NCBI GenBank assembly: GCA_013265495.1
Contig: MU057560.1
Location: 1,781,664-1,845,663, forward strand
Length of the DNA: 64,000 nt
Origin: Vicugna vicugna
Taxonomy: Eukaryota
Direction: 5' to 3'
This document shows, in pieces, positions 1 to 64,000 of this stretch (positions within the stretch are counted from its first letter, which is position 1; every line of letters begins with the position of its first letter). The notes below the pieces were generated by a model. The model did no database searches and was not told the DNA's origin. It saw only the letters and a program-made list of their open reading frames with translations. The position numbers and the translations under genes were made by a program.

Positions 1-129
1 ACCTGAGACTCTGGTTAAATGCCAGTACACCGAGCAGGCCATCACGGTTGTGTCTTTTAATCTTTGCAAGTTTAACTGAGCTCCACCAGGTAGTTCTGAT
101 AAAATCATAATCGTCATACTGTGAGTAGC

Positions 130-367
130 TGAGTGGCTAAAAGCAAAGGCATCAGAGCCAGCAGGAGCTCAACCAGGTTTTGCTGTTCAGTTAGCTGAGT
201 GATCTGTGCGAGCCCTTTGACCTCTCTCTGCACCCCAGTTTTCTCACCTGTAAGTTAGAGATGACTCAGAGTACCTCGTGGGGTGCAGTGAGGGTTAAAT
301 GAAATTGTGGAAATAAAAGACCTGACACAGTCCCTGCACAGAGAAAAGATTCAATTAATGGTAACTA
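130..367 (+). mobile_element. MIR SINE
   Basis: Core gacctctctctgcaccccagtttt-ctcacctgtaag and tail gtgagggttaaatga. Confidence 0.8.
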
Positions 368-442
368 GCCTTGTGAATCCGTCTGGAATACATCGATTCA
401 GGAAACTAAGTGGTGATCTTTTTCTCTTCAGTGTAAAGTAGA

Positions 443-592
443 GGATGTGGTGTGGGCAATGTGGACGGTGTAGATGGCGGGGACCGTGCGGGTGGTGTGG
501 ATGCTGCAGATGCTGTGGATGGTGTAGACTGTGTGGACTGTGTGGATGGCGTCGATGGCAGGGACCGTGTGCGTGGTGTGCATGGTGTGGCT
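443..592. repeat. Degenerate 9-bp minisatellite (GTGTGGATG-like)
   Basis: 9-nt periodicity; produces VDG, STP and His-Pro repeat ORFs in several frames. Confidence 0.85.
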
Positions 593-1782
593 GGACACAA
601 GTCTCCCAGAGGAGGAGTGGGGAGCAAAGGGGACAGGGGCTGTGGTCACCAAGAACTGTCAAAATGGGCTTCCTATTTTCCACGGGTCTTCCTCATTCAC
701 ATCCTTGGTCCTACACTTTAGGGAAATTTTAAGGAAGAACTCCCAGCTATAAGATTCTGCGGCTCTCCGTGTGATGCTGGAGTAAGAGTGAACAGCATTC
801 AAGAAAGGATTCAGGTACATGAACCCCGGATCCTTCTCATCTTCAGATTGCAGTTTTCTAGGTTCTCTGCTGAAATCCACAAAGATGACTCGGATAAGCT
901 AGTCAGTTACGTGCCTTGCACAGTGAGGTTCTGACTTGGGAGTTCCAGCTATTTGGACCAACCCATACTAGGTTGTGTTACAAAGACATGGTGGGTTATG
1001 TTAGACCATTTCAGGGAAGAGCAAAGGGAACGTGATCTTCCTTAGATAATCTATCCAGTCAACCCAGGCGTTACCAGAGGTCCCAGGAAAAGAAGGCAGT
1101 TTTAAGGAATTTTGAGTTCAAACTTGCTTCCGCCCCACAAACCCAAGGAGGTGGGACTGGAAGGTCTGCCAAGGGCAAGGGACAGTGGGGATCAGAGACA
1201 TCAAGTAACACCTCCAAGGTCACACAGATAACAAATGGTGGTGGCAGCCGTGGAATTCAAAGCTATTTTTTTTACTGCCCCAGGGAGTAAGAATGACCCC
1301 AAGATTCCAGGGACCCTCTCTGCAGCCATGATGGGGATTGGCTGAGCCTAACAAGGTGGGGACTTATTCCAAGCGCCTGCGGTAGGTTCATATGAAACGT
1401 CACAGTCTGGTACGAACCAGTGTTCCTGTTTCCATGATGAACTGCAAGATAAAAGCTCTTGTTTGTGTTAGCAAGAGGAAACTTCTCCAGGGGAGAAGAA
1501 AAAGAAGAAAAGACAACAAGTTCTTGATCTAAGCTGTGAGGAGAAAAGTCTGAATTGAATAACTCAGGACTCATTCTTTTCCCGAGAGAAAACAGCTCAC
1601 TTATGAGAAACGAGCTGGAAATCTCTGCACCTGGAGCAGCTTCCAGAGTCTTTCGTTCTGACCAGGTGGAGGGAGGGAAAAAAAAAAAGCTGATCCTCTG
1701 TTGGTGGATAAACAGTGACATCCAGTGGCCGATGAAACCTACCAATTGCATTCTCTCAATTCAACCATCTACTTAGAAAAAA

Positions 1783-1835
1783 ATTTTTTTAATTGAAGTG
1801 TAGTCAATTTACAATGTTGTGTTAATTTCTTTTTT
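1783..1835 (-). mobile_element. Short L1 3'-end fragment
   Basis: ttttttaattgaagtgtagtcaatttacaatgttgtgttaatttct is the reverse complement of the L1 terminus. Confidence 0.7.
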
Positions 1836-3779
1836 AACATTATGTATCTTGTTACAGGACAGATCTTCACTGAACACCTAGAAGACCCTAGATGCTAGGC
1901 TAGACATCACAGATGTTATATAACACCCTGCAGGCCCACAGGAATTTCCCCACCAAATATCTGGAATCTTGGGTCTTCTTCCAAATGCTCAAGGTGACCT
2001 CGCCAGAGAGGTCAGTGAGTTGAAAGTGAAATAAAAGGTTTTGCCTGGATCATCACCCGGCCAGGGCTCCCAGAGCCCAGCTGAGCATAAACCGCCCCGT
2101 CCTCCCCCGTGCACGCGGCTCCCCATAACAGCCGTTTGCTCACGTCGAGTATTCATCTTCAGGCCACGGCCAAGGTGGTCCTCCTGCCTTCACTGGACTA
2201 TCATGGTCGACCTGGGTTATTGTCTACTTTTGTGGTGAGTGAAGCATCACTCTCCTAACTCTCTTACAGCTGACTTGGGGAAATAAAACAACCCAGAAGA
2301 CGCTCAAGACTAGGTTTTCCACCGTGGACGGTACCCTTGGCATCCTCAAGCAATATGCTGACCTCGGTAAGGCTGAAGGTCTTTGTTACAAAACAAGGTC
2401 GCCCTTCCCCTCACACGCTGGGAGGAGTGCATGAACTTGTCTTGCTTTTTCTGGAGTCATGACCTGCGCCCTGCGCCCGCCCAGCTTCGAGCTTCGTGCC
2501 CAGCCACCCCTCAGTAAACGCTGTCTGCTCTTCCGCTCCGCTCTGCGCACCTGTTCACTATCCGAGAGTCAGGGTCCCTGCGAGGCTCCCCCAGTCCCAC
2601 CGGTCCTGCTTCTGCAGAGCCCGCATTTCCTACCGCACCCTCACACAGGAGCAAAGAGGCCACAAAGAGCAAGTCGCTTGCAGTGTCGGCCATTACACTA
2701 GAAAGCCTGTGTTTCAAACGTGTAGGCATAAATCATACCCAATCGTGGGGTGCTGTGGTTCCTAGACCTTATTTATGAATCCAGTCTTGCACAAAACGTC
2801 ACTATTTTCATTTGAGGTCAGATTCTTCCAAACCTTGAGGCATGCCTGGTTCAAGACTATGGTGCCAAGGAGCCTACAACTCTTCCAAAATTAATTCTTT
2901 AATGATTTCGCTCCAAACAGCAACCAAGTCAACACAAAGTCAGTTTTGCTCTTTTCTCTGATTGAATTAACCGAGGGTCTAACTGGACTCATTTTGCTTT
3001 AGGATGGGTGTGTGGCACTTGCGGTGCTGTGGCGTGTGTCCCTTCACTCCACTGAGGCGGCCCTCCGGAAATAAGGGGGCGTTTTGTTTATCCCAAGTGG
3101 GAAGTAAAGGGAAAGCGAAAGTAACGTGTGTGACACGTCATCGTGATGTGCCCTGACTCTGAATAAAAACATCATTAAAAACTACACCTTAAAAAAAGGT
3201 AAGTAACAAATGATCAGAGTTCAGACACCATAATTGTTGGATTTCAACCAACGTCTTTTAATTAAACCTGGAGTATGGCCACACTGGAGGCAGTTCGTGT
3301 TTTCTAATTCTTCATCTGAGATGAGAAGCATTAAAGATTCATGCTCTGTATTATACTTACTCCAACACAGAAATCAAGCGAGTTCTTCACGTGTTCAGTT
3401 ATAAGGTCATTATGTACCATTCTGTAAGCATTTTAGGGAATCAGGGCTTTCTGCCTTATATCAGTATTTTCGTGAGCCTTCAAAAAAATGTAGTTAATAG
3501 AGAGTATTCTTGAAACTGTGACATTTATTTTCCGAAACAAAAATACCAAAGGAAATCTACTGCTAATTTTTTAATCTGATTCCATAGCGGACACTGTGAG
3601 CAGACCTGGGTTTGCTCTTCCAAAACAAAGCAACAGCAGCGCCTCACGTTTGTACGGCACCTGCACTTCAGGAAGGTCCTTCTTCCCTGCTCGTCTCACG
3701 TTCTCCCTGAAACCTACGAGGCCGACAGGGAGGTATCAATAGCTCCACTTTTCAGATGAGGGGAGGAGGCCCAGGGGGT

Positions 3780-5030
3780 CAGAGGACAGCGCAGGGAGCG
3801 GTTGTGGTGTCCTCCGGGATGGGGCTGGCGGAGGCCCTCAGTGCTGAAACCGTCTCGCGCTTCGAAAAACGGAAAAGCGCCGTAAGACACCCCGTGGCCG
3901 GCGCTGAAGGCGCTGCCCTGGCCCGCCCGCCCCGAGGGGGGGCAGCTCTGCCGCCTTTGGGGCCAGCGCCCTGGGGCGTGCAGGGCGGATGCCGAAGCGG
4001 CAGGGCCCGAATCTGACGACGGGCTTGTGCTCCAGCGCCCGGGAGGACGAGGCGGATGTGCAGAAACGGAGGCGGAGGCGGGAACGGCTCCCAGCGGGAG
4101 AGCGAACGACGCGGGCTCCCGGCGGCTGCTACTCCGGCGCCGCCGCGTCGTGGCCGGGTGCGGACGGGCCGTGCTCTGCGCAGAGGTCTCCGTCTCGCGG
4201 GCACGCGAGGGGCAGAGCCCGCGGGCTGCGGGGCCGGGAGCCGTCCCGGAACGGCAGTGACGGCGGCCCCGGGCCGGGTCAAGGGGCGGCAAGCAGCCTG
4301 GGCCCGGAGCCGCGGCGCTCCCCGCGGGGCTCCGTGGAACCCTCGCGCGCCCTCGTTCCCGCCTTCCGGGTTTGCGTTCATTTCAACCTGACCAAGACGT
4401 TCGAGCGCCAGAGCGGAAACGCCGCTGCAGTCCTCCTGTCGCGCGTCACGCCGGGGCTCCAGCTGGCTTGTCCTGTTCAGTCAGGGGCACCCGGGGGGCT
4501 GCCGCGCCCGGCCCCCGCCGAGAGCCGCCCCGCGCGGGGCCCACTGTCCGGACGCACGGGCAGCGGGCCGGAGGCCTTTGCTCCGCTCCTCGCGGTCCTC
4601 CGGCCCGCCCGCAGCGGCCCTGTCCAAACTCCCCTCTCGCCCAGAGGAGGGAGGCGCCGGCGGGGCCGCAGCCGGAGGAGGGCGCCCGGCCGTTCCGCGC
4701 CGAGCGGGCCTCTGTGATTCTCGCCTTCACCGCCGCTTCCCGAGCGGCACGTGCTTCCGGACTGCACGCAGCAGCGAGGCCCGCCGGGACCGCGGTCGGG
4801 GCACGGCCAGCACCGCGCCGCCGGCCCAGCCGCAGCGCAGGCGGCAGCCCTGCCCGGAGGGACCCCGCCGGCGCCGGGACCGCGGCCCAAAGCGCTCAAC
4901 GGCGGCGGCTGCGCCGTTCGCGCGAGCGGCTGCCCCGAGAGCAGGAAGCGGAGAGAAGCGTCTGCTGTGTTCTCGCGATGCACCCAGGCTGCTGGGACGT
5001 GCAGGTCGCCCGACGCCAGAACAGAGCAGG
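3780..5030. promoter_or_regulatory. CpG island / probable promoter
   Basis: Very high GC and CpG density; ETS-like CTTCCGG motifs, CACGTG E-box near 4748, GC boxes. Confidence 0.85.
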
Positions 5031-5054
5031 GACATTAAAGAGGGGAGCCCTGTG

Positions 5055-5114
5055 TGACACAACATGGTAGAATGACTATAGCCCAATAAAAAATGTTTTA
5101 AAAAATTAAAGAAA
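5055..5114 (+). mobile_element. Ultra-short 5'-truncated L1 with 18-bp TSD
   Basis: TSD aaagagg(g/a)..agccctgtg at 5037-5054 and 5115-5132 (1 mismatch); L1 terminus plus A-tail. Confidence 0.75.
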
Positions 5115-5140
5115 AAAGAGGGAAGCCCTGTGGTGCCCCT

Positions 5141-5350
5141 TTTATTTATTATTATTGAGGTATAGTCAGTTTACGCTGTTGTGTCAATTTCTGGTGTGCA
5201 GCACAATGTTTCAGTGACACATATACATACATTCGTTTTCATATTCTTTTTCACTCTAGGTTACAGCAAGATACTGACTATAGTTATGGGGGGGAGGGAT
5301 AAATCAGACCAAGATACGCGGATACCGACCACTGTACATAAAATAGACAA
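5141..5350 (-). mobile_element. L1 3' end with inverted 5' segment
   Basis: 5141-5285 is a minus-strand L1 terminus; 5286-5350 is the adjacent upstream L1 3'UTR segment in plus orientation. Confidence 0.7.
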
Positions 5351-7025
5351 ATGCGTTCGTTCTGTAAGGCCTTTTCTGATTATCCAGTAATAACAGGGCT
5401 CTGTAACTTCATGGAGAAAACAAATGTTTTCTGTAAATTCAGTTGCCATCTGCTTAGAACATAAACCTGCTGGGTGAACCTGTTCTCTAACATGTAGAGA
5501 CTTTAGGAAGAGAGACAGAGAGCCATCTCGTGGTCCTAGAATGGCCCCCACACCTGCATGCTGACAGGAAAGAAATGGCAGAACACCTGCAACCAAATCG
5601 GGCTTCTCGCTGCAGGAACAGCCAATTTCCTTTGCAGTGCTTGTTTGTAACGGAGCATGCCACGTGATGAACTAACACCTTAAAAAGCATTTCACATTTT
5701 CAAAATGCAGCAGTACTGACATACAGTCATTTAAATAAATCTGTGCTTTCAACCCAATTCGCTCATTTGAGGAGATTAACAGATTCTCAGATAAGGAAGT
5801 TTACACTGTGAATGAATAAGGAGAGAGAAGGACTCCAGGGGGAAAATAAGAGAAATATTTTACACATCTATAAACTAAAAGCCTCGTTTTACTATAGCAA
5901 CATGAATAGCAGTACTTCAGTGAGTATCACGTGGGTCCCAACCCCATGTTCACAAGAGAGGTGGAAAGGAAATGATCATTTTTTTAACATAGTCTTATTT
6001 ATATTTATTAGTACTTTAATAATATTTTATTTTTAGGCCTCATGCACAAGTCAATGAGAGGAAATAATATAAAAAGTAACATAAAAGATGCCAACTGACA
6101 GAGATTTTTAAAGATATGCCTACCATCAGGGCCAATATTCCATTGAAACACTCGAACTGACTTACGGTGGGGGAATGACTGGATTAGGGCTGGAAATTTT
6201 TCGGAGGTTGCAGTCGGCTTTGCTGCTAAGATGGCCCAGCTACTTCCTGGACGCAGACCTCAGTTTCTGGTTCTGAGAACTGGACAAGCTGATCTGAAAG
6301 TTCCCTGAGGCGCCACATGCGATGCTCTCTGGAGGATGAAGTGAACGCCCACCTCGCTGGGCTGACGCTGGTCCACGCGATGCACAGCCCACCTCCCCAC
6401 ACTCCCCATGCTCATCTCCACCTCACTGTCAATCTGCAGACTGGACCAGCGTCATGACAACCTCTGTTGTGAAACCTCTCTTGAATCCAGCTCCCATGTG
6501 GAGAAACAGGGGAGGCTCTGAGCATCTCCAGCCCCTTCTTAGTGAAACTGCAGAACCAACCCAGACTGTGGTCCAGGCGACCAGCAGTTGCCCCCAGAGT
6601 GAAACAGTGCACAGTGACTGCAGCCTGGGGTTGACAACATACAGCTCATGGGGTCGGGGCCCACACAGGGTCGGGGCCCACGCAGGGTTGGCCTCGTACA
6701 GAAAGGGGAAAGCGATCTCTTCTCCTAACCGAGGGCGTCCACGAAGCCCGAGAAGCCGTTTCCAAAGTCCTTGAGGTTGTAACCAAAATGCCGAGGCTGG
6801 AGGGTGGGTCAGTCGGTGCCCCCTCACACCTGCCAGGAAGGCCACCTGAACCATCACAGGACAGGCACAGTGCCAACCCCCCAGGTAAGCATGAGCACGC
6901 CTGCTTTGGGAGACGACTCCTGGGCAAGGACATTACCTTGCTGCTGACACCAGCAGGAAAACGTGTTCGTGCATTTCTCACTGTGAAGTAAATGGTCAAA
7001 TGGCCTAAACAGAGCACACCAGCAT

Positions 7026-7628
7026 GCAGCCATTATGGACAACAGCACGGAGGTTCCTCAAAAAACTAAAGATAGGCCTATCATATGATCCAGCAGTCCC
7101 ACTTCCGGGCACATATCTGGAGGGAGCTCTAATTCAAAAAAACACATGCACTTCAGTGTTCATAGCAGAAGTATTTACAGTAGCCAAGACATGGAAGCAA
7201 CCTAAATGTCCATCAACAGATGACTGGATAAAGAAGTTGTGGTATATTTATGCAATGGAATGCTACTCAGCCATAAGAAATAAAAGAATGCCATCTGCAG
7301 CAACATGGATAGACCTGGAGATCATCATGCTAAATGAAATAAGCCAGAAAGAGAAAGAAAAATACCGCATGATATCACTTATATGTGGGGGGAAAAAAAC
7401 ACAAATGAACTTATTTACAAAACAGAAGCAGACTCACAGACATAGAAAACAAACTTACGGTTACCAGGGGGGATGAGGAAGGGAAGGGGTAAACTGGGAG
7501 TTCGAGATTTTCAGATACTAACTAATATATATAAAATAGATAAACAAGTTTCTTCTGTGTAGCCCAGGGAACTGTATTCAATACCTTGCAGTAACCTAAA
7601 ATGAAAAAAGAATATGAAAAACAAAAGA
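7026..7628 (+). mobile_element. L1 3' fragment (ORF2 C-terminus plus 3'UTR)
   Basis: ORF with AKTWKQPKCPSTDDWIKKLWYIY and ATWIDLEIIML motifs; approximate TSD agagcacaccagcat / aaagcacaccaacat. Confidence 0.95.
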
Positions 7629-9342
7629 AAAGCACACCAACATTTCCCAGTCCATCAGGGAGGATGATGCGCTCAGTGTCTCCAAGGGCCACCCCTGTCC
7701 TTGAGTCCCACCGGCCAGAGCTCAGACCGTCGGCAAACCTGGTTCCACGGGAGGCTGGAAGGGTGGTCGTCAGCTGGTACCTGGTTTCCGAGTGAAACTC
7801 AGGACTATCCCAACAGCAGGAAGCAGGGAGCGAACATCAGAGCCGTCCGGCCGTGCCTGCCACGCGCCGTCTGTGGACATAACCCCTTCCCCACAACTGT
7901 GACTCAGCCCCCCGTCAGCCCCAGGGTCTTACTGCAACATGCATTAATGCCACACTGTTGCTGAATTGAATTAGCATTATTTATCCCAATTGTTTAGCTT
8001 GAGATATAACAACTATGATCAATTAAAAGAGCCATCACCTACTGAGCAACTCCCTGTGTCCGCGGGGGTCCACTCGAGTACCCTAGTCCCCACACCCCGC
8101 CCCGTGGCTGCCTCTCGCTGCTCCCATGTGGTGGGTGGGCGGCTCTGACACAGCCGGGCTTCTGCGATGCCGGGCCCAGCTCTGGGCGCACCTGAGCCTC
8201 TGGGGCAGGGGTGTCGTCCCGGAGCTGCCCTGTCTCGCCTCTGCCCAGGGAACGCGGCACCCCCTAGAGACAACGCCGGCTGAAACGCCGCCTCCTCCAC
8301 CAGAAGCTCACTTAGGCAGCGCTCGCTCACCCCACGGTCACCCTGTTTCCAGACAATTCGGTGCGACCCACGACACGGCTCGCCTGCAAGAGCTCCACGT
8401 TTCTGGATCTGCAGGTTTAGGCTTTTAGGGCTGGACTACGAGCGACAAAGAGCAAAGAGATGGAAATAACAAATGAAGTACATCTGACTCCAGTGAGCGC
8501 CGGCGCTCGGACCCCATCGTCTGCTTAAACGTCAGCCTGCATCTTGGGGCTCAGTGTGTAACCATCACTCGTAAATTGTTTACCAGCCACCCCCAAGCGG
8601 GCGCTGCCCCCTCCAGCTCCTACGGTCACAGGCGTATCAGGGAATCTATGCTCGAAATTCAGTGATTCAGAGCACACCCCAGAAAAGCATTTTTCACCCT
8701 AAATGGAAGTCTTGGCTGGAGGCTTACAACAAGAAAAGCAAACAAGCAATTTGGAGACTGTCACACATTTCTGGGCAGCACGTCCCCAAAGCCGATAATT
8801 CTACAAGTGGGCAAAGCCAACCTCACCGGCCTTGCTCTGCTTCTTACACCAGTGCAGGCCACGGGAGCGGGGAGACTGGCCAGGGTGAGGATGCCCCTCC
8901 TCTGTCCAGGTGGGGCACCAGCCACAAGGATTGTCTCGACTCCCTAAGCAATCAAGAGGAGCAGAAATGCTACAGTGTTTCACATACACCTTCAGTTGTG
9001 GTGAGATGAGGGAATGTGAGTCCATGAGGTGAGGGTTTTATTCATGTTGTTCCAAGTGCCTAGAACAGTGTCTGAGGCATGATAATTGCTCAAAAATCTT
9101 GTTAGGTGAATGTTACGTCTTAAGCAACCCCAGTATCACTAACCGTGTCCATTTGTCTTCAGGATCCTTGCGTTTCCTTCAGGTGGCTTCTCCTCTCTGC
9201 ATGTCCCCATCAGCCTGGCCACCTGCCACCACCTCTGTCTTCTACCCTAGGACTCACAGTGGGGTTGACCACCCTGCCAATAACCCTCTGATCACCCAAG
9301 CTAAACAGAAAAAAGGAAAAGGAATTTTTCAGTGCGGACAGT

Positions 9343-9590
9343 TTAAGAGGCCTCTAGGACACCACATGCATTAACATCCCCTTGCAGGGGCCCCAGAAAG
9401 GGGGAGGAGAAGAACGTACTTGAAGACATAATAACTGAAAACCCTCGTGACCCGGGAAAGGAAACAGACTTCCAGGTCCAGACGTAGCGGAGTCCCAGAC
9501 ACGGGCAACTCAGCGAGGACCACACCAAGGTGCGCTGTAATCACAACGGCAAAAAAAGGACACAGAGAAGCTATTCGAAGCAGCAAGGGG
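9343..9590 (+). mobile_element. L1 ORF1 fragment
   Basis: ttgaagacataataactgaaaac and gaaaggaaacagacttccaggtccag resemble L1 ORF1. Confidence 0.65.
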
Positions 9591-10479
9591 AGCGTGACTG
9601 GGGACGTGCAGGAGAAGTCCCGTAGGGCCGTCGGCTGGCGGACGACGGGCACGTGTGTGCTCGTGGTGCAGAGAAGGCTCCCGTCAGGATCAGAGGGCAG
9701 AGGAGGACGGGTGCTTGTTTGGAGGGGCCGAGTCGTAAACCAGCGCATAACACACCACAGGCCCCTGCCCTCAGCCCTGACAAGGCGTGAGCTGCGCAAT
9801 TTCTCCAACACAGAGGGATCGCGATGCGCCCGCGGCTGGCTCCAGGAAGCTAGAGAACCAACATCGGATTGATGCAGTGCATTTAAGGGCTTTCATAACG
9901 GAGATTATTCACCTGTCAGGTAGCATCTGTCATCAGAGCACCTATTTGGAAAACTTTTACAATGCGTATTAGCTGCCTGATAGCCTGGCTGTAACAGCGC
10001 TCTTGAAATTACTGTCGTCTGTCATGTGTAGTGGAGGCTCAGATCTTTTTTTTAATGTGTATTATGGGTCCAGTGGAGCAAAACAGTTCCTCTGAGCCCT
10101 CCTGGTCCGTTCCATTGGTCCCTGTAAATCAGCCTGTAGCCTTGGCGCCTTACGAGACACGGCGGCCACGGCAACATGGAAATGTGATCAGACAAGACGG
10201 ATCAGCCTGGGGCGTGATAGCTGGCGGTGGCTCAGGTCTGCCTCCTGTTCCGATGCAGTTACTGTGACATTTGCTTCACTGCCCAACTTAACTTTCCTCT
10301 TCAGAAGCCCCTCTAAGACGGCACCTCACCTCCAGGAGGAGGGTGAGCGCTGTGGACGTTTCCCCTCTTAGCCTGTGAGCGCCCGAGGGCTTCGGAAGGA
10401 TGTGGAGGAAAAGGCAAGGACAGAGAGGTGGCCCTCTTTGGACGGTGATCTCTGAAGAGTCACCGGCTGAGGGATCTTG

Positions 10480-10557
10480 CGTGTGAGTGGGTGTGTGAGT
10501 GTGTGTGTGTGAGTGAGTGTGTGTAGGTGTGTGTGGGTGTGCGTGGGTGTGTGTACG
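10480..10557. repeat. Imperfect (GT)n microsatellite
   Basis: Direct inspection. Confidence 0.9.
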
Positions 10558-10676
10558 TGGCTTGGGGGTGGGTTAATTACCTATCCCTCACCCCCACCAC
10601 AAGCAAAAGTGAGAAACTCTTAAAAAGAAAACTGCCTGAAGGCCGCCTCCAAGCCATGCCTCTTCCCTGGAGTGAC

Positions 10677-10952
10677 TGTTATGGGCTGAACTGTGACTCC
10701 CACCCCAAACTGATACTTGAAGGTCGATCTCATCAGAACGTGAGAAAGTCGATCTCATCAGAACGTGAGTGCATTTGGAGATGGGACCTTTAAAGAGGCG
10801 ATTAAGTGCAGAAGGGGCTGTGAGGGCGGACTCTGATCCAGTACAGCTGTGTGCTTACAAGACGCGGAGGTTAGTACTCAGACGGCAGGAAGGCCACGTG
10901 AAGACGGGGGGAGGCTGCAACCCACAGGCCGAGGCAGAGGCTTCAGAGGAAA
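10677..10952 (+). mobile_element. MLT1 (ERVL-MaLR) LTR fragment with internal 22-bp duplication
   Basis: tgttatgggctgaactgtg start, tttggagatgggacctttaaagagg; gtcgatctcatcagaacgtgag occurs twice (10723 and 10748). Confidence 0.8.
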
Positions 10953-11615
10953 GGTGGGAATGTAGTTTGGTATAGCTTTTATGGAAAGCAGTACAGAGAT
11001 TCCTCAAAAACACTACAAATGGACTTACCATCTGAACCTGCAGTCCCACTGGGCATAAATCCAGAGGGAACCCTACTTCAAAAAGACAGCTGCACCCCAG
11101 TGTTCACAGCAGCACTGTTTACAACAGCCAAGACATGGAAGCCACCTAAATGTCCATCAACAGAGGACTGAATAAAGATGTGGTGTGTATACACACACAC
11201 ACACACACCAATGGAATACTGCTCAGCCATAAAAAAGGAATAAAATAATGCCATTTACAGCAACATAGATGGACCTGAAGATTGTCATTCTAAGAGAAGT
11301 AAGCCAGAAAGAGAAAGAAAAATGCCATAGGGTATCACTTACATGTGGTATCTTAAAAAAAGGACACAAACGAACATCTACAAACAGAAATATACCCACA
11401 GACACAGAGAACAAACTTATGGTTACCAGTGGGTAAAGGGGGTGGGAAGGGATAAACTGGGAATTCAAAAATCGCACCTCTTGGGGAGGGATGGAAATGT
11501 TAGCTGTCTTGATGTGGTGGTGGCTTCATGGTTCTGCACATCTATCAAAGTGCACATCTGGAATGTGTGTAGTTTACTGCAGAGGAATCCTACCACAATA
11601 AAGGTGCTTAAAAAA
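10953..11615 (+). mobile_element. L1 3' fragment followed by an older L1M 3' end
   Basis: gccaagacatggaagccacctaaatgtccatcaacagagg, aacaaacttatggttacc; then gatggaaatgtt..tcttgat..aataaa. Confidence 0.9.
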
Positions 11616-12079
11616 TGATATTGTATTAGCAAGATCCATAAGTGAACATCGTCATTTAATCACTGGAGTAATTTTGCCAAGAAGCAATGTTCAAAGATCC
11701 CACCAAGAAACTGAGAATTGTGCGGAGGTAAAACCCACACCCAATTGTCCCTTCTCTCTCCGTTATTTACACCCAGCTTCGTGTTTCCAAAGCTTTCTAT
11801 GGTGCGTGAGCTGGAATATAGATTGCTGAAGAATTTTTTCCAACTCTAAGAACCTGAAAATGAAGATTTTTATTGTCTGTATTCAATTATTGAATGACAG
11901 TTGAAAAACTGCCTTAATTGTGTGTTTGATCATAGAAAATCTAACGCAATTTACAACCCAGTATCTCAATCAGTAAAATATTGAATAGCATTATCTTAAA
12001 AACAAAAAGACTCCATCAACGTCTGAGTGTCTCCCACCCACAAAAGGAACACAAGATGTCTCAGACTTGCGGCCCTCCT

Positions 12080-12841
12080 GCCGGCTGGCTCCCTCCTCGT
12101 CCCCACGGGCAGGCCGCTCTCCCACGTCTCACTGTCAGCATTTCCTCGCGTCCCCCTGACTCCTCCCCTGCTCAGTTCGTCTCCAGTGGCTTCTGGTCGC
12201 TGAACTCAAGGTCAAGTTTCACTCCTCCTCGTGTGTGAGCAGGCGGCACTGCCCCCTCCGTAAAGCCCCCCTTCCCTTGGCTCCACGGCCCAGTCTCCTC
12301 CTGCCTCCCCAGGACTCAGCCTCCCCCAGTGGACGTCTTGGCCCTGGGTCCACATCTCTTCTCCCCCGGAGCTTTCTCCCTGGCCTTCCCGACCAGATCG
12401 ACCCCTTCACTCACCACCCACACAGCTGACACACATGCAATTCAAACATCCACTCCCCCAAAGGGCTCACTCTGCTCTGAAACTGAGCCCCGCTCTCTCG
12501 AGTGAGGACTGTTTGACGTGGACCCCAGAGACCAGCACCCCCTGCACCAGACTCCTCCCCTCCTCCTCACAACCTGGCCCCTCCCCGTCTCCCAGGCCTC
12601 ACCCAGCGGCAGCATCGTCCACCCATGCAGACCGGAAACTGAGACATCAGCCCAGATACCTCCCCCTATCTTGGGCCATAAATGCATTCACCACCAAGGC
12701 CCACAGGTCCACTTCCTAAAATAACTCATCAACTTCTCTGCTTTTCCTTCCACCACCCTGGTCCAACCTGCCATCATCCGTCACTCGGACACTGCAGTAC
12801 ATACACTGAATACAGATACATATCTAGATATAGACAGACAC

Positions 12842-12872
<31 letters not shown>

Positions 12873-13390
12873 TACACACATACACACAGAAAGAGAGAGA
12901 GAGAGAATCAACCAGAGGAAACTTCAGAATGTACGTGTCATTCGTTTCTCTACTAGACCCTTACTCCTAATTGCTTTTAGGGTAAAGACCAAAATCCCTT
13001 GAGTTTTCAGTCCCTCCAGCACACTGATCCCCAGTCCTGCTGTCAGGAATTCTCTCTGCTCACTCCTCCACTCTGTCAGATCTCAACTTGAAGGTCACTT
13101 CCTCCATGACCTTCCTACTTGACCATGCTGACCCTATGCCATCTTCATCTCACTCCATCATATTAATCGCAGATGCAGCCGGGCACCTATGAAGGTCCTC
13201 ATTCGATTGCTGTCTTCCGACCCCGCTCAACCAGGTGTGCATCCGAGGAGAGCCCATGGTACCCTCAGTGCTGAGCACAGCGCCTGGGACCCAAGAAAAG
13301 CTCAACACAGCCTTTAAATAAATATGTTTCAAAGAAACATATGGTAAACAAAACTTTTTTAAAAATAAATAAATGTTTGTGGATGGATGA
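12080..13390 (+). mobile_element. Degenerate L2 fragments interrupted by a compound (GATA/GACA/CA/GA) microsatellite at about 12810-12906
   Basis: caccaccctggtccaa..ccatcatc, tcagatctcaacttgaaggtcacttcctcc, cacagcgcctgg..aataaatgtttgt. Confidence 0.6.
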
Positions 13391-13439
13391 TAGGGTGAGT
13401 CACTCTGATTACAGGGTCACCACAAAAACTGCTTGGCTT

Positions 13440-13600
13440 GGCGGGAAGCGCATAGCTCGGGGTAGAGCGTGTGTTTAGCAGGCACGAGGTCCTCGGTTCA
13501 ATCCCCAGGACCTCCATAAAAAATAAATAAGTAAATAAATGAATAAAAATAAACCTAATTACCTCCCCACCCCAAAAACATTAATTAAAAAAAATTTTTA
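13440..13600 (+). mobile_element. Camelid tRNA-derived SINE (vic-1 type)
   Basis: A-box tagctcggggtagagcg, B-box ggttcaatcccc, A-rich tail with ctaattacctcccc; cttggctt repeated on both flanks. Confidence 0.85.
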
Positions 13601-14337
13601 AATACTTGGCTTCACCCATTAAATGTATGGCTCACTGTCCTGCCTTCATGTACAGCATACAATGAACTTGACTGAATCTGTTTAAGAACCCAGTATCGTC
13701 AAGTGAAGTTATCATTAATCTTTTCAAGCTCCCACCGTCCATTTTACCAACCTTGGAAAGCTCTGTATCTGCTCCTGAGCAAACCCACGGATTACCTACG
13801 TGCACGTAAAATGTGGTTCACGACTGTAGCCAGTGCATTCCCAGAGCCCAGCGAGGAACCCCCGTCCCCGTGTCCTAGGAGCGTCTTCCTAGACTCGAGT
13901 GTGACTGTGCAGGGAGCCCGGTGCCTTGGACTTGCTGACCCGAGGTCCTCCACGCCTCGGGAAGGGGCTGGTTGTTATGAATCCCGGAAGCAAACACACC
14001 GACCAGAAGGCCAGCCCGACCCGCCGCTGAAGGTGGCATCTGTGGGAAGTGCCAGGGCCTCCTGGAGCCTGGGGACTGGAGGTAACGTGAGAGTCGTAGC
14101 CTGCTGCTTGGCTCAGAACGGGGACGCAACGAGACTGGCTGTGATTTAAACCTGCTGGTTAGTTTTCACTCTAAATAACCCATTCCAGCCATCGCTTCAC
14201 CATTCATCATCTGTTAAGCTAAACAGCCTTCAAAGGAAGACATGAGAAAATTCCACTTTGCCAAAGAAAATGCAAACTAAAAGCAACTGTAAGAGGAAAA
14301 ACCATTTTCCCACACCCAGAAAAACTGTACAGACAGA

Positions 14338-14364
14338 TATGTGTGTGTGTGTGTGTGTGTGTGT
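14338..14364. repeat. (TG)n microsatellite
   Basis: Direct inspection. Confidence 0.95.
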
Positions 14365-15143
14365 ACATCTCTCTCCAGTTAAAGGAACCAGATGAAGAAA
14401 TTTTAACCATACGCAGAAATAAAAATGCAAAAGGAGGCAAGCTCCTCTCCAACAGTCTCCAAAACAGGACAAGCTGTGACAAAACGAGAAGGGGAAAAGG
14501 GGAGATAAAGAAAACATAGTATTATCATGGAAACGGTCAACTCCTGGGCTCCGTGGCTTTTCACGCGAGTGTGGAGAAAGGACCAGCGTGTCGGTGAGGA
14601 CGCAGGGCAGCAGGGCGTGGGGCTGAAGGCCCTGTGTGTGTGCTGTCTGATGGCACAGCGGTCCCAGGGCAGAGGGGCATTTCAGCAGCCTGGGAAGAGG
14701 CACCAGGGCTGTGTCGCAGCCGCTCCCCTGCACCAGCTGCCGTGGGGACCTGTGTTCCCACGTCCCTCCACCGGGGGTGGGGGGCAGTGGGGAGCTGCTG
14801 GTGCTGCTCCTCTGAGACAAGGCGCTTCTTCTCCTGACACTTAAAGAAACACCAGCAGCGGCATGACTTAAGTCATAGATCGTGGGATCCGTTACAAAAT
14901 AAAAAATAAAAATTTCTCAAAATAGCAAGTTGGGAATTATGCAGATCAGCCAGCCTCCACTCTGCAGAACGTCCACCATGAAAGGCAAGCTGCCTGGATC
15001 AGAGGGGACTGAAGGGACGTGATGCCAAGGGCAGTGCCTGATCTCAACTGGACTCTTCTAAGTCAGCCTTAAAGGACATTATTGGATTAAGTGGGAAATA
15101 TGTCATTAGATAGTTGTATTATAATAATGCTGCATTCTCCAGG

Positions 15144-15597
15144 TGTGATAGAGTCACGCTCTCCACCCTCATCTTCCCAAAGATTTTCAAATCTAGTCCT
15201 CGGAAGCTGTGAATACGCTGGGTCACATGGACGGGGAGTTAGGGCGGCAGGTGCTCAATCAGCTGACCTTAAGAGAGGCCACTTCCCGTGTTACCAGGTG
15301 GGTGATCTAATCACCAGGGTCCTTAGAAGGTGGGGGAGGGAGATGGGGAGGCAGCGTCAGGGCGACATGACATGGGGAGCACTCCATGGGCCATCTCTGG
15401 CTTTGAAGACGGAAGCACCACAAGCCAAGGGATGCCGGCAGCTTCCAGGAGGAGCGCAGCCCAGACGGCACGGTCATTGAGCCCAGCGAGACCCACTTCA
15501 GATTTCTGCCGTCCCGGGCTGGGAGGTAATAAATCCGTGTTGTTTTAAGCCGCTGAGAATGCGGCTACTTGTCACAACAGCAACAGAAACTAACACA
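15144..15597 (+). mobile_element. MLT1D-like MaLR LTR
   Basis: aatcagctgaccttaaga, ctggctttgaagacgga, aataaatccgtgttgttttaagcc, end cagcaacagaaactaacaca. Confidence 0.85.
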
Positions 15598-16499
15598 ACG
15601 AGTGTGACAACTTCACTGAGGCCACGCGGAAGGACACGCTTGTTCTTGGGGCATCTGCGTGGAAGCGCTTAGGGCCCGAATGCAGTGCTCTCCGCAGCTG
15701 CCCCACAAATGGCTCGACGACAACAAACACAGGGTCAGACACAAACAGGACGTGACAGTAGCAGGTCCGCCTCGGTGAAGGAGAGTGAGTGCTCCTTACG
15801 CCAGCAGCTTGCTTGGGGAGGGAGGGGGTGGCTCTAAGACTTTTCAGAAACAGTTGTGGGCACAGAAAGGACAAAGAAAGAGACAAGATTGCAAGGTCAC
15901 GTCAGAGTGCTGCCAGAAAGAGGATTTTAATCAATCAGCAAAGTCGACCATTGACAAAGAGAGAGAGAGAGGTGGTGTCCGCTGTGCATTTGAAGGTCCC
16001 AGACAATCTACACTGGGGCGGTGACCAGGCAGCCATGACCCCCTCCCCCTCCCCCAGCAGAAATCAAAAGTTTTGTTCTCTGAAGAGAACGGAAGATCTT
16101 GTGCCGGGAGCGCCAGTCAGACCCAAGGGTGAAAATGCCGCACAGACCGAGGCGCCGTGCTGTCCGCCGGAAGTTGTCACGACATCGTGAGCTGACTACA
16201 CTTTGATAAATACGCACATATATAAAGACAGCACCACACAGAAGCCGGACAGCAGGGGCAGGGGAGCTTGTCTGCTGGGGCCCAGCCCCGCCTTCTCCCC
16301 GGCCTGGCCCCTGGGACCCCAGCAGCAGGCTGCAGGCACCCGCGCTGAAGAGTCTGCGCGGCCGAGGGAGAGCTCACAAGGCTTTGACGCAGGTGGGGTC
16401 CCTCGCAGCTGACCATCAGACCACCCATCAGTGAGGGCCACCCCGGAGCACAGAGCTTTCAGTCATCAACTTCGTGCTACACTCTGACATTTGAGAACT

Positions 16500-16750
16500 A
16501 TTTTTATATGAAAGACAGGGTCCAAAATAATGCAAACACTAGGAGCGTCCCTATGGCTTTATCAACAGCATCAGAGACCATGAAAAGATAGTGCATCCAT
16601 AAACCAGACATTAAAGAAATTTTTAAAGGACTATGTGGAGAACAAAAGATCTGGAAAATAAAACTATTTGGAAAACAAAAAGTAGCTCTTAGAAATTAAT
16701 AGTATGAAAGCAGAAAAAAATTTAATCCAATGAAAGAGTTGGAAAACAGT
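16500..16750 (+). mobile_element. Ancient L1M/HAL1-type ORF1 fragment
   Basis: A-rich gagctcttagaaatt..atgaaagcagaaa..gagttggaaaa pattern. Confidence 0.4.
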
Positions 16751-17185
16751 GCAGAAACCCTGCAGCTGGGAGCGCCCGTGGCTCTCCACCTTCCTGTTTC
16801 CATGGTGACCAGCCACCTGTCTATCAGCCTGTTTCAATATGACCCCAGTCAAAACACTCTGGCCAGGGGCTCAGAGTTACTGGGAACCAGGGGTCTACGA
16901 CCGTGGCCCTGGCTTCAGCCAGCACAAGAAGCATAAGTCCACGTAAGGACCAAGCTCAAGGTGACAGATGAAGTGTGAAAACCAGACCCAAAGTTCAGCA
17001 GGAGAACAGAGGAGACGCTGGGGGAGGGCACTGGGGACCAGCCCACAAAGCTAGGGACACACAGACACGGGAGTCCGAGGGTCAGCGGCGTCCTGCCGCC
17101 AGCCCCACGAGCGGAGCAGGGAAAGCTGAGGCTGCCAGCTTCCTCCGCGTCTGGGCCCATCTCTGGTCTGACCCATTCTGTGCTG

Positions 17186-17463
17186 AGAAACAGACCCACA
17201 GACATAGAAAGCAAACTTATGGTTACCAGAGGGGAAAAGGGTTGGGGGAGAGGGATAAATTAGGAGTTTGGGATGAGCAGGTACAAACTACTGTATACAA
17301 AATAGACCAACAACGAGGTCCTACTGTAGAGCACAGGGAACTCTATTCAATAGCTCGTAATAACTTATAATGAAAAAGAACATATATGCATAACTGTGCT
17401 GCACACCACGAGTTAGCACAGCGCTGTAAGCCCCTCTACTCCAGTATAAACTAATTATTAAAA
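17186..17463 (+). mobile_element. L1 3'UTR fragment
   Basis: cagacatagaaagcaaacttatggttacc..gggataaattaggagtttggga..gcacagggaact. Confidence 0.9.
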
Positions 17464-20400
17464 GTCAGCTTGATTGCAGCCGCTTTCACACCAAGGTTAC
17501 AGGACTTTTAAAAACACCACCACCGAACTTTTCCCAAAAAGCAAGGGATACCAAACATGTCTCCACTCTAACCTTATTCCAGTCCGAGTTCACTGTCCGG
17601 GACCCTCCGCCCAGGGGCGTGGTTTTCCTTTTCACTGCCGTCCACTCAGACACACGCGCTGCCCTAGCTTCTGTGCCGAGTCCCTCCCAGGCCCGTGGAA
17701 GGCCCGCGGGCGCGGACAGAGGCGAGGCGCTGGTGTCAGCTTCACTCCCACCCCCGCCCCCGCCGGCGGTGGGTCTGGGGCGCTGCAGACTCCAACCTCC
17801 CCGCGCCAGCCCCCACGGCAGCCCCACGGGGCAATCCAACTCAGCTCCCCCAGAAACCACAGGAATGAAGGGAAAGCTACCGAATGACACGGCTGGGACA
17901 CGTGACGGAACGGGTTCCATGAAGCGAGGCTTGTCATCCAGGTGCCACCTGCAGTCACCAGCTCAGGGCCACTTCTGTTAGAGGTGCTGGTCCCCAAGCG
18001 CCTGGGATGGTGAGACTTACGTAAAGGGGGAAAGTCGCATTTTCTTCTCAGAACTGTGCCACCTGGGTATATAGGAGAGGGAAACCGGGTCGGCAGCAGA
18101 CACGGCGGACGCACACACACCGGCGAGAGCCGACCGCAGGACAGGTTTGCGACAGTTGGAGATTCCCATTCCTTTAAAATTTCACTAGTGGCCTTGACAA
18201 CTGTGCTTATAAGACTCAAAGGCGCTAATGCAGAGTAACATTTTTAATTCCATAAACAAGGTATAAGCGAGGTTGGAGAAACTGAAGGGAGAGGGTGGAG
18301 CCCCCGGTGCCGAGTGATTTGCTGTTCACACCATTACAGACAGGACATTAAACTACGTAACGAGGTTTTTAGCTGATTTTTCAAACTGGTGTTCCAACGC
18401 TTAGATGTTAAGAAGTGGCTAATTTCGCGGGTGCATCTCCCTCACTGCCAATACCCAGAATGACTGGATTAGGAAATAATTTCCAGTGCTAAACTCCCTC
18501 CCTGTTCCTCTTCCTCATGCCTTACAGAAAGCTCCCGCCCTCTGGGTCCCAGCCGAGACCCTGAGGACAGTGCACAATTTGGTCCCAAAAGCGTCTAAGA
18601 TGTCAGCACTGAAGGTGCCACGTTTTAATATGATGGAAACAGTGAGATAAACAAAATCGACCTAAAAGCTGCTTGAGACACATGGCTTCTGGAGCTCCAG
18701 GGTCAGGCGGAGCAGAGAGCGGACCTTGCCTCTGCCCACCGTCCATGATTACCTTCCAGAGTCCCAGTCTAGCTTTCTCAGGGGTAATAACCCAAGCCCG
18801 GAGTTTCCGGCGTGCCTTGGTGTGCAGATTTGCTGTCCTGTCTTTTTCCAGAGTCCTCACACTTGAGTGCACGTAAATTCAGTCTTGGTGGAGGTCAGAC
18901 TCTCATTAAGTCACCTGACCAGGCTAGAAAATGGCTCTCTAAGAAAGGGTGGAGGAAAAAAATGTTCCCCCTGTTCATAAACAGAATTACCAGCATAACC
19001 TGTATCAGGGGAGTCAGATCAAAGAACATAGTAACTCAACACCGACCCTACAATTAATATCCAAGTTCTCCCAAAATTCCAAGGAGATGGGTACAAAGTA
19101 AGTTAAAATACGTCCTAAAACTAAATTTGTCTTTCAGCTACAATTTAGACGTGCTTGTAAAACCATGAGCTGGCAGCCGCTGTCCTGATGAACCTTGAAA
19201 CTCGGGACAGACTTCACGTCACGTGGGGAAAGGACGAGACTGAATCTCAAAGTGCTCATGGCCTGTGATGTACCCTCTACAAAGACACCGAAGAGGCAAA
19301 TATTCCACGCCTTCTCGCCAAGGTCGCCCTATTGATCGAGCAGGAAAGGGCATTCTGGAAGGCAACACATTTCCAAAACTTAGCACGACGCAGATGCACC
19401 TTTAATGCTTTTAAGAAACGTCTTCGGCAGATGGAGCATCAGTCTGAAGAGATTTGTAAAAACCAGCTCAGGTTGGGAAGAGAGGCTGCTGCTTAGACAA
19501 AGCACGGCTTCCCTCCAGCACTGTGATCCTGCCTCAGAGGAAAGGAGGAAGGAAAGGAAAAGGAAGGGGCCAAGATTTCTCTGTGGGTTAGAAAGTCACT
19601 GTGCCTTGAAGGGGCACTGGGCGCCCGCGGGGACCTTAGCATCAGGATGATGGCGGAGCCAGAGGTCACACGGCTACTGGGGAGGCCATGGCTTTGAACG
19701 CACCACCTCCATTTGTAAACAGCCGTGGGATTGCGTGAGAAGAATGGAAGCTCATTTATGTTTTAAGAAATGTGACTGTGCCGTGTACTAGGAGGAGAGG
19801 GGCTCTGAAAGGCAAGGGGAGGCCGGTCACTGACACCGACGTGCGGGGTCCCCGCGCAGCGAGGATGTTCCTGGCGGGGCCGCTGGGGGAGCATGGGGAG
19901 GGCTCCAGGCCCCCCACTCCAGAGAACTGCCTGGGGCACATTAAGCCCCCTTCCAGGGTGGCTTTCCCAAAGCGGGCGAGCTCAGAGGTGGAGTGTGTTA
20001 CGAGGGCTTGCTGCTTGCTTTGTGATTCAGGTTTTTACACTAAATAGCAAATTTCTAGTGTGAGAGAAGGTTCTGGTTTTCCACGTTCACCTCAAGGCTC
20101 GTTTCCCCGATCAGTCCTGCTTACCGATGTCTCCTGGGGATTTCAGCCGCGGTCTGTAAGGCTATGTGGTAAGACCAGTCCCGTTGCTGGGGGCACTGTG
20201 CTCAGGTGAAACTGCTCAGAAAAGTCCCAGATGCCATCCCATCAAACACCACGTGGAAATCTGCCAGCAAACGTCCTGCGTGGCCACTTCGATGGCGTCC
20301 CATCACCATATGGCATTGCCCCGACTCTTTCAGAGAAGTTTGGGCTGAAGACCTATGTGTGTGTTACTCTACTGAACTGCTCAAATCTTTAAACTTCTTT

Positions 20401-23400
20401 TCTGCCAACATTTAGCACCTAACACACACCAGGAACATTGCTAAGAGCTGCAGGCATCACAGGGAGAATGTAGTCCCTTTGCCTGTAAGGCGTTTACCGT
20501 ATTCTGGACCAGTAGGTCCTGGAGCCACAGCCTCGCTCGAACAGGTCTTCAGAGTCCAGAGTATCTCCAAGCCCCGACTGGACATCAGGATAAACTCCAG
20601 AAAGTTCAAGCCACAGAACAGTGCAAGTCAACGCACCAATGAAGGGGCACCCCCGCTCTCGGTCAGTCACAATTCTTCCTGCTAGTGTTTTGTTTTCTTT
20701 GACCCGGAATTCTAAGGCAAGGTGTTAACAGTTAGTCCAAGAAACTCAAGCACTCTTATTTTTACCTTGAAATTTCTAAAACTTCTGTAATGGGTATGAG
20801 GCAAGGAATTCTGACGTGGGGCCCGGTAACACCCGGGAGAGTGGACTGTCTGCGAAGGAGGGGAGCAGGTGGGGAGCGAGGACAGAGGCTCTCCCGCTGG
20901 TCAGCCCTCCCGGCCCCCGCCCTCCGGCCAGGCTACGCCCCTGGCTGAGCAGTCTCCCCCAGCCAGAAGCAGCCCTGCTGGGGAGCGCTGAGCTCTGCAC
21001 ACGACGACGCTGGTTAAGTTCCGTCCACGTAGCCTGCCTCCTCTGCCGCTGCTGGTTCTTCCCTGGGACTCTCCAGCCTGCCCCCTCCATCCCCCGCTTC
21101 CTCCACCCTGGCGATGTGACCCGTCCTCACATCGCGGAGTTACTGGCGCTCTTTCCCAGTCTGCTCTCTTACCCTCTCGATGCAGTCCGCACCTGCCACC
21201 CGTGTGCACACCTGCATCTCCATGCGACGCCCACCACCACACACCCGCATGCTGGAGCTCCCTTCTGTTACAGATCAGCTCCCGTTTCTATGTGTGTGTA
21301 AATATGCCTCAACTTTTCTTCCTAATTTTTCCTGCCTCCTCACGTTAACTGAGAAAAGCAGAATCCCCTAGCAGAACATGTGCTGATGGTGGCTTTGTAG
21401 AGCACCACGCAGCCGTCCCTGACAAACTGCTTCCTAAAACTCAAGTGATGGAAAGTAAAAGTCATGAAGGACCAGTCCGGGTCTTCATGCCCCAGAAGGG
21501 CCCTCCCTCCCTCCCAGGAGTCGTCCTCACTCGGCTGCTTGCATGGGAACTGTCTGGGACCCTCCACGCAGAGTGACTGGCCTCACGGCCTTCCTAGTGT
21601 TCCTCCAGCCCTGCTCAGGAGAAGACGGGGCCGCCTGCCCTCGGCTCCAGCGAGGAGGACAGGCCAATTCCAGGGGCGTCCAGACGCAGCAGAACCCGCA
21701 TGTCAGCTGAGGGCAGGGCCTGTGGGAGGACCCAGAGCACGCGCTCCCAGGATGGAAATGTTCTCCATCCACGAGAATGCTCTTTGTGGGTGATGAGAAA
21801 TTCAGGGTGTCCTCACTTGGCATCATCCTGACACATTATGCATAGCTTGTTTGGCCTTGAAGGCTCCAGAACATAGAATATTCTCCAGAGCATTCCTGGG
21901 TAGGGGTTTTCATTAAAAGGAGTATGAATACCAGGGACCCCCAAGAATAGTGTGCAGGCATTTATGCTGGTGTTTGGGGCCCCAGATTATCTCAACTTGC
22001 TCTCACGTACATCCGCGCTTTCCTGACATTCAGTGTCGAGCTTGTGGGTGTTCCACAGGTGAGGGCAGTGGCAGAAGTGCAGCTGGGTCAGGACTCGGAA
22101 GCAGGTGACAAGTGCTGGCTCCCCCAGGAGAGGAGGGGACGCCAGAAATCACATCCAGGAAGGGGTCGGGCAGACTGGAGGTGGGGGCAGTGACGGCAGC
22201 TGGCTCCCGAGTGGGCCCAGGTAAAACCTGGGCTGGAGCCCCCACTAACACAGCAGCTGCTGGCCGGCTACAGGCCCAGTGTGGGGCAGAGGCTGCCCCG
22301 CCAGGGTGGCTCTGATTCCCCCAGTAGAGGTTTATCTGAACCAGACAAGTGGCCGTCACCCCTGTGGCCGGGCGACAGCAGGCACTGACGGCGAGCTCAT
22401 CAGGAGGAGGAGCACAGCCCGGACCACAGGCTGGCCAGGTCCTCCCTCTGCGGGTCAAACAGGACACGACAGGATCAAAGGGATTCGGGCTCAAGAAGAC
22501 TGACTGGGATCTGTCCCCGACCTTCCCTGAGGGCATCTCGGACGATGACAGCAAGTCACCAGCTGGGCTCTGCCTGCCCCTCTCCTGCTCTTCACCACAA
22601 AGTCAGCCTTTTCTGGGAGCCTCTAACTGCCAGGACAGACCCTGTCACTTCCAGCCCAAACTGGGCCAGGAGGGCAGCGGGCCAGCACGATGTCCCCGCC
22701 CAGGTGAAGGCCCAGAGGACATACACCGGCAGCACTGGAGGTGGCTTTCCCGGGGCAACGCGGCTCCGTCTGAGCATCTCCTGCAGCTGCAGAGCGAGGG
22801 GAGCAGCGTCCTCTCCGGCCTCCACGGTCCCCAGAGCAGCAGCGAGCGGTCCTCACGTTCCTCAGCCCCAGGGGCCGCAGTGCGGGCTGGCAGCCAGAGC
22901 TCACAGCGGGGTGTCTCTGCACCCACACAGCCTGTTCGCTGAAGCAGGCTTTCTCCCCCCAGTTTGGAACGCCGTTCCCTACGTAGTCCCACCAGGGACA
23001 GAAGTTCGCTGCTTCCTGCACGGCAAGGCCCTGTCCTCACTGACGTCACCTCACTTGGCATCCACGTCTCCGGGACTTTACCTGAAGGTCCGCTTCCAAT
23101 CACGCCTGGCTCTCTGTATTCCCACCTTCCGCCAACGCTCACTTTTCTCAGGGCTCGAGAACACACCCCAAACCCGCTTTCTTACTTTAAACAGGAAAAG
23201 GAGAAATACGTACCATGAAATATCACTACCTCCCCTGTGTGTCGTTTCACCTCCTCAAGTCTACCGAAGGCCTCAGAAACTGCAGGTCGCCACCCCCTAA
23301 TTCACTCCTCCAGCTGCGGTATCTGTTTGTGCCTGAGAATCTTAATGTTTACTTGCTTGCTGTTGTGCGCCCTGCATTCCAGGAGAACGGGCTCTGAGGT

Positions 23401-24234
23401 TCCGAAACAAGATAAAAATCAAGGTTCCTAGAATGTTTATTAAGGTCATCTTCTTATAGCTCTCACGTTCCTGCACCTTTATTTTTCATCTCTCTCTCCA
23501 AAATACCCTTGGAACCTTTTCTAGGTAACAGCCTTCCCTCCATGTGATCACTGCTCATTTATGGTCATTTAATGAAGAAATACTTCCTCTTTCCAGGATG
23601 TTATCTACAATTGTGTTTAAAAAAAGTAATACTCAACATGCTTCAAAAATAACAAGCTCCCACGGGCCGAGTCCTGCGGTGAGACGCATGACCCTTGCTC
23701 AGTGAACAGGAGGGACACGTCGGGCTCTAAGCAGAACATTCTCCCAGCGAACTGCACCCTGGGTGAGCGCCGTGGCGTTTAGCACACTCCACCAAATGGG
23801 AACAATCAGCCTAAGGCTCTCTGGTTGGTGTGACTGTAAGAGAAGGAATTTCCCCTGATTTCTTGCCATTTCTTTCTTTATTCCATAATCATCCTTCATT
23901 TAAGAACAAAAGAAATCTGAAGGGCTTTCAAAACAGAATCAGCCACCAATGGTCAGGTGGTGGGGTTTCCACGGACAGATGACACTTCCTGCCCCAACGA
24001 CTCTGACTGGTCAGGAGGACGGAGGGAAGGGGGCATGAGCTGCGTGTGAACACACGTTAAGAGCCCTTCCTTTGTGCAAGGAAGTGTGGGGTCACTCAAG
24101 GAGCAAGAAGTTCCGTCTGCAGACGACTCACACCTTCATACCGGCCCTCACCCTGCCTCCACAGGCAGGGCAGAAATACGAGGTAGAGTTCAGGGCGGAT
24201 TTTTTTTTTAATAGTAAATGTGCACAGTTCTACA

Positions 24235-24371
24235 CGATCAGGTCCGCAGTTGGTTGAATCCACAAATTTGGTACCTCAGATACGGAGGGCTGGTGACTAT
24301 AAATCATACACGAATTTCCACTGAGCGGAGGGTCGGTCCCCTAAGCCCCTCATTGTTCTAAGGTCAGTCGT
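24235..24371. mobile_element. TcMar-Tigger fragment
   Basis: cagttggttgaatccac..tacggagggc..ttgttctaaggtca. Confidence 0.65.
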
Positions 24372-26924
24372 GTTTGTTGATGTGTGGTCCAGCCTACAGA
24401 ATAATTCGTGTTTAAAGACGAAAACGCTTTCTGATTCGGGGCTGATTCCCCAAAGCTGGCCACTGCCTGGCACCGGGGGCACTGAGTGGACCAGCTGTGC
24501 GAATGAACAGCTAAATGAAGGAGTGTGGCACTCGGTAACCAACAGGACACTGGGACCCCTTTACAACAAACAACTCCTGTGTCAGGACAGGGATTTGAAC
24601 CAAAGTAAATGCTGAGATAAACCTCATCAAACTGTGTTCCCTGACTTAAGCTGGGTCACGCCCAGGTTTACTTTGCAAAGATTTCCATTTTTAGGACTCA
24701 GACGCACAGTACCTAAGTCCCAGGTCCCCACTCTCTTCTGTCACCAGAACTAGGGGATCGGGGTGATTAAGGTCCAACGGTGTTGTGAGCTTTTGCGGTG
24801 ATTGTAAAATCAAATTAGACGCATCTATAAGAATGTTTTCTATGCTGGATGCTGGGGTAAACTGACAGGCATACAGCTCATCGTGTTGAAGCAGCTGAGG
24901 AAAACCCACGGGAGAGAAGTGACACAATATAAAACAGAGCTGGGACTCGCAATGGTGGGCAGTTTATTTTCCTCACGCCACGCGGGATCACGGGGAAGGT
25001 GATGTCATTGCTCTATTATTTATAACCGCTGGGACTCAGCCAGATGCGACTTGGCCGAGGTAACTGGATTTCAGACCATCTGTCTTCCGCTTTCATCATT
25101 AATCATTCCTCCAGCCAAACACGGAGGCTTTGGAAATGCAGGTCCCACCCGCAGCTGCTGTGTGCGTGGAGACTTCCTGCCACACAGCACGTGTGCATGC
25201 GCAGCACTTGGGCCAGGGTGGGGTGCACACATGGGCTGCAGACTGCTAGCACCAGAAGGAACGTGGGGTCGCCCGGCCGCCCCCTCACTTCCCGTGAGAA
25301 GAGGGCAGCTCGACGTCAGGGCCAAGGAGGTGTGAGCCTCGGGCCAGGCTCCTCATCTCCCAAAAGTAGGCCTCTGGCGAGTAATGCAGATGCTCCCCAC
25401 CTGTGTCCTCATCTGCAGAATCCTCACCCTCACCCTCCTCCTCATCACCGTGGCACCTCCCTTCTGACAGGTGCACTGCTGAGATGGAGACACCCCTCCA
25501 TGGACGCTGGCTCGGCCACTCAGCCTCCACGACACTGGGGCTTCCTGCCATGATGTCCAAAACAGCCACTCACCTCCAAAGAGCATGACTTCTGAGGGCC
25601 ATCGTAACACTGCATGGCCCAGGACGGCAGCTGCTGGCCACACGTCGCTGTCAAGTCCTTGAAACAGGCTCCTCCAGACGACACGTGCTATAAACGTGAC
25701 ATGCACGGAGCCTGCCATCAGGTGTCTCGCTCATATTTTACGTTGATTGCATGTGAAAGTGATCATATTTTGGTATACGAGGGTTGCTGGGAGTCAGTGT
25801 GCGAAGAGAGGGGGGCCAGCACCCCTCAACTTCCTGACTCTCCCTCGCGCCCCCTGCCCCTCCTCATGACTAGAGGTCAGTTAAGAAAAGGACTCTGTCT
25901 GTCACAGCCAATCAGCCTGTGTCTTGTCTTGCAGAGAAGCAGGATGCATCAGTGTGATTGTGAGCGAATGGTTTTCTTATTTTAAACTAAAACCGAGGGC
26001 AGCTGCAAGGACTCCGTGCTGTCCCGTGATGTTGGTTATTAATTATGTGCACTCGGATACTTCCACATATAAATCACCCCTTTTGTGGATTATCCACAAA
26101 AAAAGACCAATTCCAAACTTCCTGCCGACCACCGTCTCTGGCAACAATACAGCTAGAGTCTGGTGTGTCTCCTTTACCTGAGTTGATGTGCACTCAGGAG
26201 ACACAAGCGGGCAATAAAGCAGGCTACAGCGACGGCTTGTCACAGAACCAAGATGCCACCAGGAGGGGATTCAACAGATGCGTCCAAGTGCTCGCTCGCC
26301 CGCCCGGCAGCGGCTCGGGGCCCCAGACAGCAGCGGGCGGCACACATGCGGCGCCCACGGTTCTCCTTGTCTCAGCCACACAAAGCACACTTACAAATAC
26401 AGGATTTGGGGCTCCTGAGGGAGAGAGCCCTTACTTTCATCTTTCACGTGTGATCACGTTTATCTAGAATTCAAACGGGGTCTTAGAAAGCCTGGTGTAG
26501 CAGTCCCCAGTGATGTCCTCAGGTGTCAGAGGTGCTGGAACCACGTCGCTGGCCCGAGACGGCCGCGTGCACAGCCTGCTGGGGCACCACGGCCGCTGCC
26601 GCCAGCAGAACCGCGGCGAAAACAAGGGCGATGCCGGGCCGTCGGCATTTCCGGCTTCTTGGCACCCAGGACCTCAGCAGGGTCCCATGCAAACTCTGTC
26701 CCAGGATGCATCTGTGTGGACGGAGCACTCCCGGGGCCCAGAGGCCAGGCTCACGGGGGAAAGCAAGTGCCTGTGTGTGATGCCCTGCCCTTGCCCCGCA
26801 CATCAATCAAGGGTTGTTTGGCAACGGCCTTTGTTAACAAAATTTACTAAGCTGCAGGAGAATCTTAGAGAAAAATAACTCCCTCATTTTTCAAGTGAGT
26901 TGACTCCCAGATTTCAGTTGGGTG

Positions 26925-27340
26925 AAGAAGGTTGCCGGGGTTCAGAACAGGCCTCCCCAAGGTGTGTCTCTCTGGCAGGAGGATTATTTGGAACAGAAGG
27001 TAATCGAGACTCTGCAGGTTCAAGAGAAACTACGGCCCCTCCCTAACTGTCTAGAAGAATTTAAATTGGGGATTTTTCCCAGAAAAAGAGTTACCACTGA
27101 AGATAAATTTTTGCCAAGTGGCCCCATCAACGTGGCGGGGCAAACATCTAATTATGCGACCCCTCTTCCTCTTCTCGCCGTCCTGTGAACAGCCGCCGTG
27201 ACCTTGGAAGCCCCAGGCCCAACCCATTCCCCAGCTCAGGTTGGTGTACACCCCCCACCTTACCTTTCTGTCCCTGAGCCTCTCAGGTAGGTGAGGTTCC
27301 CGTCCATGCGACGTTAAGTGTGATCTTAACCTGTCCCAAG
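26925..27340 (+). mobile_element. MER34-like ERV1 LTR
   Basis: ggggttcagaac..ccccaaggtgtgtctctctggca..ggattattt..ccctaactg. Confidence 0.6.
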
Positions 27341-28129
27341 GTTGGCTTGTCCACAGCCTTCCTTCCACACAGCCCAGCTCATCTTCCTCTACCAATACAG
27401 CCGTGAGGAATGACACTCAAGGGTTTCAAAAGGACAATCCCAAAGAATCTGTCTCCTCCTTGAATCAGGTGACACAGGGTTGGGGGATCTCTAGCGGCAA
27501 GAACAGGTATTCTTGGATTCCCAGCCACAAATAGTTGAAAGCAGCCTTTGCCCACAGGACTGTGACCTCATAAAAACCAGAAACACAAGTCAGTCAGCAC
27601 TCTGGACCTACCTCAACACGCTAGATTTTGTTTCTGGCCGAGCTAAGGTCACCCCTTTTGGCACACGTGGGCGGCTCAACACAGCCCTCCCTGAACACAA
27701 GAAATGCAGTGAATATTCAAAGGAAGGAAGAGGAGGGCAAACAGACTCAAAATAGCAAACTTCACTCCCTCCTGGCAGCCTGGCAGAGTGCCAGGTGTGT
27801 CCAATCCCTTCCGTTAGCAAAACCAGGCATGCGGACAGGGCGGCTCACAGGCTGGACTTAGACTTAGACTTCTGTTTTTGTCTTTCCGATCCGACATTCC
27901 TAAAGGTCCAGAATGATTAACTATGTGTATTTCGCTGTGCTGTTTCAGAAGGTGAGCAACCACAAGAAGCCGGCTGCCAGCCCCAGGGATCCTTGTTGCC
28001 TCTTTGCCCCGCAGCGGACTCGGCGCGCCCGACACGTCACTAAGCCAGGGAGGGTCATGGGTCCAGACTCCACCTAGGAAATCACTGGGAGCTGCTCTGG
28101 TGGGTTACTTCGTCTAGAAATAGTCTTAC

Positions 28130-28960
28130 CCGGCCTCTCTAGGGGCACCTGCAATTACCGCCTGAAACAGGAAGGCTGAACGGAGCGGGGGGTCACCGGC
28201 CCCTGCCGCCCGCCCGGCCTCGGTGCGGAGCTCCCCGGCAAGCGGGTGCGAGGAACCCCCGAGACGACAGCCACCAGCCAGGCCCCGCTCCTCGGGCCAA
28301 CAGTTCACAGGGGAAGGTGGCGCTCAGGGGTAGCGCACGTGCTTAGCACTCGTGCGGCCCTGGGCTCCACCCCCAGGCCCTCTGTTAAAGCAAATAATAA
28401 ATCAATCTAATTACCTCCCTCCCCGAAAAGTAACATCAAGAAGAAACATTTAAAAGATAGTTCACACCACTGGTATCAAACGGCAGACTGAAAATCAGAA
28501 TCAGTAATCTTGGGCGCTAAACCAGAGAGGAAAAAATTATCTGAAATTAGAATTAAGTCACATTAGGGAGTGGGGGACCTACCCACCGAGAACAAACACG
28601 TGGAGAATCGGCCAGAGCAGCCGGCGGAGGGCAGCCCGACGGAGTCCCGCTCAGCCCTGCAGCCGCCCCCTGCCCGACCCGCTTCCCGCCAGGGACGCCC
28701 ACTCGCAGTCCGCCCCGCCCCCTCCAGCGCCTCCAACACGGAGACGACTCCGAGGCGGTGATGGCGCGTGCTCTGCGCCTGCGCCGCGGGGTGCGCCCCG
28801 GCGGGGCCCGGGGCTGCGAGCATCCGGTGGGTAATCTGTCACTCCTTGCTCTCGGAGAGCTCCGGGGAGGGCGCCAGAGGCACGTTTTCTTGCTGTGCTC
28901 TGATCCAGCGACGGCATCTTTTTTTCTTAAAGAAAATTGAAAAAAACAACGCCGGCACAC
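28130..28960. promoter_or_regulatory. CpG island / probable bidirectional promoter
   Basis: CpG-dense; tandem GC boxes ccgccccgccccc near 28710, NRF1-like TGCGCCTGCGC near 28774, GATGGCG; splice donors point outward on both strands. Confidence 0.7.
28310..28458 (+). mobile_element. Camelid tRNA-derived SINE (vic-1 type), diverged
   Basis: Homologous to the 13440 copy; ctaattacctccc in tail; TSD agttcaca at 28302-28309 and 28459-28466. Confidence 0.8.
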
Positions 28961-29875
28961 GTTTCATTGTTTTCATTGCTCAGATTTTCCTGAACAATGA
29001 AAACTGAATTTTCTGCACAATGAAAACACTGACCAACAGCAGATCATTGGTCGGATTTCTTTAAATAAACACAAAAGGAGGATCTGCATCCAGGAGCCGG
29101 AGTTTGCCAGCAAGTTCACAGCCACGTGTGCCTCATAGGGGAGAGGTTTTCCCTGATGCTTCTTCCATCACAATCTGGAATTTGCCCACTATGCAGAATG
29201 CCAGAAATAGGTCAAAATGTGTCACTTGAGGAACAAGAAAAAAATTTAAACTCACCAATTCTCAAGTTCTTAACATTTTGAATATCCTCTGTGTACTTTT
29301 TTCAGGAAAGAATTCAGCTTAATTGGCATGTAAACTTGTTTCCCTACGGAAAAAATGTGAGATGGAAGCTTTGCTGAAATTAACGTGTTGGTGTCACCAG
29401 TGAATGATGCCAACAATACATTACATCTAAAGTTTTTTTTAATTCTCTGGGTAGATCATTCTAAACCTCAAAGTTCACATTCTAGTTGTATTCTTTTAAC
29501 AGTGTTTTATTTCAGCATCAAAAGTGGCAAATTTGAGGGGCAAACAGGATCCAGTGAGGCCATGGTCTGCAGTTAAAGCTGAGATTTCTCTGGATTTTCT
29601 TTTCAATTGTTTAGTTGAGCGACTCCCAGGGAATTAGTCTGGATACACCTTGTAAGTAATAAGCCGAGGGACCACTTAAAGAAACCGAGACCCCGGGGAT
29701 GGGCAGCACTCTACAGCCAAGGTGCTGTTTCCGGACACAACTTGCACCCACCTGTGTCTGAATTGGTTCTCACATCACCAATACTTCATGAAAAGACAAG
29801 GTGCACCTTTGGGCAGCCCCAGAAAGGCTGCAGGAGATGACCTGGGAGCCAACTACAGGGAGCTGACTCTTTCAG

Positions 29876-30349
29876 AATGAATGAAGATGGGCAACTTCTC
29901 TACCCCACCTGGACTCATTCAAGATCCACGAAGCAAGCAGAAGAGGCTTGAAGCTGGGACCAGACTGCACAATGTCTGCACATCAAACTCATGCATTTTC
30001 CACAGGTGAGTGCCCCGGCATCCACCCACGGTCTCCGGTACCCTCGATTTGCACCGCCCACATAACACATTTTGTTATCTTGTTTCTAACCCATGTGGAT
30101 TGAAAGCAGCAAATGACAGCTGGAAAGAAGAAGTATTTAGACAAGCTCAGTATAGGTGGAAGAGCTGGCTGACAGGGCAGAGCTGGAAAAAGAAAACAGA
30201 AGTGAAAAAATAGCCAGAGACCAAAGACCTGCAATGGGCCCTCACTCCACACACATCACACAGTAACTTCTTTTCAGGATGCTCGTCCTCAGTCGTCCCG
30301 ACAGCTGTGTCTGGTGGGTCTGCAGGATGCCCTTTGATAAAGGCTCCAG
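29876..30349 (+). ncRNA. Candidate spliced plus-strand transcript (exons 29876-30005 and 30278-30349), probably lncRNA
   Basis: ctctttcag|...CAG|gtgagt and ttcttttcag|...CAG|gtgtgt downstream of the CpG island. Confidence 0.35.
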
Positions 30350-30974
30350 GTGTGTGTGTGCTCGCTCTGCGTGACTGGACTTCAGTGAGGAGCCGAACCT
30401 CTCCCCAGGTCCCCGCTGGCGGGACGATGAAGTCCTGTCTGGGCTGGTTGGGTGTCTCCTAACTCAGTCGGGCTCCTGGGGTCACGTAGAGGGATATACC
30501 AGCCCCTTCCAACCCCTCCTGTGCCTTCAGGAAAGAAACTACTCAGGTTGCCCCAGGAAGAAAAGCAATCCCACAGCCAACAATTACGTAGCATTGCTTG
30601 GCCAGGTCTCTTGCCCCACCTCCCAGTTCTCTCTCTACCCAACTTGTTTATTCTCCCCCAAGTCCCCTTACCAGAAGGGCAAAAGGGCAAGAGAAGGCTT
30701 CAGCTTTCCCTTCCCACCTGGAGAAAGAAAAATGCTTCCTCCTACATCCACCCAAAGTCAAGTGAAGGAGGCTGTCGCGTGTACCAACCACAGAGACTGA
30801 GGACCTGAGAGAGAGAGGAACCGACATGCCCCTCCCCAGCCCCATGGCTGGGTGGCTTGCCAATCTGCTTCTCTGTATTTGTATACACCAAGGGAGAACA
30901 GAATTAGAAGCATATGGCAGGTGCGGGAATGAGGGATCTAAATTCCCACCAGCTGCTGTGTCAAGAACGCCACA

Positions 30975-31910
30975 AGAAAAGCACTTCTGAGATGACAGAG
31001 TGAGGACCACCAAAATCCCGCTCCTTCATGAAAGTAATGAAAAGTGTCGAAATCAACTTTTTCAGGACTCTAGAAATTAATCGAAGGGTTACATAACTGA
31101 ATCTCAGTAGGAGCAGCAGGCTTGATGATGTTTTAACGTGCCCTATTCCCATCTTCCTCTCCTCAGCTCAACTGTTCCACGGTAGCTGTGAAAACCACAG
31201 CTTAGGACCCGCTGGGAGGAGGAAGAGCGGGTTTGGAGCTCCCCAAAAGCTGAGACCCAGGAATCTGTCACTATCTGACCTGTCTGGCGGCTGCAGGAAA
31301 AGCCCTGGTCTCAAGGTTTCTCTTTATTTGACCTGACTCAGCTCTCTCTGTATGAACAGTCCTATCTCTGGGGCATTCATCAAAAGCAACCAGTGACAAC
31401 TGTTTAACACCACGGCTGCCTGATGCAGTAACACCAGTTGGGCCAGACAAAAATTTTTTACATTTTAAGTTCTAGTTTTAAGAAAAAACTAGGGGATGAG
31501 ATATCTGTAGTGGGCTTTGTAAAGCTCTGACATATTCCTGAAATCTAGAAGGCCACATGCGTGTGCAGAGCCGTGCGTGCGCCCAGGAAAGGCCTGATAA
31601 GGCCTTAATCCCTCAGCTCTGTCTGACCTTGAGGCTCTGGTCAGGAAGTGAAGTGGAAGCAGAGTTGTAACTCCCCTGCGGGACTGCTGAAGATACATTC
31701 AACACACAGACAGAGCTCCTCAGAAAAGGCTCGGGATTTGCTGAATCGGGATGTTTAAGGGGATCTCTGTCCAATCAGTAGCTGAGCACTAAAATCAACA
31801 AACTCCAAGCTGGATAAAACTCAGAGAGAGGCGCACCTAGATACATCACACCTGCCCCAGCGAAAGCCAAAGAAAGAAAATCTTAAAACAGCAAGAAAGA
31901 AACAACTCGT
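30975..31910 (+). mobile_element. Ancient L1M 5' region / ORF1 remnant
   Basis: aaatcaactttttcaggactctagaaattaa; cacctagatacatca..gaaaatcttaaaacagcaaga. Confidence 0.7.
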
Positions 31911-34900
31911 GTACTGTGACTTGTGCTATTTCAGTGGAAGCAAAAATAGTTTCTTTTGCCGTATCTTTTTCTGTAAAAGAGAAAGATGTTTCCACTTTTC
32001 ATTTTCTTTCTGGTTTCTACTACTCAGTTCAGAAGGCTCAGCAGACATTTTTTAAACTCTCCCCTTTTGCTTACTTTCTCAGTTTTTCCTGTGTACCCCA
32101 ACATATTCTGACACATTTGAATGCAGGCCAACTTCTAAAGCATTTTTAAGCGTCAAATATAATAAGTTGACACTGATGAGCCTGTTGCCAATGGTTATAA
32201 CTATTTGATCAATAATTATAACAGAAAATACTTTCAAGTCCTTAACACAGCCACGCCCAGGATCTTGGAGATGATGACAGCTAAGTCTCTAATCATGCAA
32301 ACTCTACCTTGTTGACAGCAAATGATTTTTTTTTACCAAAATGCAAAGCTAAACAGCTTATACCTTCGTTAAATGACTACAATGCAAACAAAATACAGAT
32401 AACTGTTATATGTGTACTCAGCAAAAAGAAAAAAAACTTCCCCAAACCCTGAATAGAGTTATTTGAAGGCATACATTATTTGCTGAAATTAAAATCTTTG
32501 CTAAAGAAGACCGTTAAGTCTTCGCACTTAGACACGTGGGCATTATTTTTGTCCTCATAAAAATGAGTAAAATCCATTTCCCAGCAGATCTGGGATTTTT
32601 TGTTTGTTTGTTTGGAATTAATCACTTGGAAGGGAAAATGTTTCCTCCTTTGAATTTGAGGTTCCAGGTACGTCTTCGTGAGAACTTTCAAGCTGCATAA
32701 AGCTGAAACCATACCTTCCAATAAACATTCCAAGAAAAGAAGTAATTACATGGAATGTGCACAGGTTATTCCACACCCTTTTGGTTTTCTGAATGACCCT
32801 TGTGGGCCTTCATCATAAAGAACCACATTTCATTCTTTTAAATGTTTACTAAAAAGAAGTATCACCAAGAAAAGGAATCAGATCAATGTGGCGTCCACTG
32901 GAAAAGCCTCATCTTTAGCTTTTGAGAAGACACTACTGCCTGGGGCTTCAGCCCCACCCCAGACAGGACCTTCTTGCTGCTAAAATGTCTGTTTGCAAGA
33001 AAGAAGCACCATAATTGAAGACAACCTGACTTCAAGTGGATATAAAGGTGTTTTTTTTAATTTACTGGTTTCCACTCCCAGGCCATCTGAAAGACATAAA
33101 AAAGCCAGTTAAAGGAAGAACCTCTCAAAGCTGTGATCTGGCCACAGTCTACTCCCAGTTTTCACAAGAGATGGAATTTCTGTGAAGTCCGGATTCTGGG
33201 CGATTTTCTGGGCTGCAGTCCGTCCCGTTGAGAGTCCAGGTTCTACAGGATGAGATGAGAGCTCATGCAGAAAGCAGCCTTGAAATGTGATTTTGACATG
33301 ATTTTGCAATGCGGTTGGCCTTGGTGGTCATCGCATCTCAGCCGCTCTGTCCCCTCTCCCCTTCCAACCTCCAGCCCCATCTTTAAACGTGCTAAGGTGC
33401 TATGGCCCATTTGAATCTGAATTGTCTGGTCCATAAGTCTCAGGGAGTTATGTCATCCATCCCCCAGCACCCAGCCCGCTCTGAGGTTAAGCCCGAAACC
33501 TGGATGTCACCTGGATGCAGTATTTTAAATGAAGCAGTATTGACATATCCATTAAAATAAAAAGACTCTATCTTACCCCAGAATTATACTATGATTTTAG
33601 AGTTTAATTTCACTTGATTCATACAATAATTCTATGCGAAGGCAAGTTGAGTATTACAGTGGATTTGGAACTGAAAAAAAATGTTTTTGAAGGAAGAAAA
33701 AAAAGAAAAACGTAATTTCAAGTCCTGCCCTGCCAGCTACTAGCTGCGGGCTACACGGGCCTTTGGGCCGACCAAGCGGCCCCACGGTGGCCTCGTGCAC
33801 ACCTGCTGTGAGCACCACGGTCACCGGGCGGCTCCCAGACCTAGCAGCCCAACGTCGCCGTTCCCCTTCGACAGGAGAGAGTCATGTTCGGAGAGCTCAA
33901 GCGAACGCTCAAGGCCGTCTGGTCAATAAGGGGAGGCATCTGGACTAGACCCGAGGTTCTGGCCCGAAATCCATCCTCTTCCCACAACAACATGCACCAG
34001 ACGCTGGAACAGAAGGCTCAGGCAAAAGGAGTGGGAGATGCAGTTCTAATTCCCTTTCATGCACCAGAACACGCAGTAAGAGTGTAGCCAGGTCAAAATC
34101 AATGGGTTCCCCACCAGAAGCGGACGGACTAACCGAAAAAAGCTAAAGATGAGGTGGAGACGGTTTCCATTTGATTGCCATTTCCTCCTTCAAGTGTAAC
34201 AAACGTGACGGTCAAATCTAACAATCAATCAAGAAACCACAAATATGGTGAAGTAACGGCTCTCCTTTCTCCTCCCACGTGCCAGCCCTGTGTGACTAGG
34301 CAACAGGTGGCAGATGCTGGTGTGGCTGGGACTAGACCTTGGCCCCCCTAACATCCTCACCGCTTCGTCTGTTCTGCCAGTGAAGCAGGCCAGCTCAGCA
34401 GAGGCTCGGGCAGCATAATCTGCTGTGTCTCCTCTCATTTCATGGGAGAAAAGACTGCAGCCGAAAGGGAACAGCGCTGCAGCCGACTGTTTCTTAGTGC
34501 CTCCCGTGTGCCCGGCACCGCCCCAAGTGCTTGGTGATACGCACTGTTGTTCTCGGTGGTCCCAGCAACCTGTGACTTAGTCATCACTCTCAGCCCCAGT
34601 TTGCGGACGAGGTGCAGGCAGCTCACGCACTGCACGAGTGGAGAAGCCGAGCTCCTGCAGTCGGACCTGAGAGCCCATTCTCTTTAATCACCAAAAATGC
34701 CCCGTTCCAGGGGGTTCTACTGTCTACTTCTGACATGGATGTGCACGTATGTGTATCTATAACAGATACGTGTTTGTGTTGCTTGTAAATAATATGTATA
34801 ATAATTATAAGATGCCTTAATTCACTTCAAAGTAGGAATAATTATAGACAATGACGTAAACGTCTCATTTTCAGGGTGGCTGAGTCACTGTGGAACGCCA

Positions 34901-35142
34901 GATACAGGTGATGGGCCAAGAAGAAGGGTTTTTCTGGGCCAAGTGGTGACATTAAATCTCACTGACCCACCCCTCCCCCTCCAGGTGTAGTACGCTCGGG
35001 GGACAGAAGAAGGAATTCCAGAGCAACTTAGTCTGAATCATTGTTTTAAAAGTTTATGTCTGGGCACCAAAATATGAAATTCACAATTTAAATATTCCAC
35101 TAGCATGTGTCTGTAGCAATAATGGGGTAAAAAACGCCTAAT

Positions 35143-35148
35143 TTTATT
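35143..35148 (-). terminator. Polyadenylation signal of the minus-strand gene
   Basis: AATAAA about 70 nt after the stop, followed by a U-rich tract (gcgtttttt). Confidence 0.6.
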
Positions 35149-35215
35149 TTCATCTGCTTTATGATCCTTTCTGGCGTCGGACCGTTGCTCTTCACAATAT
35201 GGTGACATTCTGTTC

Positions 35216-35571
35216 TCATGGTGTTTGTTGTTCCATGTGTTCTCCCCAAGGCGTCTGTTCGCGGGACGGTTGTCCCAAGGACGGCCGCCCAGGGGGTCCT
35301 TGCTTGTCCGGCATCTGTTCGCGGGACGGTTGTCCCAAGGACGGCCGCCCAGGGGCTCCTTGCTTGTCCGGCATCTGTTCGCGGGATGGTTGTCCCAAGG
35401 ACGACTGCTGAAGTGATCCCTGTTTCTCGAGGTTCACTTCTGGGTGCTGTGGTGATGACTCTTCTTGTGACTGCTGTCGTGTTGGTGGCCCTCCTTGGTC
35501 TTCTATTTCTACTGGGGTTTCTAGCAGTAGGGGTGTATTGTTTTCCTCTAGAATGCCATTTGGTTCTTTTT
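35216..35571 (-). CDS. Terminal coding exon: E/Q/P-rich disordered tail with 20-aa repeats
   Basis: Acceptor ttttgttttattttgttcacttaaaacaag, phase 1 (E)KEPNGILEENNTP...EQQTP*. Matches the ORF-track frame 35216..35746. Stop TGA at 35218-35216. Confidence 0.75.
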
Positions 35572-38500
35572 CTTGTTTTAAGTGAACAAAATAAAACAAA
35601 ATCACCAATGAACATAGTAGCCATCTAAACCAAGGGAAGCAAATCATACAATGACAAATATTGCTTCTGTACCAGTGATTCCAAAATGACAGGAATAACG
35701 TTAATGAGTCATCCCCTAGGATAGCACTCTTCCAGTGTGCTTTCACACTTTTACTCTCATTTAGAACTACAATTGCTTAGTTGTTTAAAAATTAAAGAAC
35801 CACAGGAAAGACTCCTGCTTTTTCTTCGGGTCCCTGAGGTAGGGGCACTTTTTTATTAACATGAGAAAAAAGAATCAATGCAGAAGAACCCAGGGCCACT
35901 GTTCTCCAGAAGAGGCACCAACAAAGGAAGAACAACCCATCACGTGCAGGATTATCAGCCCCTCATTGGCCAAACCACACTCACCAATGTCAATGCGACT
36001 CCTGCCGTGAAAAACGCCACCTGGCACAGGAAATCAAAGGCTGCACTTGACAACCGAAAACACCACCATTTGAAACAACACATGGAAAGACAGCCTCAGT
36101 TAGAGCTTCACAGAGCCTGACAGGAGCCAGGCACCTCAGAACCCAGCACGCTGACATCTTCCCTTCCCCTCAAGCCCGCCTTGTCTGCAGGAGTAGCCCC
36201 AGACCCTGATTCAGAAACCCCAGCTCCAAATTCAACCCCACCTCTCACAGCCATTCTGGGGCCCAGCCTGGTCCATCCGGTCTGCTCCCAGCAATCTGTC
36301 CCTCCCTCCGCAGCCGCACGGCCGTGCTCCTGGCCTCCGCCATCTGTCACACAGAACGTGTGCACGCACATGACGCTCTGCCTCCCCTGCCCCCCGCCGT
36401 CAGAGTGACACTTTACAGCATCAGGTCGGTCACATCATCTCCCTGCTTTAACATGACCTAGGGGGTAAAGACCAAGACCCTCAGGAAGGCACACAGGGCG
36501 AGGCAGCGACGGCTGCAGACCCAGACTGCACCGCTCTCCCCAGCGCAGAGCTGCCACAGACGGTTCCCGGCCAGCTGCATCCCAGGGGGCCAAATGCCTC
36601 CTTCTGACCAAAAGGCCGTGAGACGCGGAGTCCTCCTCGGGGCTGAGGTGGTGACTGTGACCTCCCGTCTCTCCTCTCCTCCTGCAGTGACCGTGAAGGC
36701 CGTGTGTGGGAGATGGCAGCATCACGAAGCATCACAATTAGGAGGGGAGACACCAAGGAGAGCCTCCCTCTTCAGCAGGCTTGGCATTTATTGTGCAAAG
36801 TCACTGAGACTTGGGGTTGACACCTTCACTGCATCTTGGCCCAGCCGACTCTCACTGACACAACGGACCTTCAGATCTGAGCCTTAGCTGTACCTTCATC
36901 TTCCTCTCACACTGCTCCCTGACACCCTTTTTGTCCCAACTGCACCAAACCAGATGCACACCCTCAATGCAGCACCGCATCTCTGTGCATTTGTGGATGC
37001 TGACCCCCTACCCCACGTCCCCTTCTGGACACTGCCTGCCTGGCAAACTCCCACTGCTCCCTCACAATTCGCTCCAACAACCCTCTCCTGGGCGACACCT
37101 TCTGTAATTCCCTCAGCCTCTCTCCTGACCCTGCCAGACAGCCAGCCATTCTCTCTCGGGGAAGTTTCCAGGGCATCCAATACCAGCCCCTATCTGCTCA
37201 TGCATCTGTGCGGCAGCCCAGTGCAGACGGGCTTCCTGAGAGCGGCACAGCTGATGCCGACTCACACGTGTTCTCTCAACATCCAGGCGGACTCAGCTCA
37301 CAGCCAGCAGCTCCACAGTTTTGTTTTGTTTTGTTATTAAAGAAAAGGTCCAGTGGCATGTGACTGCTGGCCCCCCACCTGCTCTCCAAATGACCTTGGG
37401 CAAATCACCTTCCCTTTCCGGGTTTCAGTTATTTCTGCCTTGAAAGCCAGGCAAGGATGGTCTTTAGAAATGTAAAATTGGGTGATAAGGGCTTGAACGC
37501 ACGCAGTGAACCGTGAAAACCGATACACAGTCGTCCTTGGTGTCCGCAGGGATCTGGCTCCAGGACCCCCATGGGTACCAAACCCACAGTGCTCAAGTCA
37601 CTTATGCCGAACGGCACAGGGTCTGCACGTAGCCTGCACACATCACTGAGAACACCTAATACGATGCAAATGCTGTAAACACAGCTGTACACACAGCTAA
37701 ATACTATGTCAACAGTCACCTGTACGTGGCATAGGAAAGTTTTGCTTTTTGGAACTTTCTGGAATTTTTTCCAAATATTTTTGACCCACAGTTGGTTGAA
37801 TCCACGGATGCAGAGGGCAAATTGTACACGTGCTGTGACACTTATCACATCACATAAAACTGAAGAGCGAAAGATGGGGAGGGGGGTTACGGAAGGAAAA
37901 CTAGAAACTGCCACAGGGTAAGATGTGATTATGCGAAAACGAAAGGCCGAGGCAGCGGGAGCCACGGGGAGCCGACGCTGCCCTGCAGCCCCCAGGAAGA
38001 CCCGGGGCTGCTCCGGCTCACACTCGAGCCCTGCCTCCTTCAGGCCCGTCCTGCACGCTGGCCGACTTCTGCGTACGGCGGGTCTCCCCGCCAGGCCGGG
38101 AGCAACCTGCGGGCAGGGCCCGGGTCGTACTCATCTTGGCTGCAGAAGGCACTCAGAAGTGTCTCATAAATGAAAGAAGGGGAGTTCAAAATAAACGGAC
38201 CAGCAGTCCCCAGCCCCACACATAAAGCATTCCTACAGACGTGCGAAACTAGAGATGGCATTGAGATGTCAAGTGTGTTTACACGAATAACGTATTACTC
38301 TACTGTCCAATATAAAATTACATTAATATAGAATAATGCATGTGCTATATTGATAAGTGATAAAATGCATTTTGAAAACCCCTGCGTTTTAAATGCAATT
38401 GCCGATGAGATATTTCCGGCATTGCATAGTCATTCCATATTGTCTCCTTTCAGAATTGAGCCCATAATCTAACAGGTCCCTAAATGTGGCTGAAAATTTG

Positions 38501-41500
38501 TCACTCCAGCGCACCTAAGAATTTCCATGTTTGTCTGAAGCCTGCACTTCTCAGTACAAGTTTCAGGAGTTCTTTTCTCTTCCCTCTTTTTTTTTTTTAA
38601 CAAAATGTTATAAAGATATATGCAGTAAAATCTTAAAATAATTGCACAATTGAACAAAGTCCGCCGGACGGAACCGCTGGCTGACAGACAGTGTCACCGT
38701 GCGCTGAGTAAAAACCTTCATTTGTCAACCCGCCTACAAACGGTGCCCTACGAAAGAAGGTTCGGAGAGGTCAGCGCCCAGCTAGGGAAGAGTAAGCTGT
38801 GGTTCAAAGCCAGACAAGCCATGAGGACAGCTGCCTCCAGACGGAAGTTCCAGGGTCGCCTGGAGGGGGCGCTACGGGCATTTCCCGGGTAACTCACTGT
38901 GAGCCCGTGAGCACAGACAGGCCCGTCCCCGTCCCACACGTGCCCGTAAATGATCGCCAACAGCCGCTTTCTTACCAGGAAACGGAACCACCTTCTTATT
39001 CTTGCCGAGGTTCTTGAGAGATGCTGAAAAAAGAAAGAAAGAAAAATCCAGGTATTAATAAACCAACCCAGGCGTTCACATACCGTGAGATTTTGGTGCA
39101 AGGTCTCTGGCTAAAGGAATCGCCGGCGTGCGGCGCGCTGCCTGGTTCAGAGAGCACCTGGGCCCCGTCCAGCCAGAGCGCAACCGCGCGTCACTACACA
39201 GGAAGCGGTGCTAACGCCGCGCCAGGCTGTAGTTTCTGAGATTACAGGGCAGCTGGCAGAGCTGTCATCTTCTGGTTTTTCTCCCTCTAAGGAGAAAAGC
39301 ATGTTTCAGTTAAGGTTCTTTTGTTCAACTCCTTCCTCGTGCAGGTTCACAGGGGGACGTCAGGGACACGGGGTGGCAGCCCCTTTCCTCCTGCAGGACC
39401 GAGCAGGTAACAGGGTCTCTCTGGTTAGACCAGCAAACCATAAAGCTCAGGTAGGTGCTGGACGTACGCCACGCACACCGAGAACATGTGGCTCCCTTTA
39501 CACAGCTGCTGCTCATCAGAAACCTCAATAGCAAAGAGCAGTAAAAACAGAATATTCAGTCTCTGATGAAAAATACTATAACTAGAAATGTGTCACTTAC
39601 ATCAACACTTGCAAAGGAAAACAATGCCCGCAAGAGCAATGTGGCTCAATGCAATAAAACTTCCACAGGTCCACCCCCGAACTTCTTCGCTGACAATCCT
39701 GCTTTGATTGCAGGGATTTTAAAGTTCACAGGTGTCTCTGCCAACTCACCAACATAGCACGAACACATCTGTTCTGTCAGAGATACAACCTCCGAGACGC
39801 ACGTGCGTGTCAAGTTTCCGCTGACATAATTAACACAGAAATGTTCTTGTTAATAAGCACTTCAGTTCAACTGAATCAGGAGCCACAGAGCCAGACTGGA
39901 GCCGCTCTGAGGACCTGCCAGTTTGGCGGGTGAGATGGGGAAGGCAGGCAAGAGGAGCTGGGGGTGCTGATGGTCCCGGGAGGAAAGAAACCAACCCCAG
40001 AAGCTGCCGGGAGAGGTGATCGGAGAAATGACACTGCCAACAGCAGCGGCCGGGGCACCTGGAGGCTGGAGCAGAGGAGAAAACATAGAAGAATGAAGGG
40101 TTTCGAGAGAAGGCTGGTTCTGACGGCAACGGTGGGAGGTCAGAGGCCACCGAGAATCACAGCAGCTGGAGGAGGCCAGGAAAACCACTGCCTGTGTCCA
40201 CAAAGAACGCCCCCCACGTGCCTCTGACGGTGTAATGTGACTGCCGCAGGCAGCACATGCTTTGAAGCCTCGTCTTCCTTTGCACTGATTTTTGTGACTT
40301 CCAGAACCCACGGCAGCTGCTCGTTATGAATTAAGACATCAGGCTAAGATTTGTGAAAATGAAGCCAATGTTTTGGTTTAAGGTGTAATTACTTTGTGAA
40401 AAGCTAGAAACCCCAAGTTAGACAGTGTTAGGTTTTTTTATTTGGTAACTATCACACAGGCATCTGATTGCACTGTGGGCCGGCATGTTTTTAAATAAAT
40501 CAGCAAAGATATTTACCAAGTCCTTTTAGGGGATTACAAATTTGATCAAAAAGTGGTTTGAACTGAGATCTCTCCCAGTGGCTCGGAGGTCCCAACCAGG
40601 GTCCTGGAATAACAGACTGAGCTAATGAGAGCTCCTGTGGCCAGGATAGCGTTGTTGTTCTTCTTCAGAAAATCCTAATTTCCTGTATTCAGATGTGTGC
40701 TCGTAACAGAAAATGCCCGGAAAGTGTCTGATGTCTCCACTCCCCCTCCTCCCATGTCTTGGATTGTAACCCCCATCCAGCTTCATGGTCATCTTTCTTC
40801 AGGGACAATCTATTGTGGACGCTGCAAATGACTTCAATGCTGTCAGATCCCAGAGTCAATGAATCAGAAACACTGAACTTGACTGAGTCCTATTATTGTC
40901 CAAATACTACTTTTTTGGAAGACTTAGAGCCCTTTTTTTAAGTGGAAAGGTCCTTAAGAGACTGGTCAATAAACCGTATTCCCACTGTGTTCCCTGGCGA
41001 CCAGGTGGTCCTCAGAGATGTCTCTGGAGGCCAGGGGGAGAATGCCAGGAAGCAGCAAGGGGAAGACTGAATTTCTGCATTTCAGCCCACCCGTGTCCTC
41101 TTCGATCAAACAATCCCTTTTCTCTCTGCTCTGTAGACTGGAGTCCGTCATAACATTCCACTTGGGAAAAATGTCCCAGTGCTTCTTTTAGCTTCTTTTT
41201 TTAAAATAGTTTTAGGTTTACAGGAGCGTCGCGAAGACTGTGCAGAGACTTCTAGTACACTCTTCACCCAGACTCCCCGGAGGGTAACACCTTGCAGAAC
41301 AGTGGGGCCCTGACAGAAGCCAGAACTCACGTCCGGACAATGCTGTTTAATTACGGGCTTTATTTGGGTTTTGCCAGTTTTTCCACCAATGTCCTTTTTC
41401 TGGTTCGGAATCCAGTTCAAGACAGCAGCTCGCATCTAGTTATAGGGTCTCCTCGTCTCCCCCAAACGTGACAGTTTCTCAGTCCTTCCTTGTTTCCCAG

Positions 41501-44500
41501 GAGCTCCTTGGGCATTCTGCAGGGGGTCCCGCGCTGTGTGGGCGGCGGAGGTTTCCTCACGCTCGGACCCGAGTTACGGATTCGGGGACACCACCAGGGC
41601 GTGGGGTGCCCTCCTCCCTGCACCACTCAGCCTCCATCACTCAGGTAGGTGGCGCCTGTCACTTTGCTCTACAACAACGTTTTCTGATGTTTTCTTTCAA
41701 AGACTGAAAACCGGTGACCCTAGGCTTACCTTTTATTTTGCACATAAGAAAAGTAAGACCCAGAAAAGGCTTCAAGTAAGTCATGTTCACAGGCACACTG
41801 AGCAGTAACATCAGTGGGACAAGAACCCCACCAGAAGGAGGCTGTCGAGGAGATGGGGAGACCAGCGACCGCGTCTTCACGGCCTTCTCCTGCTTTAAAG
41901 TTCAGTCGTGTTATAAGCTACTTGTCCTTCTTTTATTCATGTTGGTGAAAACATACGTCTCATTTGAAGGAAATGGAAACTGATTAGGTTGTAGGTATGA
42001 TTCCTGTAAAATCTGCCAAGAAATGCAACAGAAGTACATGGTGAGAGCAGGTAAGAGGGCCTTCTTGGACCCTTCAGTGTTGGCAAATGTTTCAACCCAA
42101 ATGCCTGTTTGGCACAAAGTAACAGTACAATGTCACCTAGAGGTCCAGTCAAAGTCAGGTGAGCAGAGATGGCGGGAAAGGAAAGTAGGACCCTGATGAC
42201 ACTGCAGCACATGCAGAGAACCTGCCCCTGCCCCTGACCCCGAGCCAAGGACGCAGATGCCTCTGCACGACAGGTCAAGACAGACGCGGAGGACCTGGGA
42301 GTCCCAGAGAGCAAGTGAAGAGCGAAGGGTCACCGCCCACGTGTCATGGCGTGAGAGCTCTCGGCACACCTCAGATCACGTTCCCAACTCAGCATCACCG
42401 GGCACGTGCTGCTGATTCCGCAGACGGTGGAGGCACGTTCGGAGGGGTTAAGTGACCTGCTCCCGACTCCACAGACAAGGGGCGGGGCTGGTAGGCGAGC
42501 CCAGAACCCACCTCTACCACACTTTACACCGCACGTATGGCTGAGTTAGATGATTAAGGTTCATTTTAACGCTCAGTTCCTCCTTTTTGCTTCTCCTTTT
42601 CAATTCTAAAATATTTTTTGAAAACAACTGCAAAATATTAGCATCTTCCTTGCAATTTTACTTAACCCGATGACGGCTTCTCCAGGACGGTGTTGGAGGA
42701 GGGCCGTCTACAAGCAGGAGGAATCAGACACACCCTGTGTGTGGCCACCAGGGAGGCAGAGGGGATGGTGCCTTCAGTCCCCAAAGAGAGGAGCGGCCAC
42801 AGAGATCCAGCTTGCTTCATCGTCGCTAAGAAATAACTGTTACAAACCTCAAACGGCCATCAGTCAGGCCAAGATTATTCACCCCAGGAGAGTGCAGAGG
42901 AGCTTCCGACAGATCAGATCCTACACAGGGAGTGGGTTCGCTCTGCCAGCACGAGAAGGCGGGAGAGAGCTGAGGGTCCCGCACACAGCTTGAGTTTCCG
43001 TGGTCGGGGAAGTGTCCGAGGAGAAAGCACGTGGAGCCTTTTCTCTAGAATTATTTGGATCTTGTTCTGTCTGAAGGCAAAGACTCTGGATTCAAACCTC
43101 AAACAGCCCCCTGCAGACTGAAGTCACTGCTCCCACAGCCCGAGTGGCCATGGGCTCGCATCCGCCCACCGCTGCCCAGTGTCGCGCTCCCGGGCCCTCT
43201 GCCCAGACTCGGCACCGGCGGCAGCTAGGCGGGGCGGACCCGCCACACACACTCGTCAGTCTAGAAGAGACCCTGGGAAGGGCGGGACCACACGCGGATT
43301 TCACAAACTCAGCCCGACTCAGTGCCTGAAGGGAGCTCGGACTGACGCAGCCCTGGTCTGGTCAGCGCCGCGCGTCCCCTGGGCGCGCGCTCAGCGCCTA
43401 ACCCGCTGTCCCGTGGCAAAGCCAAGCGTCACTTCACGCCTAAGTACAGGAGCGCGGAGTGTCACCAAATGGACTCGTCAAAACATGAGCCTCTCAAATA
43501 ACAACACTTGTAACTCACAACATGGGAAGAAACGCCACCCGGCTGGGTCACCGCCTCCCCCGTGTCTGGGAAGCTTCCAGATGCGCTGCTGGGTGTGCGG
43601 GCACCCACAGCACCAGGCCGGGGCGCGAGCCGCCAGGCCAGCCGCAGCCATTGGTTTTCTTTCACTGTTCCTCGTCCTCAGGTAAAACAAGACGCTCACT
43701 CGGTGGAGTAACTTTCTGCAGGGTTAACATCCTTAACTGCAGACCAGCCTTGCTCTCCCAAGCCCCCTGGCGTTACTGTTAGAGTGTCTGATTTTAGACT
43801 TCAGTTACTAGTTTTCCACGCCTGCTTATGAACGGTCGGCTTCTGCAAAGAAAACGTGACTTCCGTTTACAAGGGAAGCTGAGACATGCTTAATTTCCCA
43901 GGGCAAGCCTGTCTCCTGGAGCAGAGGCTAATCTACTGTCCACCTGATGGGAAGAGAAAAGGGGGGCCCTCCCTCGGGGTGGGGGCACTCCGAGGGCCGA
44001 GACCCTGAATCCCAGAGAGTCACCATTCTGGCTCAGGACCCGGCTGGAAACCGCACGGACAGCAGGGAGGTGAGCAGGACAGCGGCCTGGCTCAGGCACG
44101 TGAGTCTGCCTGCTCTACCCCGTGACAGAAAATGAGAATTAAAGAGCAAACCCCAATGATTTTGTTAGACAGGCTGTTACCGCAAATCAGAGAGGCTCTC
44201 AAAACAGGCGGCGCCCAGGAAAAGCATGCGAAGCTCTGGCATGCTTTTTTTTTGTTTTAACTTATTCTTTGTTTTTCAACAGGCAGGTGGGGATGGGGGG
44301 ATGCAAATGGAACTAAGAAAACAGTTTGGGTTTTTTTTTTCAGCCACAATGTGCTTTGAACCAAAAATATGTTGATGAAAAAGGCAAGGCAGACACTGGT
44401 CTGCGTCCTCCACCCTGGACAGGGCCCCCCTGCCTCCTGGGCCCTGACCAGCATCACCCGCCAGCAGCTCTCTGAACGGCGATCCATGACAGACCACCCC

Positions 44501-47500
44501 TGAGCCAGGCTGGTGTATGATTGTTGGGAAAAAATGTTAAAAAAATCATTTTTACCGATTCCTAAATTGCCAGATTGTCTAAAACCACAGCAAAAAGGAA
44601 AAAAAAGAAGACGTCAAATGAGGGCTTCAAGCAGAGTTCTTCGAACCTGGCCAGGCCACACCTCGCGGTCCTCATGCTCACAGCGCACAGAGGAACCGAA
44701 CGCCCAAGAGACCCGCTTGTGCCTACCCTGCAAAAACAATTTTTAAGCCAATCCGCCTGGCCACTGGACAGTGAGGGACTGTTCCTGTGACTTTGCCCCT
44801 GGAACTCTGAACGCTCAGAAGCAAAGTAGCAGGTGGAAAAATCACAGTGGAAAAAAAAATGATTTTCTTTCCTGATTCTTTTGTCCCTTCTCTTTGAATA
44901 GCCCTCCACGTCCCAATTCCCCAAAACAAACAAAAATAACTGCAACAGAACACAGCCAAAAATATTTCCCAGGGAGGGAGAAAGAGAGTGTTACCGCTTG
45001 GAATTAAACTTCAGGGACGTAAAACTGCCTCTTTCTCCTAGAAAAATGAAACTAGCAAACTCACCCAAAATATAAGATACTGCAATGCTTCGGAAACAGT
45101 GGCTGCAACTGGTAGGAACTCCGGGATTTCTAAGCACCTGATCCTATAAAGGTGGGGAGGGCGGGTGGCCACTAACAGCCTCGAGTATTTGGGAGGAAAG
45201 GTAACATTTTTTAAGCGAGGTGTGAAATGGGCTCATTCGCTTCTCCCAAATTTGTGTTGGGTCACAATTGCTGGCGGCCTCGGGCTGTCGGACCCCAACA
45301 GGTCTGTGTGACAGGCTTGAGTGGGACACTGCTCGGAGAGCTTGGAGGCTGTGACTGACCCCCAGCGCTACCCGGTGGAGCCCAGAGGTGTCCTGGCCGC
45401 TCAGAAACAACCCAAAGGGGCCCTAACGTCACTCACCACTCCTCGCCGGGCGCTCGGTGCTGGTGTTACTGACAGACCCCCCGCAAGCCCACACTTAGAG
45501 GGCCTGGGCCATGGCTGAGCGGACAGGGCCACGGCTGAGCGGACCCCCACCCGGCACCCGGCACCCGGCACCCGGCACAGCGGCCCTGCTGGCAAGAGGG
45601 GAGAGAGGGAGGGAAGTGGGTTGGCTTGAGTTTCTGCCGTTCCCTCCATCACCTCTGCCACCAAGGACAATGCGGGTCATCATTCTGGCTCCTCTCTGAA
45701 ATGAGGACATCACCTGGCAAGGTGGTTAAAAAGAAGATAAAAATCAGAAGGAAGGGTCCATCTGCGGAATGCGCACGTATTTTTAAATGGTTGTTACGGC
45801 AGATGGTTCAATAGACATTCTGTACACTTGAGGCTCAGGAAAAGCCAGCAGCATTGAATGGGTTCTTTTTAAGTCCTTGGGACCTTGACTGCAGGGAAAG
45901 GGCCCAGGAGAGGCTGAAGGGAAGGTGGGTCAGACTCTGCCCACAGAGACTTCTCTCCGGGTGACCTGTCACCAGAAGAGCATCCTTCTATTAAAAACCA
46001 AAGAACAGAAAAGGAAAGAGAAGCAGGGGGTCAGACCATGTCCTGAATTGAAAGGACACGCGCGGCCGACTTACTCGTGATGCCTGACAGGTCCCTCTCT
46101 GGCCCCTGGGTGGTGATCTGGGGCCAAAGTGTACGTCTGCCTCCCTGTGGTGCAAACACCACATTCACATTTTAACACCTGGGGGATCCAGTTTCTAAGC
46201 ATCTTTTCTTGAAAACAAACAAACAAAAAGTCTCTGACCATCTGGCTGGCATTTGTGAATGATGATTTTTTTCTCTTAAGTTACCGGGAAGAGTAGAAAA
46301 TCAAAAGGTAGACATTCCCCAAAATTCAACGGAAATTCTATTTCCCTGACATTCAATGGAAACTGTCATGGAATGATTTTGATTGTGGGGACATTGACAA
46401 TCCTAATGAAATGTTAAAGCTGAAACCTGAAATGTCGTAACGTGGGGTCGGCCTGAGTGAGCCTGTCTTCCTCAATTAGCCTTCCCTCCCCATCCACAGA
46501 TGAGAAACGGTCTGAAAGGTCACTTCCCACAAAGGACTCTCTACCGTCCTGTAGCCTGAAACCCCAGAGAGCCACCCCTCCTCTGGCCCTGCCTCGCTGG
46601 TCCCCCGATGCCACCCCACCCCGCTCCACGGTGGCCCTGCGTCCTGGAGCCACGTCAGACGCCCGTGCTCTCCGGCTCCGCAAAAGGTCTTCAAGCTGTT
46701 CCTTCAGATCTCTCTTCTCTTCAAGGCTCCCCTCAGGGCTGGTTTAATCTAATTTTACCCACGTACAATTGTTAAGAGAGTCAGCTACTGAGACGTGAGA
46801 GCTGACCACCTGCCCTCGGGACTTGGGAGCCGGGCCTCGTCCACCTCCTTCGGTGCTGGTGGGGACCCCATCCACCTCCGCAGGGACGAACACCCCTCCT
46901 CTCCTTGCTTCAGGGGGAACAACCTCAGGGCCTCACACAGAGTCCCCGGAGGGAGGGAGGGAGGGAGCCACACAGAGTTAGAGAGCCCTCACTACTGGTT
47001 AATCTCACAGGACGCTCCTCTCTCATCGGACTGTAACCACCACACTTCAAAGAAAAAAGCAGGGCTGCAGGTGCTTTGTCTGGGGATGGAATTACATCCA
47101 AAGGGCACACACGTCACGGCCTGAGATCTGAGCCTCGGTTCGGGGCTGTGGAATGAACTGGAGGGCGTCCATCCCTGCCCACAGATACACCACCTTCGGG
47201 CCTCGGAAGACACACCCTGGGAGGGAGGTTCTGCTCCAACACTGCAAGCTCAGTAGTGCAGGAAATCACTCTGCGACCTGGGAAGGAGGCCACCCTCCCT
47301 GTGCCTCAGCCTCCTCACCTGCGAAACACCCAGCTTACGTAGCACACACACAAGTGGCTAACACGTCCGTTGTTCACAGTTCATTTATGATTATGAATAA
47401 ATAGTTATGAAAAATTTAGAAAAGGAATTCACAGTTTGTGGTATTATTACCAGCGTTTTGTGGGGGGCAGGAAGTCAGACCTTTTCTCTATCACGTGTCC

Positions 47501-50500
47501 TACGCATATTTTGACTGTATTTCAGAAGAGAGATTTGACCAGCTGTTTATAACAGGGTCTTACAAGCATCCTCACCCGTGGCTCAGTTATTACAGAATAT
47601 ATATACATTTCTATTTCCTCCACATCTATACCACATACCTTTTTCCTTTGTGTTGTGTCTTAAGGGAAACTTTTTCTTAAAAGACATTCGGGAATTGTCT
47701 TCCTGAAACAGAAACCATCAGTGTTAGCAGCTGACACTTTTTTCTCAGAATATATAAACAAGAGTCCGCAGGACTGGACGGTCCGCTACAGCTGGACCTG
47801 GGAACTGCGTCTGCAACAAAGATGAGGCCGCTGGAGATTTCAATGCACTCAACAACGAGATGCCACACCCACCCACGCTGCAGGGCCACCCAGCTCTCCA
47901 TGATCCAGCGAGGGCCAGCCTTACCCTGGCCTGGCCTGCGAGTCCAGACCAAGACGAGGGAAGCCCATGGATCACTGTGGACCAGACAAGCTCCCCTTGT
48001 CTGGCTTCAGGTCCCAGCCCCTGTCTCTTGGTCTCTTAACTCAGGGCAGTTCAGAGGCCAAGCTGGAGACCAGGACCTAAGGACCCAGCTCATACTGATG
48101 CCCCCCCTCTGTGGGTCACTCCAAGTTTTCCCACAGCATCTTGTCCTCTTAAACATTTCCCATGTCAAAAACGACCCAGCTTCCCCTTGGAATGTAAAAA
48201 ACAGTAAAGAGAATGATTCCCATACTAACAAGAAAGAGCCAGATAATCTACCCAATTATACCCTTGAACACATCAGACAGCTGGGATCACAGGGCAACCA
48301 GCTAGGCTGGAAGCTAAGGACAGACAGACTCCGCCGAGGAGACACAGGGCTGAGCGCTCGCTTCCCCGGGGCGCGGCGCAGGAGGGGGAGACCGCCAACC
48401 AAACGTAAGGGGATTTCAGCCGAAAGCTGCGGTGAGCGTAGGCACGCGTGAGAGCACGCAGCCAAGGCTCCTCGGGTGGACGGCCGATTCCACGGCAGAG
48501 ACAGTACAGGATGAGCCTGGAGAAGCTTGTAGTAATGGAAACAAAGGCAGTTCTTAAAATAACAAAACACGCCAGAGGGATACAGGAGCCAAGCAGAAAG
48601 AAACCAACGGCCAAAGCAGCAGCACTGGAGCAACAGAAGAAATAACTTAACCCTGGGTTACAACCCAGCGTAGAAAACAAATCTACATGAGTCCATGATG
48701 ATATGGATAAATGCAATACTAGCTTATAACCTGAAGCAGGAAATACGCATGCAGGAGTCCATAATGACATAAATGAGTGGTTAAAGAAATAAGTAAACTG
48801 GAGGTAAGAATCAAATATGCCTTACAGGAGAACTCTAAAGAACAGATTACAGCGATCAAGCCCCCTTCTACGGCGGTGATGGCTCATTTGCACCCTGCCT
48901 CCCTCTGCAGGCTTACCTTAGTGACTTGCTCTCCACCAGCAGAGTAAGGAAAGGGATAAAGAGAAAGGCTACAGTGGAGAATCCTCGCAAACAATATGTT
49001 AAACAGTAACGAAGGTCAACACTATTAGGGATGTCCTGCGGATCTCCCCTGGTACCACGGGACAAGAAGAGCTCTCCACCTCTGTGCTGTTCGTTCCAAA
49101 ACCCCATAGCTCCAGTCTGATCATGAGAAAAGCAGCACTGGGGGACATTCTGTGAGGCCTGCATCACCCTGAAATCAAAACCAAAGACACTACAAGTGAA
49201 GAAGAACTGCAGATAATCCTCTTGGAAACAGGCACAAGGCTCCTCCTCAAAATGTTAACACACTGACTCCAACTGTAGATAAAGACACTGCACGATGCAC
49301 AGGGGGGTCATCCCGGGAAGTCAAATCTAGTCCAACATTCAAAAATCAATCAACTCAACATCACATCTCAACTGACTAAAAAAGAAAACCACATGTTTTT
49401 CTCAATAGATGCAGAAAAATCGTTTGACAAAATTCAGCATCCATTTATGGTAAATCTCTCAGCAAACCAGCAATACAAAGCAGCTTTCTCAATCTGATAA
49501 ATGTCATCTATACAAAATACATACAAATACAAACATATATTGAGGTATGTTACATACGCATGAACATAAACATATATAAACACACACAGCTAACCTCACA
49601 CTTAGTAGCCAAAGTCTGAATGTCTCCCCTGAAGATCAGGAGGCCGTCAAGCAGGTCTGCTCTCTCCACTCCATCATACTGGAGGCTGCAGCCAGAGCAA
49701 TACGGCAAGAATAAGAAATAAAGGCATACAGATAGGAAAAGGAGAAATAATCCAGACTAGGGCCACCGACAACGTGATTGTCTCAGTAGAAAATCCCAAA
49801 GGATCTGCAAAAAGCTACTAGACCTAATGAGTTTACCAAGCTCTCAGGATTTAAGTCAACATATCAAAGTCAATTGTTTTTCTACATATTTAATAACAAA
49901 CAGTTGAAGTTTAAAATTTTAAGTTCCATGTATAATAGCTCCAAAAACAAAATACTTGCACATAAATCTAACAAAATATGTGCAAGATTGTGTGCTGAAC
50001 GCTAAAAACCATTGATTAAAAAGTCACAGACCTAAATAAACAAGAGAGCTAGATTATGTTCATGGTAGACGATATAGAATATCGTCAACATGTAGATTCT
50101 CCCTCATCTACTGATCAATACGATCCTAATCAACTGCACCAGGACTGCTGCAGAAATTGGCAAGCAGAGTCCAATATTTACTTGGAAAGGGCAAAAGATC
50201 TCGAATAGCCCCAGACAAGGTTGCAAATGAAGACTGAAAGTGGAGGTCTCACATGATCTGAGTTCAAAACCACAGTAATCAAGGAAGTTCAGGATTGGTG
50301 GAAGGAAAGCACATCGATCAACAGAAGAGAAGACTGAGTCCGGAAACAGCCCCCTTACTTGTGTAACCTAAAAAAAGAAAAAGAAAAAAAGACAAATGAA
50401 CTTACTTACAAACCAGAAACAGACTCACAGACATAGAAAACAAACTTATGGTTACCGAGAGCGAAGCAGGTGGGAAGGGATAAACTGGGAGTTCGAGATT

Positions 50501-53500
50501 TACAGATACTAACTACTACATATAAAATAAATAAACAACAAGTTCATATTGTATAGCACAGGGAACTACATTCAACATCTTATAGTAATTTATGGTGAAA
50601 AAGAATATGAAAATGAATATATGTATGTTCATGTAAGACTGAAGCATTATGCTGTACACCAGAAATTGACATAACATTGTAAACTGACTCTACTTCAATA
50701 AAAATATTTTTTTAAAAAAAAAACAGAAACAGCCCGACACAAATCTGGTCAGTTGGTTATGGAAAATGTGCAAAGAAATGAAATGCAGAAAGGATCGTCT
50801 TTTCAACAAATGGTGCAGGAACAGGTAGACCTCCATATGCAGAAAGCAAAAAATGAGCCTCATTCCACACACTGAGCTGCATACAAAAATCCACTCAAAA
50901 TGCATCCTGGACATAAACGTCAGCCATAGCCACCAAGCTTCTAGAACGAAACATCGGGGAAAATCTTTGAGACTTTGGGTAGGGCACAGAGCTCCCAGCT
51001 ATGACATGAAAAGCACAATTTATAAAAGAAAAACTGGTAAATTGGCCTTCATCAAAATTAAAACTTCTGCTTGTCCAAATACAATGTTAAGAGAATGAAA
51101 AGAAATGCCACATACTGGGGAAAAAAAGTTTGTGAAACACATATCTGAAAACTCATTTGTGTCTAGAAGACGTAAAGAACTCACTCTTGACACTCAATGA
51201 AAAGAAAGCAAACAAGCCAACAATAAAAACGAAGGCAGGAGGTGTGAATAGACCCATCCCCAGAGAAGACACGTGGGTGGCAAACATGCACGTGGAAAGA
51301 TGTCATCGCCACTGGTCACTAGGGGACTGCAGAAGAAAGTCACAGACGAGGCACAGCTTCAAAACAGGCAGAACTGGGTTTTAGCTGACCAGACAGACTG
51401 CAGGCGAAGCTGCAGACCCTGAAACGCTCGTGCGTCACGTGGGACTGCGCAGCTGTCCTGCTGCTTAGGGAACATCTGCCAGCTTCTTACAAAGTTAAAC
51501 AAGCATTTACCACGTTTCCAAACAACTCCACTCTGAGATATTTACCTAATCTGTACATGAATGCTCATAGCAGTTTTACTCAGATTCTCCAGAACCTGGA
51601 CATAACCCAAATGCCCTTCAACAGTTGAGTGGATAAACAGGCGGTGGACAGCCGTGCAATGGAACACTACTCGGCATTAAAAAGGATGGCTGGTCAGTAC
51701 ACACAGGAGGGAGGGAATCCCAGACGGGTCACAGCGAGTAAGAGAAGGCAGACTCAGAAGAGCACACGCTGCGCAGTCCCGCTGTACGACACTCTGGGGA
51801 AGGCAAAGCCTTCAGACAGAAAACAGGCCCGTGGTTGCCAAGGCCGGGGGGTCGGGGGGGTGACCGCAGAGGGATGCAAGGGACCAGCAGAATGGACGCT
51901 CCACACTTGACTGCGCTGGTGGTTCCCTGACTGTCTGTGTTGCCCGAACTCCGGGAGCTCGCCAGTGAAAAGGCAAGTTTTCCTGTATGTGAATTACACC
52001 CCAACTTTTAGACAAGAGGTGAAACACTGACTCAAGAAGGGAACAGTGCCGTGAAGTGGAGGGTCGGGTCGTTCTTCCTGCCAACAGAGTTATAAAGCCA
52101 AAGAAACATTACAATGACTAGAAACAGCTCTGCAGGCACTGGAAAGCACCAAAGGAAGCCAGGCCGTGATGCGGGTCTGCTGTTTGCAGGCTGCTGTGGT
52201 CTCGGACTCTGTCCCTCTCAGGCCTGAGGGAACCCCTCACCCACCGCAGCCTTTCGGCTCAAATCGGCCAATGACGTCTCAGAGCAGGTGAGCATCTGGA
52301 AGTTTAAGGGGAAGTCTTGGAAGTGAGGAAGGCGCAGAAGCGCTGAGACCCAAAGCCTGGCCTGCCCTCGCTCCCCGCGACCTGTGCGCCCGCACACATT
52401 TGCCAAAACCCGTCCAGCCCCAGGGCAGGGAGTCACACCTCGGCAGCGCTGCTGAAGACAAGCCAGCTGTGGAAGGAAACCGCACAGGACAAGACACTAG
52501 GGAGCCAGCCCACCCACCGCCTCAGGCTCTGGGAAGCGGAGCGTGTGAGCTTTCTTTGCAAGGTAAGGGGCAGCAGACCCCGGGCTCACAGGGGCACTGG
52601 AGCAACACCCCTCCTCCGAGCCACACCAGGCCGGAAACGTCACTTACCCAGGAAAGAGCTGAAAGCGCAAAGACAAAAACATTAAAAAAGTGCCCGGAGT
52701 CCACGTGGTGAAATTTACACACTGTCGCCGGGAAAGCCCTCAGGGTCTCCCCCGGAGCCCCGAGCACAGTTCCGGAAAGCCGCGCTCCGCGGGCCTCCCT
52801 GCCCCGAGCAGAAGCCGCGGGTCGGGGAGGAACGAGGGAAGCCGCTAGGGGCAGGCAGAAGGCAACAGGGGGCAGGAAGAACGACAAACCAGACGGGAGA
52901 CCCCAAACAGCGCAGCAGGCAGGCGCCGCCCTGCACAGGGCCCAGCGCCCGCGGACCTCAGTCATCTCTGAAGACACCGAGCAACGCAGCAGAGACTCGC
53001 CCACCGCGCGCAAGACGCCGGTGGGCGCGCCAGGAGCCGGGTTTTGAAAAACGAAGAAAGCGTGGCTTATCTGCAGAGGCACCTACATACGGAAAATCAC
53101 TTTACAAAGCTCATCATTGCTTAAAAATGAGAGCTAAATGGGTATTGCTGTGTTTGCATTTTATCAAACTGCTCTCAGGGCCGTTCGGTTTGGCGCGCGG
53201 CCTCATTGACAGAGTGTGGTAAGCAACCTGTAGGTCCTTATCACCACCTCGAAGATTAAACATGAAAAATCTACCTGCCAAAGCCCATCCTTCAAAGTGC
53301 CATAAAATACTTCCCAAGACATTTCACAGGCACGCTGGGCTGAAAACACAGGCACGAGATACCATATTCTGTCTCTGCCATTTTCCAGGGGTCACTGGCC
53401 GCTGATATGAGGCAGCGCTAAGGAAGCGTCTCCTTGGATCTTGCTCCATTACCTCTAAAGAAACAGATTCTCAAAAATGCCAACTCAATCACAAAGAATG

Positions 53501-56500
53501 GGGAAAATAGAGTGGAGGCACCGTGTCTTCCTTCATATGCATACTGACTGATGCTCTGGTACCTTCTGCAACGAGGGATCTGACTCATCTGAGCCGATAC
53601 CCAGAAAAACGGGGCTCGACCCTGCTCCCAGCACACACACTGCCCCTCCAGGGCTCGTCCTGGATTCCTCTGATCCGTTTATGCCATTCCTGGGCTAACC
53701 CACCCATAGCTTCCACCCTCTCATCCCAAACGCCTTCGGAGAATAAGCAGAAAGAATAAAAGGTGTGATCAGCCTGCACGAGAGGTCCTGAGGTTGGGGT
53801 CGGGATGGAACACTCCGGGGAAGGTATTTGGGGCTGTCTTTGATTTTCAGTTATCCACGTTATTGAGAAGGGGAAAAAAATATGTGAACTCTGTACATGT
53901 CAGTACGTGAATTTATCTCTAGTTTATATTCCCAACTTTTAAAAAACGATCTAGCCTTGCCAAAACAGACCTAGAAAGGAAGACTCACTGATATTTCAGT
54001 AGAAGGTAGACTGGCCCTCAACCTACATTGCAAGGCTCTGAGACCAGAATGAGGGCGACAGGGAGAATTCTCACCATGGAGACTTCCTCAGTTACAAGCA
54101 CACTGTAAGCATAGCCCGGGCAGACGGAATTTGAAACCACCTTAAGACCATTTTTTTAAGTGTCTGTTATAACAATGAATTTCTTTCTTATATTGAATGC
54201 ATTCTCTTCTCCTTTCTAAAGGATAAAGGAAGTAAGATATTTTGGCCAAAATGCCTACTTTGGCTGTCAAAATTATTTACTGGGAAAAGGATAGGATTTC
54301 AGCTGATACTGGTCCTGCAATCATTCTGACCTCTTGGAAAAGCCAAGTGCAAGCCTGTAAGACACTGTTTCCAGAAACAGATCTGCTCCGCCGAGTTCTT
54401 CCCTCATGGACTCACGGTTATTCTTAGAGTCTTTAAAACTCCGACACGAGAACAACAAAGGCAGGAGATAAAACAAGGGGCCACTTGTGGAGCAGAACAG
54501 GGAGCAGCCGTCGGCGGAGTCAAAGAAAGAATTCAGGGAGATGGGGCTCTTTTCTGAAAACAGAGGGAACTTCGGTTGCGGAGACTGAAACCAGAAGGAT
54601 TTCCTACCGCTTTGTTCTTAAACAGTTCAGGACTCTGGGGTTTTCCTCTCTCTTCCATTAAAACATCTGAAAGAGAGAGAGATTTCGACCCTTGCTTCAA
54701 TGTCTACCCCCTAAAACGTCAAACATTCGCCAGTCCCCAGTTACCCCGTGAGCCCCTCTGGGAGCCCAGGCTCCGCCGTCCCGGTTCCAGGCTGCCAGGG
54801 GGTGTGGGGTCTCCATCCTCAACGAATCTGCGGTGACCCTAGTGGCCGACTCACACGCATGGAATGCATGCGAAATGAGACGGCGCCGAACTACACGTGC
54901 AACTGTCAACACGGAGGACTTCAGAAGCTGCCAAAGTGCAGAGAGGACAAGGCTGGCTTCACAAGGCTTGGTGGGGACGGTAAGTTTCGAGCAGAGCAGT
55001 GACAGTTAATGGGGCGTAAACAGAGTCAGGAGGACAGTGTGAGGCCAGGAGTCGACCAAGGTCGAGGCAGCGGGAGGGAGACGCGAGCGAGGGTGCCGGG
55101 AGGAACTCAGGACTGAGCAGCTGGGCGCGGAGGGGAACAGAGGGAGGAGGGGCAGGCACCGCTCTGCCTGCTCAGGGCGACGGGAAGCGCCATCCACGGA
55201 GAGCAGGATGAACTCTGGGCTCGGGACGCGCCTTCCCGGAGAGGGAGCAGGGCGTCCACACCGAGACGCGGGCGCTCAGACGTCACGGGGCTCTCCACGC
55301 TATGGGAGGTCCGCAAGAACTGAAGCCAGGAGAGACTCCAGCCCGGGCCAGGGGCGCGGGGCAGAGACGGGCCCAGAGTGGGAGGCGGAGGTATTTTGGA
55401 AAATATGGTCTTTTTCTTTCATGAAAAATATGCTATTTATATGAGTTATTGTGGCTATTTTTAAATAAATAAATAAATGGTTTTAAATTTCCCAGTTTCC
55501 ATTCCTAGCACAGTAACGACCGACAGCTATAGCCCACCAAACAAAAGCCCTTTGTGGCCTCAGTCACATTTAAGTGTATAAAGGGGTCCTGAGAACAGCA
55601 AGCTTGAGAGCCATCGCTCTGAAGTGTTCATCAGAATCTGACAGAGCACCCCTGAATGCGCCCGGCACGTCACAAACACAGGCGCCCGCGTGTTAGTTCT
55701 AACGTTGGCACCCTCAGCCTCTCACCACTTCATGCATCAGGCCTCCAAGGCCCGAAATAAACTCAGCCACAGCCTCCAAGCTCACCAGTTGCAAGGATGC
55801 TCTCTGAACTACAATTAGGAGAAAGAATCCACTCTATAGATAGCTTTTATTATTTTAATTTGTTTAATCTGATTTTTTACTTTTATTTGCTTACTTTTAT
55901 ATCTAGCAAGCAAGAACAGAAACTCTGCATGAAAAACACCGTCCTAACCCCCTTCCCACACGGAGCCTCCCCTTCCGCCTGCCTGCAGCCTTCCCACCGG
56001 GCACAGCAGCGCGGCCATTGCTTAATCGGATGACAAGTCTGCATCTCATTGCATCTTTCTGTGTCTCAACTTTGCAGTCTTTTTTTTTGTAATTGAAAAA
56101 TTATTTTTATTTTTTCTCAAAATGGTAATTATTTCCATGACGTCAGGGTTTTCCTTACAAATTTTTTAATACAGAATAACTCATCTTGCTTAAAAAAACA
56201 CACAAAATTGATAAAGACTACTACCCCAAAAGCACAAAATATTCCGTCAAACAATTTAGACAGCAAGTTACAAAATATCAAATTGACATGCATCCAGTAG
56301 GTAAACAAACTTTGCACTTAATAACTGACTTTGCACCTAATGATCACTGCACTCTTAAAATTACCTCTGTTCTACTTGCCTCTTTTTTTTGTGGACATGT
56401 TTTAATTTTTCTTGGGTAAATACCTACATATAAAATAGACTAGCAATATGGTAACTTGATGGTTAACTTTTTAAGAGACTGCCAAACTTTTCCGTTTTTT

Positions 56501-59185
56501 TTTAGTTTTTTTTAACTGAAATACAGCTGATGTACTTTAAATGAGTTACAGGTCTACAGTACAGTGATTTATCATTTTTAAAGTATATACTCCATTTGCA
56601 GGTGTTATAAAATCCTGGCTATATTCCCCATTGAACTTTGCAGTCTTTTGCCTGAACAGATAACAAACGTGGAGTATACCCCCACTGGGTATTTGGAATT
56701 GGTTAGAAATATTTCTAATGTGACACGGAAATTATAGAAATTACAATATTGAAAGAAGCCAAGAGATGTTTCCATTTCCTCCTCAGTCACATGGAAGGAC
56801 TGGAGAAGACTCCTTCCTAGGGGTGCTTCTGGCTCAGGATTTTACGGTCCCACAGACCCGGGGTACTCCACGCACAGCCGGCCAGGCAGGGGCCGGCCAG
56901 GGCAGGGGCCTAACGCTGCGGGTCTAACACAGGCTTATTATCAGTCGTAGACGTGTGGACTTTGTGACGCCGGCTTGGACTGCGGTGACAGAGGATGTCG
57001 CACCAGCTTCTGATACAGAGGACGGAACCAGAGGACGTCTGGGAGCACTTCGCTGCACCCAAACACACGTGCAGTTTGCTAAAATTCACACAAGCCTGTG
57101 CCTACAATAGTTACAATTTGTGAGATGCACTGCTGAATGCATTTCATTGCAGTGTAAATCTGCCTTCTGATATAGAACAACTTCAGCAAGGCCTGTCTCT
57201 TCCTGCTCGTTCTATTTCCAAGCAGAAATGTGAGTTTTATTTATACAACTATTTTTCGCACTGCCATGGATTCGCCTTCTTCAAATATCAAAACAGACCA
57301 ACCCTGAAGATGGGAAAATAAGAAACACGCGTGACCTGAGTCGATACCACACAGCCCCGCGGACGGCCTCTCCGCGCAGTCTCAACAGCAGACCAGCTCT
57401 GGGCCGCAGGGACCCTGCCATTTCTCGTCTTGGCGCTCCCTTGGGCAAAAGCTGCCGGGCTCACAGGAGACACGCAGAATCAGGTAAAAAGGTCCTGCAC
57501 AATCTCATTTGTCAACTCGAAGTGCCCGTGGACTTTCCAGCCCCTTTCATTTTCATGTTTCTGATTTCCTTTCCTCTGAACTACTCATGGGAAAATACAC
57601 ATTTTTGCTCCAAAATGTGGCTATCAGTTTCAGGTAGCTAAGTAATAAATAAACCTAAAAGGGCCTTTCCAGAATGCGGTGCAGGCAGCCCGTAAAGGTT
57701 TCTCATGCACCTTTCCCAGACATGAGAATTTCAAATGTTACTTTTTGTTTCCAAAAATTGTATTTATGGCCCTGGCTACGTTATATAGACCTAAACCCTG
57801 GGTTCTCTGTACCTGACAAGAACACTATGGACCGACCACAGACATTCTCATAATTTAAAATAATTCATATGTTTTAAAAGTTATAGGTAGCATCTCTTTG
57901 ACATAATGTGGAAAACCAAGCAAATATGAACAAAACGCTTTCCTTTTGTTACTGCAATGGTCTGTGTAGTAGTTGGTCATATTCTAGTAAAACCCTCCAC
58001 CCGAGGCAACAGCAGTGCGATCAGACGACCACACACGGAGAACAGAAGCGGCTGGTGCCCCCCCATCCAGGCCAGACTCACAGCCGGGGGGACACACGCT
58101 GGTCTGAGCAGTAATTCCTCCTTTCTCGGCGCCTGTTCCTGCTACTTGCGCATGAGCCCCCCCACCCGCCACCCCGTGGAGGCACTCCTGCTGACACTTC
58201 TAACTAAGAGTCTGGTCAAAGCAAAATCCCAGGGCTGTTCTTGCCTGTGTCCCGGGGACGCACCAGTGAGAGCTTCGTTCATCTGCTTAAAATTGATGTT
58301 CTATAACACATAATCCTGTGGACAACTGGTGAATGAGAAAAACAGACTGATGGATGGACGGCCGGACACAGGCTGGTGTGGAGCATGCACCTGCCTGAGC
58401 ACCCGGCTCCACATCCCCTCCCCTCCCTTCCACAAAGTCAAGGTCAAGGAATAAACTGAGCCCATCAGACAGACAAAGAGGGCCTGATCCCAGAGCACTG
58501 CCAGGATTCCGCCCTCTGCCCCGAGGCAGCGGCTGAGAGAGCAGGATGGTTTGCTGGAAGAGCCGCGGGGCCGGCAGCCTGGACTCAGGGGCCGCGGCAC
58601 ACACAGGCCTGGGAGGGGCGGGGATGGCCAGCCCCATGGATGCTGGAAGAACTGAGTCCACTGGAGAAGGGGAGCTCAGAGGGCGTCGTGGGTCCTCAGC
58701 CTAGAAACCAGGAGCAAAGGTACGGACGCGTCCAGGACTGGCCCCAGGACTGACCTTGTCTTCTAGATTTACTGAGGTATGTGACGGTCAAGACCATATA
58801 TATTCAGGTGGCACAACACCGTGTTTTCTAAGGATGATTCAATAGATGTGCGCATCCTGAACCAATTCCAGCAATCAGGTTAGTGAATCCGTCCATCACC
58901 TCGCATCGTCGCCTTGTTCTGGGGGTGCTGAGAACACTTGAGATCTATTGTCTCAGCGAATTCCAAGTGGACAGCACGGTGTGTTAACTGCAGTCACCAC
59001 GTGGTGCAGAAGACCCCCGAGCGTGTGCCTCCCATAACTTGCTGATCTTTCACGGGCTATTTCTCTTGGCCAGACTGGACCCATTTCATCTCCTCCTTCA
59101 GGTCCCTAAATGCGATTTCTAAAACTGGCAAGGATTCAACAGAAGTAGAGCCCACCAGATGAAAAGATAAGATTGGTTCGTCCAT
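35216..59185 (-). CDS. Uncharacterized multi-exon protein-coding gene (whole coding span; about 300+ aa; 5' exons uncertain)
   Basis: Exons 47702-47639, 45713-45653, 45143-45065, 44578-44556, 42012(or 42003)-41957, 41841-41730, 39820-39750, 39023-38976 and 35571-35216 all have AG/GT ends and compatible phases. They give 870 nt with no internal stop: EDNSRMSFKKKFPLRHNTKEKGDVLISERSQNDDPHCPWWQRIRCLEIPEFLPVAATVSEALQYLIFWTIWQFRNRFYRNHTYNLISFHFLQMRPSFWWGSCPTDVTAQCACEHDLLEAFSGSYFSYVQNKSGNLTRTCVSEVVSLTEQMCSCYVASLKNLGKNKKVVPFPEKEPNG...QQTP*. Upstream microexons extend the frame. AATAAA follows the stop. Confidence 0.7.
35250..35403. repeat. 60-bp coding tandem repeat, about 2.6 copies
   Basis: Consecutive 60-nt sequence lines are nearly identical (gcatctgttcgcgggacggttgtcccaaggacggccgcccagg...); encodes the EQMPDKQGxPGRPSLGQPSR unit. 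Confidence 0.95.
37528..37827 (+). mobile_element. MER2-type Tigger MITE (preceded by MIR at about 37370-37520)
   Basis: cagtcgtccttgg..ccaggacccc..tgctcaagtc..cagttggttgaatccacggatgcaga. Confidence 0.8.
38976..39023 (-). CDS. Internal coding exon, 48 nt (ASLKNLGKNKKVVPFP)
   Basis: Very strong acceptor tttctttctttcttttttcag and donor CTG|gtaaga; phase 1-1, in frame with both neighbours. Confidence 0.8.
39750..39820 (-). CDS. Internal coding exon, 71 nt (SGNLTRTCVSEVVSLTEQMCSCYV); alternative acceptor at 39773
   Basis: Donor TTG|gtgagt; acceptor aattatgtcag is moderate. An internal ctctgacag acceptor would give a 24-nt exon. Confidence 0.6.
41195..41650 (-). mobile_element. L1MC-type 3' end
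   Basis: agttttaggtttacagg..cagtttttccaccaatgtcctttttctg..gacagtttctcagtccttccttgttt. Confidence 0.8.
41730..41841 (-). CDS. Internal coding exon, 112 nt (PSFWWGSCPTDVTAQCACEHDLLEAFSGSYFSYVQNK)
   Basis: Acceptor tccccatctcctcgacag, donor AAG|gtaagc; phase 1-2, open. Confidence 0.65.
41957..42012 (-). CDS. Internal coding exon, 56 nt (or 47 nt from 42003) (RFYRNHTYNLISFHFLQMR)
   Basis: Acceptors ttgcatttcttggcag and ttttacag lie 9 nt apart in the same frame; donor GAC|gtatgt; 115-nt downstream intron. Confidence 0.6.
44556..44578 (-). CDS. Coding microexon, 23 nt (TIWQFRN-R)
   Basis: Long polypyrimidine tract cttcttttttttcctttttgctgtggttttag, donor TCG|gtaaaa; phase 0-2 exactly bridges the flanking exons. 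Confidence 0.6.
45065..45143 (-). CDS. Internal coding exon, 79 nt (IRCLEIPEFLPVAATVSEALQYLIFW)
   Basis: Acceptor cctccccacctttatag, donor TGG|gtgagt; phase 2-0. Confidence 0.7.
45653..45713 (-). CDS. Internal coding exon, 61 nt (GDVLISERSQNDDPHCPWWQR)
   Basis: Strong acceptor ttttatcttctttttaaccaccttgccag, donor GAG|gtgatg; phase 1-2. Confidence 0.6.
47639..47702 (-). CDS. Internal coding exon, 64 nt (EDNSRMSFKKKFPLRHNTKEK)
   Basis: Acceptor ggtttctgtttcag, donor AAG|gtatgt; only frame 0 is open. Confidence 0.7.
48190..52012 (+). mobile_element. Composite old L1 (L1MD/MC/MB-type ORF2 3' half and 3'UTR), decayed
   Basis: tcaatagatgcagaaaaatcgtttgacaaaattcagcatccatttatg, ttttcaacaaatggtgc, cccaaatgcccttcaacagttgagtggataaac. 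Confidence 0.9.
50353..50725 (+). mobile_element. Younger L1 3' end nested in the old L1
   Basis: Complete terminus with A-tail; TSD gaaacagccc at 50343-50352 and 50726-50735. Confidence 0.9.
52648..52658 (-). CDS. Coding microexon, 11 nt (P-LSW)
   Basis: Acceptor ttttttaatgtttttgtctttgcgctttcag, exon CTCTTTCCTGG, donor gtaagt; ends in phase 0, matching the next exon. Confidence 0.6.
54416..54430 (-). CDS. Candidate coding microexon, 15 nt (D-SKNN-P)
   Basis: ttttaaag|ACTCTAAGAATAACC|gtgagt; phase 1-1. The acceptor is imperfect, with another AG 8 nt upstream. Confidence 0.4.
55390..55617 (+). mobile_element. hAT-Charlie1-type 3' end
   Basis: aaacaaaagccctttgtggcctca..aaaggggtcctgaga..ttgagagcca. 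Confidence 0.7.
55786..55808 (-). CDS. Candidate coding microexon, 23 nt (or 18 nt from 55803) (SESILAT)
   Basis: ttctttctcctaattgtag|TTCAGAGAGCATCCTTGCAACTG|gtgagc. Confidence 0.45.
56084..56633 (-). mobile_element. TSD-flanked retroposed insert: L1 3' end plus about 400 nt of extra sequence and polyA
   Basis: Perfect 16-bp TSD aactttgcagtctttt at 56068-56083 and 56634-56649; T-run at the left end; AATAAA (minus) at 56106-56111. Confidence 0.85.
58762..59040 (-). mobile_element. L1MA-type 3' end
   Basis: tttactgaggtat..ccatcacctc..gagaacacttgagatcta..ttaactgcagtcacca. Confidence 0.75.
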
Positions 59186-59192
59186 GTCTGTT
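59156..59192 (-). CDS. Candidate first coding exon (ATG at 59185, MDEPILSFHL)
   Basis: gttttataatag|AACAGACATGG...CATCTG|gtgggc; Kozak G at -3 and G at +4. Linkage to downstream exons (possibly via the acceptor at 57303) is unresolved. Confidence 0.3.
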
Positions 59193-60279
59193 CTATTATA
59201 AAACATCAGCTCAACACCTCCTGCTTTATTAATGAAGAGTATTACGCAGAATACATGTCTGCAGTTAAAGCTAAAGCAGCTCTTCTAGTCTAAAGCGAAC
59301 ATCCCCCTTTTTGCTTGAATCCAGATAAATCTCCTACGTGCAGAGGAATCCGAGCTTTGTTTCTAAAGCCACATAATTCTCTAAAATATTTGTTTCTTAA
59401 CATTTAATTCACCAAATCCTACTCAGCAGTACTGATGACCTCCACTTAGCTTTTGAGACTCCAATGTTGATCAATAGTAACCTTGTCTCTTAGGGAAGCA
59501 ATAAAATACTTAGCTGCAGTGACAGAGTAGCATTAAGATAATAAAACGAAAAGAATAGTCAAGACACTGGGCAGGCAATGAATTCCAAAAATCAATGAAA
59601 GAATCAATGCCCTTTTCATTTTGTCACAAAAATCCTGAGTCAGAGACAATGCTGGATCAAAACCCCCCTGGCTTCGCTGGCATTTCTGGCAATGCTAATT
59701 AAATGAACCCCTCTCCTGCTGGCCTGACGGAGCAGGCAACCAGAGTAAATCACTGTTTGTTATGGATCTGCGAGCGCACTTGATTTCGGCAAGATGCTTA
59801 AGTGGTGTTTTTGTCAGCAGCTGCAGGCGATGGAAAATGCCTTGTGTTCCGAGCCCGGCATTTGTCAAGTATGTTAAACCACTTACATATGATTTATGTC
59901 AACTGATATAAACCATTACTTTGATTATTTTTAAAAAAACGTTTCACTGCGTTATCATTCATTTTACAGCTGGAAACACAACAACGCGTCACTTACGTGA
60001 CCTTGTGTGAGGTGCGCGCCCCCCAGCCTCAGCCGCCCTCTGGAAGCAGGGGCTCCGACAACGACCAGCCCGGGTCTCCCTAAACTCCCCGTCCGATGAG
60101 GTTTCGGGCCACAGCATGATTTGGGGTGGAGTCATAATGACCAAAAAAACCACAAAATAGAACGTGACTCTTTTTTTAAGAAAACAAGCACAGAACACCG
60201 ATCGGGGCCGGACCCCCTGCTCCCACCTGTCCTGCCAGAAATACCACAGGGTTCTATTCCGTCTCCCAGGTGTCTTGCT

Positions 60280-60360
60280 TTGCTGACTCCGCCCAAAAAT
60301 CGTATTGTGTTTTGAAATTGCCAGTCTTTCAGCACATGAAACGCTGAAGACTAACGGCTG
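60280..60360 (-). promoter_or_regulatory. Candidate germline/cell-cycle promoter elements (GC box, CHR-like TTTGAA, MYB site TAACGG)
   Basis: CCGCCC 60289-60294, TTTGAA 60311-60316 and TAACGG 60352-60357 lie upstream of a CAC|gtaagt donor at 59997. Confidence 0.3.
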
Positions 60361-61630
60361 TGAGAGGCCAGTCTCTCCCTTACGCCCAGTTCCAGCCCTA
60401 GAAGGCCCAGGCTTGTTCGGTTAAGAATTCCGTCAACAAGTCAGCGCTCCTTGAGCAGAAGACTCGGCCCTCACGCTGGGAGCTGCCACCCGGCAGGAAA
60501 AACAAACAGCGGGCATGTGAGAGGTTTGCTGAAAAACGTGAGAACACACACAAAGTAACTCGGGGGGAATGAGGGGGAAAGGCATGAGTGAAATAGCACA
60601 ATTGCTGAAGAAAGAGAACATGAAGAAATGACCAGGAAGGGCAATTTAAGAGGCTCTTGGAAGAGGGGACTCGTGAACCAATTAGAGGCAGGGCATTAGG
60701 ACAGAGTGGAAGACGAGGCACCAGAAGTGACAGCTGAGAAGCTGCATTTCTTCCGGAGAGGGAGGGGGGCGGCCCTCCAGTCCGAACAGAGTGTGGGGTC
60801 GGGGAGACACGGGACCACCAGCACCCCACGTGAGGCTGCGCGCTCATGCACGGTGAGGCCAGCCATCACCTGAAGGCGCACCTGCTCCCCCATCTCACCC
60901 AGGCACTGCTCCTTCTGGTCCAATGGCCCAGCACTATTAGCAGCATTCCTGGGCCGGAAGATTGAACTACGAGTCCACCTCAGACCGAAAATGCATGCTG
61001 CGCACACAAAGGGTGCCTGACACTAATTCTAGCCTCGGGCGGTCACCTGCAGACAAAATGACCCCCAGTGGTCCACTGTCACATCAGACGCTAGACAGCA
61101 GGCTCTCAATTTATACTTATGTTCTACATGTTTCCATTTATAAACATCAAGATTTTAACAGAACAAGCGACACTCGAGTATACATTTTCTTTTAAGTTTA
61201 CATTTGTCCCAAGGAATAAATTTAAACAGACATGAGCTCTTGTCCTGTGTTGCTGGGTAATTTTTCTCTCTGGCTTTTCCAGTGGGCTAAATTGTAGATG
61301 CTCCAAAGGCAGACAAAACCTGCTATTCTTCCATCACAGGGACAGGACTGAACACATGATGCCCAACAGGCTTTGAGGTTTGGTCCAGTGCCGCCTTCAA
61401 CATGCGTCTGAAGGGACTTCAACTGGATCTAATCACACAAAACACTGTCATAAAACAAATGTTCCCCTACAAGGTGATGGAGTATTTCATACGTCAATGA
61501 ATATATATGCTAAAAATCTTATCTAAGAAATGTTTTACTGATAGCACACTTACTAGTCAAATTATACTTAATTTTTGGAGCGTTTGGAAAAAGCATGCAC
61601 AATTATCATTTCATCTTTGTGCCAGAACCT

Positions 61631-61644
61631 GTCACTATGGCAAC
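61631..61644. promoter_or_regulatory. RFX X-box-like motif
   Basis: GTCACTATGGCAAC resembles the X-box palindrome GTTGCCATGGCAAC. Confidence 0.35.
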
Positions 61645-61878
61645 CTGCCCAGCTGCCTGTCAATCAGGAGTGGTATGCGTGTTCTGATTACACCCTGTGA
61701 TGCAGAAACAAAGCGAAGCCACCAACCTGCACACCAGGGTTCCGAGTGCCCTTTGTGGATGTCAGATTGCAGGTATTATCAGCCGACACGAAAGGAAGCA
61801 GAGTAATTCCACATCTGGTTTCATGGTCTAAACTTCACATTTTTAAATGCATTACTGGGTAAATCAATCCACTGTTTA

Positions 61879-62073
61879 CAGTCGACCCTTGGACAACACA
61901 GGGGTCGGGGAGCCCATCCTCCGTGAAGTCAAAAATCCGAGTACGACGAATAGTTGTCCATGCAGGTGCCTCCCAAGCCGAGGCCCCACACCCACGGATT
62001 CAGCCGGCCGTGGCTGCACCGCAGGACAACAAATCGAAAAGACCTGCGCGTAAGTGCACCCTGCAGGCCAACA
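61879..62073 (+). mobile_element. Tigger2/MER8-like element lacking its right terminus
   Basis: TA followed by TIR cagtcgacccttggacaacac; aaaaatccg; cacggattca. Confidence 0.7.
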
Positions 62074-62096
62074 TAACCCTAACCCTAACCCTAACC
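62074..62096. repeat. Interstitial telomeric repeat, (TAACCC) about 3.8 copies
   Basis: taaccctaaccctaaccctaacc. Confidence 0.85.
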
Positions 62097-62658
62097 TTTC
62101 TTGAGACTCTCAACTTTTTGTTACAATCACAGATACCCAATGAGAAATCAGACTGAATACGCACTCCAGTAAAAGAAGGATGAAACCATCTTTTCAAATC
62201 CTGGCACGAGATCAATGGTCAAAGCAGACGACACCCAAGAAGCAGAGAGACTCGCGCTGCTCCGGGCAGGCTCCACATAAGCACGTGATTCATGTGTCGT
62301 TTTGTGGGTGGTTTGGGGGGTTTTTTTTAAATATAAATGGAAGCTCTTCTCAAAATGCTTATATTTCAAATAAATAAAATCAGCATTCTGAAGTATATTA
62401 AAAAAACTTAAATGCCAAAAATATCCTCAATATTGATTCACAGTGCTTGTCAACATAAATTTTTCTATTAGCAGTCAAGTCATGATCCCTTTAATATGCT
62501 GTATTTAAAAATTAATGGAAAGGAGGCAGGCTTGAGAAATACACACAGACGCAAAAATAGATTCTAAATAAGAATTCAACGTTTTTACTTTTTCTTATTT
62601 GTATTTGCTAACAATCTACTATAAATATGAATTGCTTATCATTTGATAAAGTATTCTG

Positions 62659-63336
62659 AATTTTAAAACATGAGATACAATAGGGCAAAACTCAGTTTAA
62701 AAATACAGCTGATGCCAGCTATGAGTAAGGCATTGTGTGTGCCTGATGCTAAGAAAAATGCAGGTGTAAAGGCGAACTCCTGCCGTCAAGGACTTGAAAC
62801 CTCGGCTAGCCTGGAGAACAGCAACAAAGACGGAGCTGCCGTTAGCTCTCAGCCCACCGGACAGGGCACGTGGTGAACATTCCTAACGCCCACACTGACT
62901 CCACAAGGGAGAAATTAGCCCGGTTTTACAAGTAAAGAGACTGAGGCTCAGGGAAGTGAAACCGTGCCCACGACACAGTGCACTCGCGCCCAGAGTCAAT
63001 TTTAAAACATGAGATACAATAGGGCAAAACTCAGTTTAAAAATACAGCTGATGCCAGCTATGAGTAAGGCATTGTGTGTGCCTGACGCTAAGAAAACTGC
63101 GGATGTAAAGGCGAACTCCTGCCGTCAAGGACTTGAAACCTCGGCTACCCTGGAGAACAGCAACAAAGACGGAGCTGCCGTTAGCTCTCAGCCCACCGGA
63201 CAGGGCACGTGGTGAACATTCCTAACGCCCACACTGACTCCACAAGGGAGAAATTAGCCCGGTTTTACAAGTAAAGAGACTGAGGCTCAGGGAAGTGAAA
63301 CCGTGCCCACGACACAGTGCACTCGCGCCCAGAGTC
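62659..63336. repeat. 339-bp head-to-tail tandem duplication
   Basis: Copies at 62659-62997 and 62998-63336 with about 5 substitutions by eye; twin ORFs at 62670 and 63009. Confidence 0.95.
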
Positions 63337-64000
63337 TGCACTCTCCGTCCACTGTGTCTGGCAAAACGTTCTGATAAAAACAGCAAGTAGCGCATATGCA
63401 AACAAACGATGCATCGTCCAAAGAACCACTGGACACCAGAAGCCGAGCGGACGTCACTTCGACTTACAGGGACAGAAGGCAAACACCCGCTACGGTCTCC
63501 GCAGCACAGGCTGGCGGCTGAGAGGCCCTTCCACAGGGCGGAACGCCCGACAACACGGGTCACGCTGATTTTAACAGGAGTTGAGAGTGGGTAGAATGTA
63601 GTGTCTGAGGCTGGAAAACATGTACTTCCATTGTTTAGCTTAAGTATACATAGCGCAAATGTCATTTTAAACATAAACACGTTCTGCTTTTCAAGAACTT
63701 TCAAATCCATTGTCCCAACTGATTCTTCAGAGGTAAGTAAGCCTATAAATGTGTGAAATAATGGTCGATTGAATTAACGAGGCGCAGAGAAGCAGCGTCA
63801 CTTAACAAAGGACACGTGCAAATTAGTAGAAGTGCTAAAATTGGGATTCGGTGGGTTTCACAGGGCCGTGTGCGCACCCGCGGGTCAGAAACGCTCACCC
63901 CGAAGTGCAGCTCAGGGGCGCCCTCCCCCCGGGTGCTGTCAGGACGCCCCAGCAAGTCCGCACTCCGATTCACATAAAGCACAGCTGCGAGCGCACTCCA

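Follow-up and report, generated by a model that had tools for sequence, protein, structure and literature searches.

Does this stretch of vicugna DNA hold an unannotated gene built of microexons, or part of a gene that already has a name? The question concerns what we call the window, the whole 64,000-nucleotide stretch that was analysed, and in particular its minus strand. A sequence-only reading had proposed a microexon-rich gene here, with nine core exons that join into 870 nt of open frame and three more microexons upstream, and had taken its product for an unrecognised protein that has a Cys-rich domain and a repeat tail and is perhaps a type II membrane protein. Comparison with known proteins leads us, with high confidence, to a different answer. 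Positions 35143-47702 of the minus strand appear to be the 3' end of a known gene, and the remaining microexons of the proposed chain appear to be chance segments of its intron. That gene is DCDC2C (doublecortin domain-containing protein 2C). The locus is thus already known under a gene name and is an ordinary find.

Which evidence identifies the gene? The last open frame, at 35776-35216 on the minus strand, ends in a peptide rich in glutamine, glutamate and proline. We compared this tail peptide with 5.8 billion proteins, in a search limited to longer proteins, and obtained five matches among 307 candidates. All five are DCDC2C proteins: those of horse and donkey (isoform X3), otter, mink and rhinoceros. 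Four of them carry that name, and the rhinoceros entry, labelled 'hypothetical protein', is doublecortin domain-containing according to UniRef. The top match is horse DCDC2C, with an E value of 3.5e-40 and 64% identity over 92% of the query. A protein search thus gives a clear match to a named gene, and the product can no longer be called unrecognised. When the five homologues were mapped back to the window, they marked out three exons in order on the minus strand, designated A, B and C. Exon A was found with four of the five, exons B and C with all five. In four homologues of this set A, B and C follow each other without anything in between.

If the window holds only the 3' end of DCDC2C, where is the rest? 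Horse DCDC2C was compared with the whole 2.03-Gb vicugna assembly, in which the window occupies positions 1781664-1845663 of its contig, and gave 10 matches. Six of these lie in order on the contig and strand of the window, running from residues 1-99 of the horse protein to residues 346-463, which correspond to the last exon; exon A aligns with residues 309-345. The other four matches, at 35-51% identity, fall on other contigs and are evidently paralogues. Residues 1-99 match a site about 68 kb upstream of exon A, beyond the window. Here vicugna has its own exon 1, on the same contig and strand and collinear with the exons of the window, and it encodes a Pfam DCX domain (PF03607; minus strand, E value 4e-20, 72 bits against a cut-off of 22). 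Its best database match, among 120 matches listed of 183, is alpaca DCDC2C with 97% identity. The names DCDC2C or doublecortin domain-containing apply to nearly all of these 120, apart from a few that are called 'hypothetical protein' only or are nameless. By these comparisons the locus appears orthologous to DCDC2C, and not to the paralogues DCDC2 or DCDC2B.

By homology, the exons of the window also appear to encode, together with the DCX part, one continuous protein. In the proteins of horse, donkey, otter and mink, and in cattle isoform X2, a single chain links the DCX domain to A, B and C; alpaca isoforms X1 and X2 extend into A and B. Three more exons upstream of A were located by homology (Table 1). 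Since the nearest of them and the DCX-bearing exon both lie upstream of the window, 47703-64000 and 39024-47638 are intron in the long isoform. The predicted DCDC2C product at this locus is about 500 residues long, and its start and DCX domain are placed outside the window.

Table 1. Features of the DCDC2C 3' end in the vicugna window, with exons lying past its end given in window-equivalent positions.
Feature	Positions	Strand	Basis and remarks
Exon three before A	72847-72743 (window-equivalent)	-	Homology, in the 10 kb past the window end
Exon two before A	69088-69020 (window-equivalent)	-	Homology, in the 10 kb past the window end
Exon just before A	64932-64891 (window-equivalent)	-	Homology, in the 10 kb past the window end
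Alternative exon, 115 nt	50253-50367	-	C-terminus of alpaca X3, 38/38 residues identical (50367-50254)
Exon A, 64 nt, holds SFKKKF	47702-47639	-	Homology; tttcAG acceptor, GTATGT donor
Alternative exon, 133 nt	46075-46207	-	Strong acceptor, long pyrimidine tract, GTAAGT donor
Unsupported segment, hydrophobic stretch	45065-45129	-	0/121 listed proteins, best E 15
Unsupported 23-nt segment (TIW...)	44556-44578	-	0/121 listed proteins, best E 60
Unsupported segment, NHT	41957-42012 (starts 42012/42003, ends 41981/41957)	-	0/121 listed proteins, best E 2.9
Unsupported 112-nt segment, SCP and CAC	41730-41841	-	0/121 listed proteins at E<=1e-3, best E 0.39
Unsupported segment, NLT, TC and CSC	39750-39820	-	0/121 listed proteins, best E 2.4
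Exon B, 48 nt	39023-38976	-	Homology; all-pyrimidine acceptor tract, GTAAGA donor
Read-through of exon B donor	38872-38975	-	C-terminus of alpaca X1, X2 and X5; stop 38874-38872
Last coding exon C, 356 nt including stop (35218-35216)	35571-35216	-	Homology; acceptor AG 35573-35572
60-nt tandem repeat, 2.6 copies, 96% matches	35250-35403	-	Encodes 20-residue repeat
3' UTR	35143-35215	-	Poly(A) signal AATAAA at 35148-35143

Exons A, B and C were then judged against a wider set of 121 DCDC2C proteins, consisting of the five from the tail search and, for the rest, of proteins from the 120 listed matches (of 183) to exon 1. At E<=1e-3, exon A (21 residues) is matched by 41 of the 121 and exon B (15 residues) by 32 in the frame of the long isoform, with 12 further proteins of the set matching B in an alternative frame. 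The tblastn match of exon C spans 35572-35249, with an E value of 2e-29. The splice sites of all three exons are canonical and their phases agree: A leaves one base, B takes two and leaves one, and C takes two. The AATAAA signal reported after the last exon is indeed there, 68 nt past the stop codon. A spliced coding gene with small exons is thus supported, its exons A, B and C being conserved; a separate gene with a start of its own finds no support. What had been read as a basic N-terminus, marked by SFKKKF, is really internal exon A of the roughly 500-residue protein.

What is known of this gene? DCDC2C is described as a DCX-superfamily member with an origin in placental mammals (PMC1550402). 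It appears on a list of flagellum distal-tip proteins in which its function is given as unknown (PMC6281473). It is reported as a sperm-flagellum protein under tree-wide positive selection in Peromyscus (PMC11662088), and as a protein found in human sperm, with a link to motility (PMC13515645). The suggestion that the gene might be expressed in testis fits what these publications say of DCDC2C.

The tail encoded by exon C, one of the features first noticed in the bare sequence, is real. It comprises about 118 residues, is acidic as well as rich in glutamine, glutamate and proline, and contains 2.6 copies of a 20-residue repeat. Homologous tails occur in 43 of the 121 listed DCDC2C proteins, from many mammalian orders, at 29-66% identity to vicugna. 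These 43 proteins contain between 0 and 8 'L[GR]Q' units, and vicugna has 3. Exon 1, in contrast, retains 66-97% identity across its 120 listed matches (of 183), which argues that the tail evolves faster than the DCX domain and that its repeat number changes between mammals. The description of a fast-evolving protein accordingly holds for the tail and agrees with the publications on DCDC2C. Pfam assigns no family to the tail; it would probably form a disordered projection on a microtubule-bound DCX part.

Does vicugna make the isoform that carries this tail? Splicing at the 3' end of DCDC2C would select the C-terminus, as suggested by gene models of other species and by products computed from the vicugna sequence. 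Joining A, B and C would yield the long repeat tail, the outcome seen in horse, donkey, otter, mink and cattle isoform X2. Exon A is 64 nt long, not a multiple of three, and skipping it would send B and C into another frame with a stop after 23 residues. Such a short end (38976-39023 joined to 35551-35571) is present in the 364-residue models of Camelus bactrianus and C. dromedarius and in 12 of the 121 listed proteins. Reading through the donor of exon B would give a third end: 46 of 50 residues computed from vicugna are identical to the corresponding alpaca terminus, and the stop is at the same place. Inclusion of the 115-nt exon upstream of A would give a fourth, with exon A contributing the last two bases of its stop codon; it looks like a premature-stop ('poison') exon. 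The 133-nt exon in the A-B intron matches 12 predicted DCDC2C proteins (E<=1, best 4.7e-8), from Peromyscus, Mastomys, Rattus, Dipodomys, Microcebus, a rhinoceros and one nameless record. In vicugna its inclusion after A is computed to bring a stop inside exon B. In the same intron, 39134-39184 (minus strand) has a weak match (E value 0.004, 9 of 17 residues) to the A-B region of kangaroo-rat DCDC2C isoform X3, and may be another alternative exon or merely conserved intron.

Could vicugna use only the short ends annotated in camelids, with the frame of the tail kept open merely by descent? The long tail is present in none of the eight camelid DCDC2C models of the alpaca cluster, and no camelid is among the five matches of the tail search. 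Besides the ends already described, alpaca X4 has a different one without a match in the window, and the C. ferus model, marked as low quality, ends in the third frame of exon B. Gene models are predictions, however, and often miss isoforms. The 118-codon frame of the tail is intact in vicugna, the 60-nt repeat preserves it, and exons A, B and C retain canonical splice sites and phases. Cattle, from the nearest order sampled, has A-B-C plus the tail in isoform X2, and the presence of the tail across many mammalian orders points the same way. We therefore regard exclusive use of short ends as unlikely, and think that vicugna probably makes the long, repeat-tailed isoform. As this isoform looks intact here and is absent from the eight camelid models, their annotation could be mended. 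The tail isoform is of minor interest for work on rapidly evolving sperm-flagellum proteins.

What, then, are the other microexons? The proposed chain can in part be rebuilt: exon A, the five unsupported segments of Table 1 in descending order of position, exon B and exon C join in phase and without stops. This eight-exon chain measures 762-795 nt and holds SFKKKF, the hydrophobic stretch, SCP, CAC, TC, CSC, NHT, NKS, NLT and the tail; NKS straddles the junction of 41841-41730 and 39820-39750. The ninth exon is ambiguous, since 59 different in-frame inserts extend the chain to 870 nt. Open as the chain is, only A, B and C are supported by homologues. The hydrophobic stretch, the six cysteines and the sequons are present as letters, but all come from the five extra segments, and these sit within the A-B intron. 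A tblastn search with the 121 listed DCDC2C proteins against the window found nothing on any of the five. Their peptides are 7-36 residues long, which limits the power of such a homology test, yet exons A and B, with 21 and 15 residues, passed it easily. The three microexons proposed upstream of A likewise appear to be without support: a sensitive tblastn search of 47601-64000 with four homologues recovered exon A only (E values 0.055-0.066), the rest being noise with E values of 1.7 or more.

The cysteine-bearing segment was searched further. Pfam gave no family for the frame of 41841-41730, and the 57-residue open frame around the segment had no match among 10 word-search candidates. With HMMER, the 36-residue peptide returned a single match (E value 8.9e-4) from 1.84 billion representatives. 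The matched entry contains a seven-fold repeat; each unit shares about 11 of 31 residues with the query and aligns one of three cysteines, and we rejected the match as a sum of chance similarities. An origin of the extra segments in an interspersed repeat was also rejected: the sole multi-copy element in 39700-45200, judged on the best 40 of 101 candidates, sits at about 41183-41506, clear of all five segments. At least 39 further copies of this interspersed repeat, 68-89% identical to it, occur in the genome.

Might one or two of the segments nevertheless be rare, lineage-specific cryptic or alternative exons of DCDC2C, in a chain that is otherwise unreal? The most plausible candidates are 41841-41730 and 39820-39750, whose splice sites are decent and whose donors match the consensus at eight and seven of nine positions, respectively. 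The A-B intron does contain a conserved alternative exon, at 46207-46075, as well as the stretch 39184-39134, which weakly resembles predicted isoforms of other species, and DCDC2C has many predicted isoforms. Against this, none of the segments occurs in the 121 listed proteins, nor in the C-termini or window matches of the eight camelid models. The interval from A to C contains 5,947 AG..GT segments of 6-112 nt, so that a few good-looking pairs of splice sites are expected by chance. We accordingly consider such cryptic exons very unlikely. A camelid-specific isoform that splices some of the five intron segments between A and B is still harder to credit; if true, a microtubule-binding sperm protein would carry a hydrophobic and six-cysteine insert ahead of its repeat tail.

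How much weight does an open, phase-consistent chain carry in itself? By dynamic programming with exact junction codons, we counted about 9.9e19 stop-free chains that lead from A to C through seven intermediate exons. The reverse complement gave 1.4e19 and three shuffles gave 2.3-3.3e19. Since the controls yield similar counts, the openness of the chain is no evidence for a gene. The result is a caution of some generality: short open AG..GT segments chained over a 12-kb intron will produce about 1e20 stop-free 'genes', and homology or RNA support is needed before a phase-consistent chain of microexons can count for anything.

The boldest reading, a separate unannotated microexon gene or full isoform encoding a type II membrane protein with an anchor, a six-cysteine glycosylated segment and the repeat tail, has on its side the open eight-exon chain with all its motifs, some good-looking splice sites and four RNA runs of one study (labelled reproductive system) that contain 25-29% of 44 sampled words of 35130-35600, shares that do not count as evidence of expression and concern an exon common to DCDC2C anyway, and we hold it to be exceedingly improbable, because A, B and C belong to DCDC2C, the other five segments lack homologues among the 121 listed proteins, family or candidate matches for the cysteine segment were not found in the Pfam and word searches above, and some 1e20 chains are equally open, with similar counts in controls. 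The details of the chain weigh in the same direction. One exon would be just 23 nt long, with five of nine donor consensus matches; the donor of the 42012 segment matches at two or six of nine positions, according to the end chosen; the 45129 acceptor is preceded by a purine-rich ...caggtgcttAG; and the hydrophobic stretch includes a glutamate and is split across two 'exons'. The putative membrane anchor and the cysteine pattern are found on none of the supported exons, and the searches with the cysteine segment gave no family.

A few observations concern other parts of the window. Downstream of the poly(A) signal, residues 661-694 of a muntjac DCDC2C model, 712 residues long, weakly match 25568-25675 (minus strand; E value 0.015), which probably reflects over-extension of that gene model. 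The maximum of G+C content in the window (0.586) lies at 4001-6000, where several long open frames without a Pfam family occur on both strands; this may be the CpG island of a neighbouring gene. Of the window's 97 longest open frames, 30 were compared with Pfam and gave no family; Rfam and tRNA scans over the window were likewise empty.

How does the DCDC2C locus of vicugna compare with known systems? To a type II membrane glycoprotein with a Cys-rich ectodomain it has no likeness that rests on supported exons; the hydrophobic, cysteine and sequon motifs that evoked one are confined to intron segments without a homologue. The camelid gene models resemble vicugna closely, in exon 1 (97% identity to alpaca) and in the presence of A and B in alpaca X1, X2 and X5, but differ from the long isoform in ending early, through read-through of B, the 115-nt exon or the frame shift that follows skipping of A. 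The long DCDC2C isoforms of horse, donkey, cattle, otter and mink, on the other hand, show the same A-B-C order, the same phases and the same kind of tail, with its 20-residue repeat rich in glutamine, glutamate and proline. The vicugna tail is 56-64% identical to those of horse and cattle, and its exon A is 95% identical to that of cattle. The number of LGQ units sets the three apart: 3 in vicugna, 8 in horse and 1 in cattle.
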